A DNA stretch of 64,000 nt from the NCBI GenBank assembly GCA_963809485.1, contig CAWEJX010000001.1, forward strand, positions 384,001 through 448,000, given 5' to 3'. Positions 1-64,000 of the stretch are shown here, one piece after another. Position 1 is the stretch's first letter; each line of letters starts with the position of its first letter. The stretch comes from an uncultured Acidobacteriota bacterium (GTDB lineage Bacteria > Acidobacteriota > UBA6911). The position numbers and the translations under genes were made by a program. The notes under the pieces were generated by a model. The model was not told the origin of the DNA and made no database searches. It worked only from the letters and a program-made list of their open reading frames with translations.

Positions 1-80
1 CGCGCCGTTATGCGGACGGCTTTTCAAACCGTCCGCAGGCGTGCAGATCAATATATTTTTCCAAAATAGCATAAGGCTGC

Positions 81-1739
81 GTGTTTGTATTACGGATCAT
101 TCACATTATCTTTGTGAAATCCGTGCAATCTGTGGTTATATTCCGCCCTGTGCAACGAACGCTCCTTTCCATAGCTCTTCTTGCGGTAATTTCCCTCGGA
201 ACCCTGTTTTTCCGGCTCGGATCCCTGCCATTGTCAGGCGCCGATGAACCCCGTTATGCCCGTATCGCGCAGGAAATGCACGATCAACAGCAATGGATTA
301 CGCCGACACTCGAGGGAAAGCCCTGGCTAGAAAAACCTCCTCTTTATTATTGGATAACTATCCCTGCCTTTTCCCTAATCGACAGGATTGAGACCGCCGC
401 GAGGATCGGGCCTGCCGTCTGTGCGCTGATATCCGCGATTGCTATCTTCTGGATAGGCTCTTTGCTCTGGAGCCGTCGAGCCGGCCTGCTGGGAGCCCTG
501 ATTCTGCTTACCAGTCTAGGATTCGCGGGTTACGGCAGAAGCGCTTCCACCGACATGCCGTTTACGTGCTGCCTGACGGCCGCAATGGTGATCCTGGCCG
601 CCGCGTCGGAGAGGGCTATCGGGAGAACGAAGGTGCTTTGGGCCTACGTTTTTCTGGGGCTGGCGGTGCTGGGAAAGGGCCCCGTAGCCATCATTCTGGC
701 AGCGGGAATCATGCTCTGTTTCTGGCTCCTGGATGACCGAGGAATAGTCCTCGGGCGCTGGCACTTCTCTTCGGGGCTATTGATAACATTGGCGCTGGCG
801 CTGCCGTGGTTCTGGATGGTTTTCCGGCAAAACGGTTACAGCTTTATCGCGACATTCTTTATCAATCACAATCTTGCCCGCTATGTGACGGACATTCATC
901 ATCACTCGCAGCCCTTCTATTATTATCTGCCGGCCCTCCTGGCTCTCTCATTTCCCTGGAGCGGCTGGCTGGCAGTGCTGTTCCCCGTATCTCCGATAAA
1001 GGGCTTGCGGAGCTGGCGGCAATGGAATCCGGGGATGCTGTTTCTTACCTGCTGGCTGCTTTTTCCGTTGATCTTTTTTTCTCTTTCCGGCTCCAAACTC
1101 GCGGGCTATATCCTGCCCTGCCTGCCCCCTCTGGCTTTGATCCTGGGGGTGCGCCTCTCACAACTGATGGAGGAAGCCGCCGAATTCGCCCGGCTACGCG
1201 CCGCGATGATTCTATACCTGATATTTTGCTTAGGGATGGCCGTTGCTGCGCCCGTCTATTTTCACAAGGATTATGGCGGCCATTGGAGAACCGGGCTTGT
1301 GCTCTCGGCTGTGATAATGGTTCCCGCGGTATTCACGTTTGTATTCGGATTGAAAGGGCGATGGAGCCGGGCAATCGAAATTACGTTACTGCAAGGTCTG
1401 CTGGTCATCCTTGCCACGGCAGTTTTCGCCTTTCCGGTTCTCGCCGATTATCACTCGATGCGGGGCATTGCCGGCCGGGCACTGGAGCTGCTGCAGGCGG
1501 AAGAGCCGATCGTGACATACAGGTTCTTTCACCATACTCTCAATTACTACAGTGGGTACAGGATCGCCGGGAAACTGGATGATTTGAATGCCGCGCTTGT
1601 TTTCTCGCAGGAACACCCGCATTTCCTCGTAGTAACCGACAAGCGCAGCGTGCCGGAACTTGAGGCTTCCGCAAATTTCTCAATCACCTCCCTGGCGAGG
1701 CAAGGAAACACCCGTCTTCTGCGCATATCCCGAAGGTAA
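81..1739 (+). CDS. ArnT/PMT-family (GT39/GT83-like) membrane glycosyltransferase
   Basis: DEPRYARIAQEM, W-LEKPPLYYW, LGKGPVA and SKLAGYILP motifs; many TM helices. True start may be GTG 150. Confidence 0.9.
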   Translation: MFVLRIIHIIFVKSVQSVVIFRPVQRTLLSIALLAVISLGTLFFRLGSLPLSGADEPRYARIAQEMHDQQQWITPTLEGKPWLEKPPLYYWITIPAFSLIDRIETAARIGPAVCALISAIAIFWIGSLLWSRRAGLLGALILLTSLGFAGYGRSASTDMPFTCCLTAAMVILAAASERAIGRTKVLWAYVFLGLAVLGKGPVAIILAAGIMLCFWLLDDRGIVLGRWHFSSGLLITLALALPWFWMVFRQNGYSFIATFFINHNLARYVTDIHHHSQPFYYYLPALLALSFPWSGWLAVLFPVSPIKGLRSWRQWNPGMLFLTCWLLFPLIFFSLSGSKLAGYILPCLPPLALILGVRLSQLMEEAAEFARLRAAMILYLIFCLGMAVAAPVYFHKDYGGHWRTGLVLSAVIMVPAVFTFVFGLKGRWSRAIEITLLQGLLVILATAVFAFPVLADYHSMRGIAGRALELLQAEEPIVTYRFFHHTLNYYSGYRIAGKLDDLNAALVFSQEHPHFLVVTDKRSVPELEASANFSITSLARQGNTRLLRISRR

Positions 1740-1837
1740 CCGCTTTATAGGTCTTATGCGGGCGGCTCTCCAGAACCATCCTTTACCCAAAAACGAAGAT
1801 TGGCGGCCTTACGGAGGAATTTGCACCTGACAGCCAT

Positions 1838-2311
1838 TTATCGAAAGGTGAAACCGATGGTGAATTTGATTTCGGGGCTGTCCAGGGCTCCCACCTTCAG
1901 CTCGCCGAATAGCCCGTCTTCGTGTTCAAGCCCGACTAGCAGATTAAAACCGCCGCCCGTGTCTGTCTCGCCGCCACGGTTGTGCGATTCGCCGAACCTG
2001 TATACAAGTAATGCGGGTCCGGCGCCCACGTAGGCAGAAAGATCCGATTTTGGAAGCGGGATCCGATATGCGAATTCGAGATTCGCCGCAATCGTGGTGA
2101 CGTGGCTCCCTATTCCGATTTCGAGATTCGGCCGGAAATCCAGGTTGCCGATCAATGGATCCGAAACGATGTGGCCACCTAAATGAAACTGGTTGGGATC
2201 CGCGGTTGCTCCGGCTCGAAGCCCAAATGCGGTTTCCGCCATGCCGGCGCCTGTGCCGAAGCATGTCAGCGCTACCAGAATTTGCACTGCCCAGCGAATT
2301 TTTTTTGGCAT
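1838..2311 (-). CDS. small outer-membrane beta-barrel protein
   Basis: Signal peptide, Gly/aromatic alternating strands (YVGAGPAL, GFNLLVGLE), C-terminal beta-signal IKFTIGFTFR. Confidence 0.7.
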   Translation of the reverse strand: MPKKIRWAVQILVALTCFGTGAGMAETAFGLRAGATADPNQFHLGGHIVSDPLIGNLDFRPNLEIGIGSHVTTIAANLEFAYRIPLPKSDLSAYVGAGPALLVYRFGESHNRGGETDTGGGFNLLVGLEHEDGLFGELKVGALDSPEIKFTIGFTFR

Positions 2312-2400
2312 TCAGCTGATCTCCTGGAATGCATTTTTAGTGAAATCTGTGGTTGCTTTTTTATTCCAAAATATCCACCATTCCTGCTCAGGAGAAATGT

Positions 2401-3792
2401 ATGCTCAAACTGCACAATACCCTTACCGGAATCGAGGAGGAGTTTCATCCCCTGGAGGAAGGAGTGGTCCGCTTCTATACTTGCGGACCGACGGTTTACG
2501 ATTATGCCCACGTCGGGAACTTCAGGACTTTCGTGTTTCAGGATCTTCTGCGACGGTATCTAGTTTATTCCGGCTACCGGGTCATGCATGTGATGAATAT
2601 CACGGATGTGGATGACAAGACCATCCTGAACGCCCGAAAGGAAGGCATGACCCTGAAGGATTATACTATTAAGTATACCGAAGCTTTCCTCGAGGACAGC
2701 AAAACCCTCCGCATTGAGCCTGCGCAAATCATGCCCCGTGCGACCGACCACATACCCGAAATGGTTGCCCTTATCCGCAGGCTCGAGGAGAAGGGATATA
2801 CCTACCGGAAGGACGGGTCCGTCTATTTCAGCATCGCGCATTTCCCCGGCTACGGGAAACTCAGCAAAGCCGATTTCAGCGGCGCGCAGTCCGGCGCGCG
2901 TGTGGACGCGGACAAATACGACAAGGAAAACGCACGGGACTTTGTCCTGTGGAAAGCCCGGAAGGAGGGAGAAGATTCCTGGGAGACCGAAATCGGCCCG
3001 GGCCGGCCCGGCTGGCACATCGAGTGCTCGGCCATGAGCATGAAATATCTGGGCGAAACCTTCGACATCCACTGCGGCGGTGTGGATCTGGTTTTCCCGC
3101 ACCACGAAAACGAAATCGCCCAGAGCGAGTGCGCAACCGGAAAGCCATTTGTGCGCTACTGGGTGCATCCGGAATTCCTGATCGTCGAAGGGGAGAAGAT
3201 GTCGAAATCTCTGGGCAATTTTTACACCCTTCGCGACCTCCTGGCCCGCGGACATTCGCCTGAATCCATAAGGTATCTGCTCCTGTCGGTCCACTACCGG
3301 AAGCAGCTCAATTTCACGGCCGACGGATTGCATCAGGCCCAGGCATCGATTACGCGCCTGGCGGACTTCGTGCTGCGGGCAAAGGAGAAAGCCTCGCCCG
3401 AAAGGCCTTCCGCCGAATTTGCGGCCGAAGTTCAGTCCGCGCGGGAGCGCTTCAAGGAAGCAATGGACAATGACCTTAACACATCCGCGGCGCTGGCGGT
3501 GATCTTCGATTTTGTGCGTTCCGCAAACCAAAAGAACAGCCGGAATGCCTTCACAGGAGGCGATGCCCGCGCTGCGCTTGATTTTATAAAGGAAATAGAT
3601 GGCGTTTTCAGCATCCTTCCAGCGCAGCCCGAGTTGCTGGATGAGGAGATCGCCAGGCAGATTGAAGCCCGCCAGGCCGCGCGCCGCCGCAGGGATTTCG
3701 CAGAAGCCGACCGGATCCGGGACTGGCTTTTATCCCAAGGAATACAGCTGGAAGACACCCCGGGAGGCGTCCGCTGGAAAAGGCGCTCCTGA
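2401..3792 (+). CDS. cysS: cysteine--tRNA ligase
   Basis: YTCGPTVYDYAHVGN (HIGH), GRPGWHIECSAM, FPHHENEIAQ, KMSKS; ATG 2401 preceded by AGGAG. Confidence 0.98.
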   Translation: MLKLHNTLTGIEEEFHPLEEGVVRFYTCGPTVYDYAHVGNFRTFVFQDLLRRYLVYSGYRVMHVMNITDVDDKTILNARKEGMTLKDYTIKYTEAFLEDSKTLRIEPAQIMPRATDHIPEMVALIRRLEEKGYTYRKDGSVYFSIAHFPGYGKLSKADFSGAQSGARVDADKYDKENARDFVLWKARKEGEDSWETEIGPGRPGWHIECSAMSMKYLGETFDIHCGGVDLVFPHHENEIAQSECATGKPFVRYWVHPEFLIVEGEKMSKSLGNFYTLRDLLARGHSPESIRYLLLSVHYRKQLNFTADGLHQAQASITRLADFVLRAKEKASPERPSAEFAAEVQSARERFKEAMDNDLNTSAALAVIFDFVRSANQKNSRNAFTGGDARAALDFIKEIDGVFSILPAQPELLDEEIARQIEARQAARRRRDFAEADRIRDWLLSQGIQLEDTPGGVRWKRRS

Positions 3793-3836
3793 AAAATTCC
3801 CTGAAATGAAATGCTGCGACCGCAAACATTAACAAT

Positions 3837-4181
3837 ATGGCCGCGCCCCATTTGCTTAAGGGAAGGAAGGGAGAACGGATCGCTGCAATTTTTCTGCTCC
3901 GGCAGGGCTTCGACATCCTGGCGAGGCGCTACCGTGGCCGTTCCGGCGAATTGGATATCATCGCGTTCGAAAGCGACATGCTTGTGTTTGTGGAGGTTAA
4001 AACGCGCAGTTCCCGGGATTTCGGTGAGCCCTGGGAATTTGTTGACTGGCGGAAGCAGCAGATCCTGCGCCGCACGGCGGAGGAATTTATTGCAGATCAC
4101 GACATGGGCCAATACGCCTACCGCTTCGACATCGTCTCAGTGCTCGGCAAAAAAGTTGAGCTTTTCCGCAATGCCTTTTAG
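3837..4181 (+). CDS. yraN: YraN/UPF0102 family putative endonuclease
   Basis: GRKGE..A, GELDIIA, LVFVEVKTR, YRFDIVSV. Confidence 0.92.
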   Translation: MAAPHLLKGRKGERIAAIFLLRQGFDILARRYRGRSGELDIIAFESDMLVFVEVKTRSSRDFGEPWEFVDWRKQQILRRTAEEFIADHDMGQYAYRFDIVSVLGKKVELFRNAF

Positions 4182-4279
4182 CCCTTGCAGATCGCCAGAT
4201 TCCACAAGATCTTCGGCAAAATCTGGGGTTGAGTTTTTCCCCCTGTTTGGATAATATCCTTCCGCTGCTTCGTACAAGG

Positions 4280-4354
<75 letters not shown>

Positions 4355-4390
4355 TCTAAAGCGGGTCCATTCCGGATACCGCTATCCATC

Positions 4391-4634
4391 CAGTCAGGCA
4401 CCTCCGGAAACGCCGGAGGCTTGAAAGATTGGAACCACTCAAAGCGGTTGAAGGAGTTACGCTGGTCTTGAACGCTGACTTACGCGGGCAAAAGCCGATG
4501 AGGCGCTTCCGATCCCCGCCGAAAAAATCGGCGTTTGTCAGCGCTTTTGTCAGCGTACCTCAGCGTTTCAAAATACGGAGCTGTCAAACTCTATGAGTCG
4601 CCCGGGCAGAGCCGTGGGTTTACCAATAGAATTA
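4391..4634 (-). mobile_element. non-autonomous IS200/IS605-like element (PATE/MITE), copy 1
   Basis: Near-identical to 58977-59380 apart from a ~160-bp internal gap; subterminal hairpins CCTCCGG..CCGGAGG and CCCGGGCAGAGCCGTGGG; no tnpA. Confidence 0.7.
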
Positions 4635-4836
4635 TCGCTTGCGGACGCTCATCAAAAGACCATCGTTCGTCAGCATCCGCGGGCATTGCATCATCCTGGA
4701 GCGGGCAAACTCGGCGCGTCCCCCCCCAGGCAAAGATGGGAATTGCCGATGTATTTACCTGTACTGCAACCCGGGAAGCAGGAGCAGACCTGCCGGTCCT
4801 TGTTAGCATACATGCGAGGCGGGTTTTCCGATGAAG

Positions 4837-7275
4837 CTACTCCATCGTCCTCGGCGGGATGGCCGACAAAACCGAAAGGTTGTGCGTGCCGAACAATGAA
4901 AAGGAAGCAACCGGCAAGTCAGACGTCAGCCGCACATACCCGGAAGTCTGGTCTTTCCAGTTCAGCGAACCAAAGTATTGCGGCAGGAGCCGGGCCCTCT
5001 TGTTGCCGGCCGGAATGTACCGGAGCGTCTCCTCGACCATTTTCCCGTCGGCATCAAGAAGCTCCAGCGTTACCTTCGCCGCGCTGCTGTTTGGATTAAG
5101 GATCGCGATGCCGGTGAAAAAGAGGTCGTTGGATGCGACATGACTGAAAAGCATTGAAGTCTGCAACTCGGAGATCAGCGCCAGGGCGGAAGCAAAGGTC
5201 TGGCGATTTATGTCGCCGAAAACGGTGCTTCCGGCAAGCCTTATGCCGTCGCTGACCATTTCGACATACCCTGAAGTCATCTTTTCCAGATCAAGGCTCG
5301 CAAAGAACGATGGATCGTCGATTAAAAGCTTCCCATTGGCCGGGATGACGAGAGTCCGCGTCGATCCGATCTGCTTGCCGTCTTCGGCAAAGAATCTGAA
5401 CTGAACGGTTCCTTTTCTGGAATCCAGGTTGACCACCGAAAGGCTGGTCCTATATTGGCCGCCAAGCACATATTGGGGCGAGTAGAGTGTTGTGTTGACT
5501 CCGGCGGCATTCTGCCCTGCCAGCATGGAAATATCACCCTTTGCCTGCTGCAGAACCTGGAAGGACTGAACGCCCTGATCCGCACTGACGCGGACATAGT
5601 CGGTCGCCTTTGCTTCAAGACCGGCAAACAGGTCGTTGAACAGGTCCGCCGTCAACGCGCCGTTCTTTGCAATCACTCGTGATTCGGACCTGCGAACCGC
5701 TCCGTCGGCGCCCATCAGCTTCAAGGTGACGCTGACGTCTTCCACGTTTTTATTGGCTATATTGAGTCGGCTATGACCGTTCGCCTGGATCTCGGTGAAA
5801 ATAAGATCCGTCAGCGTGTCGTCCTCGATATTGGCGCCATCCATGTAGTTCAGGTCACTGTCGAAAATCATGAATAGGCCATCGATGCCGGACGTGTCCG
5901 TATCGAGGCGTATCCAGCCGTCCGAGTTCGTCACGGCGAGGCCGTCCCCGAATATTGTCGAATCGTGGATCGGCAGCTGGGCGCCCGGCTCGAGCTCGTA
6001 GGTTCGTGGATTGTAGATTTGCCATCCATGAGTGTAACACCCGTCGCTCTCAATGGCGGTAAAAGCGAGACTGGCTCGTTCCGAGTCCAGATTGGCGAGT
6101 GCCATGCCCATTATGCCTTCCGCATGGCGCGCGGATGCCATTGCCGATTCCTGAGCTTCCCCAGCTAAAGCAAAGCGCGGCAGGGCGAACGTAAACGATC
6201 CCTTCTCTGTCGTGCTGAAATTATATTCGGGAGATGCAGCCAGGTCTCCCTCGGAATCCATGGACTTCACTCGGAATCGATAAAGCGTATGCTTCTGCAG
6301 GCCTTTCAGTGCAATGGTGTGCCGTGTAACCATGTCGTCAAGAGCAGCCCCGCGGGCATCCGATCCTTCAATCCAATACTCAACCTCTGAATTCGCAGCC
6401 CTGTCTGTAGTCCAGGATATCGTTGCACTTCTGCTGGTAACATTGGAGACGGCCACATCGCTGATCTCCAGGCTGGAATTCTTTCCCTTCGTGGTAAAGG
6501 TGTAATCGCCGGAGGTAGCCAGGTTGCCGGCAGAATCTCTGGATTTGACCCTATAGTGGTACGGAGTGTCTTCCATCAATCCGCTGAGTGCCTGGGTATG
6601 AAACTTATCCAGGTTTGTGTCAATCTTTGTGCTTTTCCCGTAGCTGGTGGAGGCGCCGTACTCAATCTGAGCAGTCGATGCTTCATCCGTCATCCATGTG
6701 ATGATTACGCCGGTGCTGGTAGGATCGGAGCTAAGCACGGAGGATATTTGCGGCGGGAACGTGTCTCCCGCGGCCAGCACAGTGATATTTCCCGATGTCA
6801 TCGAGACCTGGACAGAGTTTGCGGCAGGATCCGATGCAACAACTCCCCCTGGTTTAAGGGATAATGACCCGGTATCTGCAGCTGCGGATACATTCATCTG
6901 GATATGAGCAATTGGCCCGGAACTCAGAGCATTCTGGTTGAAACCAAAGATAATAAGGCGGACGCCGCCGGAAATTGCATTGGCGTAAGCGAGTTTACCT
7001 GCCGACGAAGAGGCTGCACCTGTTGAGACGGAAACAAATGAAAGCGAAGGGGAAAATATCAGGTCAAATTGCAGCGTACAGACAGATGCCGAACCCGGAT
7101 TGAACTGCACGGGTATGATTACCGAAGATCCAGGCGATCCCGAAGCCGATCCTGCCGCCAGGATGGGTGATTGTGCCATTGCGTTGGCGCCCACGAGCGT
7201 CCCGAGCAGCATAAAGCAGAATGCAAAACGTATAAACTGACACGGGACGTTTTTTTGAGTCCGCCGGGGTATCAT
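4837..7275 (-). CDS. secreted cohesin + 2x FN3-like + 4x Ig-like scaffold protein
   Basis: Signal peptide; cohesin-like aa ~37-167 (VIIPV..LQFDLIF..VRLIIFG..GPIAHIQM..GNITV); two ITW.TD....VEY...Y.YRVKS.D..G modules; four C-terminal modules with N..V.L...DG pattern. Confidence 0.75.
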   Translation of the reverse strand: MIPRRTQKNVPCQFIRFAFCFMLLGTLVGANAMAQSPILAAGSASGSPGSSVIIPVQFNPGSASVCTLQFDLIFSPSLSFVSVSTGAASSSAGKLAYANAISGGVRLIIFGFNQNALSSGPIAHIQMNVSAAADTGSLSLKPGGVVASDPAANSVQVSMTSGNITVLAAGDTFPPQISSVLSSDPTSTGVIITWMTDEASTAQIEYGASTSYGKSTKIDTNLDKFHTQALSGLMEDTPYHYRVKSRDSAGNLATSGDYTFTTKGKNSSLEISDVAVSNVTSRSATISWTTDRAANSEVEYWIEGSDARGAALDDMVTRHTIALKGLQKHTLYRFRVKSMDSEGDLAASPEYNFSTTEKGSFTFALPRFALAGEAQESAMASARHAEGIMGMALANLDSERASLAFTAIESDGCYTHGWQIYNPRTYELEPGAQLPIHDSTIFGDGLAVTNSDGWIRLDTDTSGIDGLFMIFDSDLNYMDGANIEDDTLTDLIFTEIQANGHSRLNIANKNVEDVSVTLKLMGADGAVRRSESRVIAKNGALTADLFNDLFAGLEAKATDYVRVSADQGVQSFQVLQQAKGDISMLAGQNAAGVNTTLYSPQYVLGGQYRTSLSVVNLDSRKGTVQFRFFAEDGKQIGSTRTLVIPANGKLLIDDPSFFASLDLEKMTSGYVEMVSDGIRLAGSTVFGDINRQTFASALALISELQTSMLFSHVASNDLFFTGIAILNPNSSAAKVTLELLDADGKMVEETLRYIPAGNKRARLLPQYFGSLNWKDQTSGYVRLTSDLPVASFSLFGTHNLSVLSAIPPRTME

Positions 7276-7350
7276 AGGAAACTCCTGAGTCCGGTATGGA
7301 TGGTGTTTGCACTAATTTCTTTGCGTCCAGTAGGCAACAAAGCGCCCTCG

Positions 7351-9486
7351 CTACTGAATGACCTGCGGTGGGACCGCGGACAGAATTGACAGGTTGTTTG
7401 TGCCGAAGAGCGAGAAGGAGGCGACCGGCTGATCCGATGTCAGCCGCACATAACCTGACGTCTGGCTGTTCTCCGAGAGATACCTGAACTGCTCAGACAA
7501 TAGCCGTGCCTTCTTTTGTCCCCGTGGGATCCGCTCTGTGACTGTCTCGATCCGCGTGCCGTCTTCTGCGAAAAGCTCCAGCGTGGCGTTCGCATCATTC
7601 GCCCCGGGATTCAGGATGGCGATGCCGGTAAAATAGAGGTCATCCGAGGCCACATGACTGAAGATCACCGATTTGTGAAGCTCGGAAATAAGCGCAAGCC
7701 CGGAAGAAAAGGAGCCGCCGTTCCTGTTACCAAACAGGGTACTTCCGGCCAGCCTGATGCCGTCGCTGATGATCTCGACATACCCTGCAACCATGTTTTC
7801 CGGATTGGCATCCAGAAAAAATTGCTGATCATCGATGTGCAGTTTCCCGCTGGCTGGGAGAATAAGGTACTGAGTTGCACCCAGCTGCCGTCCATCCTCG
7901 CCCATAAATCTGAGTTGCACAGTCCCTGCTCTGGAATCCAGGTTTATAAGAGAAAGGCTGGTACGGTACGCTCCGCCGATTACATACTGAGGTGAATAGA
8001 GGCTAGTCGATCCTGCACTAAGGTCCTGTCCTGCAAGGACGGTAATATCCCCTGCTTCCTGTTGCATTATCAGGAATGGATGCAATCCTTGGGTCGCCCT
8101 CACCCTGACATAATCGCCGGCACCAGGCTCGGTTCGGGAGAAAAGGTCGTCAAACAGATCTGCCGTCAAAGCTCCGTTGGCTGCAATCACGCTCGAAACA
8201 GAATCGCGGACAGATCCGTCGTCCTTTATCAGGCTCAGCATTGCAAAGGCTTCCGAAGGACTATTATTCGCGATGCTGACTCTGTTATGTCCTTCCTTCT
8301 GGATCTCGACAAAAGCAAAATCCGTCATCCGGCCGCCCGAAAAGTTGGCTCCGTCCATGAAGCCGAGATCGCTGTCGAACACGAGGAAAAAACCATAAAT
8401 ATCCGACCTTGCACTCGCCAGCTTGATCCAGCCCCCGTAATCTGCAGGGAGATAACCCTTTCCAAAGACCTCCCGGTCCAATACCGCCAGTTGTGATCCC
8501 GGACTCAGTCCCTGGACTCTGGGATTCGTCACACCCTGTCCTTCAGTCAGATCTCCGGTGCCTTCAAGCGATGTGAATGTGACCGTAGCCGGCTCGACAG
8601 CCAGGTTGGCAAGAGCCATACCGGTCATGACTTCATCTTTCGAAGCTTCCTGGAAACCTCCGAAAGTCAACCTCGGCAAAACGAGTTCAGATAGTCCATT
8701 CTCAGAAGTATTGAAACTGAATCCGCTGGCGACCGCCTGGTTGCCGTCCGAATCGGAGGATTTCACGCGGAAGTAATAGGTGGTTCGCGTTTTCAGTCGG
8801 TTGAGTTCCAAGGCGTGATCCGTCTCAAGCCTGCTGAGGATCGCCCTCCGGGAAGCAGATTCAGCAGTCCAGTACTCGACTTCCGAATTGGAAAGTATGT
8901 TGGTTTTCCAGGATATTTTGGCGCTTGTGCCGGTAACGCCGGAAACGCTTACCGTGCTGATAAAGGGTGGAAAAGCACCAGTGCGAGAAAAAACCATTAC
9001 ATTGCCCGGGATCCCGGAAATGTTGACTGCATTCGCCAAGGTATCGGAGGCAACGACTCCGGCGATGACAACAGGAAGCAAACCGGCCGGAGCATTTGTG
9101 GAGATATTCAGCTGTACCTCGGCGATTGTTCCTGCGCCGATGGCGCTATCGTTCGATCCAAAAACCAGAATTCGGGCTCTGCCTGAAAATGAATTGGCCT
9201 TCACCGACTTGCCTGCCGATCTGGCCGCGGTTCCCGTCGAAGCTGAGACACATGAAAGCGCCGGAGAAAACATAAGGTCAAACTGCATAGTGCTTATGGA
9301 GGCAGTGCCCGGATCGAATTCAACCGGAATGCTGACTATATTGCCTGTCAGGCTGGAAGCGTCGCCAACGGCAATAGATCCAGACTGCTCTGTGGCGCCG
9401 GCGGCACAAAACGTCCCTGGCAGAACGCATAAAGACACCAGTATCAGGCACGAAATTGCGCAGGCACGCCGGAAGGTCATGGACAA
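7351..9486 (-). CDS. secreted cohesin + FN3-like + 4x Ig-like scaffold protein (paralog)
   Basis: Same architecture with one FN3; clear paralogy (LYSPQYV.GG.YRTSLS, SHVAS.DL.FTGIAILNP, QTSGYVRLTSD.PVASFSLFGT). Confidence 0.75.
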   Translation of the reverse strand: MSMTFRRACAISCLILVSLCVLPGTFCAAGATEQSGSIAVGDASSLTGNIVSIPVEFDPGTASISTMQFDLMFSPALSCVSASTGTAARSAGKSVKANSFSGRARILVFGSNDSAIGAGTIAEVQLNISTNAPAGLLPVVIAGVVASDTLANAVNISGIPGNVMVFSRTGAFPPFISTVSVSGVTGTSAKISWKTNILSNSEVEYWTAESASRRAILSRLETDHALELNRLKTRTTYYFRVKSSDSDGNQAVASGFSFNTSENGLSELVLPRLTFGGFQEASKDEVMTGMALANLAVEPATVTFTSLEGTGDLTEGQGVTNPRVQGLSPGSQLAVLDREVFGKGYLPADYGGWIKLASARSDIYGFFLVFDSDLGFMDGANFSGGRMTDFAFVEIQKEGHNRVSIANNSPSEAFAMLSLIKDDGSVRDSVSSVIAANGALTADLFDDLFSRTEPGAGDYVRVRATQGLHPFLIMQQEAGDITVLAGQDLSAGSTSLYSPQYVIGGAYRTSLSLINLDSRAGTVQLRFMGEDGRQLGATQYLILPASGKLHIDDQQFFLDANPENMVAGYVEIISDGIRLAGSTLFGNRNGGSFSSGLALISELHKSVIFSHVASDDLYFTGIAILNPGANDANATLELFAEDGTRIETVTERIPRGQKKARLLSEQFRYLSENSQTSGYVRLTSDQPVASFSLFGTNNLSILSAVPPQVIQ

Positions 9487-9986
9487 CTCCTGACGCCAAG
9501 GACAACATTGTTCAATATCTGAAGATCCAGCACATCCACCCTGCTGTCCTGGTTCAGGTCGTAACTTGCGGAGGAGACGTTTATGCCAAGGATTACGTTT
9601 GCAAGTGCCTGCAAATCGAGGGCATCGATGGATGAATCGCCATTGATGTTGCAGGTAACCGAGGAGGTCCCGATAGTCCGGGAAATTTCATTGGAAAAAT
9701 CACTTTCATTCCCATCGACATCGATGGCTGTGACCGCGAAATAATAGGTCCCGCCGCTCAGTTTCGGGACCAGGTATGTAGTCTGGTTTCCGATCAGAAT
9801 CGGAGCGCCGTAAGTCCCAGAGGTCGTGCCAACATAAACCTTGTAGCCTGCGATATTTGTAGAAACACTCGGATCCCACACTAGTGGAACATCGGCAGCC
9901 CAGGCTCCTGCGCAACTGCATATCACGACCAAGATGGCCAATAAAGTTATCGGGAAGGAACGGAAGCATAATCGCCAGGTCGACAT
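9477..9986 (-). CDS. secreted FN3-dockerin protein
   Basis: Signal peptide (AWA-AD); FN3 (WDPS..IAGYKVY..YYFAVTA.D..GNES); duplicated dockerin Ca-loops NINGDSSIDALD and DLNQDSRVDVLD. Confidence 0.82.
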   Translation of the reverse strand: MSTWRLCFRSFPITLLAILVVICSCAGAWAADVPLVWDPSVSTNIAGYKVYVGTTSGTYGAPILIGNQTTYLVPKLSGGTYYFAVTAIDVDGNESDFSNEISRTIGTSSVTCNINGDSSIDALDLQALANVILGINVSSASYDLNQDSRVDVLDLQILNNVVLGVRSCP

Positions 9987-10214
9987 AGTCTTTCTCCGGA
10001 TCTATGCCCTGAAGTATCGGCAACTTGTCGAAAAATCCGGTGACCTCCGTCACCAAAGCTTCCATTTGGCGGGGAGCCTGCAAAATCTGTGTTATTGTTG
10101 GAATGCGAATTATGCTAGGATGCGGCCTGGAACATGAGGCAGGCACAAATAGCCTGACAGGGAAACGACAGGTGAGGGATTTCCCTGGCAGGAATATTTT
10201 GCCTGCCTTTATTT

Positions 10215-11594
10215 TTAGGATCCCTTTTTCACCAGGACGGTCTTGATTGTCTCGAGGATAATAAGGGCGTCCAGAACCCAAGACATATTCTTGATGTAGA
10301 AAAGATCGTACTGCAGTTTTTCCACGGTGTGATCCAGCGTATTGGCATACCCGTAGTTGATTTGGGCCCATCCGGTGATTCCAGGCTTTACGACGTGGCG
10401 CAGCGGGTAAAAGGGTATTGATTCAGCAAGCTGTTGAACAAAGTGAGGACGTTCCGGCCTGGGACCAACGAGGCTCATATCTCCGCGCAAAACGTTGAAG
10501 AACTGCGGCAGTTCATCCAACCGCGTCCGGCGCATTATTTTGCCAAGGCGTGTGACTCGGCTATCCCCTTCCGCGGACCATACGGGACCGGTCTCTGCTT
10601 CGGCGTCTTCACGCATGGAACGAAATTTCACCAGCCAGAAGGTTTTCCCGTCCTGTCCTACGCGCTCCTGTCTATAGAATATCGGTCCTTTGGAATCCAG
10701 CTTGATCAGAACCATCAGGAGAAGAATAACGGGAGATAAAACCAGTAAAAGGACCGAGGATATTGCAACCGATAACACCCGCTTTTGAAAAAAAATGCGC
10801 TTGGAAACCGCAAATCCCTGGTTGAAGACCATCCAGCTGGGCTTCAGGTTTTCGATCGGAATTTTTCCAGCCACGCGTTCATAGAAGGCGGTTGCATCTT
10901 CGATGGCAATACCCCGGGTTTTGTATTCGAGAAGTTCTTTTATGGGCAGCTTCCCTCTGCGATCCTGCAATCCGACGACAATTCGATCCACCTTGTGATT
11001 CTCAACCAGTTTCGGCAGCTCTTCGTAGACTCCGACCACGCTTGGATTCACAATGGATTGCCCGACAAGCTTCGGATTGTCACCCACAAAGCCGACAACC
11101 CTTATGCCCAACTCGGGGTGCCTCAAAATCTCTCTTACGGCCTCGCGGGCGAGAGTGCCGGTTCCGAGCACCAGCAGGTTGGTGTGTGGAGCGCGACGGT
11201 CCCAATAGACGCGCAGGACAGAATGCCAGATCACAAGGAAGGCGCAGCTAAGCACCAGGCTGATTCCGAAAACTCCGCGGCCGATCATAACGCTCGGCGC
11301 TATGAAATAGAGAACACATAAGACCACGGTTGCCATAAACAGCGCCTGACAGAGGCGGAGGATATATTCCTTTGAAGAACGCGTTCTGCGGGACCCGTAT
11401 ATGTCGTTCAGGTGGAGCGAAAGCTGGAAAATTGCGGCGACCAATATTGCTTTTAGCAGCATGTGGTCGCCATTGCTTGAAGCCAGGGGGGATTCGCTCA
11501 GGCGGAGAAGATAGGCAGCCAAGACGCACCCTACCAAAAGCAGGGTTTCGACGAAGACCGCGCCGAATTTCCGCAACGCAAGATACCGCCACAT
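10215..11594 (-). CDS. PEP-CTERM system-associated polyprenyl glycosylphosphotransferase (TIGR03013-like priming sugar transferase)
   Basis: KFRSM, RTRLDELPQFFNVLRGDMSLVGPRPERP, KPGITGWAQ, KLQYDLFYIKN. Confidence 0.93.
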   Translation of the reverse strand: MWRYLALRKFGAVFVETLLLVGCVLAAYLLRLSESPLASSNGDHMLLKAILVAAIFQLSLHLNDIYGSRRTRSSKEYILRLCQALFMATVVLCVLYFIAPSVMIGRGVFGISLVLSCAFLVIWHSVLRVYWDRRAPHTNLLVLGTGTLAREAVREILRHPELGIRVVGFVGDNPKLVGQSIVNPSVVGVYEELPKLVENHKVDRIVVGLQDRRGKLPIKELLEYKTRGIAIEDATAFYERVAGKIPIENLKPSWMVFNQGFAVSKRIFFQKRVLSVAISSVLLLVLSPVILLLMVLIKLDSKGPIFYRQERVGQDGKTFWLVKFRSMREDAEAETGPVWSAEGDSRVTRLGKIMRRTRLDELPQFFNVLRGDMSLVGPRPERPHFVQQLAESIPFYPLRHVVKPGITGWAQINYGYANTLDHTVEKLQYDLFYIKNMSWVLDALIILETIKTVLVKKGS

Positions 11595-11859
11595 GAACCT
11601 GTGCCCTCACTTCCACTGCAGCTTCAGTCTAACAGTTCATCGACAAGATGAAGGGAATCATTGATTAAAAAATGATTCGCCCGGTTAATTTTCTGAACTA
11701 GCGAAAAACATTAGGTTTAAGAATCAAGGAATGTTCGCGATCCCTTGGCGCCTAAGGCTGGGTGAGGGCCCACTTATTATATGTTTCAATACGGCAGCCG
11801 TCAATACCAAATAAGAAGTTCATTGTTCACAGGCCACAGGAAGCTGTACCATATGCTTC

Positions 11860-12435
11860 GTGAATTTGGGATCAAGCCTGGCTCAATCCGTATATAACTA
11901 TCTCGACATCGGGAAATCACCGCGCCCTGCCGACTGCATTTACGTTCTCTCGGGCAATCAGGAACGAAATGCCTATGGCACCAAAATGTGGAGATACGGC
12001 TACTCGAGGCAGCTCATACTATGCGTCGGCAGGTCCGAGTTACCCAATTTTACGCAACTTAGGCTCGAAACAGACAGTGAGCCGGAACCCTTGTTGAAGC
12101 GGATGTCGGCTGCAGGAGATCATTTTCTGATTCGTAGAGATCGCCAGCAGACTTCCTATGCCCCGGCTCGAATGGGGCGATTGAAGATCCGTTCTGAGAC
12201 CCGCGCTTTGGCTGAGTACCTCAGCGATATACCCGTGCGATCTCTCCTCGTAGTCTCTTCACCCATCCACATGCGACGCGTGGCGCTATCCTTCCGGCGT
12301 GCCTTCCGAAAAGCCGGCGTGCATCTGGCTTTTGTAGCCGTGCCGGAAAATCCCTCGCTGTCTTCCCCTTCCATCCGGGCTGAAATCTGGATGGAGTTCG
12401 GGAAATATATTCTTTCTCGAGCCTTTTTACTCTGA
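11860..12435 (+). CDS. YdcF/DUF218-family protein
   Basis: ADCIYVLSG, ET.AL, LLVVSSPIHMRRV, C-terminal E.GKY. Confidence 0.7.
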   Translation: MNLGSSLAQSVYNYLDIGKSPRPADCIYVLSGNQERNAYGTKMWRYGYSRQLILCVGRSELPNFTQLRLETDSEPEPLLKRMSAAGDHFLIRRDRQQTSYAPARMGRLKIRSETRALAEYLSDIPVRSLLVVSSPIHMRRVALSFRRAFRKAGVHLAFVAVPENPSLSSPSIRAEIWMEFGKYILSRAFLL

Positions 12436-12614
12436 AACTCCGGGGCATCCGTTTGGATCGGACTCCTCTCAAAACCTGGAATCGGGGCTAATGCAGACCA
12501 CGGATTCATTCATTTTGCAATTTGATGCGCCAACCGTGCGTTAACTCGCTTCGGCTGCCCTGGTTTTCTGGGAACGCAACGGAAGCCGCCGCCGGTTTTC
12601 CGGATAACTCGGGC

Positions 12615-15600
12615 TTACAGTTTGGCCAATGTCGAACGGGCTTCATCGGCTCCGGAGAAGTTCGGGCTCAGGCGCAAAGCTTCCGAAAGTGAAGCCCTGG
12701 CGTTCGCTTTGTCGCCAGCTTTGAAATAACTCATCCCGAGATGATAGTGGAACACAGGATTTTTCGAATCCAGACGGACGCTCTCTTTGAGAGTCTGAAT
12801 CGCAGACTGGAAGGATCCTTGACGGTAATAAACCCAGCCAAGCGTATCCGTAACACTTGCCGAACCAGGCAGCTTTCTTTTGGCAATTCTTGCCAGACTT
12901 AATGCTTCGTTCAGGTCGCCGCCTGTTTCGGCCAGCAGCCAGGACAGATTATTCGCGGCCACCGTGAACTGCGGATCAATTTTTAAAGCTTCCCTGTAGC
13001 TCTCTATCGCCTTGGTTTTGTTCTTCTGCAATTCATAAATCGCGCCGAGTAATGCCCAGCTTTGAGAGGATTCCGGGTTGAGTTTGATAGCGTTATCCAA
13101 TTCCCTGATGGCCTGGTCTGCGGAATTTTGCATCCCGTATAGTTGCCCAAGGAGCTGATAGGTGCTCAGGTTGCTGCTATCGAGAGACAGCGCCTTGCGA
13201 TAGGACTGTTCGGCATTTGTATAATCGCTTCGGCTGGCATAAATCCGTCCCTGAATCTCGTAAAGCTTTGCATTCTTAGGAGATTTCTCAATCTGCTGGT
13301 TGACAAGCTGGAGAGCTTTTTCGGGATTCTTTCGAGCCAGGGCAATCTCCGCAAGGGCTGTCACCGGTTCCGCGTCACCCGGATTTGCTTTGACTGCCTC
13401 GTTCAGCAATTCCTCGGCTTTGGCAGTATTTCCCAAGCCATAATAGGCAAGCCCCAGGCGGTTGAGTGCCAAGGAATCCCCGGGCTTGACTTTCAGATAC
13501 GCTTCATAAGCATCTACCGCTCCTCTGTAATTTCGCTGGGCGTCGTAGGCGGCTCCCAGGCTCAGGCGTGCATCGGAAGAATTCGGATTTACTCGAAGGG
13601 CTTGTTGTGCGAAGCGAATAGCAGAAGCATAGTCACCGCTGTCATACTTGAGCCGGCTCAGTGCAATGTGGGCGATAGCCATCCGTGGATCCAATTCCAC
13701 AGCCCTGTTCCACGCCTCTTCGACCTTTGCAGATTTCGGATCCTTAAGGTATAGGGCCTGACCCAAGACAAAGTGGGCGGAGGCCAACTTGGGATTGATG
13801 CCTATGGCGGCCTGCGCCTCCTCTATGGCAGCATCGGCGCTTCCCTTCCCACGAAGCAGATCGCTCTTGATGATGTGCGCTTCGGTGTCATTTGGAGTCC
13901 TTTTCAGGATTTCATCAATGACCTTTATTCCTTTATCCCAGGATTTCTGGCGGAGGTACTGGATTGCCAGTTGTTTGTTGTAGGAAACATTGCCAGGTTC
14001 CCTTTGTGCCAGGCTTTGCAGAAGATCGGTGCTCTTTTCAGGCTTTCCCGTCCGCGAATAAAAGCCTGCCAGCGCGGAAGCAACCGCCGGATTCTTCGGA
14101 TCGGCCTGAACCGCTTTTTTATAGAGGTCCTCTGCGCGGACCAGGTCTTTCCGGGATTCAGAAATTTCAGCCTGCAGGCGCAGAATGGGCGCCTGGGCCG
14201 CACCGTTTGTACGTGCCATTTGCTGATTCAACCGTTGAACAGCCTTGTCCGGCTTACCCTGCCGCATATAAAGAGCCGTGATTCCCGAGAGGGCATCAAC
14301 AGAAGACGTATCAGTTTTAAGGGCAGCTTCAAATTGCGCTTCCGCCCGAGGCAAATCGCCGGCCGTCAAATATGCGGCCCCCAACCGCTCTTGTCCACGT
14401 GCATCCGCAGGATTACGCTGAACGTATGCTTCCAATTCCGGGATTGCAGCTCCTGTATTGCCCTTTTGCATATGCGCCGCGCCCAGGATCAAATGCGCTT
14501 CGGTACGGTTCGGGGCAATCGTCAATGCCTGCTGGGCATAACGAATCGCGTTGTCCGCATCTCCTGCCTCGAGCTTCAGCTGTGCCAGAGCCAACACAGG
14601 CTGTACGAAGCGGCCTGGATTCCGGGCGGCCTCGGTCCACTCCTTTTCCGCTGACTGCCGATCCCCGGACTGGAGATACGCCATTCCCAGAAAGTGCCGT
14701 GCCTGGACCGAATCGGGATCTGCATCTGCAGCGGACTTGAATTGCTTCAGCGCATCAGCATATTTGCTCTGCGCATACAGGATTCTGCCTTTAAGCACCA
14801 GCGCGTCCATGTTCTTGGGATCACTTTTGAGAATTACGTCGGCTATTTCTTCAGCTTTGCCGTAAGCCTTCTGATTAATATAGGAATCGGCTAGCCTTTC
14901 TTTCAGTTTTTCATCGTCAGGATTCTCTTTCACAAGCCCTTCAAGCACCTCGGCGCTCTTGTCGGCCTTTCCGATCAAACTGTAAAAATTGCTCAGCGCC
15001 TGGCGTGCGGCCGAGTTTTTCGGGTCGACGGAAACTGCCTTCATATAGGCTTGTTCAGCCTTAACGGGATCGTTCATCCTCAAATAGGCTTGCCCGAGGA
15101 CCTCGTATAGCTGAACCTGTTTCGGATTCTGCTCTATGGCCCGGTTGATGCGATCCAAAGCCTTTTGCGGATTCTTCTGAGACATATAGAGGCCTGCGAG
15201 CGAAGCAAGGGCATCGAAGTATTGCGGATTGGCTTTTAGAGCAGTCTCGAACTGGGCTTCAGCCTGCCTGGCAGCGCCCTGGGTCATGTAAACCATGCCA
15301 AGCCTGTGATGGCCTGCCGCGCTCTCAGGATTGCGCTGCACGAACTCCTCGAGCTCTCTTGCTGCTCCCTGGTAATCCTTGTTGTTCGCCAGGGCGATTC
15401 CCAGAACCAGCCTCGCCTCGCGGGCATTGGCATCGATTGCCAACGCCTGTTTGGCGAGTGATGCGGCGGTCTGTGAATCGCCGGCATTCAACCTCAGCTG
15501 AGCGAGTGCGATGTAAGCCTGTGTCAGGGTGGCGTCATAGCGTAAAGCCTGAATCAGCTCCTGCTCCGCCTTTTGCTGGTCCTCATTCAATAGCAGTGCG

Positions 15601-16727
15601 AAGCCCAAGAAATAGTGGGACTGGCCTCTCGTGGGCAGGGCTTTGACGGCCGCTTCCAGCTTTGTCACGGCGTCCGGAATCCTTTTCTGTGCCAGCGCAA
15701 TCCTGCCCTGGATCAGAAAAGCATCACCGTCCTTGGGATTGATCTTAAGGATCTTTTCGGCCAGCTGGCTCGCTTTGTCCAGTTCATTGCGGGAAATGTA
15801 GATTCCTGCCAAACGCTTGAGGGGCAACGGATCCGAGGCATTGTCGGAAGCAAGCTTCCTATAGGCTTCCATGGCGCGTTCTGTCTGTCCGGTCCCGGCC
15901 AAAAAATCCGCAAGCACGATTTTGTGGATGATTTCATTCGGATAGATATCACACAGCTTGGCGTAGACAGCTTCAGCCTCGGAAAGTCTCTTGTTTTGCA
16001 TCAAAAAATAGCCAAGCGCATTGTACGCGCTGCGGGATTTTGGATCCGCTGCAATGGCGCTTTGGTAGAGCTGTTCCGCTTCCTGGGGACGCTGCGAGAG
16101 GGAGTAGTAATTGGAAAGGGCAATCCTCGGCTCGACGGAATCGGGGGCGACCTCAATAGCATGCCTGTAAGCTTCCTCTGCCAGCTCCGGCTGACGCACG
16201 GTTTCCCCAGGATCGGACAGCTTGAGAAAGGCAGGCATAAAACGCGGCTCAGGCTGAAGACCTTGCCGCATCTCCCCTATGGATTCGTCGAGCTGGATCA
16301 TGCGCGCGTAAGTGTTGCCGAGGAGTATTTGCGCATGGACATTGCTGGAATCGCGCCTCAAAATCAATTCAGCCTTGCCCCGGGCATCGTCGAACTTCCT
16401 TTCCATGAGCAGGATGTTGGCAAGCCTTAGCTGGGCGGACAGATTGTTGGGATCGAGCTGAATGGTTTTCATCAGGGTCCCGTACGCATCGCTGAATTGC
16501 CCCACACAAAGTTGCCCGAGCGAAAGCTTATAGTGCGCTTCCGGGAGATTTGGAGCAGCCTTTACGGCGTTCCGAAATTCAATCATCGCCTCTTTGTACT
16601 TTCCCTGAGACAAGTACTTTTCCCCGTTGCTTATGTACTTTTGGGGATTCTTGGAACAACCGGCAATCGATAGCATAAAGACAGCCAGGACAAGCCAGCC
16701 GGCACGGAATCGAAATGAGCTAGGCAT
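12615..16727 (-). CDS. prsT: TPR lipoprotein of the PEP-CTERM system (PrsT-like), 1370 aa
   Basis: Lipobox IAGC, continuous TPRs, C-terminal AANNLSWLL..DTLGWVYY..YHLGM; downstream of exosortase/epsI. Confidence 0.88.
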   Translation of the reverse strand: MPSSFRFRAGWLVLAVFMLSIAGCSKNPQKYISNGEKYLSQGKYKEAMIEFRNAVKAAPNLPEAHYKLSLGQLCVGQFSDAYGTLMKTIQLDPNNLSAQLRLANILLMERKFDDARGKAELILRRDSSNVHAQILLGNTYARMIQLDESIGEMRQGLQPEPRFMPAFLKLSDPGETVRQPELAEEAYRHAIEVAPDSVEPRIALSNYYSLSQRPQEAEQLYQSAIAADPKSRSAYNALGYFLMQNKRLSEAEAVYAKLCDIYPNEIIHKIVLADFLAGTGQTERAMEAYRKLASDNASDPLPLKRLAGIYISRNELDKASQLAEKILKINPKDGDAFLIQGRIALAQKRIPDAVTKLEAAVKALPTRGQSHYFLGFALLLNEDQQKAEQELIQALRYDATLTQAYIALAQLRLNAGDSQTAASLAKQALAIDANAREARLVLGIALANNKDYQGAARELEEFVQRNPESAAGHHRLGMVYMTQGAARQAEAQFETALKANPQYFDALASLAGLYMSQKNPQKALDRINRAIEQNPKQVQLYEVLGQAYLRMNDPVKAEQAYMKAVSVDPKNSAARQALSNFYSLIGKADKSAEVLEGLVKENPDDEKLKERLADSYINQKAYGKAEEIADVILKSDPKNMDALVLKGRILYAQSKYADALKQFKSAADADPDSVQARHFLGMAYLQSGDRQSAEKEWTEAARNPGRFVQPVLALAQLKLEAGDADNAIRYAQQALTIAPNRTEAHLILGAAHMQKGNTGAAIPELEAYVQRNPADARGQERLGAAYLTAGDLPRAEAQFEAALKTDTSSVDALSGITALYMRQGKPDKAVQRLNQQMARTNGAAQAPILRLQAEISESRKDLVRAEDLYKKAVQADPKNPAVASALAGFYSRTGKPEKSTDLLQSLAQREPGNVSYNKQLAIQYLRQKSWDKGIKVIDEILKRTPNDTEAHIIKSDLLRGKGSADAAIEEAQAAIGINPKLASAHFVLGQALYLKDPKSAKVEEAWNRAVELDPRMAIAHIALSRLKYDSGDYASAIRFAQQALRVNPNSSDARLSLGAAYDAQRNYRGAVDAYEAYLKVKPGDSLALNRLGLAYYGLGNTAKAEELLNEAVKANPGDAEPVTALAEIALARKNPEKALQLVNQQIEKSPKNAKLYEIQGRIYASRSDYTNAEQSYRKALSLDSSNLSTYQLLGQLYGMQNSADQAIRELDNAIKLNPESSQSWALLGAIYELQKNKTKAIESYREALKIDPQFTVAANNLSWLLAETGGDLNEALSLARIAKRKLPGSASVTDTLGWVYYRQGSFQSAIQTLKESVRLDSKNPVFHYHLGMSYFKAGDKANARASLSEALRLSPNFSGADEARSTLAKL

Positions 16728-16852
16728 GAATTCCTCCGTAAAGAAGCGACCGAAATCTTTGCAAATTAATCTCTTACCGGATCCTTTTCAATACATCCCC
16801 TGGATAATTCATCAGGAGTAACCCACGCAACGGTCATGGAATACAAGCTTCG

Positions 16853-17515
16853 TTAATCCGGGATGTATCGGAATAGCATCGGGTATATCCGTTTCGCGAA
16901 ATCCACGGAGAGTCCTTCCGCCTTTTCCTCAGCAGCCGCCTCCAGTGACTCCGCCGGGCACATGATACGTACAAGCGCCGCATCCGTGCGCCCCAAACGC
17001 ATTTTATCCACCATTCCGTAGATCAAGCCCCAGTATTCGCTGGCGATGACTCGTCCGCAACCCTGATACCAGTAGAGCACAACTTGTTTGTCCGCCCCTT
17101 TAAGAATTACAATCCGGTTAACGCGTATGGATTTCCTGCCGTTGCCATCAGGGGGTGCGGTTACCGGTATATCAAGATAATCCTTCTCGACAGGGATCCA
17201 CCCGGAACCCGGAAGGCAGTTCAGGGGAGAATGAAAACCTCCCTTGAGGTGGTAGCCGATGTAAAGCCCCACGCTCTGACCGTCAGAATTGGTGTATTGG
17301 CGGGTTACATAGTCGCTGACCTGAAGCATATTGCGGGCATTATCACTGAGGTCCGCCAGAGGCTGTCCTTTCCACGAGCCAAGCTGCATCGGCAGGGTGG
17401 ATAGTGAATCGCGCTGCGGAATGGAAGCCGGTTCGAAGGTGCGTGCCATGATTCCCGCACCTGCGAGAAGGCAGATGCAAAAGACCAAAATCCGGATTGC
17501 CATGGATATCTTCAT
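16853..17515 (-). CDS. epsI: EpsI family protein
   Basis: LP..LG.W.G, LYIGY, HSPLNCLPGSGW, VLYWYQ..GR, RTDAALVRI. Confidence 0.92.
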   Translation of the reverse strand: MKISMAIRILVFCICLLAGAGIMARTFEPASIPQRDSLSTLPMQLGSWKGQPLADLSDNARNMLQVSDYVTRQYTNSDGQSVGLYIGYHLKGGFHSPLNCLPGSGWIPVEKDYLDIPVTAPPDGNGRKSIRVNRIVILKGADKQVVLYWYQGCGRVIASEYWGLIYGMVDKMRLGRTDAALVRIMCPAESLEAAAEEKAEGLSVDFAKRIYPMLFRYIPD

Positions 17516-17559
17516 CGCTCAAAGCTCCTCACGAAACCACCTGACCCCATAAAAGGTTG

Positions 17560-18408
17560 TTAAGCTGCAGCCGGTTCCTCAGCGGGATTATTCTTCGCAG
17601 GCGCCAGTCGAAGCAAGATTCGGTGCACAAGGAATAGCATGCAAAAGGCCACCACAAAGACCAGCCATCCTGAGAATGTATGGAAGAACCCCTCGGCCGC
17701 TTCCGGGCCGTAGTAATGCGCAGCCAGGCCAGTTCCGGAGACGCGGATCGCATTCGCCGCGATGGCAATCGGTACTGTGGACAGGGCGAGGATAACACGA
17801 AGCCAGGTTCTAGCTTCGATAAAATACCCATACACAATTCCCAGAGTCAGCAGCGATATCAACGACCGGATTCCGCTGCATGCCTCGGCAACTTCCAGAC
17901 TGGTATTGGCTAATTGGATCACGTTGCCTTCGCGCAGCACGGGGACCTGGCAGGCTGCCAGGGTCCATTCGCCGAAACGGGAAGACAGCAGCTGCAAGGG
18001 GAATGTCACCGGGTTGAAGATCACTGAAGGAATCGGAATCATGAGCAGCAGGAAAGCTATCGGGAAAGCCATCACTTTCAGGCGCGCCCAACCGCAAAGA
18101 AAGGCGATGCCACCGATCAGGCAGAAGAGCATCGCTATCCGGTTGACGAATGGATGCATATTCAGCACGGTTGCTAGGATTGCGGGCAGAAAAATGATCA
18201 TTCCTGTCCAGGAAGGTTTCCGGGGCGCTTGAGCAAACTTGCCTCGCCTCTCCCATGCAAAATAGAGGGCTAATGGCACGATCAGGAAGCCATGAGAGTA
18301 ATTGTCATCCCGCATCCAGTCACTGACCATTTCGACAATGACCTGTCGATAAAGCAAGGCAAAACATGCAAGAACAAGCAGCAGCGCTGCGGCGGTTTTT
18401 TTATTCAT
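17560..18408 (-). CDS. epsH: exosortase (EpsH/XrtA-type)
   Basis: YSHGFLIVP; catalytic Cys (VAEACSGIRSL), Arg (ANAIRV) and His (FFHTFSGW); multi-TM. Confidence 0.93.
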   Translation of the reverse strand: MNKKTAAALLLVLACFALLYRQVIVEMVSDWMRDDNYSHGFLIVPLALYFAWERRGKFAQAPRKPSWTGMIIFLPAILATVLNMHPFVNRIAMLFCLIGGIAFLCGWARLKVMAFPIAFLLLMIPIPSVIFNPVTFPLQLLSSRFGEWTLAACQVPVLREGNVIQLANTSLEVAEACSGIRSLISLLTLGIVYGYFIEARTWLRVILALSTVPIAIAANAIRVSGTGLAAHYYGPEAAEGFFHTFSGWLVFVVAFCMLFLVHRILLRLAPAKNNPAEEPAAA

Positions 18409-18436
18409 TTTAATCCCAAATATTTAGCCTGAATCT

Positions 18437-19840
18437 TTACCGCAGTCCGTGACGCTCCATGAGCTCGTAAAGCGTCGGCCTGCTTACGCCAAGAGCTCGC
18501 GCGCTTTTCGAGATGTTTCCACCGTTCTCCAAAAGGGCTCTCTCAATAATTTCCCGTTCCAGCTCTTCGCGCGCCTCCTTCAGCTTGCCTTGAACGTTCT
18601 CCGGTTCCTCCGCCGGGGCCGCCAGATCCAGCTCCTCGGGTGAAATCGTTCTGCCTTCCGAAAGCACCAGCGCCCTCTGAACCCGATTCTGAAGCTCCCG
18701 AACGTTCCCCGGCCACGAATGCTTGCGCATGGCATCGAGCGCCGGTTTCGAGAATCGAGTGGGCGGCTTTTTCATTTCACGGCAATAGGATTTGACAAGG
18801 TGATGAGCCAGGTCGACGACGTCTTCGCCGCGATCCCGCAATGGGGGCAAGAGCACCCGAACCACTGCCAGGCGAAAATACAAATCCTCGCGGAATCGAC
18901 CGGCTTTCACAGCCGCCTCGAGATCCTGGTTTGTAGCGGCAATCACACGCGCATCAATGCGAATTGGATCCCTGCCTCCCACGCGCTCCACGATTTTCTC
19001 CTGCAGGAATCGCAGGATCTTGACCTGCAACTCGGGCACCAAATCGCCGATTTCGTCGAGGAAAAGAGTTCCGCCGTTTGCATACTCAAATTTTCCGCGG
19101 CGCTGGGACGTCGCTCCGCTGAAAGACCCCTTTTCGTGGCCAAAGAGCTCACTTTCGAGAAGGGTCTCGGGAATTGCAGCGCAATTGATGGCGATGAACG
19201 GTCCTTTCTTACGGGCACCCCGGTTGTGGATTGCATTGGCGATGAGCTCTTTGCCCGTGCCGCTTTCGCCAAGTAAAAGCACCGGGACATCGGTCTCGGC
19301 GACTTTCCGGACCGTCTCAAAAACAATCTGCATGGGCCGGCTGGACCCGATGATTTCCTCCAGTGAAACCCGCTGCGCCAGGCGTCGTTCCTCAATGCTC
19401 TCGTTCTCAAGAGCCAGCCGTTTGAAAACGCGGCCTAAAACAACTTTGAGCTCATCCAAATCCACGGGCTTGGGGAAAATGTCGTGAGCTCCTTTCTCGA
19501 TAGCCCGGAAAGCGTTTGCGCGTTCAGAGTTGCCTGAGACAATTATGACCTTTACCAGGGGGTTTAATGCGATCAGTTCATCCAGCGCAGCAAGGCCTTC
19601 GACGGCTTCGCGGGGATGGGGGGGCAGACCCAGGTCGAGCAGAACAACTGCAATTTTCTCCCTTCGAAAGGTATCAAGCGCACCGATCCTATCCGATGCG
19701 GCAAATACGGCATAGTTGTCCGATAGCGCCCAGCGCACCTGGCGAAGGATCTGCTCATCGTCATCCACTACCAGCAGTTTGGGTAGCGATGCCGTTTCCT
19801 TCTGGTCCTTCCGAACTGTCATTTTCCCGCTCTTTTCCAT
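18437..19840 (-). CDS. prsR: sigma-54 dependent response regulator, PEP-CTERM-box type
   Basis: REC (LLDLGLPP), Walker A GESGTGKE, ESELFGHEKGSFSGA, WPGNVREL, HTH LGVSRPTLY. Confidence 0.92.
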   Translation of the reverse strand: MEKSGKMTVRKDQKETASLPKLLVVDDDEQILRQVRWALSDNYAVFAASDRIGALDTFRREKIAVVLLDLGLPPHPREAVEGLAALDELIALNPLVKVIIVSGNSERANAFRAIEKGAHDIFPKPVDLDELKVVLGRVFKRLALENESIEERRLAQRVSLEEIIGSSRPMQIVFETVRKVAETDVPVLLLGESGTGKELIANAIHNRGARKKGPFIAINCAAIPETLLESELFGHEKGSFSGATSQRRGKFEYANGGTLFLDEIGDLVPELQVKILRFLQEKIVERVGGRDPIRIDARVIAATNQDLEAAVKAGRFREDLYFRLAVVRVLLPPLRDRGEDVVDLAHHLVKSYCREMKKPPTRFSKPALDAMRKHSWPGNVRELQNRVQRALVLSEGRTISPEELDLAAPAEEPENVQGKLKEAREELEREIIERALLENGGNISKSARALGVSRPTLYELMERHGLR

Positions 19841-19861
19841 CCTTTGCCAGTCCCTGCTTCG

Positions 19862-21958
19862 TTATCCACCGGAAACATTTGAAACCTCAGCCAGCGGAAA
19901 CCAAAGGTGCACCGTCGTCCCGCTACCCTCCTGGCTTTCGACTTTAATGGTGCCGTTGTGAGCCTCAACGATCTTTTTCGACTGATAGAGACCTATGCCC
20001 AGGCCTTCGCTCTTTGTGGTGTGGAATGGGACAAAAAGCTCTTTTTCAATAAATTCAATGCCCATTCCGGGGCCATCGTCTTCCACTGCCAGCTCTACTT
20101 GATCTGCTTTGCTTCGAGTCCTCAGCGTAATGGTCCCACCGGAAGGCATAGCCTCTCTGGCATTGAGCAGCAGGTTCCGTAGGACGCGCTCAATCTCCTC
20201 GGCATCCACGAAAACAGGCGGAACCTCAACAAGGTCAAGGATCAGCCGGTGCGAATGATCACCAGAGAAATTATCGGCAACAGTACGCACAATATGATTT
20301 AAATCGCAGATCTTTTTGTTGACCGGAACCGCCCCTGAAAATGCCCTCAGGCTGTTGCAGAGCTTCTTCATTTTTTCGGCGGTTTCAAAAACGGACTGAA
20401 ACGCATCCCGCTGGAAGTCAGGATTATCCCGGTACTGGGAGGCGTTTCTTGCTATGAGTGATAGCGTTGAAGCGAAGTTTTTCAGATCGTGGAGCAGGAA
20501 AGTGGAAAAGGTCCGAAAAACTTCGCTTTCCTTGGCTTCCACAAGGGTAGCCAGAAGATCCGTTTTGTGAAATTCCCCGGCGGCATATCGACCGAGGACG
20601 CCGAGGAACTCGAGAGCATCCCAATCGTAAGGCTGCCCGCTCCGATCGGGCCCCACAGTCAGGAGACCGACGACCCGGCCCCCGGAGTGCAGGGGAACAA
20701 CAACAGATGTGTTGGTTTTGGCGATGAGCTCCGGCATCAATTTCTCCAAAGCAGCGTTGTCGAACTCTTTAACGGGAGTCGGCTTGTCGACGTCAAACAG
20801 CTTCTCGACAATCCCGAATAGCTCAGTCCCTGAAGCGTACCCGATATTTCCAAGCATCCCGACCAATTTGAGACGGACCGGATTCTGCATTCTCAGCCAG
20901 ACACTGACGTCGATGGCTCCAACTGCTTTCTGCGCAATATCTGCGAGGGCCTCGGCAGCAGCTTCGGTTGCATCCAGGGCTCGGATCCGGTCGCTGGCTT
21001 CAATCCAGTATTGCCGGTAATCGTACTTTCCGGCAAGGAGGTTTCTCCGTATCCAGTGTTTCGCGCGATGACGGAAATCGGTCCAGAGGAGAATCACAGC
21101 CAGGGATAGCAGAAGAAGCAGGAAAAGCATCGCTTCGAGGGATACTTCCTGACTGCCCCACTGTCCCGCCCACCGCGCGGCGAGACTCGATATAATCAGG
21201 TAGATCCCGGCCCCGGTCAGCGTAATTGTGCTGTAGATAAATCCCTGAGAAACACTTACCTTCCAGCGGCCTGAACTCCTTCGCCAGGATACCAGGATCA
21301 GGAGGCAGGAAATCAGAAACAGGATTGGAAATATCTGAAGAGACGCAAAAGATATAAGTCCAACCCGGGGAGAAAAGAGAAGGACTTTGGAACCGATGTA
21401 AAGAATACACCCGAACATTCCCGCGAGACCAAGCAGGAGGAATTTGATCTCCCAACGGACACCTTCCGGGGCGCTTCTGAGCGTCTGTTCCAGGTTGGCG
21501 AGCACAACAACGGAAACCAGCACGAGATATAGTGCGCAGAAATAGGCCCCGGGACCCAGGGCGAAATCCCCGGGCGGAATTGCCATTGTCAGGTCAGGGG
21601 GCATGGAATACCAAATCCATACAAAGCCCACCGCGGCAGCAACCATAGTCAGAATGGTGGAGACAGATCTTTTGGGCCACAAGCGAGCACGGTCCTCGCG
21701 ACCCACGGTAAAGCTGACCAGATAGCCCAGAGGGGCGGCAACAACAATCAGGCCAAAGGAAAACCTCAACAAAGACTCAGTGGGCCAGGCACTCTGCAGC
21801 GAACGCAACACCATGGCGCCTGAAGATAAAGACAGCGGCAAAAGGAGAAGCGCAAGAAACCATGATGCCCTCCCAATTCGTCGAAAAAGGAACACCAGGA
21901 TCGCGGTGGTTATCCCGACCGCAAAGGAGAGCAATTGCACAAAACCCAAAGGTGGCAT
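19862..21958 (-). CDS. prsK: PEP-CTERM system histidine kinase
   Basis: N-terminal TMs with ANLEQT.R...RWEIKF, KYDYR..W, GAF, H-box HDLKN, G-boxes GLGIGLYQ. Confidence 0.92.
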   Translation of the reverse strand: MPPLGFVQLLSFAVGITTAILVFLFRRIGRASWFLALLLLPLSLSSGAMVLRSLQSAWPTESLLRFSFGLIVVAAPLGYLVSFTVGREDRARLWPKRSVSTILTMVAAAVGFVWIWYSMPPDLTMAIPPGDFALGPGAYFCALYLVLVSVVVLANLEQTLRSAPEGVRWEIKFLLLGLAGMFGCILYIGSKVLLFSPRVGLISFASLQIFPILFLISCLLILVSWRRSSGRWKVSVSQGFIYSTITLTGAGIYLIISSLAARWAGQWGSQEVSLEAMLFLLLLLSLAVILLWTDFRHRAKHWIRRNLLAGKYDYRQYWIEASDRIRALDATEAAAEALADIAQKAVGAIDVSVWLRMQNPVRLKLVGMLGNIGYASGTELFGIVEKLFDVDKPTPVKEFDNAALEKLMPELIAKTNTSVVVPLHSGGRVVGLLTVGPDRSGQPYDWDALEFLGVLGRYAAGEFHKTDLLATLVEAKESEVFRTFSTFLLHDLKNFASTLSLIARNASQYRDNPDFQRDAFQSVFETAEKMKKLCNSLRAFSGAVPVNKKICDLNHIVRTVADNFSGDHSHRLILDLVEVPPVFVDAEEIERVLRNLLLNAREAMPSGGTITLRTRSKADQVELAVEDDGPGMGIEFIEKELFVPFHTTKSEGLGIGLYQSKKIVEAHNGTIKVESQEGSGTTVHLWFPLAEVSNVSGG

Positions 21959-22431
21959 CTGGTCATGTCCTGAAAAGATGAATTATACGCATTATACAAC
22001 AGCATAACTAAACGATTCAGTCTGCCCGGCCCGCAAAACGGAAACATGTCCTGAGCTCCGGTTTGTCATTTTACAGCAAATGCCAAAATCATGGATATCC
22101 CGGAGCTCACAGGCCAGAAAATCCTCATCCTACCTCATCGGCTTTTTCGCCATTTCATCAATCCTGATTGATCAGGAATCATGGGCCAAAGAAGATGAAA
22201 AATATCAGGCGCAGCAAATATCTGGAAAAATGGAGGAAAGAGTTATTAAATCAGATCCGATAAACATAAAGAAATGCTATATATAAACAGGCATGCACAA
22301 AGCCGCGGAATTACAGCCGCTCAGGGACGCCTCATTGGACGCAACTCGTTTAATTTTGCTTGTGCGGGATTATGTTTCAGGCACCTCCAAATGTTAGGAA
22401 TGGCCTCAAAGTGGAAATATTCTGAAATGCT

Positions 22432-23034
22432 ATGGCTATGATCACCTCAAAGAAGGCATATCTATATTTCCTGGAACAGGACCGGTTGGCTCTCGGCATT
22501 CAAAGTGGCGGTATGGCGCCAAAAATCAGGAAAGCCTTCTTACCGGACTATGTATGGAAATTTGAGAAACTGATGCGAAAGTTGGAGTATCTTACCAATA
22601 CAAAACAGGGAATGTGGGGAAATGCCCGCTTACTGGTTGCGCGCATAGCCTATTTCAGGCTATCGGTAAAGCTCGGATTTTCAATCCCCATAAATGTCTT
22701 TGACGCCGGACTATCCATTGCCCACTATGGAACAATAATAGTAAACAGCGCAGCGGTCGTAGGTAAGAATTGCCGCTTGCATGCAGGCGTAAATATCGGA
22801 GCAACAGGGGGACAGCGGGAAGCACCCCAAATAGGGGATAATGTATATATTGGACCCGGAGCCATCATATTCGGCAAAATCTCCATAGCGAACAATATTA
22901 CAATTGGAGCAAATGCAACGGTTAATAAAAGCTTCTTACAGGAGGGGGTTGTGCTTGCAGGGACTCCAGCCAAGATCGTGAAGGAAAACTGTCCTGTATG
23001 GTGGAAAAACCACAAGCTGCCCTTGGCGCCGTAG
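22432..23034 (+). CDS. hexapeptide-repeat O-acyltransferase (serine acetyltransferase-like)
   Basis: GLSIAHYGTII, APQIGDNVYIGPGA, IGANATV, AGTPAK. Confidence 0.88.
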   Translation: MAMITSKKAYLYFLEQDRLALGIQSGGMAPKIRKAFLPDYVWKFEKLMRKLEYLTNTKQGMWGNARLLVARIAYFRLSVKLGFSIPINVFDAGLSIAHYGTIIVNSAAVVGKNCRLHAGVNIGATGGQREAPQIGDNVYIGPGAIIFGKISIANNITIGANATVNKSFLQEGVVLAGTPAKIVKENCPVWWKNHKLPLAP

Positions 23035-23412
23035 GCGAATATTTGGCGCTGCAAGATTCCCTGTTACAGTCCTGTCATCGATTATCCGAAAACGTGCCTT
23101 AATATGGAGTCACTGCCCAAATAAAGCGATAATAATGGCGTGAAATCGGCCGATTGATCTTATGGCGGTTGAGGCTGTGCCATGTCAAGATTTCGGATAT
23201 GCCAATAATTGTAAGATAAAATTGGGTTTATCCGTTAATCCAACTGTAACTGAGAGGGCGAAGCTATATATTCTGACAATTGGAGCTCATTCTGCTTTGG
23301 CGGAGAAAACCGCTTGAGGGGGTGAGGGTCCCAATTCTGATAGCTGTTCTCGGGCACCCGAGTGCCTAATCAATGATCTGAATGTGCGTCGAATCTGCGT
23401 CAGGTTGAAATT

Positions 23413-24615
23413 TTGAGAATACTTATTCTGGACGAAGAAATACCTTTTCCGCCCAACTCAGGGAAACGATTACGCACCTATAACCTGATAAAGCCACTTT
23501 CTCAGAGGCACAAAATTATCTATGTTTCCCGCCTTCTGGAGAGTGCAACCTATCACTCTGGAGATTTCGAGGCTCTAGGCATCCGGACCATGATCGTGGA
23601 TAAGCCTGTTCGCCGAAAATCTGGTTTGCGATTTTATCTTTCCTTAGCTACAAACCTGTTTTCATCTTCTCCATACGTTGTCTCCAGCCATTTTTCAAAA
23701 ACACTTTCTGGCACGATCGATCAGATGTGTCGGGAAGAAGCTATCGATCTGATCCACTGTGAATGGACCCCATATGCGGTAAATATGCCGCGATTCCCAT
23801 CACGGCCGACCGTTGGTATGGCGCACAATGTGGAATCAGTGGTTTGGCGAAGATATCAGCAGGTGGAAAAAAACCCTCTCAGAAAGCTGTTTTGGAGGCT
23901 TCAAGCCATTAAAATGGAGCGATTTGAGAGCAGAATGCTTCCGAAATTTACTCGAGTGATTTCCGTATCGGATCAGGATAAGCGCCTGATCAGCCGATGG
24001 GTCCCGCAGGACCGTATAGGAGTTGTGCCCAATGGCGTTGACACCAATTTCTTTAGTCCGGAATCCGGGACAGAGGTCCGTGAGTCTCTGGTTTTTACCG
24101 GATCGCTCGATTGGAGGCCGAATGTAGACTGTGTTCTTTACTTTCTGGATGAAATCTGGCCTTTGATAAAAAGGGATTTCCCCGGAAGCCGCCTCGCCGT
24201 GGTAGGACGAAGTCCACTTCCAATGCTTTCTTCGCGCATTGAGAGGGAGAGGAATGTAACTCTTTATGGATCAGTCGCCGATGTCCGTCCCTACCTGAAC
24301 AATGCGGAAGTTTGTATCGTCCCCCTGAGAATTGGCAGTGGATCCCGGCTAAAAATTCTTGAAGCACTTGCGATGGGAAAGCCCGTTGTCTCCACATCAA
24401 TCGGCGCGGAGGGGCTGGAAGTAGAAAATGATAGACACATTCTGCTTGGAGACAGCCCGTCTGATTTTGCAGCTGCCGTGTCGAAACTCTTCAGGGATGC
24501 CGAGTATCGACGGGAGCTGTCATCCGAGGGGCGAAGCCTGGTCATGCAAAAATATACCTGGCAGGTGCTCGCCGAACGGCTGGAAATTGAATGGCAAAAG
24601 GCAGTCTCTCAATAG
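23413..24615 (+). CDS. GT4 glycosyltransferase (TIGR03087-like)
   Basis: PFPPNSG..LR, FTGSLDWRPN, PLRIGSGSRLKILEALAMGKPVVST. Confidence 0.9.
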   Translation: MRILILDEEIPFPPNSGKRLRTYNLIKPLSQRHKIIYVSRLLESATYHSGDFEALGIRTMIVDKPVRRKSGLRFYLSLATNLFSSSPYVVSSHFSKTLSGTIDQMCREEAIDLIHCEWTPYAVNMPRFPSRPTVGMAHNVESVVWRRYQQVEKNPLRKLFWRLQAIKMERFESRMLPKFTRVISVSDQDKRLISRWVPQDRIGVVPNGVDTNFFSPESGTEVRESLVFTGSLDWRPNVDCVLYFLDEIWPLIKRDFPGSRLAVVGRSPLPMLSSRIERERNVTLYGSVADVRPYLNNAEVCIVPLRIGSGSRLKILEALAMGKPVVSTSIGAEGLEVENDRHILLGDSPSDFAAAVSKLFRDAEYRRELSSEGRSLVMQKYTWQVLAERLEIEWQKAVSQ

Positions 24616-25757
24616 GGTTCCCTTCCTTGACAAAGCCTCTTATCTTGCATGTCCGTGCAACAAATTTTTATGGCGGGCCCGAAAAGCAGATATTTGAACA
24701 CATCCGCAGATCCCGCAATTATCGACATGCGGTCGTAACTTTTGTCGACAGCGCGGCCGGCACTGAGCTATCTGAAAAATGCCGCGTCGCAGGCATCCAG
24801 GTTCATGCCATAGGCCCCGGACAGCAATTCATACCCCTTGCCATCAGAAGGCTCCGTCAAATCATTGCATCATTGCGTCCGTCAATGATCTGCTCGCACG
24901 GATATAAGCCCGCGATTCTGCTTCCGATCGCAGCAATCGGACGAAAAATCCCAATATTGGGATTCGCCAGAGGTTTCACGGCAGAGAACACCAAAGTGGC
25001 ATTTTTTGAGTTTTTAGAGCGCCGCGCGATGGGCCGATTTTATGGCGTCGTCTGTGTCTGCAAAGCCCAACAGCAGCAACTCACTGAAGCAGGCATTCGT
25101 GCAAAGAGGTTTTGGGTTGTACAAAATGCCGTTTCTCTCCCCGACAAATCAGCTGAGTCGGAGACATCGGCACATCTGCGCAGGGATCTGGGTTTGTCTC
25201 CCGACATTACTTTGATAATATGCGCGGGCCGGTTGAGTCCGGAGAAAGGCCAGAGCGATCTCCTCCGAGCCATATCAATGTTGAGCATTGGCATCGCCAG
25301 GTATCGCCTACTCATTTGCGGTGATGGCCCCCTCCGTACGGTTTTGGAACGCGAAGCATCCAGCCTAGGCATAGCAGATCGTGTGAGGTTCCTCGGTTTT
25401 CGTCGCGACCTGATGACAATATTCCAGAGCATGAACCTTCTGGTTCTTCCTTCCCACACAGAAGGCCTGCCCAATGTAATACTCGAAGCCTTCTCCTGCG
25501 CAAAACCAGTAGTGGCAACAAGCGTTGGGGGCATTCCGGAATTGGTCGTGCATGGGAAAAACGGCCTTTTGGTCCCGCCCAAGCGTCCTGATCTGCTTTC
25601 CAGGGCGTTAGAGAGCTGTCTCGCTTCTCCCGAGAAAACACACTTGATGGGAAAAGAGGGTTTTTCAACTGTATCCGAGCAATTCAGTTTTGAAGCGCAT
25701 ACCAGGCGACTGGAGAAAATTTACGAGGAAGTGCTTGCCTCCGCAAACCTAATGTGA
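24591..25757 (+). CDS. GT4 glycosyltransferase
   Basis: GGPEKQ, GRLSPEKG, PSHTEGLPNVILEA. Confidence 0.9.
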   Translation: MAKGSLSIGFPSLTKPLILHVRATNFYGGPEKQIFEHIRRSRNYRHAVVTFVDSAAGTELSEKCRVAGIQVHAIGPGQQFIPLAIRRLRQIIASLRPSMICSHGYKPAILLPIAAIGRKIPILGFARGFTAENTKVAFFEFLERRAMGRFYGVVCVCKAQQQQLTEAGIRAKRFWVVQNAVSLPDKSAESETSAHLRRDLGLSPDITLIICAGRLSPEKGQSDLLRAISMLSIGIARYRLLICGDGPLRTVLEREASSLGIADRVRFLGFRRDLMTIFQSMNLLVLPSHTEGLPNVILEAFSCAKPVVATSVGGIPELVVHGKNGLLVPPKRPDLLSRALESCLASPEKTHLMGKEGFSTVSEQFSFEAHTRRLEKIYEEVLASANLM

Positions 25758-25864
25758 GACCCATCCGATGGAGTTGCAGGGAATTCGAATTTGGGCCGCT
25801 AATAACTCTTATAACATCGGTTTCGCGTGCCACGCAATGATCCCCAAATGATAAGGGAGGCATC

Positions 25865-26899
25865 TTGATCAGAATACGCGCTTTTGAGAAGAGCGATATC
25901 CCACAAGTTGCTGATTTGCGAAGCAAGTTCTCAACGCACTCTCGTGAGATCTTGTGTTCTGACGCCCAATCATTACTGGAAAATCCGTTATACAACAAGA
26001 CAACGCCTTCCCTCGTCGCTCAAGATAATTCCGAGATTGTAGGGTTTATGGGAGTTATTCCCAGACTCATGAGAATGAACGGCGCTCCCATATATGCCGC
26101 AGTAATGACACAATTCATGGTGCACCCCGATTACCAGAACAAAGGCATAGGAAATACGCTTATGGCAGAAGTGGTGCACGGTCCGCAGGAATTATGCTTT
26201 TCAGACCGCGTAAACGAGCCTTCCCAGCGTGTTCATATTAGACTTGGTGGGAAAATAATCCCACTGCTAAGCATAGACTGGATAAGAGTTTTGCAGCCTG
26301 CTTCATTTGCATGGTCAAAGATATCGGGAGATGGAAGGCTCAATAAATGTATCCGGCCAGCGACAAAGCTGATGGATATTGGCCTTTCGCGCTGGATGGA
26401 AATTGACAAAACAATATTTGGGCGCTCATCGCTGAATGCAATTACATTTCTCAATCATTTTGAAGAGCTTTCCGCCAATTATGCCCTGAGCCCTGTCTAT
26501 TCCATTGAATATGTCCAGTGGCTTCTTGCCAGCCTCAAAAGGAGGAAACAGCGTGGCAGACTTCGAATGCTCGCCGTGTTAAGCTCCGAAGATAAGATAA
26601 TCGGAACCTATGCCTATTATGCAACCGGCAAAGGGACCGCGGAACTGATTTATTTCGGCGCAAATGAGGAATTCGCCGCACCGGTCCTGAATAGCTTTTT
26701 TGACGCTGCGTCCCACGATGGCTGCCATGCTGTCTTTGGCCGCCTGAATTCGCTTCTTTTGAGACCGCTATTGCATGGGCTATGCGTCTTCCGCTGCAGC
26801 GAGTGGATGGTTATCCACTCCAGACATGCCGAGATTCGTGCCGCCATACAAGAGAACAATGCATGGATTTCTCCGCTTGACGGGGAGTTAGCCTGTTAG
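25865..26899 (+). CDS. GNAT-family N-acyltransferase
   Basis: IRAFEKSDIP, IVGFMG, motif A MVHPDYQNKGIG. Confidence 0.8.
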   Translation: MIRIRAFEKSDIPQVADLRSKFSTHSREILCSDAQSLLENPLYNKTTPSLVAQDNSEIVGFMGVIPRLMRMNGAPIYAAVMTQFMVHPDYQNKGIGNTLMAEVVHGPQELCFSDRVNEPSQRVHIRLGGKIIPLLSIDWIRVLQPASFAWSKISGDGRLNKCIRPATKLMDIGLSRWMEIDKTIFGRSSLNAITFLNHFEELSANYALSPVYSIEYVQWLLASLKRRKQRGRLRMLAVLSSEDKIIGTYAYYATGKGTAELIYFGANEEFAAPVLNSFFDAASHDGCHAVFGRLNSLLLRPLLHGLCVFRCSEWMVIHSRHAEIRAAIQENNAWISPLDGELAC

Positions 26900-27061
26900 A
26901 CCGCACCCCGGCTTCACATACGCTTCAGAATGAGGCGAGGCAAAATCGGTCAATCGCCCTCACCCTCCCCGTTGGTCGCTTGAGTGATAATAATAATTAT
27001 GCACTCGGTGCGTCCCTTCAAAGCTTTGGCAAAGACCCAAACCATTCTTTGAATTCCTGAA

Positions 27062-28234
27062 ATGATAAATCTTCTTGAGACATCCATCCCGAGAGCCTTG
27101 CAGTCGGAATCGGCCAGACTGGGAATAGAAGTCGGCGGCATGGAAATGTTGAACAGCATTTCCAACGAGTGGAGACAGCTCTGCGATCATGCAACAAACG
27201 ACGAGCCCTTCTATCGTCCAGAATGGATTTCCGCCCATCTCAAGGCTTTCGAGCCCGGCGCAGAGTTTCGGCTTGTTGTTGCCAGGGAAAAAACAGAAAT
27301 CCAGGCCGTTTTGCCGCTGGTTTTTGAACGCACACATTTTTGCGGCTTGCCCGTCATAAAGTATAGAAGTGTAACAAACAGGGGCACCTTTCGCTTCGAC
27401 CTGTTGCGTCGATCCGGATCAGAAGGCGCATCGGGCGTGCGCAACATTTGGCAGTTCTTCCGCGCCATGCCTGGATGGGATGTAATAGAAATAGCCAGTG
27501 TGCCGGAAAATGGAGCAACGGAGGATTTGCTGCAACTTGCTCGGCAGGATGGCTTTATGACAGGAAGTTGGGAAGCAGACAGTTCACCCTATGTAAACAT
27601 AGCAGATCTTGAAGGAGCTGATACTTATTATCTGTCAAAACAATATAAAAGATTTCGGGCGGATTTGCGACGCGAATTGCGAAACATATCAAAACTCGGC
27701 ACCCTATCCCTGGATCGAATCGACAACGCTGACGGCAGGGATTTGGACGATTTTTTCCGCCTCGAGAGCTCAGGCTGGAAAGGAACGAACAAAACAGACA
27801 TCATCTCGAAAGGGCAAAAAACGTTCTTTGAAGAGATCGCTCAGAAGGCCGCAGAAATGGGGTATCTCTCCTTTTATATGCTCCGGCTTGATGGCAGAAC
27901 AATTGCAGCCCACTTCGGGCTTTCCTACAAAGGAACCTATTACTCTCCCAAAATTGCCTATGATGAGAACTATAGAAGATTCGGCCCAGGACAGCTGTTG
28001 ATTGAAATGATATTGAAGGAGTGCATCGATCGCGACCTCTCCAAATACGAAATCCTGGGAGCTCCGGCCAAATACAAGGCCATGTGGACCTGCCGCCTTC
28101 GGAGACATTTTTTCCACTATATATTTTGCAAACGTCCTTATGGGCATCTACTCCACACGCTGAAATTCAGGATGATCCCCCTGATGAAAAAGCTTCCGAG
28201 GCAAGGCATGAGTCCGGAATCCAATCAGCGTTGA
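27062..28234 (+). CDS. GNAT acyltransferase, CelD/BcsL (Acetyltransf_6) type
   Basis: PFYRPEW, LESSGWKG, LRLDGRTIAA, AYDE...FGPGQLL, YK..W. Confidence 0.83.
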   Translation: MINLLETSIPRALQSESARLGIEVGGMEMLNSISNEWRQLCDHATNDEPFYRPEWISAHLKAFEPGAEFRLVVAREKTEIQAVLPLVFERTHFCGLPVIKYRSVTNRGTFRFDLLRRSGSEGASGVRNIWQFFRAMPGWDVIEIASVPENGATEDLLQLARQDGFMTGSWEADSSPYVNIADLEGADTYYLSKQYKRFRADLRRELRNISKLGTLSLDRIDNADGRDLDDFFRLESSGWKGTNKTDIISKGQKTFFEEIAQKAAEMGYLSFYMLRLDGRTIAAHFGLSYKGTYYSPKIAYDENYRRFGPGQLLIEMILKECIDRDLSKYEILGAPAKYKAMWTCRLRRHFFHYIFCKRPYGHLLHTLKFRMIPLMKKLPRQGMSPESNQR

Positions 28235-28368
28235 CAGAAGGTCAAAGTAACCGCAGGGGCACGAAAGCTATCCCAGCCGGCCGGCCTGTAAAATCTTCCA
28301 AAAGAAACATATCCTGACTGCAAGCATGAGCATAATCAGGCTATCGATCAGGGAGCAGAAGAGATCAG

Positions 28369-29514
28369 ATGGCGAGCAACGGAAAAGGAACCCGCGCAGA
28401 TACAGATATAGAGGTGCATGCCGGTGGCATGGAGGCCATAGGCCGCATCGCCGATGAATGGCGCGAACTATGCAAGGTAGCCAGGAACGATGAGCCCTTT
28501 TATCGCCCTGAATGCATCGCCGCATACCTTCGGGCGTTCGACCGTGAGGCTAAGCTCAAGCTGATTGCGGCGCGCAAGGGGTCCAAGCTTACGGGCGTCC
28601 TCCCTCTAATATATGAAACAACAACCTTCCGGGGACTGCCTGTTCGAAAACTGAAGAGCCCGGCAAATGTTCATTCGCTGCGCTTTGACCTTCTGTGTCA
28701 ATCCGGCGCGGATGGGGATTCAGCCCTGCGGGCATTGTGGCGCTTCATCAGTCACATGTCAGGATGGGATATGCTTGAAGTTTCCTATGTGCCTCAGGAC
28801 GGGGCTTTCGAGCAAATCATGGCGGCTGCTTCCGCAAGTGGATTCCCGATCGGGCATGGTTACCTATGGCGCACACCTTACCTGCTTTTGGATCCAGGAA
28901 GCCCCGAACGGGATTGGGAAAGGCAGATGCACGGGGACCACAAGCGAGAACTCCGTCGCACACGGAGGAAACTTGAAGCACTTGGAAACCTCCGACTAAA
29001 GCGAATTACCGAGTTTGACGGCGATGCTTTGGAGACTCTGTACCGAATTGAGCAATCCGGCTGGAAAGGAAAAGCAGGCGGCGCAATTGCCAATCATTCG
29101 GATACAAAACAGTTTTATGGCGACCTGACAAGGTCCGCTGCTGAATTTGGGTATTTCGTTTTTCACAGCCTGGAGCTGAACGGATCCTGCATCGCGGCGA
29201 GCATCGGTATGTTCTATGGATCCCGCTTCTTTGCCATCAAGTGGGCTTATGATGAACAGTATTCCAAACTCGGGCTGGGCCACCTATTAATCGAGGATAT
29301 TATGGGAGACTGCAAAGCGCTGGGAGCCACTGAATTCCAATTTATGGGCCCTTGGGCTGAATATAAAGCCAGGTGGGCGAACTTGGTAAAACCGCACGCG
29401 TGCTGCTACATTTTCAGATCCGGGCGCTACGGAAGCCTCCTTCATGACATGAAATTTATGGCAACGCCCATAATCAAGCGCTGGTTAGGAAAAAACATAG
29501 TCCCCAAGGAATAG
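28369..29514 (+). CDS. GNAT acyltransferase, CelD/BcsL type (paralog of upstream gene)
   Basis: NDEPFYRPE, IEQSGWKG, AYDEQYSKLGLGHLL, YKARW. Confidence 0.83.
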   Translation: MASNGKGTRADTDIEVHAGGMEAIGRIADEWRELCKVARNDEPFYRPECIAAYLRAFDREAKLKLIAARKGSKLTGVLPLIYETTTFRGLPVRKLKSPANVHSLRFDLLCQSGADGDSALRALWRFISHMSGWDMLEVSYVPQDGAFEQIMAAASASGFPIGHGYLWRTPYLLLDPGSPERDWERQMHGDHKRELRRTRRKLEALGNLRLKRITEFDGDALETLYRIEQSGWKGKAGGAIANHSDTKQFYGDLTRSAAEFGYFVFHSLELNGSCIAASIGMFYGSRFFAIKWAYDEQYSKLGLGHLLIEDIMGDCKALGATEFQFMGPWAEYKARWANLVKPHACCYIFRSGRYGSLLHDMKFMATPIIKRWLGKNIVPKE

Positions 29515-29541
29515 CATCCTGCCGAAAACAGCGAGGTTTGA

Positions 29542-30597
29542 ATGACCAGAGCCAGACAATGGTTCCATGGCTTCCTCTACTACTCAGGCCTTTGGCTTGT
29601 TTTTCGAAAATGGAACCGCCGGCGTATCGCGATACTTATGTATCACGGCATCGTTGAGCGGGATCTCGGCACTTGGACCCAGGTGCCCGCAGAGGCATTC
29701 ACAAAGCAGATGCAATATATACATGATTCCTGCAAGCCAATCGCGCTGACCCATGCCGTCCGAGTGCTTCGACAGAAAGAGCCTGGACCCAGGTGCGGAG
29801 TCGCGGTGACTTTTGACGACGGCTTTCGAAGCAATGAAAAACTGGGCTATCCGGTTTTGAAATCCCTGGACATTCCCGCCACAATATTCATGACAACTTC
29901 ATTTGTTGAAAAATCCGGGAAATGGGGGGCGCTTCCGTGGAGTGATTTTATACGGCTGGTAATAAGACGGGCTCAGGCAACACACCTGGATGCAAGAGAA
30001 TTGGGACTAGGGATCATTGATTTGACCGACAGCAAGAGCACTTCTGATGCCACAAGGTCGATTCTCGGCCGGCTTAAGAGCCTGGACGCGGCGGAAAAAA
30101 ACCGGCTACTGGCTTTGATTGTTGATCGCGCGCAGCCATTGATGCCACTGGATCCCGAAGGGTACTATGATCCCCTCGACGCGGAAGCCCTGCGGCGGCT
30201 CATTTCAGGAGGGCTGATCGAATTCGGAGCGCATACTCTAAACCATGAAATTCTCACCCGCCTGCCAATAGAGGAAGCTTCAGAGGAAATGTGGGCATCG
30301 AAGGCCAAGACCCAGCAACTGACAGGGCAGCCGGTGCGTCACTTCGCCTATCCGAACGGGATGCCCTCCGATTACAATACCGACCTCCAGCGGATTGCAT
30401 CGAACCATTTCGATTCCGCTGCAACGACCCTTTCAGGGCTTAATTCCGTTGGCTGCAATCCATATGAACTCAAGCGCATTCCGATCGGAAACGACACCAA
30501 CATGATCGAATTCAAGCTTTGCCTTTCCGGCACTCTCGAATTTTTTGAAAGCTTTATCCAATGCCTCCGCCCGACCCTCCAGAACAGGATCCCATAG
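29542..30597 (+). CDS. polysaccharide deacetylase (CE4/NodB)
   Basis: ILMYHG, VTFDDG, FGAHTLNH, FAYPNG. Confidence 0.9.
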   Translation: MTRARQWFHGFLYYSGLWLVFRKWNRRRIAILMYHGIVERDLGTWTQVPAEAFTKQMQYIHDSCKPIALTHAVRVLRQKEPGPRCGVAVTFDDGFRSNEKLGYPVLKSLDIPATIFMTTSFVEKSGKWGALPWSDFIRLVIRRAQATHLDARELGLGIIDLTDSKSTSDATRSILGRLKSLDAAEKNRLLALIVDRAQPLMPLDPEGYYDPLDAEALRRLISGGLIEFGAHTLNHEILTRLPIEEASEEMWASKAKTQQLTGQPVRHFAYPNGMPSDYNTDLQRIASNHFDSAATTLSGLNSVGCNPYELKRIPIGNDTNMIEFKLCLSGTLEFFESFIQCLRPTLQNRIP

Positions 30598-30598
30598 C

Positions 30599-31735
30599 AT
30601 GGCCCGTGTAAAAACGGAAACCGCAGTCATTCCGATACGCACAAGTGAAGATTTTCTGCAACTGGAGGCCGGCTGGAACAGTCTTCTGGCCCGAATTCCC
30701 GATCACACGCCTTTCTCCACTCACGCCTGGCTGCAATCCTGGATCGAGGCATTCGGCGATCAGGTCGAGATTATTTCTTTAGTTGCGAAAAGAGGCGAGC
30801 ACACCGTCGGCATCGCGCCACTGTGCAAATGGGATTCGGGTGCCGTCACCTTTATTGGCTATCCCCAGAGTGATTATGCGGATTTTCTGATTGATCCATC
30901 CCTCCCTTCGGCGCTGGGAACGATCCTCGAGGCTTTCCGGGAGCTGCCAAACAACTGGAGTCGAATGATTTTGGATCAATTCCCTGAATCTTATAGTACT
31001 TGCGCGGCCCTGGCCGCCTGCATGAAACAAAGCGGGTATCCCTTCCGCGTGGAGAAGTCGGACCCATCACCCGCAATGGTTCTGGACAACATCGCGGCAG
31101 CCAGAAAGGTCTATTACAAGCAGCATATTGCGAATTATATCAATAAGCTCAAAAAGCAGGGAAATCTTGCATTTAATATATATAGGGACTCCGATATCGC
31201 GGTATCACGGCTTGACGACTTATTCGAGCAGCATATTGCGCGGTGGAAAAACACGGCGACTCCCAGTGCTTTTGCCAGCGAAAGAATACGAAGATTCTAT
31301 AGAATCTTTACGACGCGAATGCATCGGCTGGGCTGGATTCACTTTTGCAGCCTTACGCTCGATGAGAAATTCCTCGCATTTTTTCTATCCTTCGAATACC
31401 GGAAAAAGCTATATCTTTACAAGCCGTCCTTCAATCCAGATTATGCCAAAACCTCGCCAGGCCAGACCATACTGCGCTATCTATTTGATTATGCCGTGCA
31501 GGAATCCATTACCGAAATCGACTTTTGCCGTGGCGATGAAGCCTACAAACAGCGATTTTCCAACGTCACCCGCCAAAATTGCCGTCTCCGGGTTTATCGG
31601 AACCGGATCTCCGGAACCATGGCTGTATCCGCCCGACGCCTTTGGCATTCCCAACCGGTCGCTGCTTTTTCTAGGAGCCGTTTTGCAGTCAGAATCAAAG
31701 AGATACTGAACAGGTTCGTATATACCGTAAAATGA
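30599..31735 (+). CDS. GNAT acyltransferase, CelD/BcsL type
   Basis: TPFSTHAW, VGIAPL, SDYADF, SPG..L, IDFCRGDEAYK; ATG 30599 directly follows the upstream stop. Confidence 0.83.
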   Translation: MARVKTETAVIPIRTSEDFLQLEAGWNSLLARIPDHTPFSTHAWLQSWIEAFGDQVEIISLVAKRGEHTVGIAPLCKWDSGAVTFIGYPQSDYADFLIDPSLPSALGTILEAFRELPNNWSRMILDQFPESYSTCAALAACMKQSGYPFRVEKSDPSPAMVLDNIAAARKVYYKQHIANYINKLKKQGNLAFNIYRDSDIAVSRLDDLFEQHIARWKNTATPSAFASERIRRFYRIFTTRMHRLGWIHFCSLTLDEKFLAFFLSFEYRKKLYLYKPSFNPDYAKTSPGQTILRYLFDYAVQESITEIDFCRGDEAYKQRFSNVTRQNCRLRVYRNRISGTMAVSARRLWHSQPVAAFSRSRFAVRIKEILNRFVYTVK

Positions 31736-32916
31736 CAGATTGCATTGGCCGGCCAGATCCCTCGCCGAGGATCAACATCGCGTTTATTATTGATACTATA
31801 ATTAATCCTACGGGAGGAACTGAAAAACAGCTCCTGAGGCTCCTGCGCGACCTGGATCCCCAAAGGTTTCAGTCCTATCTTGTAACGCTCCGCTGTTCCG
31901 AATGGCTAAGCAAACAGACATTGGATATTCCGGTTATCACCCTCCAAAATCATGGAACGATAAAGCATGGCTTGGATTTCCTGAAATCGTTGTCCTTCGC
32001 AAAATTTTGCCGATCCGCGCAAATCGACATCGTTCAAACCTTCTTCACAGATTCAAACATTATAGGAACCATCGGCAGCCGCCTGTCAAACAAACGGCCC
32101 GCTGTTGTATCAAGCCGACGCAATATCGGCTATTGGCAAAGACCCCGCGATATAAGGATTCTTCGGTTGCTGCGGCACTGGACCAATTTCTACCTGGGCA
32201 ACTCCCAAGCCGCGATCCGGTCCGCCATCGAAATCGAGCGTATTGCGAAGGAAAAAACCCACGTTATATATAACGGCATCGATCTTGAGGAATTCCAGCG
32301 CATGGATCCGGCCCTGCGCCGGCTTCAACGGGAAAAATGGAATATATCAGAATCTCATATTCTTATAGGAGCGATTGCCAATTTGCGCACGGTAAAAAAT
32401 ATCAGCCTTCTGATTGATGCAGCCGCCCGCCTGATTCCCAAATTTCCTCAATTGCGTTTCGTCGTCGTAGGCGATGGTCCCGAGCGCAAGAATCTGGAGC
32501 AACAAATAGGCAACCTGGGGCTGAATAACCGGTTTCACCTGACTGGAGCGGCCAAAGATGTGATTGCATGGCTTGCGGCTTTTGACATTGCGGTGCTACC
32601 GTCTTCTTCGGAGAGCTTTTCAAATTCACTGCTCGAATATATGGCTGCGCGTTTGCCGATTGTGGCAAGTGATGTGGGCGGCAACAGCGAAGCCATCACT
32701 CACAATCTTGAGGGCTTTCTATGCCCGCCTGGAGACTCGGAAGGACTCGCCAAGGCCATAGGCAAGCTGTTGAATGATCCCGGATTAGCCCGAAGGTTTG
32801 CGGACTCAGGATACCGGAAGGCATGCCGACTATTCAGCTTTCCTATATGCATTGAAAACCATGAAAAGTTTTACAGAGCGGTAATCTCAGGTATTCCCTG
32901 CTCATCAGGCTCATAG
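31732..32916 (+). CDS. GT4 glycosyltransferase (TIGR03088-like)
   Basis: GGTEKQL, IANLRTVKN, ESFSNSLLEYMA, SDVGGNSE. Confidence 0.9.
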   Translation: MTDCIGRPDPSPRINIAFIIDTIINPTGGTEKQLLRLLRDLDPQRFQSYLVTLRCSEWLSKQTLDIPVITLQNHGTIKHGLDFLKSLSFAKFCRSAQIDIVQTFFTDSNIIGTIGSRLSNKRPAVVSSRRNIGYWQRPRDIRILRLLRHWTNFYLGNSQAAIRSAIEIERIAKEKTHVIYNGIDLEEFQRMDPALRRLQREKWNISESHILIGAIANLRTVKNISLLIDAAARLIPKFPQLRFVVVGDGPERKNLEQQIGNLGLNNRFHLTGAAKDVIAWLAAFDIAVLPSSSESFSNSLLEYMAARLPIVASDVGGNSEAITHNLEGFLCPPGDSEGLAKAIGKLLNDPGLARRFADSGYRKACRLFSFPICIENHEKFYRAVISGIPCSSGS

Positions 32917-32992
32917 TCTCAGATTCTAGTGTCTCTGTGTTTTGCGGAACTCAATAATTGGTTCTAACTGATCGCAGGCATAGGCTTCCAAA

Positions 32993-34354
32993 ATGAATAT
33001 CTCTTCCTCAGTGATCCGGAATGTAATTGCGCCCATGTGGGCTTGGCATGAGCGGTCTCCTTACCTGCGAATATGCACAAGCCTGAAGAAAAACGAGCAC
33101 ATAAGTGCGTCGGAGCGCACGAACACACAATGGATGAAACTGATTAGCTTGGTGCGCCATGCCTGGGATCATTGCCCCTTTTATCGAGATCGGATGAGAG
33201 AGGCTGGATTCCAACCCGAGGATTTGCGGAACTGGGATGATTTCCGGCGCTTCCCCATACTTGCCAAACAGGATATCGCGGACAATACTCCGGAGATGAT
33301 CTCACAGGTCTCGAACCGGGCCCGACTTATTCCGAGAAAGACATCAGGATCTACCGGAGTATCCCTTCATTTTTATGTGGATGAAGACGAGGTTCAGTTC
33401 AAACGCGGCGTGCAAATATACAGGGATAGCTGGACAGGATGGCGCATAGGCGACTGGAGCGCGCTTGTTTGGGGCAATCCAGAATATACACGGAGCTTTA
33501 GGGGACGGTTCAGGAACCGGTTCCTAAGCCGCTGCTTCTCGCTTGATACTCTGAAAATGGATAAAACCATGATGGGCAGCTTTGCCAACGAGATCTTTCG
33601 CCGAAAACCGAGCCTCCTTTTCGGTCATGCTCATTCACTCTACCTTCTGGCAAAATTTTGGGAGGACAGCGGGCTGCCCGAATTCCGGTTTCGCGGTATT
33701 ATAAGCACCGCAATGGTCCTTCACGAGCATGAGCGCCAGAAATGCGAGTCGGTTTTTAGATCCAGGATTTTTGATCGTTACGGATGCGAGGAAGTTAGCC
33801 TGATTGCCAGCGAATGCGAAGCGCATGAAGGGCTACATGTTAACACGGACTCTCTGATAGTGGAGGTGATCAAAGACGGCCAGTCAGCCCGAACGGGAGA
33901 AAGCGGCCGCGTCATTGTCACGGATCTCTGCAACCTTGCAATGCCATTCATACGATACGAAGTCGGCGATACCGCGATACCTTCCGACAGAGCCTGCTCT
34001 TGCGGCCGAAATTATCCACTCCTGGAAAGGATCACGGGACGGGTTGCCGATTATCTTCGAACACCTGAAGGAGACTGGATTTCCGGCATTTCCCTAACCG
34101 AAAATTTTGCCACCCTCATCCCCGGTCTGCACCAGATACAGATCGTTCAGGAGGAAATGGATTTTCTGCGACTCAGGATAGTCCGCGGGCGCCTTTTCGA
34201 CCACTCCAGTGTTGAACTGATAGAAAAGCTGGTACGCCAAAGGTTTGGTTCCCGCATGCGGTTTATCACGGAATTCGTTGATTCCATCCAGCCGGAAAGA
34301 TCGGGCAAATACCGCTTTTCCATTTACAGGGTAGGATCCTCCGGGCCTGCTTGA
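32993..34354 (+). CDS. phenylacetate-CoA ligase-like / CapK adenylate-forming enzyme
   Basis: TSGSTG, DRYGCEEV, MPFIRYEVGD, GRVAD, SGKYRF. Confidence 0.88.
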   Translation: MNISSSVIRNVIAPMWAWHERSPYLRICTSLKKNEHISASERTNTQWMKLISLVRHAWDHCPFYRDRMREAGFQPEDLRNWDDFRRFPILAKQDIADNTPEMISQVSNRARLIPRKTSGSTGVSLHFYVDEDEVQFKRGVQIYRDSWTGWRIGDWSALVWGNPEYTRSFRGRFRNRFLSRCFSLDTLKMDKTMMGSFANEIFRRKPSLLFGHAHSLYLLAKFWEDSGLPEFRFRGIISTAMVLHEHERQKCESVFRSRIFDRYGCEEVSLIASECEAHEGLHVNTDSLIVEVIKDGQSARTGESGRVIVTDLCNLAMPFIRYEVGDTAIPSDRACSCGRNYPLLERITGRVADYLRTPEGDWISGISLTENFATLIPGLHQIQIVQEEMDFLRLRIVRGRLFDHSSVELIEKLVRQRFGSRMRFITEFVDSIQPERSGKYRFSIYRVGSSGPA

Positions 34355-34644
34355 CGCCCGCTTGATGCGCCACAGGCGAAGCAGTCCACGATGAGAGCAT
34401 TTCAGTCAAAGCTGGCGGAATTATGCCTATCGAAAAATGGAAACCCGAAAATGCTTCGTGGCGACAATAAGGACCGCCCATCCCAATTTTGTGCCCAGCG
34501 TCACCAATCATAGGAGTCTTTTTAATTAAAATCCCTTTTATCGCCGATAGAATCAAAGGGCGCGAAGATTCGACATATTCCGGCGAAGGGAATGAATCTG
34601 GATTAGGGCCATTGCGCATCTTCTGGGTCGGAGGAAAACATACA

Positions 34645-36888
34645 GTGATAAGCCAACAAAAAAGCATTCGTACCGTCTTCAGCTTTTCCGGTAAAATATT
34701 TCTCGCTCTCATTCCGGTTATAGCTGCGTTCAGTCTGCTTCTTCCCCTGAATTTGTTTGCGCAGACCGTGGTGATCGACTCCAAGTGGCTTGATTCCCGT
34801 CAGCCTCCCTATAAACTGACGGGGGCTGGAAGTGTCTATCAACTTTCGACGGATGTTGCCACAGCGGGAACCGCCTTCCTTTTTTCGGACACCGGTATTG
34901 TTTTTGATTTGGGAGGGCACACCATCACCTATGCCAATTTGGATTTCACCGGCATTTCGAATCCTGGGTTTGAGCTGGCCGCCGCCGGAAACCCCACAGT
35001 GCCTGAGGGCTGGGATCTCAGGGGCGCCCCCCATGCGCAGCGCCAGCATTACCTGGAGAAGTTATTTTATGATGATTATTCACTTCGAATGGAAAATCCG
35101 GCGGGTGACGCCTTTTCTGAGGAGTTTGCAGTATCACCCGAAGTCTACCTTCCCGCAGCAGGCCGCTATGCGGCCGTTGCCCAGGTAAAAGGAAGCCCCT
35201 ATAAAGCGGTCAGGGTGACGCTGGCGATTGACGGGATTTCCGCAACTCCGGACAACCTTATAAGCAATATGCCTATGGTCTATCAGGCAACTGATATGAG
35301 CATTGGGATCATCGCGGAATTTGCTGTTAATTTTCCATGCAGTGTTCGCGTGCGGGTGATTTTGGGCACGACCGACCCTGCGGTATCAACATCCGCGGAT
35401 ATTGATGAAGTCGATGTGCGTCCCATAGGAATGAATGGTATTGCACTGGATGGATATAATAAGTCGCTTGCTGAAATCCGAAACGGCACGATCCGCGAAG
35501 GTCGGTCCCGGGCAATTTACTCTCACGCCCTCCATAGGACCGGCGCCCGCATGATCCATGATCTCACCATTGTAACCAATGGAATCAACAGTATGAATAT
35601 TTCGGAAATGTGGGCAGGCGGCATCAAAATCTACAACAATCATCTCGAGGCTTTGGGCAAACTTCCGCTGCACAGGCACTACCCATTCTCCATGATTGAT
35701 CTGTCACGAACAACTGGCGGGAATGAAATTTTCGGGAATACCCTGCTCCATGGGCCTCACGTCGGCATCAACCACGGCAACGCCTCCTCCAAAGGCGACA
35801 ATCCGAACCGAAGTCAGATACATGACAACAAGATTCAGACGCGCATCGTGGCAACGAATGGTTTCGCGATTACAACAGGAAGCAATGTGGATGTATTTTC
35901 CAATACAATCCAGCCATTCCAGGGCCACGGGATCGGTCTTGGCACCGGCAGCAATAACGTCAGGATCTATGATAATCTGATCGAGCCTCGAACCTGGCCA
36001 TGCAGCGAATACTCATCCTACAACTATCCGAACTCTTCGCATGGTATCCGAATAAAAACTTACGGCAGCGGGAATCTTCGAGATGTAGAGATTTATAACA
36101 ATCGAATTATCGGGCGAACCATCCCGCAGAGATCCAACTGCTATACGGAAATCTCGGGCATTACGAACTACATCACCGATTCCGACCCTTCCGCAGCTCC
36201 AAATCCGGAAAATATTTCCATACACGACAACAGCGTGCAGGTCTATACGGACAATTACCTGCAGCAACATGCCATTGCCTATAAGGTTGCGCCCTATGGT
36301 TCCGTTACACGCAATACCTTTGGCAGCAACCACATAATAATTGAAATGTCCGACAGTGACGCTGGCGCCGGAGTGAATACCAAACTCGTTTCAAATACCC
36401 TTGAGAAGCTAGCCAGTCCCAGTGGTTTTCACACCCTGCGTTTTGGTTACAACCGGCCTTATGGGAATACACTGCTCGACACTAGTCTTTTGGGTGGAGC
36501 GGACATCAAAGACGTATTCCACACGAGGAGCTATACTACCGCCACCGACTTGAATGTTTCGTGGTTCCTAACGGTCAATGTTCGGAATCCGACAGGCACA
36601 CCCATTAAGGGGGCTACTGTTTCGGCAAGAGATAAAAACGGCACATTGGTAGGGACACTCAGTACGGATGAAACAGGTAGGGCAACCCTCGAGTTGAAAC
36701 AATATACATATTATTACGATAAAGCTGGAAGGTACGATTTCTTTTCGCCGTATCAAATAATAGTGTCCGCTCCTGGATTTGCAGCTTCCAAACAAACGGT
36801 AACGGTGGATAGATCTGTTGAATTCCCTGTCACACTTGGAAGTGGAGTTTCAAGGCCGGTTTCTCCCACAAATTTGCGATTCCCCTGA
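34645..36888 (+). CDS. secreted right-handed beta-helix protein with C-terminal carboxypeptidase-regulatory-like domain and PxxPxNL tail
   Basis: GGAGG then GTG 34645; signal peptide (LFA-Q); FDLGGHTI, repeated I.NN.I strands; PIKGATVS..D.NG, TDETG.A. Confidence 0.72.
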   Translation: MISQQKSIRTVFSFSGKIFLALIPVIAAFSLLLPLNLFAQTVVIDSKWLDSRQPPYKLTGAGSVYQLSTDVATAGTAFLFSDTGIVFDLGGHTITYANLDFTGISNPGFELAAAGNPTVPEGWDLRGAPHAQRQHYLEKLFYDDYSLRMENPAGDAFSEEFAVSPEVYLPAAGRYAAVAQVKGSPYKAVRVTLAIDGISATPDNLISNMPMVYQATDMSIGIIAEFAVNFPCSVRVRVILGTTDPAVSTSADIDEVDVRPIGMNGIALDGYNKSLAEIRNGTIREGRSRAIYSHALHRTGARMIHDLTIVTNGINSMNISEMWAGGIKIYNNHLEALGKLPLHRHYPFSMIDLSRTTGGNEIFGNTLLHGPHVGINHGNASSKGDNPNRSQIHDNKIQTRIVATNGFAITTGSNVDVFSNTIQPFQGHGIGLGTGSNNVRIYDNLIEPRTWPCSEYSSYNYPNSSHGIRIKTYGSGNLRDVEIYNNRIIGRTIPQRSNCYTEISGITNYITDSDPSAAPNPENISIHDNSVQVYTDNYLQQHAIAYKVAPYGSVTRNTFGSNHIIIEMSDSDAGAGVNTKLVSNTLEKLASPSGFHTLRFGYNRPYGNTLLDTSLLGGADIKDVFHTRSYTTATDLNVSWFLTVNVRNPTGTPIKGATVSARDKNGTLVGTLSTDETGRATLELKQYTYYYDKAGRYDFFSPYQIIVSAPGFAASKQTVTVDRSVEFPVTLGSGVSRPVSPTNLRFP

Positions 36889-37255
36889 ATAGCAGCGAAT
36901 TTATCGATCCTGTAAATAGGAACGCGCGCATCATTGGATCCCTGCTCCGGCCTATGCCAATGAGGCTGCAGACATACAAGGATTGAATACCTGGGAATGC
37001 CAGGATTCCATGGGAGATTTTCCCGCTTTCCATGCACGCTGTGAGCATTCAGAGCTTGAGATGATTCATCCCTGGCAACCGTATGCAGTGTTTTCCCTTT
37101 GCGCTCCGGGAAGACTGCAACCGGCATTGTCCGATTCCCAATGATTCCATGCCCATTCCCGTTGAGCCTGCTTCTGAAAAAGCTTGGGCTCCCGCATTCG
37201 ATTCGATTCCCTGAGGGCAGCCTATTCTATGAGGACTGATTCGGAAGAAACGATT

Positions 37256-38563
37256 ATGGCGGTGCCGGAGAATAAGTCCGCAAGCCTAATGTTTGCACTT
37301 ATTTGCGGATATTTATTCCTGTATATTGAGCGACCCTGGGAAGTTTGGGTTTGGCTGGCTCCGTTTCATATCGAGCGAGCCTATATGATGGTGGCATTAG
37401 CGATCTTCGCCCTGTGGCGCGGAAAAGAAATAAGGTGGGGATTTCACCCTTTCTGGATTGCGATCTTTTTGCTGCTTCACTATGCTCTCGCCCCCTTTGC
37501 ATTCTCGGCTAAGGATGCCCTACTGCAGGGATATGAATATTTTAAAATGGCAGTTTTTTATTTCCTGATGATCTGGAGCATTAAGAGTGAATTGGAACTT
37601 CGAAAGCTGGTCCAGGCCTTCGTTGGCATCTTGGGATTCTACATGCTCCATTCTTTCAGAGAATATCTGTTAGGCCGCCATGTATATCGCATGGGTATCA
37701 CGCGCATGATTGGGGTTGATCAATTCGCGAATGATCCCAATACTTTTGGCGGTACTCTGATTTTTTCTTTGCCCTTTCTATTTGCCTTGTTCAGGACCGA
37801 AGACAGGGCTTTCCTAAAGCTGATTTACGTGGCTTATGGCGTCCTTGCAGTAGCCTGTCTTGTCCTTACAGGGTCCCGTTCCGGATTTGTAATACTGGCG
37901 CTCTTCCTCCTGTTGGACCAGATGAGGAGGAAGGGCAAGAATAGGTATTTGATGCTTGTTGCCGTGATTTTGATCGGGCTGGCCGTCTGGAATTTCATGC
38001 CTGAAGAAAAAAAGCTGCGCTTCGAGACGATCTGGAATCCCGAAGTTGGCCCAGCCAATGCAGAGGAGTCTGCTGAAGGACGAATCGCGGGATTTAAGGC
38101 TGGCATGCAAATGCTCGCGGATCAACCATTGACGGGAATCGGGGCAGGCGGAAAGAACTTCATGAATTACCGCTCAGCGAAGGGCGATGGATTCGCGATA
38201 CAGGCCCACAACCTCGCTGGAGAATTATTGGGTACCATGGGATTGTTGGGAGGAGTTGCTTTTCTTTGTCAGGTAATTGTGGTATGGAGGATGGCAGGAG
38301 AGGCAATGAAAGCAAATCCGCACTCCAATTCCCCCCCAGATTCGTACGTGCCCCAACTCTGCCTCGCATGTCGCCAGGACCTAATTCTGTTAGTCTGCAG
38401 CGGACTTTTCGGACACAATCTTTATCGGGCAAATTGGCTTTGGATTGGCGCGTGGAGTTTTCTCTGCAGGAGATTTGTCAGGATGCGTGCTGACAAGTTG
38501 ATATCCCAAAAACCAGCCAATGGTGCAGGTCTCCAGCCTGCGCATGAGTCTGCCCGAACCTAG
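37256..38563 (+). CDS. O-antigen ligase/Wzy-like polymerase (exosortase-associated type)
   Basis: Multi-TM, DPN..G, LTGSRSG, PLTGIG..NF, AHN; start uncertain (37184/37229/37256). Confidence 0.85.
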   Translation: MAVPENKSASLMFALICGYLFLYIERPWEVWVWLAPFHIERAYMMVALAIFALWRGKEIRWGFHPFWIAIFLLLHYALAPFAFSAKDALLQGYEYFKMAVFYFLMIWSIKSELELRKLVQAFVGILGFYMLHSFREYLLGRHVYRMGITRMIGVDQFANDPNTFGGTLIFSLPFLFALFRTEDRAFLKLIYVAYGVLAVACLVLTGSRSGFVILALFLLLDQMRRKGKNRYLMLVAVILIGLAVWNFMPEEKKLRFETIWNPEVGPANAEESAEGRIAGFKAGMQMLADQPLTGIGAGGKNFMNYRSAKGDGFAIQAHNLAGELLGTMGLLGGVAFLCQVIVVWRMAGEAMKANPHSNSPPDSYVPQLCLACRQDLILLVCSGLFGHNLYRANWLWIGAWSFLCRRFVRMRADKLISQKPANGAGLQPAHESART

Positions 38564-38600
38564 CAGGCGGGACTGCTTCCGTCCGGCCAGCTTCAAATCC

Positions 38601-40148
38601 ATGAAAAAATACCTCTTCATCAATTCAGCATCCAGCACTTTGGCATTCCTGCTAAACGTGGCTGTTGTATTTGTGATGAGCCCTATTATCGTTCGCCAGC
38701 TGGGCAATACCGGATATGGCATTTGGGACCTGCTCCTGAGCTTTTGCGGTTACCTGGGTCTCCTGGAACTGGGCATCGGTCCGGCAATAATACGGTTTGT
38801 GGCAAAAAGCGCAACCCTTGAAGAAAAGCAGGAGACTCAACAGATCTTTGTAACCTCGGCAACCACATTATCGCTCATGGGACTGGCCTGCTTGGCTGTG
38901 CTGTCGCTCATTTCATTGAACCCACATCGAATTTTCAACACCTCTCCCCAGCAAAACCCTTATATGCCGGCGCTGTGCATTTTGGCAGGCGCCAATTTGT
39001 TTGTACAGTTCGCAGGCACCTCATCTGTCGCCTGTCTTATGGGCCTACAGCAGCATTACCGAATCAACCTGTTGCGGATGGCATTGGGTGTGCTTTCTGC
39101 AATAGCCACATGGGCGGCGTTGACTCGATGGGGCGGTGATGGAATACTGTGGTTAAGCGCCATTCTGCTGGCCGGCAACGTATTTCAATATACGATTTTC
39201 TCTTCATGGGCGATTCGAAACATCGGGGCCACCGGCTTATCCTTGAAGCTCTTTTCAAAAAAAAAGCTAAAGCAAATGTTTTTGTTCGGGATCAACAGTT
39301 CTCTAATCATGCTATCGGATCGCATACAACGGCAGAGCGTACCCTTTGTAATCGGCCACACCATGGGTGTTGCAAACATTGTCTTCTATTCTATCCCTGC
39401 CAGGATTACTGAATATGGCCTCAGCTTGCTTTCATCCGTAGGGCTCCCAATAACCCCTTTACTAAGCGCTGTGGATGCGAAAGACGGGCTGAAAGCCACA
39501 CGACAAGCATGGATTGAAACAGGGAGATGGCTGCAAATCCTTCAAATGCTTATTGCTTTGGGGGTGGGATTTCTGGGGACCAGCTTCATTGGGATATGGA
39601 TGGGGACTCAATATGCTGAGAGGGGGAAATGGGTCGTCCTGTGCATTTCCGGAGCCATGTTTGTAGGAGGTCTTGCCCCAAATTCCGCCAGGCTTCTGGT
39701 AGCATTGGGAAGGCATGGGGAAGTCGCAATGAAACTGGTCGTCATATCCTTGATAGCCATTTTTACGGCGATCATGCTGGCACCTCGAACGGGGCTTCCG
39801 GGAATCGCGGCAGCCATATCGCTGGCCAACATGGCAAACTTCATTGTATGCTGGCGCAAATCCTGCAACTGTCTCGACATCTCAACCGGCAAATATCTGA
39901 AAGACACTCTCGTCGCGATGGGCCCTCCAACGGTAATATTTGCAATAATTGCTTTCCTGTTAGGCGCGACTGCGGAACCGAACACCTATCCAAGGCTGAT
40001 CCTGAATGCGGCGGCCGCCTCTGCAGGCTATTTGGCCGCAGCTTGGTTTTCTGCAATCGGCTTAAAGGATCGCCGAGCTATGGGTGCCAGACTTGTCCGT
40101 CTCATCCATCAGCGGAGAATCAGGCAAAGTCCGCAACGAATCCTGTGA
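38601..40148 (+). CDS. wzx: Wzx-type oligosaccharide flippase
   Basis: P.IVRQLG..GYGIW..L, LELG...AI.RFVA, many TM helices; ATG 38601 is the likely start. Confidence 0.82.
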   Translation: MKKYLFINSASSTLAFLLNVAVVFVMSPIIVRQLGNTGYGIWDLLLSFCGYLGLLELGIGPAIIRFVAKSATLEEKQETQQIFVTSATTLSLMGLACLAVLSLISLNPHRIFNTSPQQNPYMPALCILAGANLFVQFAGTSSVACLMGLQQHYRINLLRMALGVLSAIATWAALTRWGGDGILWLSAILLAGNVFQYTIFSSWAIRNIGATGLSLKLFSKKKLKQMFLFGINSSLIMLSDRIQRQSVPFVIGHTMGVANIVFYSIPARITEYGLSLLSSVGLPITPLLSAVDAKDGLKATRQAWIETGRWLQILQMLIALGVGFLGTSFIGIWMGTQYAERGKWVVLCISGAMFVGGLAPNSARLLVALGRHGEVAMKLVVISLIAIFTAIMLAPRTGLPGIAAAISLANMANFIVCWRKSCNCLDISTGKYLKDTLVAMGPPTVIFAIIAFLLGATAEPNTYPRLILNAAAASAGYLAAAWFSAIGLKDRRAMGARLVRLIHQRRIRQSPQRIL

Positions 40149-40149
40149 A

Positions 40150-41085
40150 ATGAACTATGCCATGAAGGTGGATGTAATTATTCCCACATACAACAGCGCA
40201 CCATGGCTGGGTGATGCCATTGAATCCGTCCTGACTCAAGCCTTTCGGCCCGAACGGATTATTGTGGTGGATGACTGTTCGTCGGATGATACCGATTCCG
40301 TGCTTGCCCATTTTAGAGATAAAATACATTTGGTTAGACATGATGCCAATCGCGGCCTGCCTGCAGCAAGAAACACCGGCATCCGTGCAGCAACATCCGA
40401 TCTCATTGCCTTCCTGGACGCGGATGATGTATGGACAAGCAACAAACTGCAGGAGCAGGTCCTGGAATTTGCCGGTGATGATCCGCCCGGTCTCTCCTAT
40501 ACGAGCCTTATCGACTGTGATATGCAGCTGCAGCCCCTGCAATCCCCTCGGCGTTTTAAGGAAAGGAAGCGTGAAAGGGTGTTTGAGGAGCTGTTTATGC
40601 GGGCTTTCCCAATCCCGCCAAGCACTGTAATTGTTAGGAGGTGCGTATTTGAATCATGTGGACTATTCGACGAAAGCATGCTAAAGGCCCAAGACTACGA
40701 ATGCTGGCTGCGCATAGCAATGAAATATACCGTTTCCTGCCTTCCTAAAGCGCTATGCCTCAGGAGAAGCAATCCCTATTCCATCTCCGCAAGAAGCACC
40801 AGTGAAAAGGACGCATATTATGCTTTCAGGGTTTTTGAGCTTTGCGAGGTTGCCGCGGCACGGGCAGGAATTCAGCTGCCCATGAATGTTTCTGATCGCA
40901 AGATATTATTCTTGCGGCGGCGACACAGGGATTCGGTCCTATGGGGGAATAGAGATGGAGAGGCTTTTTATAGACAGAAACTGCTGGAAGCCTGTGCCTA
41001 TGACTGGAGATGCCGGATCAACTCCGCCATTTCGCGAATCAGAGTAATCCTTCCGCGCATTTCAGGCTTATATGCCTGCAATTAG
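40150..41085 (+). CDS. GT2 glycosyltransferase
   Basis: VIIPTYN, VVDDCSSD, AARNTG, FLDADD, QDYECW. Confidence 0.9.
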   Translation: MNYAMKVDVIIPTYNSAPWLGDAIESVLTQAFRPERIIVVDDCSSDDTDSVLAHFRDKIHLVRHDANRGLPAARNTGIRAATSDLIAFLDADDVWTSNKLQEQVLEFAGDDPPGLSYTSLIDCDMQLQPLQSPRRFKERKRERVFEELFMRAFPIPPSTVIVRRCVFESCGLFDESMLKAQDYECWLRIAMKYTVSCLPKALCLRRSNPYSISARSTSEKDAYYAFRVFELCEVAAARAGIQLPMNVSDRKILFLRRRHRDSVLWGNRDGEAFYRQKLLEACAYDWRCRINSAISRIRVILPRISGLYACN

Positions 41086-41344
41086 ATTGGCGCGCAGGAC
41101 CATGGTCCAGCCATTGGAGCCGCAGACCAAATTTTGTAAATGACAATGCTCATGGAACCTATGGAATTCAACGGCGTCTTGTTTCAATGTTGACATGAAG
41201 AGACTGAGGACATTTTGTATGGCTGTTGGGGATGCAAATTTTCATGGGCATCAGTTTGATCCGTCTTTGCAGGGTTAACGGAATGGACGTCTCATGTCAT
41301 AATTCCCACGTGGCAAATATCTCAGTTCGAAAACCAGCAAGGGA

Positions 41345-41941
41345 GTGTCTCATATGAAAACCATGTTGCTTTTCCTTCTAGCGGCTGTATTTTCTGCAGG
41401 CTTAAATGCAGGTTTTTCATCGACTCAGACACCTGCTGATCCGCCTGCCCAAGACCAGGATTTTATCATCGGGCTCGAAGATGTCCTGTCGATCAATGTA
41501 TGGAAGGATCCGGAACTATCTGCCCGAGAGATTGTTGTCCGTCCCGACGGCAAAATCAGCTTGCCGCTGGCCGGCGATGTCCTGGCAAATGGATTGACGG
41601 TCAAACAACTGCAGGATTCGATTGCACATAAACTAAAAGATTACATTACGACACCTATCGTCACCGTGACGGTGGTAAAGATTTTCAGTCAATCCGTATC
41701 GGTCGTTGGCCAGGTGCTCAAACCGGGCGTTTTTTCCCTGGGGGCTCCCATGACGGTTATGGAACTGCTGGCCAGGGCAGGGGGGCTTACGCTTGATGCG
41801 AAACCTAAGAAAATCAAGATTCTGCGAAAAGACCAAGGTAAAACCATAACGCTGCCCTTCAATTATAACGATATAGTTAATGGCAGGGATCTACAACAGA
41901 ACATACTCCTTATGAATGGCGATGTAGTGGTAGTACCATAG
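41345..41941 (+). CDS. polysaccharide biosynthesis/export protein (short Wza-like)
   Basis: IG.EDVL.I.VW, VRPDGKISLPL, SLBB VVGQV..PG, GDVVVVP. Confidence 0.88.
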   Translation: MSHMKTMLLFLLAAVFSAGLNAGFSSTQTPADPPAQDQDFIIGLEDVLSINVWKDPELSAREIVVRPDGKISLPLAGDVLANGLTVKQLQDSIAHKLKDYITTPIVTVTVVKIFSQSVSVVGQVLKPGVFSLGAPMTVMELLARAGGLTLDAKPKKIKILRKDQGKTITLPFNYNDIVNGRDLQQNILLMNGDVVVVP

Positions 41942-41969
41942 AGGGATACAATAGATATCCGGAGACGGG

Positions 41970-43496
41970 ATGAAAGACTTCAGGCTTTTAGAACCTCTTG
42001 ATTACCTCAAGATTCCATGGAAGCGGCGGTGGTATTTCCTCGCGGCCATGATCTGTGTGATCGCTGGAGTATTAATCTTTGCATGGTTTAGGCCCAACAT
42101 CTACCGGTCCGAGACTCGAATCGTCGTGGAATCAGCGACTCTTCTCGACGATCCTCTCTCACCTGCTACAACCAGGGACAGAACAGAGGAGCGAGTAAAT
42201 TCGATTCGGCAGCTGCTGGAAAGCCGCAAGATTCTGGGCAGAATCATCGACGAGTTCCGTGCCAGAGCTGCCGATACCAGTCTCCCGCTGGAGGATGCTC
42301 TGAAAAATATTCGTCGCCGTCTTGAAGTTTCAAAAGCTATTGGCGGTACGTTCTCGATGGCCTACAGCGACTCTGATCCTCAGGTAGCGAGGGATATCAC
42401 GCAGCGTTTGGCGAACCTCCTTATCCAGGAAAACCAGTTGGCACAGCGAAACAAAGCTTTGGACAAAGATCAATTCATGGAACAGGAATTGAGACAGGCA
42501 GAGATGGAATTAGTTGCCATCGATGACAGAATCAAGCAGTTCAAAGCAAGCCATCTTGGCGAGCTGCCCGAACAGGCTACTGCCAATATGAATGCGCTCA
42601 ATAGCCTTCATAATCAGCTCATCGCTGTCGATAATGCCCTGGATAGAGCCAGAGATCAGCAAAAAACCGTAGAGTTCCGTGTACAGGAACAGCGCAGGAT
42701 GGTTACTTTGGCAAAAAGCATCACGCCCAAGGAAAAACCTGTCCCGTTGGAGCCCCGGGGCCAGAAATCGCCTCTGCCGTATGAGTCGCTACTGGCTTCA
42801 AAGCGTGCTCAGCTGGCTGAAGCATCCGCAAGGTTTACACCCAAACATCCGGATGTAATAAGGCTCGCCAATGAGGTTGCAGATTTGGAACGGCAGGTCG
42901 CAAAGAGCCGTAGTGACGATGCAGAGGGAGGTCCATCCAAAATGGACATGCCGCAAACGGCATCAGGTGGTCAGCCGGAGATGGAGACAAACGATGAACC
43001 CCGCATATCCGATATGGAAATCAATGCGGAAGCGGAGATAGCCCAGGCCAAATACGAGCTGGATATGCTAGGCAAAACAATTTCCAGGAGGGAGAAAGAA
43101 CGCGAAGATATCCTGAAGAGCATTAGCGTTTATCAAAACCGACTAAACCTCGCCCCGGCTCTGGAACAGGAATTGCTGGCATTGACCCGAGAGCACGAAA
43201 CCAAGAAACAGCAGGTAGCTAACCTGGGAACGCGCAAATTCAACTCGCAAATGGCAGCCAATGCTCTGGCCGACAAAAAGAACGATACTTACCGAATCCT
43301 CGATGAAGCAAGTCTGCCGGAGCGGCCTTTATTCCCAACAAGGTTGCACATCATTTTGATGGGTATCGCGGCAAGCCTGCTCGTCGGATTCGCCGCAGCC
43401 TTTGTGAGAGAATACTTCGAGTCGTCGCTGGCCAATGAGGAAGAGGCCGCAGCCGTGCTGAATTTGCCGGTTCTGGCGAGCATACCAGAAATATAA
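41970..43496 (+). CDS. polysaccharide chain-length determinant (Wzc N-terminal/GumC-like)
   Basis: Two TMs around a coiled periplasmic region, LGELPEQ, FTPKHPDV, ILDEASLP, LPVLASIP. Confidence 0.88.
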   Translation: MKDFRLLEPLDYLKIPWKRRWYFLAAMICVIAGVLIFAWFRPNIYRSETRIVVESATLLDDPLSPATTRDRTEERVNSIRQLLESRKILGRIIDEFRARAADTSLPLEDALKNIRRRLEVSKAIGGTFSMAYSDSDPQVARDITQRLANLLIQENQLAQRNKALDKDQFMEQELRQAEMELVAIDDRIKQFKASHLGELPEQATANMNALNSLHNQLIAVDNALDRARDQQKTVEFRVQEQRRMVTLAKSITPKEKPVPLEPRGQKSPLPYESLLASKRAQLAEASARFTPKHPDVIRLANEVADLERQVAKSRSDDAEGGPSKMDMPQTASGGQPEMETNDEPRISDMEINAEAEIAQAKYELDMLGKTISRREKEREDILKSISVYQNRLNLAPALEQELLALTREHETKKQQVANLGTRKFNSQMAANALADKKNDTYRILDEASLPERPLFPTRLHIILMGIAASLLVGFAAAFVREYFESSLANEEEAAAVLNLPVLASIPEI

Positions 43497-43557
43497 TGAG
43501 CTCCCATGCCAGATCCGGCCGGCAAATGTCCGGAATCGGGACTAAGGAACAGGAAAA

Positions 43558-44427
43558 ATGAGCGAATTATTCAAGTGGCTGAGCAAAGCCGAAGCAAAAA
43601 GCCCGGGGATTCAGCAGGCCCAGGTGCTGAAGGGTGATTTTCGTGCAGCCGCAGCCTATGAGCCAGAATCATCCCTGGACATTGCTCCCGTCCAGGCGGC
43701 TTTGCCCAGCTGGACAAAATTTAATCTGGACATCGCGGATCCTAAGATCAAAGCCGTACTCGACCCTCAAACCCTGCCGGGAGAGCAGTTCCGTTTTCTT
43801 CGCACCCGCCTGGCTCAATTGCAGCATAAACAGGGGTTAAAAAATCTGCTGGTAACCAGCAGCGTTCCCGGAGAAGGAAAAACATTCATTTCCTGCTGCC
43901 TTGCGGGAATACTCGCCCAGGAGCCAGGCAAAAGGGTGCTCCTCGTTGACGCTGATTTCCACAGGCCAAGAACAGCCCAGAACCTTGGAATTGAGATTGG
44001 GAACGAGCTCCCCGGATTATCCCAAGTCCTTCAGGGCTCTCACAAACTGGAAGATGTTTTGCTTTGTTCCTCCAACAATGACTTTTTCTACCTTCCAGCC
44101 GGTCCAACTCCAGGAAATCCGTCAGAGTTGCTGGCGTCCTTCAACCTTGAGCGGGTCACTCAGGAAATGTCAGCCCTTTTCGATTGGATCATAATTGACT
44201 CACCGCCTGTGCTCACCATTGCAGACTCGATAAGAATGGCAACTCTCTGCGATTCCGTGCTCATGGTAGTTCTTGCCAATAAATCTCCTTCAAAGCTAAT
44301 CCAGAAAGCAATTCAGATGCTTGGGAAAAGCCATATTTGCGGAATTGTCTTAAACAGGGTGCCGGCCACACGCTCTTCTCACTACTATTACCATTACTAC
44401 ACGGAAAACGGTTACAGGGTGAAATAG
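43558..44427 (+). CDS. CpsD/CapB-family BY-kinase
   Basis: TSSVPGEGKT, VLLVDAD, IIIDSPP, C-terminal Tyr cluster HYYYHYY. Confidence 0.92.
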   Translation: MSELFKWLSKAEAKSPGIQQAQVLKGDFRAAAAYEPESSLDIAPVQAALPSWTKFNLDIADPKIKAVLDPQTLPGEQFRFLRTRLAQLQHKQGLKNLLVTSSVPGEGKTFISCCLAGILAQEPGKRVLLVDADFHRPRTAQNLGIEIGNELPGLSQVLQGSHKLEDVLLCSSNNDFFYLPAGPTPGNPSELLASFNLERVTQEMSALFDWIIIDSPPVLTIADSIRMATLCDSVLMVVLANKSPSKLIQKAIQMLGKSHICGIVLNRVPATRSSHYYYHYYTENGYRVK

Positions 44428-44511
44428 AACGTATGCCTGTTCCGCGGAATAGAACATAAAAACGGCAAGACCAAAAAGATATTTCCAGCAGTCGGCAGGG
44501 GATAGCGAAAA

Positions 44512-45810
44512 ATGAAGATTGGCAGACTTAAAATGATGCTGGCGGCCTTCTGCATGGTTTGGCCGTTATTGGATGCGGAAGCGCAAACAGAACAACAGAC
44601 CCGAGAGCCCTCCAAAGGTTTTAGTCAACAAGAGCCCGAGCCTAGCATCAGTCGAAGACTTTCGAGCAGTGCCGCCAGGGATAGGAGAAATAAATACGGA
44701 TTTTCGCTGGGAATTCTTGGAATATATGACAGCAATCTGTTCGGCAGCAGCCCCAAAGAAGGACTGTGGGCCGTCGCTCCTTCGCCACGGGCTTATATAA
44801 ATCTGGGGTCGCGCAAATCTCTGCTGCATCTCGATTACCGGCTGCTCTATCGCCTTTATCCTTCACGACGGGACCTGGATGGTGCCAACCATGAAGGCTC
44901 CTTCGAATACGCCTACAAAATATCAAGGCGCACCTCTTTTTCCCTCACGGATTACGTGCGGTCAGGCCCAAACGACATCCTCTCATTTACGGGAGAAGGA
45001 CTTATTCCAGGAAATCCGGACTACCAGCAGGTATTTTTCGACTCTCAGCACACGCTAAACAATACGTTAGCCAGCAGGCTGACTTATCGGCCGACGCCCA
45101 AGCACAATCTTCAGATTTCCGGATATTACCAGGCTTACCGATATCGTGATGATCCGACTCAAGATACAGACTCAGTCCAAGCCTCGTTTACCGAAGAATA
45201 CCGATTCTCGAAGCGATGGTCGCTTGTAGGAGAAATAGCCAATGAGTGGATTGAATCGGCCGAAGAATCAAGAGACGGGACAATCCAGCGCTTTAGAGGA
45301 GGACTGGCATTTCGACCTGGGCAAAATTGGAAATTGGAGGCCAGAGCTGGTGCCGAGCGAGTGGATAGGGATTTCGCAAACGGTTATGAACCGAGCTATG
45401 AAGTTGGACTTACCAGGGAAACCAAGCTAAATAGGCTCGATATTCGTTACAGCAGGGAATCGAGATTCCAAATCGGGCTGCCCGATCTCAACCGTTATCA
45501 CAGATTTACGGGATATTTTGACCAACGCCTAAGCTCACAAATTTCCCTGCACTTGCTTTCCAGATATTATCGCACTGAAACCAGCACATATGGTGATGTG
45601 GAAACGCTGGGGGGAGGAGCCGGATTCGATTTTGCGCTGCACCGAAGCCTCGTTGCTTCAGTTTTTGGACATTACGTTTACCAGCGGTCCGGTTCGCCCA
45701 TTTCCAGTCAATATTTAAACTCAGACCGATATATGTTTATCGGGGGGCTAACCTATATATTCCCGTCAGCCCGGCGAGAGCGTGATGCTCCGGTGAGCTG
45801 GGGACGCTAA
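44512..45810 (+). CDS. outer-membrane beta-barrel of the EPS/PEP-CTERM locus
   Basis: Signal peptide, YDSN, amphipathic strands, GLTYIF near the C-terminus; follows the wza/wzc module. Confidence 0.7.
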   Translation: MKIGRLKMMLAAFCMVWPLLDAEAQTEQQTREPSKGFSQQEPEPSISRRLSSSAARDRRNKYGFSLGILGIYDSNLFGSSPKEGLWAVAPSPRAYINLGSRKSLLHLDYRLLYRLYPSRRDLDGANHEGSFEYAYKISRRTSFSLTDYVRSGPNDILSFTGEGLIPGNPDYQQVFFDSQHTLNNTLASRLTYRPTPKHNLQISGYYQAYRYRDDPTQDTDSVQASFTEEYRFSKRWSLVGEIANEWIESAEESRDGTIQRFRGGLAFRPGQNWKLEARAGAERVDRDFANGYEPSYEVGLTRETKLNRLDIRYSRESRFQIGLPDLNRYHRFTGYFDQRLSSQISLHLLSRYYRTETSTYGDVETLGGGAGFDFALHRSLVASVFGHYVYQRSGSPISSQYLNSDRYMFIGGLTYIFPSARRERDAPVSWGR

Positions 45811-46024
45811 GCTCCGGTGGGCTTGGCTCAACATGGCCCGATAGCCTGTCTCATCATTGCCCTAACAGATAAAATTACAGCCTGAATGTTTTGTGCTTCA
45901 AAGCCTCCAATAGACACGCAAATCTCGCGCCGACATCCCATGAATCATCTCTCCTGCCAAGAGTTGCAGATAAGAGTTATGTAGCTCGCGTTTGTGTTTC
46001 AAAAATCCGCATTCAACAGACAGG

Positions 46025-46143
46025 TGTCGTGATACTTTACACATTTGCTTCAGGCTACTTAAGTATCAATTAATCAACAATTTGCACCAATTTTTTTGCG
46101 AAGATCTCTGATGATTATTGCAGCATTGTAAAAGAAGCTTACA
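46025..46143 (+). promoter_or_regulatory. two TGT-N11-ACA enhancer sites (PEP-CTERM box, putative PrsR sites)
   Basis: TGTCGTGATACTTTACA at 46025-46041 and TGTAAAAGAAGCTTACA at 46127-46143, upstream of a sigma-54 promoter. Confidence 0.65.
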
Positions 46144-46253
46144 GCCTCGGGATACTTACGGAAGCCGAGTTGTTATGACATCCACTCAAAGTACAGCGCT
46201 AAATGCAAATAAATCAGCTATTAAGCGCAGATCTTCAGGTTGCGTTCAGTAAC

Positions 46254-46268
46254 TGGCATGGATATTGC
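46254..46268 (+). promoter_or_regulatory. sigma-54 (-24/-12) promoter
   Basis: TGGCATG-GATA-TTGC matches TGGCACG-N4-TTGC, 65 bp before the PEP-CTERM gene ATG. Confidence 0.8.
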
Positions 46269-46333
46269 GTTATTTTGGCCAGAAGGCGGCAAAAATGAGA
46301 AATCTTAGATCTTGCAATAAAGGAGTGAATATC

Positions 46334-47041
46334 ATGATTAAAAAGCTTGGATCCGTGACATTGATACTGCTGGCTGTGGTTTTTGTCGCATCCTATGCGA
46401 AAGCGGATTCGTTCGGAGTTGGAGACTTTATTGCCCATACCGGCAATAATGCGGTTGCTCCTGGCGGAGTTACGGGCGGAGAACACCTAATTAGTCCAAC
46501 GCCTCCCTATTACGTCAATTTAAGCACCGCGATCTCGACTTTCTGCGTTTCTCTCGAAGAAGATGCGGCATCCACCATGTATATCGGCGACATTACAACG
46601 TTCATCGGCCCCGACAATAAGGCTCTAACGCCAGAGGTGGCCTACTTGTACACACAATTCAGGAATGGCTCCCTTGACGGATATGATTTTGACGGGCCGA
46701 CACGTCCTGAAACTGCAGAGGCGCTCCAGTTTGCCATCTGGTATCTTCTGGATGAATTGACCTGGGGCAGCGTAATAGACCATTCAAATGAAACTATCGT
46801 TCAGCATTTTCTGGATGTTGCAGATGCAGCAATCATTTCTGGGGAATGGGCTGGCTTAGGGAATGTCCGCGTTTTGAATCTTTATCGTCAATCGGATTTC
46901 GGACAAACACCCTATGACCCTGCTTATTATGACACCAGAGCCCAGGACCTGCTGACGATCGTTCCGGAGCCTACATCCCTCCTGCTGTTGGGAACCGGTA
47001 TCGCATTGCTCGCGGGATTTGCGCGTTACAGGAAAAGCTAG
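46334..47041 (+). CDS. PEP-CTERM sorting-domain protein 1
   Basis: AAGGAG RBS, signal peptide, TFCVS, ALQFAIW, C-terminal VPEPTSLLLLGTGIALLAGFARYRKS. Confidence 0.93.
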   Translation: MIKKLGSVTLILLAVVFVASYAKADSFGVGDFIAHTGNNAVAPGGVTGGEHLISPTPPYYVNLSTAISTFCVSLEEDAASTMYIGDITTFIGPDNKALTPEVAYLYTQFRNGSLDGYDFDGPTRPETAEALQFAIWYLLDELTWGSVIDHSNETIVQHFLDVADAAIISGEWAGLGNVRVLNLYRQSDFGQTPYDPAYYDTRAQDLLTIVPEPTSLLLLGTGIALLAGFARYRKS

Positions 47042-47073
47042 TTTGCGCTATATCCCATATTTATAAACCAAAG

Positions 47074-47105
47074 GCCCAATCCCTATTGAGGATTGGGCTT
47101 TTTTT
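47074..47105 (+). terminator. Rho-independent terminator
   Basis: GCCCAATCC-loop-GGATTGGGC followed by T7. Confidence 0.8.
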
Positions 47106-47528
47106 CCCCCCAGGCTTCCCTTCACCAGCAAGTCCTCAGCTTTCGTCTACGTATTCCGGAGAAGAATCTCAAGCAACGATCCCAGAAGGCTGATTGTGTA
47201 GCATGGTCGGACACTGTATTCGGCAAAGCCAAAGGCCGCTCTCGAATCTTAACTGCTATTCTCTTTGATCAATTCGAAAATTTCCGGGGGGGGGGGAACC
47301 CACAAACCGCGATGCTGATATGGAGATACAACTGTCCCCGGATTCTTCGCAACGGTTTTCCACGATTCGCTTACCAGGTCCATCCCGTTTTCCATGCAGC
47401 GCTCGCAGGACAGGGATTTATAGTTTGAGGCAATGGATAATGACGTTCGCCGCTTCTACCAATATAGCGAATCACACAATATTCTCATGGCAGTTTAAGG
47501 TGTTATAGAATCTCACCTGGCCAGATCC

Positions 47529-48566
47529 ATGACAGATGAATTGCCCCGATTGACCGTTGTCATTCCAGCGTGCAACGAAGGACGCTACATCTCCAGGACA
47601 ATCCAGTATCTTTTAAATCAGGACTACCCTTCCGACCGGTTCGAATTGCTGGTCGGGATTGCGGACTCGACTGATCAAACTGAGGAAGTGGTAAAAAAGA
47701 TAGCCGCCGGCGAGTCCAGGGTAAAATGGTTCCACAATCCATATAGGTTGTCTTCGGGCGCCCGAACGCTGGGGGCACAAATGGCAGCCGGTGAAATAAT
47801 CATTTTTATTGACGGACACGTCTATATCGACAACAGGCAATTGTTCCGCAATACGGTCCGTCTCATGAGGGAAAAACACGTTTCTGTCTTGAGTCGGCCG
47901 CAACTGCTGGATACGCCCGACAACAGCTTTCTGCAAAGGGCGATCTCCCTGGCACGCGGTTCAGCGCTGGGGCATGCGAGGGACTCGACCATATATCTAA
48001 AAAGTGAAGGATATGTCTCGCCTACCAGCTCGGGGGGCAGCTATTGCAGGCAAGTGTTCGAAAAAGTGGGATATTTTGACCTATCCTTTGATGCTTGCGA
48101 GGATGTCGATTTTAATTATCGCTGCGGCAAAGCCGGCTTCCGATCCTACATCTCGCAGGACCTTGCCGTTTATTATTATCCCCGTTCCTCCCTACGGTCG
48201 CTCTTCCGGCAGATGGTGCGCTATGGTGCGGGACGTTACGGGTTGGCCCGCAAGCACCCCGGCACTCTCTCCTTTGGCGCCCTGATCCCCTTTTTTTTGA
48301 CTGCGGGTCTGCCGTTTCTTGGAATGCTTTGCCTTATCTGGCCGATGCTGCTGTTTCCCCTGGGCTTTCTGGCCGTCATGTATGCTCTTTTAGTCCTGCT
48401 ATTTTCGCTTTCATTGGCTGCCGGGCACGGCTGGGCGTTTCTTCCTGCACTTTGTGCAATCTTTCCGGCAATCCACTTGGGACTCGGCTGGGGTTTCATG
48501 AGGCAGCTCTGCGCTTCCTTGTTTAAACCTGGCAAAATAAAAGCCATTTTAGGGACCGTTGCCTGA
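47529..48566 (+). CDS. GT2 glycosyltransferase (ExoA-like)
   Basis: VVIPACNE, QDYP, IDGH, CEDVDFNYR, C-terminal TMs. Confidence 0.87.
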   Translation: MTDELPRLTVVIPACNEGRYISRTIQYLLNQDYPSDRFELLVGIADSTDQTEEVVKKIAAGESRVKWFHNPYRLSSGARTLGAQMAAGEIIIFIDGHVYIDNRQLFRNTVRLMREKHVSVLSRPQLLDTPDNSFLQRAISLARGSALGHARDSTIYLKSEGYVSPTSSGGSYCRQVFEKVGYFDLSFDACEDVDFNYRCGKAGFRSYISQDLAVYYYPRSSLRSLFRQMVRYGAGRYGLARKHPGTLSFGALIPFFLTAGLPFLGMLCLIWPMLLFPLGFLAVMYALLVLLFSLSLAAGHGWAFLPALCAIFPAIHLGLGWGFMRQLCASLFKPGKIKAILGTVA

Positions 48567-48832
48567 TCCTTTGATCCCAACTGCCCGAAGAAAAATCCGG
48601 CTGTTTTCTGATGTTCCTTCCGCGATCCGACCCAAAGGTGACTTCCTATAAGTCAGACAAGCCACCCGAAGCAAGGCAGATGGTCTATACCGTTGCCCTC
48701 CCATTTGCTTTGGAATCCGATTTAGCATAAATTGCCCGATCGGATGAGAGAGGCGCCGGTGAATTTTCTTACAGTTGTCTCTGCATTGTTACGATAGTAG
48801 ATTTGAGGCGAAACGCGAGAAGAAAGCCGATT

Positions 48833-49693
48833 ATGCTGAATGCTTTGACCGTTGATGTTGAGGAATATTTCCAGGTTGAAGCATTTGCTGAAAGGATTGC
48901 GCAGAGCTCATGGGGATCCTTTGAGTCGCGTATCGAGCGGAATGTGGATCGCATCCTCCACCTTTTCAACACTCACAACGTTACTGCCACGTTCTTCATA
49001 TTGGGGTGGGTGGCTGAAAATTTCCCGGGCCTGGTGCGATCGATCGCGGATGCCGGTCACGAAATCGGCTGCCACGGTTTCAACCACAGCCGCATACACC
49101 GGATGCCTCCCGAAAATTTTCGTCAGGATATCCGTAAAGCCCGGCAGCTTCTCACGGACATCGCCAAGAAGCCCGTTGCCTGTTACCGAGCGCCGAGCTT
49201 TTCAATAACAGAATCCACAATCTGGGCCCTGGATATTCTTGCCGAAGAAGGATTCGGGATCGACTCCTCAATCTTTCCAATAAGGCACGACCTTTACGGA
49301 ATTCCCGATGGAGAGCGGTTTCCGCACTGGAAAACCAGTCCAGGAGGATACCGGCTCTTCGAGTTCCCCCCTTCGACAATCCGCCGGGCTAATAACAATT
49401 GGGGAGTCGGAGGCGGCGGGTACCTGCGGTTTGCACCCTATGTTTTTACCCGCTGGGCGATCCGCCAGATCAATGAGCAGGATCGGCAGCCGGCCATGGT
49501 ATATTTTCATCCCTGGGAACTGGATCCCGGCCAGCCCAGAATCCCGGCCCCAATGCGCTCCCGGTTACGCCACTACACAAACTTGAGCGGCATGCAGAAC
49601 AAGGTCGAGCGTCTTCTGAAAGATTTCCGGTTCCAGACAGTATCCGCAGTCAGCAGCCTGTCGCAAGCTTTTCAATCCAGCCAAATTCGATAA
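48833..49693 (+). CDS. XrtA-system polysaccharide deacetylase (TIGR03006-like)
   Basis: NALTVDVEEYFQV, ATFFILGW, GHEIGCHG, YRAPSFSI, GGGYLR, YFHPWELDP. Confidence 0.93.
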   Translation: MLNALTVDVEEYFQVEAFAERIAQSSWGSFESRIERNVDRILHLFNTHNVTATFFILGWVAENFPGLVRSIADAGHEIGCHGFNHSRIHRMPPENFRQDIRKARQLLTDIAKKPVACYRAPSFSITESTIWALDILAEEGFGIDSSIFPIRHDLYGIPDGERFPHWKTSPGGYRLFEFPPSTIRRANNNWGVGGGGYLRFAPYVFTRWAIRQINEQDRQPAMVYFHPWELDPGQPRIPAPMRSRLRHYTNLSGMQNKVERLLKDFRFQTVSAVSSLSQAFQSSQIR

Positions 49694-49951
49694 TCAAATC
49701 CATTTTTTACCGAACAATGCGGACCTTAAGAAGAAAAGTGTCCGATCCGGTGTTTCATCCTCCCACGGCCGGCAATAAATGAATTTGAGCTCGGATTGCC
49801 CGGGCCTTTTGGTTCTGATCCGCCGCGACTTCAAAGCCGGCGCACCCACATTGTCATCCATGGGGATGCTTTGGGGGGAAATTACTCCAAAACTGCGCTA
49901 TAATTTGGGAAAGATTTCAATCCGCGATCAAACAGTTTGGAGGTGACAAGT

Positions 49952-50611
49952 ATGGCCATAAAATCCGGTTCCATATTGGCACTTGCCATTTGTGTGTTTG
50001 TTGCCGGTGTACCCGTTGCAGTTGCCGACAGCATTCCCCACCTCGTCTGGTTTCCTGAAAACCACCCTTGGGCCACGGGATCCTATGGTTCCATGAACCA
50101 GATCGGAGGGGGTAAACTAGACAGAGAAACTCTGGTGACAGGCGAATTCAGTCTGGAAGGAACGGACCATCCCGCTGTAATCAGCTGGAAATATTGGGCA
50201 TACGGTGATTTCTGGGCAGGAAGCGGCTATAATCCCTGGGAGCGTGCCCAACTTGAATGGAAAGGTGCCGGTCTGATTTTATCGATTGATCCAGAAGAAT
50301 TCTGGATCGAAACCGACCCTCTCTTGCTGTGGACTCTGGATGAAATCTCCGGTGGATTGTCTTCCCCTGATTCCTGGCAGGATTTCCATGTGGAACCCCG
50401 TGAGGTTTATTTCACCATTCAGCCGGGATTTCGCTATGTGATGTTCCAGTACAACTGGTCCAAATTGAACTTTTGGGATCTCGGACATAGCCATGCTACG
50501 CTTGAGAGCAGCATCGAGCTGGTGCCCGAACCCCCCGTCTTCTTCCTCTTTGGCACCGGTCTTGCGTTAGTAGGATGGCTGGCATGGCGCAGGCGGGGCA
50601 GGAATTCATAA
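49952..50611 (+). CDS. PEP-CTERM sorting-domain protein 2 (Trp-rich)
   Basis: GGAGGTG RBS, signal peptide, C-terminal VPEPPVFFLFGTGLALVGWLAWRRRG. Confidence 0.9.
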   Translation: MAIKSGSILALAICVFVAGVPVAVADSIPHLVWFPENHPWATGSYGSMNQIGGGKLDRETLVTGEFSLEGTDHPAVISWKYWAYGDFWAGSGYNPWERAQLEWKGAGLILSIDPEEFWIETDPLLLWTLDEISGGLSSPDSWQDFHVEPREVYFTIQPGFRYVMFQYNWSKLNFWDLGHSHATLESSIELVPEPPVFFLFGTGLALVGWLAWRRRGRNS

Positions 50612-51001
50612 AAGCCATGCATTATCTAAAGCCTAAGTTCGGTTCAATGCTGAGGGAAGCTTTTTGTTTCTCCTGATATGCAAAAAGCTTGCGAAGGCTA
50701 CTTGCGGAATCCGGTCCTTCATGACCCCACGATCTAATCGGGACCGATGCTGGAAGGAGCAATTGCTGCGGCAGTTGGGGCTATTAGGCTCTTAACAGAA
50801 ACATCAAATTAGCATTGCTCTGAATCGGGCAAGGCACACCAGTGGCAAAGCTGTTCCATCCCATGGAGCAGCCTTGCCACCGCATTTCGACGACCAGATA
50901 TCAAATTCCCCGAATGGCATTCGGCAGTCTTGTGCTCTTTACCGGCGCCACTTTGACCATTCATTCGGGATTGGGTGAACAAGGAGTCAATTACCAAAAG
51001 T

Positions 51002-52211
51002 TTATTTCTGCTCCTTCGCCAATCGCTGCACAATCTCCTCGAGCATGACAATGCGCGCATCCAATTTGGCAATTTCGATGTCTTTAGTAGAAATGGCTTT
51101 CTCCTGTTGCACCGTGTAAAGAGTCAGTTCCTCGATTTTCTCCAGAAGCTTCAGCTGGAACTCACTTACATTCAGACCCTTGCTCTTTACCTCGTCGGCA
51201 GAGGGGATATTCGGCAGATGCTTCTCCTTAGCGATGAATTTCTCAAGTTCATCAATACGCATCAGCCTGTAACCCGGATCAAAAACATAGTCGGGCACAT
51301 AGGAACCCGAGATCCGTCCAGATGAGGTCTCCGTCTATCTGGACATCCCCGGCAACATGCAGAAGCGATTGCGGCGCGGTGGTTCCGATACCGACATTGC
51401 CGGTATTTAGGATGGACACTCTTTCCGAAGTGAGATCGCGGTCCAGGAATGCAAAGCGGCCATTTTGGCCGGTATCGGTGGCAACGAAAGCAATTGCACC
51501 ATATTCGACCTGGCTTCCGCCAACCCTTCCTCGGAATTGGACCTTGCCAAGATAGTCACCCGCTATTATATCTGCGGCAGGCCGAGCCCTTTCCAATAGA
51601 AATGTCGGCGCGAATGTGCGCGTGAAAGGATCGCTAGTGCCATAATATCTTCGCAATCTAGCTACCGCTTGAGTGCCTTCAACCGTCAGTTGCCGGTCTG
51701 GATTTGTGACACCGATCCCGACATTTGTCTCTGCCGTGGCGCCATTGATGCCATTGACTCCTCCGAGGACAAGGCTGTTGCTTCGGGTAACCTGCGAAAA
51801 CAAGCCAATCGCCGTGGCGTTGGTGATCCCGGCTGCGCCGTTGGTTGAAGCACCCAAAAAAGTATTGCCATGTTCCACGGTATTGGAGTAGCCGGAGGCC
51901 CAGCCGATAAACAAGTTATAGCCGCCTGTGGTGTTGAAAAGGCCGGCAGACTCTCCAAAAAATGAATTGGCAGAACCACCTGTATTGTAGTTGCCAGCAC
52001 CCGAGCCGAAAAATGAGTTTGCATCGCCACTTGTGTTGCCGCCGGCGTTGGCCCCAAAGAAGGAATTGCTGGTTCCATCATTCCCATCTCCGGCGTTATT
52101 ACCGAATGAAGTTATATCGGCAGTCTGAATCTCAGTCGCCTGAACCATCCCTGCGCCGGAAACCACTAGAAACATCGCAAAGACAATCACCGAAAACCAT
52201 AGGTGTTTCAT
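51002..52211 (-). pseudogene. secreted tail-fibre-like protein split by one frameshift
   Basis: ORF 52211-51279 (signal peptide, NSFFG..AG repeats, NVGIGTTAP) continues in another frame as PDYVF..HLPNIPS..LLEKIEELTLY; deleting one C at 51306-51308 joins them. Confidence 0.75.
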
Positions 52212-52672
52212 TTATGCATTCCTCCAATTGATTAAGAGTCTCATTGTCAAACCTGAACCGCGAATACATTTCGTTCTCGAATGCCAATCCGCATCCGATG
52301 AAGATTTGAGGGCTCGCTGATTATAGCAGAGTTTAAACTACTAATAATCCACTGCCAAGGAGAAGGGGCATCCATCCAGTTCCGCTTCAACCGCCGTCTT
52401 CTATTGAGAGCGACGAAGACGGGGACAAAACCGTGCCGCATCGCTGGATAAAGGTTGCCTCTGTTCATGGACAGAAGCATGCAGGACCGCGAGGGCAAAA
52501 ACCTGCCCAAAGACCGGTCTCATGGAAATTAGCAGCGAAAAGCGCGCGACTGAAGTCTGCAGACAATCCGCTCCCAATAATACATATCGTAACTGCAAAT
52601 TGTATAGATTACACAAAAGGGATATTATTGGCGAAATCTTTGGATTCAAGGCGGTTAGCGGTGCTGGAAGTC

Positions 52673-53893
52673 ATGAAACCGGAAGAGCCGCAGTCGATAG
52701 CAGGACAAGATCAGTCTGATCCAGGCGAGTCTCTTCCTCATACCATTGCAATAGATGTCACATCCTGCCTTGCCAGCAACACAGGAGTTGGCGTTAGCAT
52801 TTCGGAATTGGTGAATGCATTAATTTCAGCTTCCGAAACTGACAAGCTCAAATTGTGTGCCGTTTCGATCAAGAGAAACGCCGCTTCGTTGCTGCAAAAA
52901 AGATTCCCTCACAGCTCCGTCTGCGTCAGGCCCTTTCCATTGAAACTCCTGGCGCCGATGGTCGACCGAAGCAACTTGCTTAAGGCTGAGATAATTTTTC
53001 AGGATGCGGACGTGTTTCACGCCGGGGCCTTCCTGGTTCCAGCCAGCAAAAAAACTGCAATCGTGGCGACCATTCACGACATCACCCCAATCCTATTTCC
53101 GGACTATCACCTGCCCAGCAATCTTTATACTGTTCGGCAACTCACCCGCCGATGTGAGCGGGCAGACCTCGTCATTGTTCCTTCACACAGTACCCGCAAA
53201 GATCTGGAGCAGTTCGGGATTGTTCCACCCCAGAAAGTGCGAGTGATTCCGCTCGCGGCGGATGCGGCATTCAGGCCGTCCATAGAACGGCCCTCGAAGC
53301 TGTTGCCGGATCTTGATGTGGATTGCAGCTACCTATTGACCGTGGGAGCTTTGGAGCCGCGCAAAAACCTTCCCCGCCTCTTCGAGGCATTCAGGCTGCT
53401 CAAGGACCGCTATCATATTCCACACAAACTGGTTGTTGCAGGGCCCGGCGGCTGGAAAAACCAGGATGTTTTTCAAAGTGTCCGCCGCTTGGATCTTTCC
53501 GATGCTATAGTATTTGCCGGATACGTACCGCGCGAAGTTCTGGGTTCGCTATACCGCCATGCCGCGATGCTGGTTTATCCTTCCCTGTACGAGGGATTCG
53601 GCTTGCCGCCGCTGGAAGCCATGGCATCCGGATGCCCCGTTGCGGTATCAAACACTAGTTCTCTTCCGGAAGTGGTCGGGGAGGCAGGCATTTACTTTGA
53701 TCCCCTTAATATTGAAGAGATCGCACGGGCAATTCATCAGGTCCTGAGTTCGAGTGAGTTGCGCGCAAGGCTGGTTCAATCGGGGCTTGCACAAAACGCA
53801 AAATTTTCCTGGAGAAAAACCGCTGAATCCACGCGTCGAGCCTATAAAGAAGCTCACGCCCTTCGGCAACAAAGGCGCATATCCCATGCATAG
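52673..53893 (+). CDS. GT4 glycosyltransferase (MtfB-like)
   Basis: [39 protein letters not shown]; start uncertain (52628/52673). Confidence 0.9.
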
Positions 53894-54435
53894 CCGGGAT
53901 TTCTTGCGGGATTCCTGGGTAAGCAGTGAATCTGAGCATGGCTGTTCGGGTTAGTCGTCGCAGGTTTCCGGTTGAAGGTTGCAGGTTTCAGTCATGAAGC
54001 CTTCAATCGAGAGCATGCATGCCCATATGCGGCTGCAGTAGGCAAGCTGATGGAAAAATGGGTGCCTAAAACTTTTAAATCCAGTTATGCAAATCACCCT
54101 ATTCGGGAGGCATAGAGCAATTATTACCTTGCGGATAGAGGCACATCCCCGTTAAAAAGCAGCCAGGGACTGGATGCGCAGGGATCGGGATGCGAAGAGA
54201 CATTCGTGAAAATAGGGTTGGTTTGGATTACACTGTGGCTTTGCGGACGGTGGTTTCCAAGGGACCATAACCCGGGGCGGTGCTGTCGAGCATAAATATG
54301 CGCAGCACAGAAACAGCCGGCCCAGGAACCATAAGGTTCAGAATAGCGGTACGCCCGTGCCAATCCAGCGCACCGACGGAGTGTCGTTCGCCTAAAGTAA
54401 TCTGGCGGCGTTTTTCGCTGCAAACGGGTCAACTC

Positions 54436-55260
54436 TTGGCTCATCAAATTCGAGTTTTGATAAAGAGCTTTTGGGAATTTCTCCTGACGCTGTATTATCG
54501 ACGTTTCCTCATAATAGAGATGGCGAAACGCGATATCGCGCAGAATCAGATCGGCACATTTCTCGGATTTTTCTGGACTTTCATCAATCCGCTTATTCTC
54601 ATTTGCATACTCTGGCTAGTCTTCAGCGTTGGGTTCAAGACGCCCACTCATAGCGGAGTAGCCTTTGTTGTCTGGCTTACCACCGGGCTCATTGTATGGA
54701 ATGCATTTGCCGAAATCCTGAATGGAGCAACACCTGCTATTCGGAACAATCCACATCTCGTGAAGAAGGTACTCTTCCCCCTCAGCATCCTTGCAGTCGT
54801 TAAGATGGTGGCCGCGCTCCTGGTCCACCTGGTGTTCCTGCTCATCCTCATCGCCTTGATCCTGGGTCACGGATTGCCGGCAAGCATCTGCTGGCTTCAG
54901 GCAGTATATTATCTCACAGCCATGCTGGTGCTCGCACTCGGCCTCAGCTGGATGACTTCCGCCTTATCCGTATTTGTTCGCGATGTCGGGCAGATTGTAT
55001 CGGTGCTTCTGCAACTCGGCTTCTGGGCTACGCCGATCTTCTGGAATCTTGAAATGATGCCGGATCGAGTTCGGCTATTGCTGAAGCTGAATCCGATGTA
55101 TTACGTGGTTCAGGGATACCGCGATTCATTCCTGCATTTTGTTCCCTTTTGGCACCACCCTGTTCTTACCCTGTACTTCTGGCTCGTGACAATGGCGCTT
55201 TTCATTTTGGGAGCGATCGTTTTTCAGCGGCTGAAGCCAAGCTTTGCGGATGTACTCTAG
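54436..55260 (+). CDS. wzm: ABC transporter permease for polysaccharide export
   Basis: LG.FW..INPL, LVKKVLFP, RDV.Q, FWATPIFW, LNPMYY, FADVL; start uncertain. Confidence 0.9.
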   Translation: MAHQIRVLIKSFWEFLLTLYYRRFLIIEMAKRDIAQNQIGTFLGFFWTFINPLILICILWLVFSVGFKTPTHSGVAFVVWLTTGLIVWNAFAEILNGATPAIRNNPHLVKKVLFPLSILAVVKMVAALLVHLVFLLILIALILGHGLPASICWLQAVYYLTAMLVLALGLSWMTSALSVFVRDVGQIVSVLLQLGFWATPIFWNLEMMPDRVRLLLKLNPMYYVVQGYRDSFLHFVPFWHHPVLTLYFWLVTMALFILGAIVFQRLKPSFADVL

Positions 55261-55484
55261 AGAATGACAACCGGGTGCCCCTAAAAACCGTCGTCGCATG
55301 AGCGTGAAACAGCAGGCATGCCCGGATGCGCAGCCTTGGGAACAACCCATGGAAAATGAAGTATTGGGATATCGGGCGAATCGCCTTAAGATAAAGCATC
55401 TCCAGCAGATATGGAGAGTTGCTTCCGTTCGGATTACGAGCTGTGTGATAAACAGTCTCCGCAAGGAAAGGAGTTTTCGCAGGA

Positions 55485-57346
55485 ATGAGGCGGCTTGCGT
55501 CGGTTGAGGAGTTGCGCTCGCAGCGCTTTTGTTCATTCATGGCCCGTGTCCATGGATTTGCCCGTATCCAGGGCCTCCGTGTCCACACCGATTGCTCGAA
55601 AGCCTGGGAGTATCCATGGACCTGGCAATACCTCCGAGAACTTCCCTTCGAAGGACTTAGGATACTCGATATCGGCTCCGGCCTCTCCCCGATGCCGTGG
55701 TTTTTCGCGTCTCTTGGCGCTAGCGTAACCATGGTTGAAGCAGATCCTGCCTATGAGGCCAGATGGCGCGCGCTGAGAGAAGGAAACGCGTTCAATGTGA
55801 ATTGGCATGTCGCTAACGGGCCGGAACTTCCAGTAGCGTCGGATACCTTCGATCTGGCAACCTCCTACTCGGTGATTGAACATATCGGCGACAGAGAAAC
55901 AGCCATCGAGGAGGCAATCCGGATCCTCAAGCCGGGCGGACTTCTCTGCTTCACTTTCGATATCTGCGAGCCATCGCGCGGAATGAGCCTCCCGGAGTTG
56001 AACGGGCAGGCATTTGACATGGAATCTTTCGACCGTCTGGTCTGGCGCAGGGCCGACCTCGAACCTCTTTATCCGCCAGCGCAGTGGAATGACAAAGATA
56101 TTGAAGGATTCCTGGAATGGCATCGCGCCATTGCGGCGCCGCAATAATTATGTTGTGGGAGCAGCCGTCCTGCGAAAGAAGAAAATTCCCATTCGATCCA
56201 AAACAAAGGGAACGATCCGCGTACATCAGCTTGATACTGGACTGGGCGCCGGCAATACGGGAGACGACGCGATGTTCCTTGCCGCAGTCGAGCATTTGCC
56301 GGCCGATTTCAATTTAACTACGGAAGTTCATGCGCTATCAAGAACCAGGACGCTGCCGCAGGGCGTGCGCTACATTTAATGGACGACAAACCTGCAGTGG
56401 AGGAAAGCATCCGTCAAGCTCAATTGGTTCTAATAATGGGCGATACGCCCATCATGGACGCGTGGGGATTGGAATGGCCTTTGCTGTCAAACGCACCGAA
56501 GCTCGAGATTTTGCCACCATCTGGGCAAGCCGGTTCACGCGGTCGGAATCGGAGTCGACCGGCTCGAAACGGAAGGCGAGCGCATTTTTCGTGAATTTTA
56601 TTCTCCCATCGCCTCCTGGTCGGTGCGCTCGGAATCTTGCAGACGCGCATTGCAGGAGATGGGAGTCGCCGATGATAGAATCCACGTCGGGGCGGACTGG
56701 GCCTGGCTCCTGAACTGTCCAATCGACAAGCAGTGGGCAGCGGAGTGGCTGAGCCTGTGCGGCGTCGCAGACGGGAAGACTGAATATCGGCGTCAATGTG
56801 GTCAACGAAATGTGGAGTGGCAATCGGGAAAGGAAAAAAGCCTGTGCATCTTTGCTTGACCGGCTGATTGAGAAACACGACGCACAGGAATCTTTTCTTC
56901 TGTAACGAGTCGCGGCCCGGAGCATATTTCGACCGGGCGGCCTCCGATGGAGGTACGGCGGCTATGAATCATCCGTCCTTTCTTCTGCCTGATCGGTTTT
57001 ACATGCCCTCCGAGACAATCTCACTAATATGCCGTCCATGCAGCTGACGATCAGCCAGCGTTATCATTTCACGCTTTTTTCAGTCCTTGCCGGTGTCTAT
57101 CCGATTTCGATTCAGCGAGGCCAGAAAATGCGTTCGCTAAATGAAGATCTTGGCCTTCCCTTCGTTGGAAACATGGAATACCTTGAAGCAGCCGGCATCG
57201 AGCATGAAATCGAGGCCCTGCTGGTTAGTGCCGAATCAAAGCTTGAGCCCTTGCGATTGCGCAAACAACAGCTCAAAAAGCGTGCCGCCGGCAATTTTTC
57301 GCTGGTAGGATATCCGCATGCGGAAGTTTTGCCGGAAAGATTCTGA
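55485..57346 (+). pseudogene. class I SAM methyltransferase fused to polysaccharide pyruvyltransferase, multiply frameshifted
   Basis: WEYPW, LDIGSG, SVIEH, LKPGG; then across shifting frames GNTGDDAM, GKPVHAVGIGVD, SVRSES..ADWAW, IGVNV, ISQRYH. Confidence 0.72.
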
Positions 57347-57760
57347 GGAATCGGGATTTGGCAATGACACAGGTCCAGGGTATTTAGCGGCCACGGTGAA
57401 TGCTCCCGTGGTTACAGTCAGCAGGATCGGAAACTGCCCGGCGTGCGTTCGCGGAGGCAAAAACCCCATTGCATTCTCCCGCGAAGCGCCCTGGATCGGC
57501 TATGCATAGGCGGGGCTTGGGATTTTGATGCGAAAATAGGAAGTGTACCGCTGGCGACGCAGAAGGCTTTGGACCGAATGATCGAATTACCTGAGGTTAC
57601 TACGGGGTGAATTTGCTGGATATGCAATTTGCGGCTAAAAGCCGTTTTGTGTTCCCAGGAATCAGGCTTAAAAGCATAATCCGGTGGATCTCCTGCAGAA
57701 TAAAAAACCCACGTTGCTCGAAGCTTAAGTTAACATTATGGCTTTGCGCGGAAGATCAAG

Positions 57761-58663
57761 ATGCGGGAATTGAAGCATCCCGATGTAACGATTGTGACTC
57801 CCTCCTATAACCAGGGAGCCTTTATAGAGGAGACGATTCTCAGTGTCCTGAGCCAGGAGGGTGTGAGCATCGAATATAGGGTCATGGATGGAGGATCCAC
57901 AGACGGCACAATAAGGATTCTGGAGAAATACGCTGGCCGCCTGGAGTACGTTTCGGAAAAAGACAAAGGGCAGGCCGACGGTATAAACAAGGGGCTACAA
58001 AACCTGAGCGGCAGGATATTCGCCTATATTAATTCGGACGATATCTATCTTCCCGGCGCAGTAGCCAAGGCGGTTCATTATCTCGATGCTCATCCCGAAA
58101 TGGCTATAGTCTACGGCGAGGGATATCATATGGACGCTCAGGGCAGGTTTCTGGAGCGCTATGGCACCGAACCATTTGATTTCCGCCGACTTGCGGAAAT
58201 CTGCTTTATATGTCAGCCAACGGTATTCATTCGCCGCGAAATGCTTTCTGCCATCGGCTATTTTGATGCGAGTCTTCAATACTGCCTGGATTACGACTAC
58301 TGGATCCGTGTCGGCAAGCGTTTCTCTATCGGCTACATCCCCGAGTATCTGGCAGCTTCGAGACTTCATTCCGGCACCAAGACGCTCACCAAACGCGTCG
58401 AGGTCCACGAAGAATCCCTGCTCACGATCAAGCATCATTACGGGCACGTGCCTGGGCGCTGGATAGCAGCCTGGGCGCATGCTTGGCTGGGGAGGCGCCT
58501 CTCCAGAGAAGGCTGGGTAAAGGAGCGGGCCTTCTGGGTTCTCGTGCGTCTCGTTTTCCTCGCGAAATACATCTCCGTCAACCGAAATGTGCCGATCGAC
58601 GATTTCATCAAGCAACTGAGGCGCAAAAACTTTTGGCATTCAGACACCACTGGAGCGGCATAA
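57761..58663 (+). CDS. GT2 glycosyltransferase
   Basis: IVTPSYNQ, DGGSTDGT, DKGQAD.INKG, YINSDD, ICQP, DYDYW. Confidence 0.92.
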   Translation: MRELKHPDVTIVTPSYNQGAFIEETILSVLSQEGVSIEYRVMDGGSTDGTIRILEKYAGRLEYVSEKDKGQADGINKGLQNLSGRIFAYINSDDIYLPGAVAKAVHYLDAHPEMAIVYGEGYHMDAQGRFLERYGTEPFDFRRLAEICFICQPTVFIRREMLSAIGYFDASLQYCLDYDYWIRVGKRFSIGYIPEYLAASRLHSGTKTLTKRVEVHEESLLTIKHHYGHVPGRWIAAWAHAWLGRRLSREGWVKERAFWVLVRLVFLAKYISVNRNVPIDDFIKQLRRKNFWHSDTTGAA

Positions 58664-58976
58664 AACAACCGGTGAGGATCGCCCTGGATGTCAGTTTGGT
58701 AATTCGATAGTTAAGGGGATGTCACCTTTCATTTATTGTTGCCGGCGGACGATGATATTATTTTCACCGGCGCCGGCTTCCGGCCGGCTTCAAAACTGAT
58801 GTCATGGTGAGGCTGACATTCACGGCTCGACCATGCCAATAAGCATTGGGTATGGGTGGCGCGAATCGCTTCCGAAAAACATGAATGTGACTTTGGCTAA
58901 TGATCCGCACAGTCTATCGAGGCCAGATACGGTAAAGGCTGATATCAATGAATGATTGTCCCGTGGTGGTATCGCG

Positions 58977-59380
58977 CAGTCAGGTACCTCCGGCAAAGCC
59001 GGAGGCTTGATAGATTTGAACCGCTCAAAGCGGTTGGAGGAGTTACCCCGGTCTTGAACGCTGACTTACGCGGGCAAAAGCCGATGAGGCGCTTCCGATC
59101 CCCGCAGCGGCCAGCGCTCCGCGCTGGACAGTTTTCTGCGGCGGCACTGTGGCAAGCGCCGTGCGGCAAGGAGATGAAGGGTATGAGAAACCGGGCGTTT
59201 GCCACAGTGCCGCCGCAGAAAACTCCATCGGAAGCGCCTCATCGGCTTTTGCTCGCCGACCCTCGACGAACAAATCGGCGTTTGTCAGCGCTTTTGTCAG
59301 CGTTTCTCAGCGTTTCAAATTACGGAACTGTCAAACTCTTTGAGTCCCCCGGCAGAGCCGAGGGTTTACCAATGGAATTA
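58977..59380 (-). mobile_element. non-autonomous IS200/IS605-like element (PATE/MITE), copy 2, with nested inverted repeats
   Basis: Hairpins CCTCCGGC-AAA-GCCGGAGG, AACCGCTCAAAGCGGTT and CCCCGGCAGAGCCGAGGG; matches 4391-4634. Confidence 0.72.
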
Positions 59381-59412
59381 CTGATGAATGCAGCATTTCT
59401 GATAGTGAATGA

Positions 59413-61065
59413 ATGACTATTAAAGATAAAGAAGCAATTGATTTCGCAAAATGCCGCAACGTGCTGATTCCCCGCCTGGATACTTTTGGCGACATTGTGT
59501 TGCTGCAGGGATTTATTGCTGCGCTGCTCGAATATCTTCCTGAAGCCCGGATTACACTCCTGGTACGCCAGGGATACGAGCAACTGGCTTCCATGTTTCC
59601 CGGGCGTTTGCTTTGGAAAACCACACGGATTCATCCATACCGGAAGCCGTACGATTATCAGGAGATAAAATCATTTCTGGAGGAACTGAAAAAGGAGTCT
59701 TACGACCTTCTGTTGACCACAACCTATAACCGCACCTGGCCGGACGACTTGCTGGCCCTGGCATTAGCGGATTCACAGCGGGTGGCCATCGGCGACCCGC
59801 AACCCATTTCTCCCGATGCAGCGGAGGTTTGGGCAAAGTATGGCGGTATCCCCAATGAAGGACACTATGATTTATGGGTTCCCGTGGAAGGAAGGATCCA
59901 CGAGACAGAAAAATATCAGTCATTGTGGAGTAAAATCGCCCCTGGAAGCAAATCTATCCCGCAGCCGCATTTGATTATTCCGCAAGAGGAAAGCAACCGG
60001 GCAAGCGATGTAATTGCCCGTGCCGGCCTTAAAGAAGGAGAATTTGTTTTCTGTTTCCCGGCCGGCGTCGCCAATATCAAAACCAAGGTATGGCCGGCGA
60101 ACAACTACGCCGAGGTCATCTATCGCCTCGAAAAAAATCATTCCTTGCGATCCCTTGTCGCGGGTCATGTGTCGGAAAAAAGCATAGTCGATGAAGTGGT
60201 TGGACTTGCCAGAAAGCTTGGGGCGAATGCGGCTGGATGGTTGGGCACCGACGGCAACATTTCTCTTGCTGGGGCATTGGCGGATAAATCCCTCTTTTAT
60301 TTTGGAAATGATACGAGTTTGATGCATATGGCCGCAGCACTGAAGAAACCCGTGGTAGCCATATTCGGAGGTGGAACATGGCCAAGGTTTTTGCCGGCAG
60401 CAAAAATCAGTCGTGTATTCACAACGTCAATGCCGTGCTTTTATTGCATGTGGAATTGCATTTTTGACCGGCCATTTTGCATCAATTGGGTAAAGGTGGA
60501 TATTGTCGAGAAAGAAATGGCCGTTGTATTGGAGGAAATACACACCGGGAACGGAACTGGCAAAGTATTGCAGCAGCATCCCGATAGTCTGCAGTCGATA
60601 CAAATTCTTGAAAAGTCCGTGGAATGCCTCATGGCGGAAAAAGATAAGCTAAAAATCAGTGAAGCGGACCGGGCGGCGCGGCTGGAGGTGATCCACGGGC
60701 AGCAGAATGCCTTGGACAGTCTGCGCCAGCAGCTGGAGGCGTCGGAAGCCGATCGGGCGGCGCGGCTGGAGGTGATCCACGGGCAGCAGAATGCCTTGGA
60801 CAGTCTGCGCCAGCAGCTGGAGGCATCGGAAGCCGATCGAGCAGCGCGGCTGGAGGTGATCCACGGGCAGCAGGAAGCGCTGGACAGCTTGCGCCAGCAG
60901 CTGGAAACCTCCGAAGCAGACCGAGCGGCACGGCTGGAGGCGATCCGGGAGAAGGATGAACAACTGATAAAAGCCAGCGATGAATACAAGCGACTCCGTG
61001 AAGGCTATTCCTATAGGATCGGCCATTTGATTTTATGGCCGCTAAAAAAAATATTGAATAAGTAG
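59413..61065 (+). CDS. GT9 (heptosyltransferase-like) with C-terminal coiled-coil repeat
   Basis: RLDTFGDIVL, IHETE, K.WP, GNDTSLMHMAAALKKPVVAIFG, PCFYC.W.C. Confidence 0.85.
   Translation: MTIKDKEAIDFAKCRNVLIPRLDTFGDIVLLQGFIAALLEYLPEARITLLVRQGYEQLASMFPGRLLWKTTRIHPYRKPYDYQEIKSFLEELKKESYDLLLTTTYNRTWPDDLLALALADSQRVAIGDPQPISPDAAEVWAKYGGIPNEGHYDLWVPVEGRIHETEKYQSLWSKIAPGSKSIPQPHLIIPQEESNRASDVIARAGLKEGEFVFCFPAGVANIKTKVWPANNYAEVIYRLEKNHSLRSLVAGHVSEKSIVDEVVGLARKLGANAAGWLGTDGNISLAGALADKSLFYFGNDTSLMHMAAALKKPVVAIFGGGTWPRFLPAAKISRVFTTSMPCFYCMWNCIFDRPFCINWVKVDIVEKEMAVVLEEIHTGNGTGKVLQQHPDSLQSIQILEKSVECLMAEKDKLKISEADRAARLEVIHGQQNALDSLRQQLEASEADRAARLEVIHGQQNALDSLRQQLEASEADRAARLEVIHGQQEALDSLRQQLETSEADRAARLEAIREKDEQLIKASDEYKRLREGYSYRIGHLILWPLKKILNK
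60658..60945 (+). repeat. 84-bp (28-aa) tandem repeat x~3.4
   Basis: SEADRAARLEVIHGQQ(N/E)ALDSLRQQLE(A/T) units start at 60658, 60742, 60826 and 60910 (partial). Confidence 0.95.
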
Positions 61066-61150
61066 CAAATATATCGCCGCTGCATTGGAGTCTACCTCGG
61101 TATTATTTGGCAGAGCGGAAATCGCGATATGATAATAAAAAGGATCCCCT

Positions 61151-62266
61151 ATGTACTGTTTCACCTCCATTATCAATAATTACCTCCCCAAGGCACGGAT
61201 CCTCGCCACTTCCCTGAAAATTTTTCATCCGGATTGGAAGTTTGTCCTGGTTGTTTGCGAACCATTGCATGAATCCGTCCAATTGCAGCATGAACCCTTC
61301 GATCAAATCATTACTCTTTCAGACCTGGACATTCCGGATTTGGAAAGCTGGATATTCAAGCATAACGTGATGGAAATCTGCACCGCCGTGAAAGGTCCGG
61401 CGGCTGCCCATATTGCGGCAAATACCAAAACCGACAAGCTGATTTACTTTGATCCGGACATAGCAATCTTCGACAGCCTGAGCAATATTTCGTCGCAGCT
61501 GGACATCTCTCCCATCATTTTGACACCCCATCAAACCAGACCAGAAATCAGTCTAAGCGATGTCTACAGCAATGAAGTCTGCTTCCTGAAACATGGCTCG
61601 TTTAACCTGGGATTTTTTGCCGTCCGCTGCGAAGGACAAGGCTGGGACTTTCTCAACTGGTATCGCGACCGCTTATTGGAATTTTGTTATATAGATCCCA
61701 ATCAGGGATTGTACACCGATCAGCGCTGGTGCGATCTTGCTCCTATATTATTCGACCAGCTTCATATCGATCGCGACCCCTCTTGCAACGTAGCCCGTTG
61801 GAACGTGTCCCAGCGCCGTCTGTCCAAACATGACTCCCAGAAATATCTGGTGGATGGAACCCTGCTGAAGTTCTTCCATTTTAGCGGCTTCGATTCAGGA
61901 CAAGGCGAGAAAGAAATAGGCAGATATGCAACGAAAGACGACTGTGTATTCGAGCTTTGGGATTGGTATGGGAAACAACTGGAGAAGCACGGACAGTCCG
62001 GCTTCGAAAAAATGGAATGGAAATATGATCGGTTTGACGATGGAAGGGAAATTACCCGGGAGATGAGATTATGCTATCGGGAAAGGAAGGATCTCCAGGA
62101 AGCCTTCCCCTTTCCATTCGGCAGCAACAGTAAATATGGATCCTTTAGCGACTGGTATGCCAAAAACGGGAACGCAATCTACGACGGTCCCGGGTGGCGG
62201 CAGAATGTTCATCGGTTTGTTGACAGATTCATCGATGGGATCAACAACATGCGCCGGCGCAACTGA
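61151..62266 (+). CDS. putative glycosyltransferase (GT-A fold)
   Basis: FTSI..NYLPKAR.L, EICTAVK, YFDPDI (DxD), LTPH, FNLGF, DQRWCD, FFHFSG. Confidence 0.75.
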   Translation: MYCFTSIINNYLPKARILATSLKIFHPDWKFVLVVCEPLHESVQLQHEPFDQIITLSDLDIPDLESWIFKHNVMEICTAVKGPAAAHIAANTKTDKLIYFDPDIAIFDSLSNISSQLDISPIILTPHQTRPEISLSDVYSNEVCFLKHGSFNLGFFAVRCEGQGWDFLNWYRDRLLEFCYIDPNQGLYTDQRWCDLAPILFDQLHIDRDPSCNVARWNVSQRRLSKHDSQKYLVDGTLLKFFHFSGFDSGQGEKEIGRYATKDDCVFELWDWYGKQLEKHGQSGFEKMEWKYDRFDDGREITREMRLCYRERKDLQEAFPFPFGSNSKYGSFSDWYAKNGNAIYDGPGWRQNVHRFVDRFIDGINNMRRRN

Positions 62267-62452
62267 TATTTTGCCCATGCAAAAATCAGGGAGACTTCCT
62301 CGCAAATCATTGGCGGCATGCTTTGCGGATATTGACCGGAAGACGGCTGGATCGAGGATTGAAAAGGCCATAGGGTTCAGCAAATCGCCTGCCCTGCCGC
62401 AAGAATGCATATTGTTGCCTATCGCGACCATGAGGGAGCCCTAACCCGAAAT

Positions 62453-63295
62453 ATGGCAAGTTCTCCCGCAATCTCCATCATTACGCCAACCCTGAATGCA
62501 GCTGCAACCATTAGCACAGTTCTGCAGAGCGTGTCGGAACAGTCCTATAAGCGCATCGAGCACCTTGTCGTGGATGGCAGATCCACGGACGCGACTTCTG
62601 AAATAGTTAGCAGGTATTCGCCTCGATCAGGAAACATCCGGTTTATTCAGGAAAAAGACAGAGGCCTTTATGATGCATTGAACAAGGGCATTTTGGCCAG
62701 TTCGGGGGACTATTTGTTTTTCCTCGGGGGTGACGATGCCTTCCATGACCCCGAGGTGCTGGCGGATTTAGTGGCGAAGCGCGCATTTGAGGAAAACAAA
62801 GTGGTTTACGGCAATGTATTGGTCGTCGGAGATACCGGTTGGGCAAAGGATGGTCAGATCTACGACGGTTCCTTTTCCAGGGAAAAGCTGATCAGAAAGA
62901 ATATCTGCCATCAGGCAATATTCTATCCCCGGGCGGTATTTACGCGGCTTGGGCTGTACAACATCAGGTACGCCATAAATGCAGACTGGGACATGAATTG
63001 GAGATGCTGGGCGCAAGAGGGTTTTAGCTATGTAGACCGGATCATCACCATTTTCAATGCGGGAGGTCTTTCGACCGGTGCCGTCGATGAAGCATTCAAA
63101 AGCGATTATCTCAGGTTGCTCAAGCTCTATTTTGATCTCACTCCTGAAGAGCTCATTCGTGCCGGTGAGGAATCGCCCTGGGGAGACCTGAATTCTGAAA
63201 TGAGCATAACCCCGGCGCGGACGGCCCTGGGCTTCGTCAGAAGGGTTGCACAATACCCCGCCAAATTCATCAGGGCCAGAAGAAAAGGCTTCTGA
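62453..63295 (+). CDS. GT2 glycosyltransferase (WcaE-like)
   Basis: SIITPTLN, VDGRSTD, DRGLYDALNKG, FLGGDD, ICHQAIFY. Confidence 0.9.
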   Translation: MASSPAISIITPTLNAAATISTVLQSVSEQSYKRIEHLVVDGRSTDATSEIVSRYSPRSGNIRFIQEKDRGLYDALNKGILASSGDYLFFLGGDDAFHDPEVLADLVAKRAFEENKVVYGNVLVVGDTGWAKDGQIYDGSFSREKLIRKNICHQAIFYPRAVFTRLGLYNIRYAINADWDMNWRCWAQEGFSYVDRIITIFNAGGLSTGAVDEAFKSDYLRLLKLYFDLTPEELIRAGEESPWGDLNSEMSITPARTALGFVRRVAQYPAKFIRARRKGF

Positions 63296-63627
63296 TCCGG
63301 TCGGCTCGATATGTCGATCCGGCTATGGTCAGGTAATAGGGCACGATTGTCTGGGCCATGGGGGCCGCAGTTATGGTATAGCTCGATTTTTCCCGTTCTT
63401 CGGAAGCATTCTCCGGGGATTCCGCCGCTTCTGATTTGCGCCGGAACCGATTCAGCGCAGAAACTTATCCGACAACTCCATGCGCATCTCAGAAAGGTCG
63501 TCGGCGGCTGTCTTTTTTCTTGCGGCCCGGGGAGAGTCGTGGAAAAATGTGGCAGGTCCATGGCAAAATTTGTGGTCGGATTTTGGGGAACGCATGGATA
63601 TCTGCTTGCCAATGAAGGGCTTAATTA

Positions 63628-64000
63628 ATGGCATTGCCGGCGCCTGAGTTTCATAAAAGCGAATCCCGAATAGATATCTCCATTATTATCGTCAATTACA
63701 ACGTCAAGGACTTCCTTCTGCAGTGCCTGCGCTCGATCGATCCGGCGACGCGCGACCTTTCCTGCGAAGTAATCATCGTGGACAATTGTTCACCCGATGG
63801 TTCGGTGAGCTATCTTCAACCCCTGTTCCCGCACGTTCAGTTCCTCAGCCTGAAAGAGAACGTGGGCTTTGGGCGGGCGAACAACCTTGCACTGGAAAAG
63901 GCCCGCGGGGAGTACATTCTATTCCTGAATCCCGACACGCTGCTTGAGGAGCGCACCCTCCAGGCAATGGTTGCCTACATGCGCGGTCATTCCGACGTGG
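63628..64000 (+). CDS. GT2 glycosyltransferase (WbbL/RfbF-like), truncated by the window edge
   Basis: Not in the ORF track; manual translation gives ISIIIVNYN..VDNCSPDGS..NVGFGRANN..YILFLNPDT, open to the end. Confidence 0.88.
   Translation, partial: MALPAPEFHKSESRIDISIIIVNYNVKDFLLQCLRSIDPATRDLSCEVIIVDNCSPDGSVSYLQPLFPHVQFLSLKENVGFGRANNLALEKARGEYILFLNPDTLLEERTLQAMVAYMRGHSDV

Follow-up and report, generated by a model that had tools for sequence, protein, structure and literature searches.

Three co-oriented genes for secreted proteins lie on the minus strand of the window, the 64,000-nt stretch of DNA that was analysed, from an Acidobacteriota bacterium, downstream of a priming sugar transferase of the XrtA/PEP-CTERM type on the same strand (TIGR03013, 10215..11594, 482.5 bits against an NCBIfam cut-off of 393.35). 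The first, P0003 (9477..9986), begins 228 nt after the transferase gene and encodes 169 aa comprising a signal peptide, a fibronectin-like (FN3) head and a C-terminal dockerin. P0002 (7351..9486, 711 aa when reckoned from a TTG at 9486) has the order cohesin, FN3 and C-terminal module (CTERM), and P0001 (4837..7275, 812 aa), in which AGGAG precedes the ATG with a 6-nt spacer, that of cohesin, two FN3 domains and CTERM. The ORF coordinates agree with the arrangement claimed in an earlier, sequence-only reading of this DNA. The 10-nt overlap between P0003 and P0002 given there holds for the TTG start; with the ATG at 9480 (7351..9480, 709 aa), however, which has an AGGAG Shine-Dalgarno 6 nt ahead, the overlap with the P0003 stop is 4 nt (ATGA). 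Such a 4-nt start-stop overlap of dockerin and cohesin genes recurs in two of the related loci considered below (L001 and L002). The two large proteins are indeed paralogous: 53% of residues are identical across 542 aa, and 43% across the N-terminal 258 aa. Pfam fn3 scores in P0001/P0002 are 47.3 and 25.0 bits (cut-off 25). Signal peptides of all three proteins were assigned by eye only, and residues 13–23 of P0003 form a helix in the AF2 model. No catalytic family was found in P0001–P0003 by Pfam and NCBIfam profile search, as had been claimed. Matches to Pur_ac_phosph_N reflect its FN3-like N-domain, and a phosphatase reading was rejected.

With PF00963, the cohesin of P0001 (6763..7176, minus strand, aa 42–166) scores 38.8 bits and that of P0002 (8983..9387, minus strand, aa 38–149) 32.2 bits, both above the curated cut-off of 24.1, and each reaches 181 bits with a custom COH HMM. 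The cohesin family profile matches solved cohesins (2vn5_A at 1.5e-8, 1g1k_A at 6e-8, the range extending to 7e-4), 6kg8 and 4uyp being further examples. In P0003, Dockerin_1 (PF00404) is matched over aa 114–162 with 33.2 bits (cut-off 22.9). The profile scan proposed as a check on the first reading has thus returned two cohesins and one dockerin, all above their Pfam cut-offs, and an HMM search of the 64-kb window found no further module of either kind. Judged by these profiles, the modules are genuine cohesins and a genuine dockerin. Each large protein carries one cohesin, and a CBM and a glycoside hydrolase are absent from all three proteins in Pfam/NCBIfam; the multi-cohesin scaffoldin, CBM and dockerin-borne CAZymes that define a cellulosome are not present at the locus.

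The dockerin module of P0003 (9480..9665, minus strand, aa 108–169) consists of two 12-residue Ca-loop/helix repeats flanked by Cys112 and Cys168. Its loops, NINGDSSIDALD and DLNQDSRVDVLD, both carry D or N at positions 1, 3, 5, 9 and 12, which we take to be the Ca ligands of the F-hand dockerin repeat, and these are kept in 62 homologues; the alignment of these 62 shows no exception at C112, N115, D117, D124, D143, D154 and C168. The cysteines probably form a disulfide clasp on the dockerin. Its two 22-residue repeats are identical at 13 of 22 residues, homologues of about 165–170 aa number 275, and among solved structures the dockerin profile finds the type I dockerins 1daq (9e-7) and 2vn5_B (7e-6) as well as 1ohz_B, 2jnk, 2mte, 4fl4 and 5nrk. 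In the AF2 model of P0003 (pLDDT 84.8), a beta-sandwich at 31–105 is followed by helices at 122–132 and 152–162 (pLDDT 91–96). Since the best 50 Foldseek matches to the whole model are all FN3, with dockerin structures absent among them, the dockerin fold is assigned from sequence profiles and the two predicted helices. The FN3 head, termed FN3doc (9666..9896, minus strand, aa 31–107, 134 bits with a custom HMM), scores 21.1 bits with Pfam fn3, under the cut-off of 25; the AF2 model and Foldseek matches with TMt 0.5–0.7 confirm it as FN3, and the proposed FN3-dockerin architecture of P0003 stands. No significant similarity was seen between this head and the internal FN3s of P0001 and P0002.

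The conserved core of P0001 and P0002 is the C-terminal module of about 450 aa, found on the minus strand at 4840..6204 (aa 358–812 of P0001) and 7354..8700 (P0002). Both copies are four-repeat beta-sandwiches, with repeats of about 110 aa in P0001, and they are 53% identical (phmmer 974/495 bits). The four repeats are recognisable by an invariant Asn (module positions 38, 151, 259 and 370), and the AF2 model of the P0001 copy is all-beta, with pLDDT 92.6 and pTM 0.90. Foldseek returned only MG/Ig-domain arrays at TMq of at most 0.16, and among these no globally similar solved structure. The P0001 copy matches Pfam DUF5719 (PF18986) with 26.2 bits, exactly at the cut-off of 26.2, and several relatives lie above it at 34–47 bits; the Pfam search gave no DUF5719 match in P0002, and among named ESM Atlas clusters those of DUF5719 are nearest (0.94). 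The Pfam match differs from CTERM, however, in spanning only part of the four-repeat unit, and no mention of DUF5719 was found in the literature searched. CTERM matches 2992 representative proteins at E<=1e-3 and lies at most 15 aa from the C-terminus in 134 of the 145 best matches that reach the module end, behind N-terminal passengers that include S8 subtilase, LRR, TIG, BACON, C-type lectin and beta-propellers. Because of this C-terminal position and the varied passengers, CTERM is read as a putative anchor or base.

The window also holds a prsK-prsR-xrtA-epsI-prsT block (12615..21958, minus strand), all of whose members exceed their NCBIfam cut-offs (PrsK 326.2 bits against 300, PrsR 575.2 against 502.6, XrtA 214.7 against 208, EpsI 104.3 against 42.8 and PrsT 610.2 against 312.2), so that XrtA, EpsI, PrsK, PrsR, PrsT and TIGR03013 are all present, as in an XrtA/PEP-CTERM EPS locus. 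Only two PEP-CTERM proteins are encoded in the window (46265–47041 and 49937–50611, by regular expression and PF07589). The same search over all window ORFs found no such signal on P0001 (ending ...PPRTME), P0002 (...PPQVIQ) or P0003 (...VRSCP), and these are therefore not exosortase substrates; neither an SLH (Pfam) nor a lipobox anchor (by eye) was seen on them. No sigma-54 promoter was found upstream of P0003. One PEP-CTERM gene of the window has a sigma-54-like site. The region between the transferase and P0003 (9987..10214, minus strand) contains, at 10036–10057, a palindrome (GGTGAC-N4-GTCACC) and after it a T-run, and is 73% identical to the corresponding spacer in L001, the flanking genes being 69–77% identical. 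The stem of the palindrome is kept in L001 and the loop differs; the folding energy of the spacer is ordinary (z = -0.75). A sigma-70-like TTGACG-17-TATAAT lies at 11804–11776, ahead of the transferase. The island ends with the trio, beyond which tRNA-Gly (4280–4354) and cysS (2353–3792) lie on the other strand.

For comparison, 74 related Acidobacteriota loci with CTERM genes were fetched and HMM-scanned. A dockerin gene adjoins the cohesin-CTERM gene in nine of nine loci, which come from nine different assemblies, while a dockerin is found in none of the 65 cohesin-less loci (Fisher 9e-12, loci being counted without regard to phylogeny). Phylogenetically independent cohesin/dockerin pairs on supported branches number only three, with a sign test p of 0.5. 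Two cohesins accompany one dockerin at the present locus and also in L001, L006, L012 and L015. Nine cohesin-less proteins (L003, L004, L007, L010b, L011, L018, L029b, L031 and L041) open with an FN3 of the P0003 type, likewise placed right behind the signal peptide, with 69–107 bits in the custom HMM and 41–59% identity to the P0003 head, and in L008 a protein with FN3doc, dockerin and CTERM adjoins a cohesin-CTERM protein. When 56 CTERM modules are placed on a tree, cohesin-headed and FN3doc-headed copies intermingle within a clade of 25 (SH-aLRT 96), and the well-supported branches require at least three changes of head type. The FN3doc fused in cis in cohesin-less paralogues suggests that the cohesin-dockerin pair rejoins head and body non-covalently.

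Given this co-occurrence and the fused paralogues, the scaffold/adaptor complex first put forward is still the best reading, with binding as its predicted element. On balance, it appears probable by a modest measure that the trio is a secreted, non-enzymatic two-part assembly in which an FN3 head docks on cohesin stalks. P0001 and P0002 would be single-cohesin receptors in which one or two FN3 spacers separate the N-terminal cohesin socket from the CTERM base, and P0003 a minimal dockerin-tagged ligand made of its distinctive FN3 head and a type-I-like dockerin with two Ca2+ repeats. After Sec export of the three proteins, the P0003 dockerin would plug into either cohesin in a Ca2+-dependent manner, which would rebuild non-covalently the head-stalk-base form that the cohesin-less paralogues have as one polypeptide. 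The cohesins may also take other dockerin-tagged proteins encoded elsewhere. Such an assembly, which part of the lineage apparently inherits together with the XrtA/Prs exopolysaccharide locus, would most likely be a structural or adhesive element of the EPS matrix or the cell surface, with physical binding, extracellular location and anchoring by the base as its predicted properties. Against it count the hairpin and T-run between the transferase and P0003, the reduction of the nine co-occurrences to three independent pairs, the loci without EPS linkage (L008, L024 and L029), the missing sigma-54 promoter before P0003, unlike one PEP-CTERM gene, the trio without PEP-CTERM, SLH or lipobox anchor, and a base to which no solved structure is globally similar.

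The Cys-clasped dockerin subtype is not confined to P0003-like proteins; a word search with the 65-aa region found it on at least 14 longer acidobacterial proteins. In all 14 listed it lies 0–2 residues from the C-terminus, and the Cys pair is retained in 12 of them. Five are Reprolysin-type Zn metalloproteases, six FN3doc-(FN3/BACON)-dockerin proteins and two GSDH-like, while P0203 is a seventh FN3/BACON-dockerin-type protein, without an FN3doc match. The term "cellulase-free" in the sequence-only reading is apt for the locus; as the subtype ends metalloproteases and other proteins in other Acidobacteriota, cargo may be encoded elsewhere in the genome. These carriers, like the two cohesins per dockerin at several loci, would fit a display scaffold whose cohesins mainly recruit dockerin proteins encoded elsewhere (metalloproteases, BACON/FN3 proteins, dehydrogenases) in a cellulosome-like, non-cellulolytic enzyme display, with P0003 as one ligand among several or as a cap or competitor. 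However, none of the longer proteins was traced to this organism or to a genome with cohesin-CTERM genes, the cargo range is thinly sampled by the 14 listed matches to words from a 65-aa region, every dockerin in the 74 loci adjoins a cohesin, and the fused paralogues single out the FN3doc head as partner; we consider a scaffold mainly for distant cargo somewhat unlikely.

Docking of P0003 being preferred, its relation to the EPS genes is a separate matter. XrtA/Prs/TIGR03013 genes flank five of the nine cohesin-dockerin loci (L001, L002, L006, L010 and L015) and three of the 65 cohesin-less loci. In L001 and L002 the TIGR03013 transferase is the adjacent gene, and in L006 it is divergent; PrsR-XrtA-EpsI-PrsT-GT2-CPBP precedes L010, and L015 neighbours PrsT and Wzz/kinase/deacetylase genes. 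Xrt/EPS neighbours are missing in three or four of the nine (L008, L024, L029 and perhaps L012). The linkage is real, not universal: the expected recurrence of homologous triplets with xrt/prsKRT loci was seen in five of nine, and three have no such neighbours. The idea that the trio works with the EPS/exosortase machinery gains from this linkage and loses from the missing PEP-CTERM signals and sigma-54 promoter, and a role of the trio in that system is what we infer. The neighbourhood could instead be incidental, the trio being an independent surface or adhesin module at the island edge with no tie to XrtA, PrsKRT or polysaccharide. Its place as the last unit beside tRNA-Gly and cysS, its lack of PEP-CTERM tails and a sigma-54 site, the unlinked cohesin-dockerin loci and the 62 of 65 cohesin-less CTERM loci that are likewise unlinked would all agree with this. 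It appears doubtful, however, as the linkage recurs in five assemblies with varying gene order, the fused L018 immediately follows a TIGR03013 transferase, in the slot of the trio here, L003 lies beside PrsK, PrsR and exosortases, and the transferase-P0003 spacer is conserved to the degree of coding sequence.

That the folds are cohesin-like and dockerin-like without pairing, each module acting alone (as a Ca2+- or carbohydrate-binding beta-sandwich, for example) and the genes being neighbours through shared regulation or export only, is in keeping with a 2009 survey by Peer and colleagues, which reportedly lists many non-cellulosomal modules of both kinds without a demonstrated partner, but is very unlikely in view of the strict co-occurrence, the start-stop overlap of the P0003 and P0002 genes, the cis-fused FN3doc forms, the intact Ca-loop residues of both repeats and their conservation in 62 homologues, and closest solved relatives that include the two partners of a single complex, 2vn5_A and 2vn5_B.

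A wider and more speculative reading, unlikely in our view, is that Acidobacteriota possess a hitherto unrecognised, non-cellulolytic plug-in surface display in which CTERM is a phylum-typical base on thousands of exported proteins and a cohesin-bearing subset swaps its heads. FN3 domains, Zn metalloproteases and BACON/lectin-type binders would be the heads on a matrix-bound stalk and the disulfide-clasped dockerin the connector, the copy at this locus being tied to an XrtA-dependent exopolysaccharide matrix. If true, the repeated switching between fusion and split forms would show, in nature, how domains can be joined through a connector that detaches. The docking of P0003 itself gains interest from the split and fused forms, whose pattern yields a concrete, testable prediction of binding partners, and from CTERM, a large uncharacterised module that ends very diverse exported proteins in some 3000 representative clusters. 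Should CTERM be an XrtA-matrix anchor, this would bear on how Acidobacteriota build surfaces and aggregates, and protein engineers working with diderm bacteria would gain a new orthogonal cohesin-dockerin pair.

Knowledge of cohesins and dockerins comes almost entirely from Firmicutes cellulosomes, and Acidobacteriota are a soil-dominant, mostly uncultured phylum. A non-cellulolytic assembly of this kind is most likely undescribed for Acidobacteriota, and most likely a new form of non-cellulosomal pairing; the phylum, the absence of an enzyme on either partner and the apparently covalent dockerin clasp are what make it unusual. Among known systems, SdbA of C. thermocellum is a single-cohesin anchoring scaffoldin made of a cohesin and an SLH anchor. 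Like SdbA-type scaffoldins, P0001 and P0002 have one cohesin on a non-catalytic protein and end in a C-terminal module common to many exported proteins, in their case CTERM, but this putative anchor is a four-repeat DUF5719-like beta-sandwich, without SLH or sortase signal. The clostridial type I pairs of C. cellulolyticum (2VN5) and C. thermocellum (1OHZ) belong to the same Pfam families, with profile matches on both sides, and their dockerins share with P0003 the duplicated 22-residue Ca-loop/helix at the extreme C-terminus of the carrier. Unlike clostridial cellulosomes, the present locus lacks CAZymes, CBMs and a multi-cohesin scaffoldin, the host belongs to a diderm phylum and the carrier is a 169-aa FN3 protein. 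Known dockerins are closed by non-covalent clasps, whereas the P0003 family has an invariant Cys pair; the word "disulfide" does not occur in the available part of the dockerin clasp paper PMC3821032. The XrtA/PEP-CTERM EPS system (Haft et al. 2006, PMC1569441) provides the same neighbourhood, with two PEP-CTERM proteins in the window, but the trio proteins are without its signal; cohesin, dockerin, fibronectin and Acidobacteria are absent as terms from the available part of that paper. The pairs of C. perfringens (NagH/NagJ, modules of a toxin complex) and Archaeoglobus fulgidus, the latter mentioned in the available parts of reviews, exemplify assembly outside cellulose degradation, as proposed here. 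Those pairs, from Firmicutes and Archaea, link glycoside hydrolases or proteins without a known role, whereas the partners here are enzyme-free, alternate in evolution with a covalent fusion and lie in an XrtA EPS locus. Our structure and profile matches include a cohesin-FN3 construct of NagJ (2w1n) and the dockerin of NagH (2jnk/2ozn).

The three genes next to the priming sugar transferase (here called the trio) are best read as encoding a Ca2+-dependent cohesin-dockerin assembly, in which a small FN3 head would be attached to two stalk-and-base proteins, P0001 and P0002, to which other dockerin-tagged proteins could possibly be attached as well. On the same best reading the assembly is encoded at the edge of an XrtA exopolysaccharide locus and co-inherited with that locus in part of the lineage. 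Such a trio would work like the pairing of an anchoring scaffoldin with its ligand; it is not a cellulosome, nor are its proteins exosortase substrates. Non-cellulosomal modules are reportedly the subject of Peer et al. 2009. No paper linking cohesin or dockerin modules with PEP-CTERM systems was found in a literature search, and papers naming cohesin, dockerin and Acidobacteria were, by their titles, metagenome or CAZyme surveys with none on such a system. In the founding PEP-CTERM paper, cohesin and dockerin modules go unmentioned (PMC1569441).

Four consecutive ORFs on the minus strand encode the transferase (10215-11594, 459 aa), the FN3-dockerin protein P0003 (9477-9986, 169 aa) and the cohesin-FN3 proteins P0002 (7351-9486, 711 aa counted from a TTG) and P0001 (4837-7275, 812 aa), so that the trio is co-oriented downstream of the transferase, as the sequence-only reading had described it. 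That reading also gave a 10-nt overlap of P0003 and P0002; the overlap stands and its length does not. P0002 more probably starts at an ATG at 9480, which follows an AGGAG by six bases, than at the TTG, and the overlap is then a 4-nt ATGA, the arrangement found also in two related Acidobacteriota loci, L001 and L002. Pfam recovered the proposed domains over their cut-offs, with N-terminal cohesins in P0001 and P0002 (PF00963, 38.8 and 32.2 bits, cut-off 24.1) and a C-terminal type I dockerin in P0003 (PF00404, 33.2 bits, cut-off 22.9), and placed FN3 modules between the terminal domains. The proposal that the trio has no catalytic domain agrees with the Pfam results; the matches named Pur_ac_phosph_N are to the FN3-like, non-catalytic N-domain of that family. 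P0001 and P0002 are paralogues (53% identity over 542 aa), the former with one more FN3. When the window was scanned with our own HMMs, no cohesin or dockerin was found beyond those of the trio.

Comparison with solved structures gave the same assignments. The family profile of the N-terminal region matched the cohesins 2vn5_A (1.5e-8) and 1g1k_A (6e-8), and further 6kg8, 6kgc, 4uyp and the NagJ construct 2w1n, while a profile of 62 P0003 homologues matched the dockerins 1daq (9e-7) and 2vn5_B (7e-6), and further 2mte, 4fl4, 5nrk, 1ohz_B and NagH 2jnk. Both 12-residue loops of the P0003 dockerin carry D or N at positions 1, 3, 5, 9 and 12, a pattern conserved in the alignment of the 62 homologues, and its two 22-residue repeats are alike at 13 of 22 residues. 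In cellulosomal dockerins, internal repeat symmetry permits dual binding modes. In the AF2 model of P0003 (pLDDT 84.8), a signal helix is followed by an FN3 sandwich and then by the two helices of the dockerin, which reach pLDDT 91-96; a Foldseek search with the whole model was dominated by FN3, and no dockerin entry was among the top 50 matches. Cys112 immediately precedes the first loop, Cys168 is the last residue but one, and both are invariant in 62/62 homologues. Other dockerins have clasps between their N- and C-termini that are described as aromatic, hydrophobic or electrostatic, without use of the word "disulfide" (PMC3821032). The clasps described there are non-covalent, whereas P0003 has its invariant cysteine pair at the equivalent place, from which we infer that Cys112 and Cys168 would form a disulfide clasp.

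A search with P0001 returned 78 proteins, of which 61 have the last ~450 aa in common (local phmmer) and differ in their N-termini. Judged from this search, the conserved core of P0001 and P0002 is their C-terminal module, here called CTERM; a full cohesin was found by our own HMM in 38 sequences, including the two of the window. The few of these relatives with a source name come from Acidobacteria MAGs and are called "hypothetical" or "FN3 domain-containing". CTERM is modelled as all-beta (pLDDT 92.6, pTM 0.90) and has four repeats, each marked by an invariant Asn, with a spacing of about 110 aa between them. A profile search of the PDB gave no sequence relative, and Foldseek gave only macroglobulin (MG)/Ig-type arrays at TMq ≤0.16, with no catalytic fold among them; transfer of function from these matches (complement C3/C5, A2ML1, PrgB, pilins) was dismissed, as they are loose (TMq 0.09-0.16). 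The nearest named clusters in the ESM Atlas are DUF5719, which was not mentioned in any paper in our literature search.

Among 1.84 billion representative proteins, CTERM had 2992 matches at E≤1e-3, 1558 at E≤1e-10 and 343 at E≤1e-30. The end of the module was reached in 145 of the best 150 matches and lay no more than 15 aa from the protein C-terminus in 134 of those 145, and the region preceding CTERM in the best 150 ranged from 1 to 1974 aa. Pfam scans of 29 of these 150, picked by length and position, revealed as passengers an S8 subtilase with BACON, PPC and TIG domains, TIG arrays, LRR with FN3 and InlB B-repeats, a combination of BACON, PPC and C-type lectin, DUF7948 with a beta-propeller, FN3 arrays and, in one protein, a cohesin; in several of the 29, CTERM itself scored above the DUF5719 cut-off. 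A constant C-terminal unit beneath highly variable passengers is how anchoring or base modules look, and CTERM may by this analogy be one of them.

GTDB species representatives were scanned with the CTERM alignment, a pattern-based search that favours close relatives, and yielded 74 loci, all from Acidobacteriota, in 39 assemblies and often several per genome. HMMs for cohesin, dockerin and the P0003-type FN3 head (FN3doc), built by us from homologues, were run over every ORF of every locus. A cohesin-CTERM gene was present in nine loci (L001, L002, L006, L008, L010, L012, L015, L024 and L029), and all nine had a dockerin gene beside it, eight of them stand-alone FN3doc-dockerin genes of ~170-220 aa as ORFs and the ninth, in L008, an FN3doc-dockerin-CTERM fusion. 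By the same HMM, none of the 65 loci that lack a cohesin-CTERM gene had a dockerin (Fisher 9e-12), a value to be read with the relatedness of the loci in mind, since the counts are thus not 74 independent trials; an independent-pairs test of cohesin against dockerin had only three usable pairs (p = 0.5) and so was without power.

The FN3doc head is fused in cis, directly after the signal peptide, in nine proteins without cohesin (in L003, L004, L007, L011, L018, L031 and L041, and in second genes of L010 and L029; HMM 69-107 bits). The fused heads are as close to the FN3 of P0003 (41-59% identity) as are the FN3 modules of its true orthologues from other genomes (52-57%), and no significant similarity to FN3doc was found in the internal FN3s of P0001 and P0002. 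In a quick maximum-likelihood tree of 56 CTERM modules, from which ORFs with a module match below 330 aa were left out, one clade of 25 (SH-aLRT 96) takes all the cohesin-headed (11), FN3doc-headed (7) and FN3doc-dockerin (1) rows, several of the other rows within it being 5'-truncated at contig ends. The head types are interleaved within this clade, where the well-supported branches require the cohesin label to have changed three times or more. The lineage has thus switched repeatedly between a fused head-body protein and a dockerin head with a cohesin body, and nothing else available argues more strongly that head and body are the very parts which the pair joins.

Two of these loci deviate in organization. 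In L008 (2337-4472 and 5005-7470, plus strand), FN3doc, a dockerin with extra cysteines, FN3 and CTERM are found in one protein adjoined by a cohesin paralogue, so that one "body" could be linked to another. In L024 (9116-10702, 10753-11397 and 11394-11969, plus strand), the cohesin gene is apparently split in two ORFs, which appears to reflect a frameshift, a pseudogene or an assembly error, and the dockerin gene lies downstream, not upstream, of the cohesin-bearing gene.

A search for longer proteins with the dockerin region alone found 14, all with the dockerin 0-2 residues from the C-terminus and 12 with the cysteine pair. Six are FN3doc-(FN3/BACON)-dockerin proteins, which makes P0003 the shortest of a series; P0203 has multiple FN3 modules and no FN3doc match. 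Five from environmental Acidobacteriota (P0209 and P0211-P0214) are Reprolysin-type Zn metalloproteases of ~450 aa with the Cys-pair dockerin subtype, and the remaining two (P0215 and P0216) are GSDH-like and without the pair.

The expectation that homologous triplets would be found with xrt/prsKRT loci was borne out in five of the nine cohesin-dockerin loci (L001, L002, L006, L010 and L015) and not in L008, a 7.5-kb contig, L024 or L029, where no XrtA-system neighbours were found; L012 has an upstream TPR gene in common with L015, and its contig ends there. In L001 and L002 the gene immediately upstream encodes a TIGR03013 transferase over cut-off, and in L006 such a gene is divergent. Upstream in L010 are PrsR, XrtA (209.2 bits, cut-off 208), EpsI, PrsT, a GT2 and a CPBP-type protease, and the neighbours in L015 are PrsT, a deacetylase, a tyrosine kinase, Wzz and the same CPBP gene. 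This CPBP/Rce1-like intramembrane protease gene (PF02517) is directly upstream of the FN3-dockerin gene in both (L010 6852-7511 and L015 7625-8329, plus strand) and is absent from the window. Only three of the 65 other loci are XrtA-linked: L018, with a fused paralogue in the trio's slot after TIGR03013, L003, which adjoins PrsK, PrsR and exosortases, and L023, with the transferase ~6 kb away. The XrtA association is thus specific to the cohesin-dockerin subfamily and recurs in different gene orders, without being universal. No paper treating exosortase/PEP-CTERM together with Acidobacteria exopolysaccharide was found in the literature search.

In the window, prsK, prsR, xrtA, epsI and prsT lie upstream of the trio on the same strand, each over its NCBIfam cut-off, and the transferase is a TIGR03013 XrtA/PEP-CTERM system glycosyltransferase (482.5 bits, cut-off 393.35). 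PrsT (12615-16727, minus strand), with 1370 aa, extends far beyond the 899 positions of TIGR02917, which it matched in six stretches, and is an expanded TPR protein. The interval from prsT to the transferase contains, on the opposite strand, an ORF of 191 aa (11860-12435) that reaches 26.8 bits for DUF218, below the cut-off of 27.6, and could be either a gene or a spurious ORF. Downstream, tRNA-Gly(GCC) (4280-4354, plus strand), the only feature in an Rfam scan of the window, lies 480 nt past the P0001 stop, between the island and cysS. Since the tRNA gene and cysS are both on the other strand, the trio is the last unit of the island, and the tRNA may mark its edge.

A large EPS cluster runs on the plus strand from 22.4 kb onward, with GT4 and GT2 transferases, FemAB-like acetyltransferases, a Wzy-like ligase, a flippase, export and chain-length proteins, a tyrosine kinase and an XrtA-type deacetylase (TIGR03006, 387.8 bits, cut-off 276.2). 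Three paralogous Acetyltransf_6 (FemAB-like GNAT) genes (27062-28234, 28369-29514 and 30545-31735) are interleaved with a polysaccharide deacetylase gene, and an ORF of 799 aa (34489-36888) had no NCBIfam match and only a C-terminal CarboxypepD_reg/Ig-like match. Two PEP-CTERM proteins are encoded inside the cluster (46265-47041 and 49937-50611, plus strand; PF07589, 23.7 and 20.9 bits, cut-off 20.7). Apart from these, no exosortase substrate was seen in the window, and no PEP-CTERM tail was found in P0001, P0002 or P0003.

A good sigma-70-like promoter for the transferase lies at 11804-11776. The 228-nt spacer between the transferase and P0003 holds a palindrome, GGTGAC-N4-GTCACC, followed by a T-run (10057-10036, minus strand) and kept with a different loop in the same spacer of L001. 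An intrinsic terminator was considered here and not adopted: the hairpin and T-run are present but the folding energy is ordinary (z = -0.75), a result that speaks neither for nor against co-transcription. The conserved palindrome could be bound by a protein or act as a weak attenuator. A sigma-54 scan of the window gave 41 matches against 36.3 expected and no credible site upstream of P0003; the one match in that vicinity (10079-10094) has no GG. The first PEP-CTERM gene probably starts at an ATG at 46335 (gene 46335-47041), which has AAAGGAG before it and a clear signal peptide after it. A sigma-54-like -24/-12 site, TGGCAT-N5-TTGC, is found 66 nt upstream of that ATG, at 46254-46269 (plus strand), and this predicted site fits control by the sigma-54 activator PrsR.

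Follow-up and report, generated by a model that had tools for sequence, protein, structure and literature searches.

The window, a 64,000-nucleotide stretch of acidobacterial DNA, may encode the two parts of a split FN3 domain on separate genes. The best single reading of the evidence, to which a probability of about 0.45 can be given, is that the FN3 of a small secreted dockerin protein (the adaptor) lacks its N-terminal strand A and is complemented in trans by a strand-A-like tail at the C-terminus of a secreted beta-helix protein (the cargo). The original prediction placed these proteins in a chain running from cargo tag to adaptor to cohesin scaffold, an interpretation that is partly supported. 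If correct, this would extend donor-strand complementation by a new variant, predicted from sequence. The two parts do occur in one locus, as had been claimed: the adaptor and beta-helix genes are 24.7 kb apart within the same exosortase/EPS locus.

The adaptor gene and its parts are as follows:
9477..9986, minus strand: adaptor gene, 169 aa (ORF translation, Pfam, six-strand AF2 model, Foldseek)
9897-9986, minus strand: adaptor signal peptide (ORF translation)
9663-9896, minus strand: FN3 without strand A, residues 31-108 (Pfam fn3, AF2, Foldseek)
9501-9647, minus strand: type I dockerin, residues 114-162 (Pfam Dockerin_1)

The domain order is thus signal peptide, FN3 from strand B and dockerin; the signal peptide ends in ...AGAWA and the mature chain opens with ADVPLVWDPS. 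Residues 33-102 align to positions 16-82 of the 84 in the Pfam fn3 profile, whose strand-A positions have no counterpart in the protein. Because the N-terminal strand is missing, the match to PF00041, which covers profile positions 16-82 only, scores 21.1 bits, under the cut-off of 25; most adaptor relatives have a precomputed match to this family. The AF2 model shows six strands (30-35, 44-52, 62-64, 69-75, 78-88 and 100-104) at pLDDT >90 and no strand A, and its best Foldseek matches are all FN3 domains, with target-normalised TM-scores of 0.5-0.69. As modelled, the domain is an FN3 body one strand short of the seven-strand sandwich (A, B, C, C', E, F, G). Inspection of the translation found no PxxPxNL-type stretch N- or C-terminal to the FN3. 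The claim that the mature adaptor begins ADVPLVWDP at strand B, with no such flanking strand, is therefore confirmed by translation, Pfam and AF2, and the coordinates first given for the domain, 9672-9896, correspond to residues 31-105. The dockerin (PF00404, residues 114-162) clears its cut-off of 22.9 with 33.2 bits, has helices at 121-131 and 151-161 in the AF2 model, and is the sole dockerin of the genome. This build is identical in every one inspected of the 275 adaptor relatives found, their N-termini consisting of a signal peptide followed by A/G-D-V-x-L-x-W, and W36 is invariant in a 104-sequence alignment of the family. NCBIfam gives no family name to the adaptor, the scaffolds or the cargo.

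An FN3 that folds completely alone had been named as an outcome that would speak against complementation. In silico the domain does so, given the confident AF2 monomer, which is weak evidence, and it counts in favor of an alternative in which the two features are independent. The adaptor would then carry a self-sufficient six-stranded FN3, binding for example a glycan or the matrix, and the tail would be some other C-terminal signal addressed to a protease, a sorting system or another receptor, the two being joined only by their presence in surface-polysaccharide loci. Independence of this kind is quite possible, if doubtful, and it also draws on the conserved substitutions that strand-A-less FN3 domains have of their own, among them an aromatic residue in strand G.

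Next to the adaptor lie two cohesin genes, in the following surroundings:
4837..7275, minus strand: scaffold 2, 812 aa, with signal peptide, cohesin, two FN3-like domains and a DUF5719-like C-terminal region (Pfam)
7351..9486, minus strand: scaffold 1, 711 aa, with signal peptide, cohesin, FN3 and a large beta-rich C-terminal region (Pfam)
10215..11594, minus strand: Bac_transf gene for an initiating sugar transferase, the immediate upstream neighbor of the adaptor gene (Pfam)
16853-17515, minus strand: DUF3485 (Pfam DUF3485, 146 bits)
17560-18408, minus strand: exosortase EpsH (Pfam Exosortase_EpsH, 264 bits)

The scaffold 1 gene overlaps the adaptor gene by 10 nt, and its product matches Pfam Cohesin (PF00963) at 32.2 bits, above the cut-off of 24.1, as well as fn3. 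Scaffold 2 matches Cohesin at 38.8 bits (same cut-off of 24.1), fn3 at 47.3 bits and DUF5719 at 26.2 bits. The whole genome holds one dockerin and two cohesins, all adjacent, and a cohesin ORF adjoins the adaptor orthologue in 15 of 18 related loci. This conserved operon backs the proposed step from dockerin to cohesin, a putative pairing for which the argument is one of synteny. A Bac_transf gene likewise precedes a fused FN3-scaffold gene in a second genome (G047, locus L025). Together, EpsH and DUF3485 (16853..18408) identify these surroundings as an exopolysaccharide locus of the exosortase type. A non-exhaustive look at the Pfam hits of 13 window proteins and at adjacent gene pairs found no chaperone/usher or maturation protease.

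The cargo and its tail are encoded on the opposite strand:
34645..36888, plus strand: secreted 747-aa right-handed beta-helix protein, putative cargo (ORF, start and RBS, Pfam, AF2, Foldseek)
36835..36885, plus strand: flexible linker and strand-A-like tail, residues 731-747 (sequence, AF2, alignment)
36856-36885, plus strand: tail motif PVSPTNLRFP (translation), with the stop codon at 36886-36888

The open reading frame spans 34489..36888 (plus strand) and ends ...GSGVSRPVSPTNLRFP-stop; its likely start is the GTG at 34645 behind GGAGGA at 34630, which yields 747 aa with a signal peptide. The protein consists of a beta-helix, a CBM-like insert and a C-terminal Ig-like (CarboxypepD_reg) domain, and its AF2 model has a pLDDT of 87 and a pTM of 0.84. 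Pfam Beta_helix scores 17.3 bits, under the cut-off of 25.9. Foldseek matches include GH87 and GH110 glycosidases, capsule lyases and phage depolymerases with E of 1e-7 to 1e-4 at low whole-chain TM-scores (0.16-0.29), so that on fold matches the cargo is putatively glycanase-like. In the monomer model the tail is coil, with a pLDDT of about 50.

Could the tail be neutral, a vestigial first strand left behind when truncation or module shuffling removed a C-terminal FN3? Recombination is frequent at FN3 linkers, and C-terminal modules shuffle freely in both enzyme families that carry the tail, the beta-helix proteins and PL1 pectate lyases: in other members the same slot holds dockerin, SLH, CBM or T9SS-like domains. 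Nevertheless, a search of six frames of 36701-37500 found no FN3 continuation past the tail (hmmsearch --max, best E 0.54), bearing out the claim that the cargo ends PVSPTNLRFP-stop with no FN3 downstream. A truncated gene was rejected as the origin of the tail, a downstream FN3 remnant being absent in every frame. Eight of 15 non-self cargo homologues, at 47-76% identity, end in P-x-x-[LI]-x-[VIFL]-x-stop at the same alignment column. These come from acidobacterial, deltaproteobacterial, Saccharibacteria and Moranbacteria-type records, so the tail is kept across several phyla, its residues varying while pattern and stop position stay constant. The tail Pro is invariant, the motif is present in all nine aligned tail-bearing members of the family, the stop codons were verified as real in eight loci, and the linker before the tail ranges from 0 to about 25 aa. 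With the recurrence of the tail on four unrelated protein families, described below, this makes a remnant very improbable.

Known C-terminal signals were considered as well. A PEP-CTERM signal was rejected despite the presence of EpsH in the locus, as the tail has no TM or hydrophobic helix and ends five residues past the Pro. An outer-membrane beta-signal was also rejected; the sole OMP-like regex match (contig 20, ...ALRFQF) is of a different class, and since the tail is found in monoderm-type (CPR) as well as diderm lineages, sorting to the outer membrane is an unlikely role for it. No sorting-signal model of NCBIfam or Pfam matches the tail. This lack of a match and the spread over diderm and CPR lineages both tell against independent features. 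Chance is also a poor account of the tail: within the genome, the loose tail motif ends just 98 of 21,632 ORFs of at least 100 aa, and most of these 98 are spurious. When every ORF of at least 150 aa was scanned by regex and PSSM, two clear tails emerged, the next-ranked matches looking spurious; the PSSM was trained on the same tails that it ranks first.

The more specific argument for complementation comes from the FN3 subfamily itself. Its internal copies have a cis strand A just upstream, with the consensus PPaaPtGLtAtaGdG, and the motif is found in 734 of 1168 copies. The end of the tail falls at positions -5 to -3 of this consensus and the truncated FN3 begins at +1. By this alignment, the tail of about 7 residues corresponds to the strand that the FN3 lacks and does not extend into the A-B turn, a match that is hard to square with independent features. 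The 23 N-terminal FN3 copies differ from 404 cis-complete copies at several positions, including G-strand position 72, which is aromatic in the former and Ala in the latter; this aromatic residue could compensate for the missing strand, to judge from the alignment. Comparative evidence supports the view of the tail as conserved, modular and matching the cis strand A of the subfamily.

Where cis strands usually have Ala, the tail has a bulkier hydrophobic residue (F/I/V/L), which would suit a third explanation: that the tail binds another target by beta-augmentation, be it the C-terminal domain of a scaffold, a further copy of the enzyme in an oligomer or its own Ig-like domain in cis, with its FN3 likeness a matter of ancestry. 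Beta-helix depolymerases are often oligomers. Bulky cis strands do exist, however, in 33 of 346 cis copies (from 26 proteins), and they are paired with FN3 bodies of the strand-A-less type: Y21 occurs in 14/33 of these copies against 28/313 of the others, and Y57 in 13/33 against 22/313, counts that are uncorrected for relatedness. The tail is unpacked in the monomer model of the cargo, and a pectate lyase has its tail behind TSP3 repeats, where there is no Ig-like domain for it to pack against.

Complex prediction, a check of the kind first proposed to look for strand insertion, paired FN3 residues 31-108 with tail residues 716-747. The scores were 0.47, 0.47 and 0.46, with at least 95% contact agreement between runs and a partner pLDDT of at least 56. 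The three controls, two with the tail chain replaced and one with the FN3 replaced, scored 0.00-0.01. Of 80 solved complexes, 58 attain the mark used for these scores, as do 2 of 110 mismatched pairs; both of these mismatches, but only 7 of the solved complexes, do so at a score of 0.60 or less. A score of 0.47 lies in the zone that the tool describes as [quoted passage not shown], a point for independent features. The prediction accordingly lends weak support through its contrast with the best control (0.01), and came with no reported interface to place the tail on the FN3. This missing interface would fit another target for the tail, while the collapse of all three chain-replacement controls speaks against it; all in all such a target is unlikely.

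The tail is not confined to beta-helix proteins. The PL1 pectate lyase just mentioned, from the same genome, ends AAPTGLRIL-stop, and the tail is found on 7 further PL1 homologues among the 120 matches listed; the pectate lyases of two other genomes (G034 and G009) lack it. It also ends a 432-aa protein (G001) and a 605-aa protein (L040). Judged by these C-termini, the tail is modular and shared by at least four cargo families that are unrelated to one another.

In seven loci from several phyla, a tail gene lies near a gene for a signal peptide followed by a strand-A-less FN3. The distance is 10.4 kb in G000 (contig 8), 18 kb in G047 and 1.4 kb in G001; in G037 the two genes are adjacent with 32 bp between them, and in L040 two tail genes precede a small FN3 gene. 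They are also adjacent in L042, where the FN3 is the sole match in a 0.8-Mb genome and of a type present in 5 of 151 genomes of its order. The FN3 partners bear anchoring modules: a dockerin, two PG_binding_1 domains, or a large scaffold fused to the FN3 (G000 contig 8 and G047). The N-terminal strand-A-less FN3 is found in none of the three records of cargo homologues that have no tail. Neighbors of this kind in three unrelated lineages, one of them with a single FN3 match in its genome, are a further argument against independent features.

The converse does not hold, a point in favor of independence: strand-A-less FN3s vastly outnumber tails, mostly with no tail gene nearby. An FN3 of this type directly after the signal peptide is very widespread, including in giant tandem-FN3 proteins with tail-less C-termini, and 22,497 library proteins match the adaptor FN3 at E <=0.001. 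Among 51 genomes of the order, 40 have an FN3 match, 2 the beta-helix protein and 2 a tailed pectate lyase. Just one of 20 further FN3 neighborhoods (±10 kb, 682 ORFs of at least 150 aa) holds a tail gene. The 50 kb to either side of the adaptor operon in G037, G017, G001 and G002 show no convincing tail (484 ORFs of at least 200 aa), nor do five regions of other FN3-bearing contigs from the Saccharibacteria order. The genome of the window has five strand-A-less FN3 genes against its two clear tails. In the DNA examined around the tail gene, no strand-A-less FN3 was found in L038 or in L044, the latter having two elsewhere in its genome. Independent distribution of tail and FN3 had been named as grounds for abandoning the prediction; the tails nearly always have an FN3 nearby, while most such FN3 genes have no tail gene near them. 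The loci of both tail genes of the genome are rich in glycosyltransferases, a setting in which FN3 proteins may abound anyway, and shared membership of surface-glycan loci may be the sole cause of the co-localisation, in whose counts related genomes are non-independent observations.

Head-to-tail polymerisation was rejected, as 27 strand-A-less representatives have no convincing C-terminal tail; a regex search of the C-termini of 150 FN3 representatives for a strand-A tail gave four matches, none convincing.

Under complementation in trans, the tail of the exported enzyme would lie along the free edge of FN3 strand B, its Leu and bulky hydrophobic residue filling the open side of the sandwich, and the enzyme would be held non-covalently to whatever carries the FN3 protein. 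In the window, the chain would run from the tail of the beta-helix enzyme to the FN3-dockerin adaptor and on to the cohesin of either scaffold; elsewhere, the FN3 would be fused straight to scaffold or peptidoglycan-binding domains. The likely purpose would be to retain an EPS-trimming or depolymerising enzyme on a cell-surface or matrix scaffold of the exosortase locus. More tentatively, the same strand-A tag and FN3 socket may be shared across phyla from Acidobacteriota to CPR, docking diverse enzymes onto cohesin scaffolds, peptidoglycan or giant surface proteins. Were this true, many N-terminal strand-A-less FN3 domains in public databases would be docking sockets, giving a role to a common and unexplained FN3 that begins at strand B after the signal peptide. 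It would also constitute a third modular route to extracellular enzyme complexes beside cohesin-dockerin pairs and SLH or peptidoglycan anchors, with the smallest known natural tag, explain the surface retention of EPS-modifying enzymes in exosortase loci, and offer protein engineering a natural non-covalent split-FN3 pair.

The literature searched, which leaves subscription journals outside its coverage, yielded nothing on FN3 strand complementation in trans, nor anything joining dockerin, cohesin, Acidobacteria and exopolysaccharide. As far as titles and the beginnings of abstracts go, papers on bacterial FN3 and donor strands describe no split FN3, and none of the matches listed combines FN3 with beta-strand complementation.

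Several known systems resemble the proposed one in part. Chaperone-usher pili likewise have an Ig-like domain without one edge strand, which is supplied by another polypeptide. In their donor-strand complementation and exchange, the following pilin supplies the absent C-terminal G strand from an extension at its N-terminus; the process needs a chaperone and an usher and yields a homopolymer. In the present proteins, an FN3 lacks its N-terminal strand A, unrelated enzymes would donate it from a tail at their C-terminus, neither chaperone nor usher is seen, and a 1:1 tether would result. Type V pilins of Bacteroidota are lipoprotein precursors that are cut by gingipain and polymerise head to tail. 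In FimA/Mfa1, removal of an N-terminal segment bares a groove that is filled by the C-terminal strand of another molecule; PMC13655056 is among the papers on this subject. In the present case signal-peptide cleavage alone is implied, and since the FN3 proteins have no tails of their own, no polymer is expected, unlike in Type V pili. TasA donor-strand exchange fibres (PMC9674648) also involve strand donation between secreted biofilm-matrix proteins, although they are homopolymeric and of a different fold.

The cellulosome offers a parallel for the adaptor. Its adaptor scaffoldins are small dockerin proteins that plug into cohesin scaffolds and display glycan-active enzymes. In cellulosomes the dockerin is carried by the enzyme itself, whereas here the enzyme would carry a 7-residue strand that the adaptor would convert into a dockerin, and the setting, rather than a cellulosome, is the exosortase EPS locus of an acidobacterial genome. 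SpyTag/SpyCatcher similarly relies on a strand of an Ig-like domain supplied by another chain, SpyTag being a split-domain tag that forms a covalent isopeptide bond. A precedent for strand A in trans, judging by the title of the entry, is the N-terminal strand swapping in an engineered FN3 scaffold (PDB 4m6a). Those cases are engineered or crystallographic; the split proposed here would be natural, non-covalent and distributed over separate genes.

Both halves of the proposed pairing, an FN3 domain without strand A and a protein that ends in an orphan strand A, are confirmed, and they are much stronger than a sequence-only reading could tell. They lie in an exosortase-type EPS locus, as judged by Pfam, whose content includes EpsH, DUF3485, a histidine kinase, a sigma-54 regulator, a 1370-aa TPR protein, a Bac_transf gene, Wzy and a flippase.

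4837-7275 (-): second cohesin-FN3-large-domain protein (Pfam)
7351-9486 (-): first cohesin-FN3-large-domain protein (Pfam), 10-nt overlap with the adaptor gene
9477-9986 (-): adaptor gene, 169-aa FN3-dockerin product (ORF translation)
34645-36888 (+): beta-helix cargo gene, GTG start behind GGAGGA

This locus contains the only dockerin and the only two cohesins of the genome, and a cohesin ORF adjoins the adaptor orthologue in 15 of 18 related loci. The gene immediately upstream of the cargo (32993-34354 (+)), also kept in G047, another genome, encodes a product without a Pfam match at E 0.01 but with below-cut-off NCBIfam matches to PaaK/F390-synthetase-like AMP-dependent ligases (best E 5e-42), which may decorate the polysaccharide. 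The 124-aa ORF that runs antisense to the tail and intergenic region (36753-37127 (-)) is unlikely to be a gene.

The adaptor's signal peptide ends AGAWA/AD, and its Pfam fn3 alignment (residues 33-102; 21.1 bits, under the 25-bit cut-off) begins at profile position 16; the type I dockerin is above its cut-off at 33.2 bits. The AlphaFold2 (AF2) model, made with a 104-sequence alignment, has six strands at pLDDT 87 and an empty strand-A position, and its best Foldseek matches are FN3 domains. Nearly all of the 275 relatives at E <= 1e-3 are 160-175 aa long, and the N-termini printed pass from the signal peptide to A/G-D-V-x-L-x-W-D with no strand-A motif between. Profile start, model and family N-termini bear out the original prediction that this FN3 lacks strand A. 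The signal peptides (9897-9986 (-) and relatives P0018-P0136) nearly all carry one or two cysteines in the hydrophobic core, LLC[SG]C-like and ~8-10 residues ahead of the AxA cleavage site, an arrangement that is lipobox-like and non-canonical; the dockerin part has two invariant cysteines (C111, C167).

The secreted 747-aa cargo is modelled by AF2 (pLDDT 87, pTM 0.84) as a right-handed beta-helix, a CBM-like sandwich and a C-terminal Ig-like domain, with Foldseek matches to GH87 and GH110 glycosidases, capsule lyases and phage depolymerases at low whole-chain TM-scores. The final 17 residues form a coil of pLDDT ~50, and the chain ends in GSGVSRPVSPTNLRFP-stop, with no FN3 remnant 3' of the tail in any frame. 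The claim that this end is an orphan strand A held up: a tail P-x-x-[LI]-x-[VIFL]-x-stop occupies one shared alignment column in 8 of 15 non-self relatives (47-76% identity), with the Pro invariant, a linker of 0 to ~25 aa before it and the stop codons confirmed from the DNA. The tail-bearing relatives come from MAGs of Acidobacteriota, Deltaproteobacteria, Saccharibacteria and Moraniibacteriota; the ends of the other seven include T9SS/FlgD-like domains, a Cys-rich segment with a membrane anchor, a helical repeat and plain ends. The homologue P0010 (L039:9854-12184) carries a Cys-flanked tandem helical repeat at its C-terminus (...ELFAFIDLWKQ...LKELIEAIGFWKRGCP), without a Pfam family in the precomputed list, which may be another docking module.

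Whose strand is the tail? The 78-residue FN3, searched against the full library, matched 22,497 proteins at E <= 0.001, and cis strand A was surveyed in the 1168 internal FN3 copies of the best 150. P..[LIV].x stands within 25 residues upstream of 734 of these copies, with the consensus PPaaPtGLtAtaGdG and strand B immediately after. The tails span consensus positions -11 to about -5 and the strand-A-less FN3 starts at +1, which places the split within the A-B turn; by this alignment the tail corresponds to the FN3 subfamily's own strand A. Its hydrophobic position holds F/I/V/L, against mostly Ala in cis strands, where a bulky residue occurs in 33 of 346 copies, from 26 proteins. States typical of strand-A-less copies are enriched in these bulky cis copies, in counts that ignore relatedness: Y21 (14/33 vs 28/313 others), Y57 (13/33 vs 22/313) and Y/F72 (4/33 vs 3/313).

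FN3 residues 31-108 modelled with the cargo's last 32 residues, an alignment given for each, scored 0.47, 0.47 and 0.46 against 0.01 for the best of three controls, which the tool grades as 'weak support'. Among solved complexes 58 of 80 reach the score mark, as do 2 of 110 mismatched pairs; only 7 of the 80 do so at <=0.60, where both of the mismatches lie. Contacts agree to at least 95% between runs, and partner pLDDT is at least 56. The output gave no interface that would place the tail at strand A.

The tail is also found elsewhere. When every ORF of the genome was scanned by regex, one further clear case emerged on contig 8, a PL1 pectate lyase that has TSP3 repeats (...GTDPKPVADSLAAPTGLRIL-stop), and 120 listed homologues of this enzyme include seven more, which end 1-5 residues past the hydrophobic position (the first regex caught 4 of 120, the others being identified by eye). 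The same C-terminal slot is taken in other homologues by dockerin, SLH, CBM-like or Pro/Thr-rich ends. Further unrelated carriers are a 432-aa protein in genome G001 and a 605-aa protein on contig L040; the tail is modular, borne by several unrelated protein families. The 605-aa protein has no Pfam match; the 432-aa protein (L064:4393-5691 (-)) has a weak, below-cut-off match (E 4e-4) to Saf-Nte_pilin, a donor-strand pilin family, probably by chance.

Five genes in the genome encode a signal peptide followed by an FN3 without strand A, and both tail genes lie near one, the cargo at 24.7 kb from the adaptor and the pectate lyase pair at 10.4 kb, within a glycosyltransferase/ABC locus. Uniform random placement would give both distances with a chance of ~0.04 x 0.017, which overstates the significance because surface-glycan genes cluster. 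This second surface-glycan locus (contig 8, 545015-558316; L034, L001) runs from a multi-FN3 protein with a strand-A-less FN3 through an FN3/Laminin_G_3 protein and genes that include GT2 glycosyltransferases and an ABC exporter to the tailed pectate lyase, with a LuxR-type response regulator upstream. In genome G037, 32 bp separate an FN3-FN3-FN3 gene from a tailed pectate lyase. G047 has a tailed beta-helix homologue and, 18 kb away, a direct fusion of an FN3 to an FN3-scaffold protein, encoded behind the same sugar transferase (Bac_transf) as the window adaptor; the window's dockerin-cohesin pair therefore replaces the covalent link found there. The fused form also occurs on contig 9 of the window's own genome, as a 558-aa protein (123898-125574 (+); L035:5899-7572) of strand-A-less FN3 and a DUF5719-like C-terminal region, the same as in both cohesin scaffolds, so that one genome has fused and dockerin/cohesin-split forms.

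Immediately upstream of the tailed homologue on a Saccharibacteria contig is a gene for a signal peptide, a strand-A-less FN3 and two PG_binding_1 domains, the sole FN3 match in its 0.8-Mb genome and of a type present in 5 of 151 genomes sampled from that order. CPR-type contig L040 has two consecutive tail genes, then a small FN3 gene.

1170-2987 (+): tail gene, end ...VPQGLNVF
2991-3446 (+): tail gene, end ...NPTGLNVL

The case is less clean because the 130-aa FN3 protein may have an N-terminal membrane anchor and, ahead of strand B, a short stretch that could serve as a cis strand. In a deltaproteobacterial genome, a tailed homologue is accompanied by two strand-A-less FN3 proteins, on other contigs. 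None of three records of non-tail homologues has such an FN3, and one of these genomes has internal FN3s only, with cis strands.

Do the tails complete these domains? We give trans strand complementation of strand-A-less FN3 modules by tails a probability of roughly 0.45, and a somewhat lower one to the putative window chain (beta-helix tail, dockerin adaptor, cohesin scaffold). The main rival, a serious possibility if not a probable one, is that the two are independent features of surface-glycan loci. Several observations speak against trans complementation. A strand-A-less FN3 right after a signal peptide is very common, including as the first domain of giant tandem-FN3 proteins, on which no tails were found, and tails are far rarer: in the window's order the FN3 is matched in 40 of 51 genomes, the beta-helix protein in only 2 and the tailed pectate lyase in 2. 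Of 20 further FN3 neighbourhoods only 1 has a tail gene, and searches of +-50 kb around the adaptor operon in four related genomes turned up no tail gene. Both tail genes of this genome have such an FN3 nearby, but most such FN3 genes have no tail gene nearby. N-terminal copies have conserved residues of their own, among them a strand-G aromatic that might cover the open side, and the FN3 does fold alone in silico as the six-strand, pLDDT 87 AF2 model. The adaptor family is clearly independent of this beta-helix cargo, and the socket, if real, must have further ligands or function unoccupied as well.

Within the parts of the literature that our searches reached, no published description of a natural split FN3 of this tail/socket kind was found. 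The closest systems are pilus donor-strand complementation, type V pilus strand exchange and TasA fibres, from which trans complementation of an FN3 by a tail would differ in being heterotypic and non-polymerising, built on FN3 and used as an anchor. If true, it would be a new variation on these donor-strand systems.
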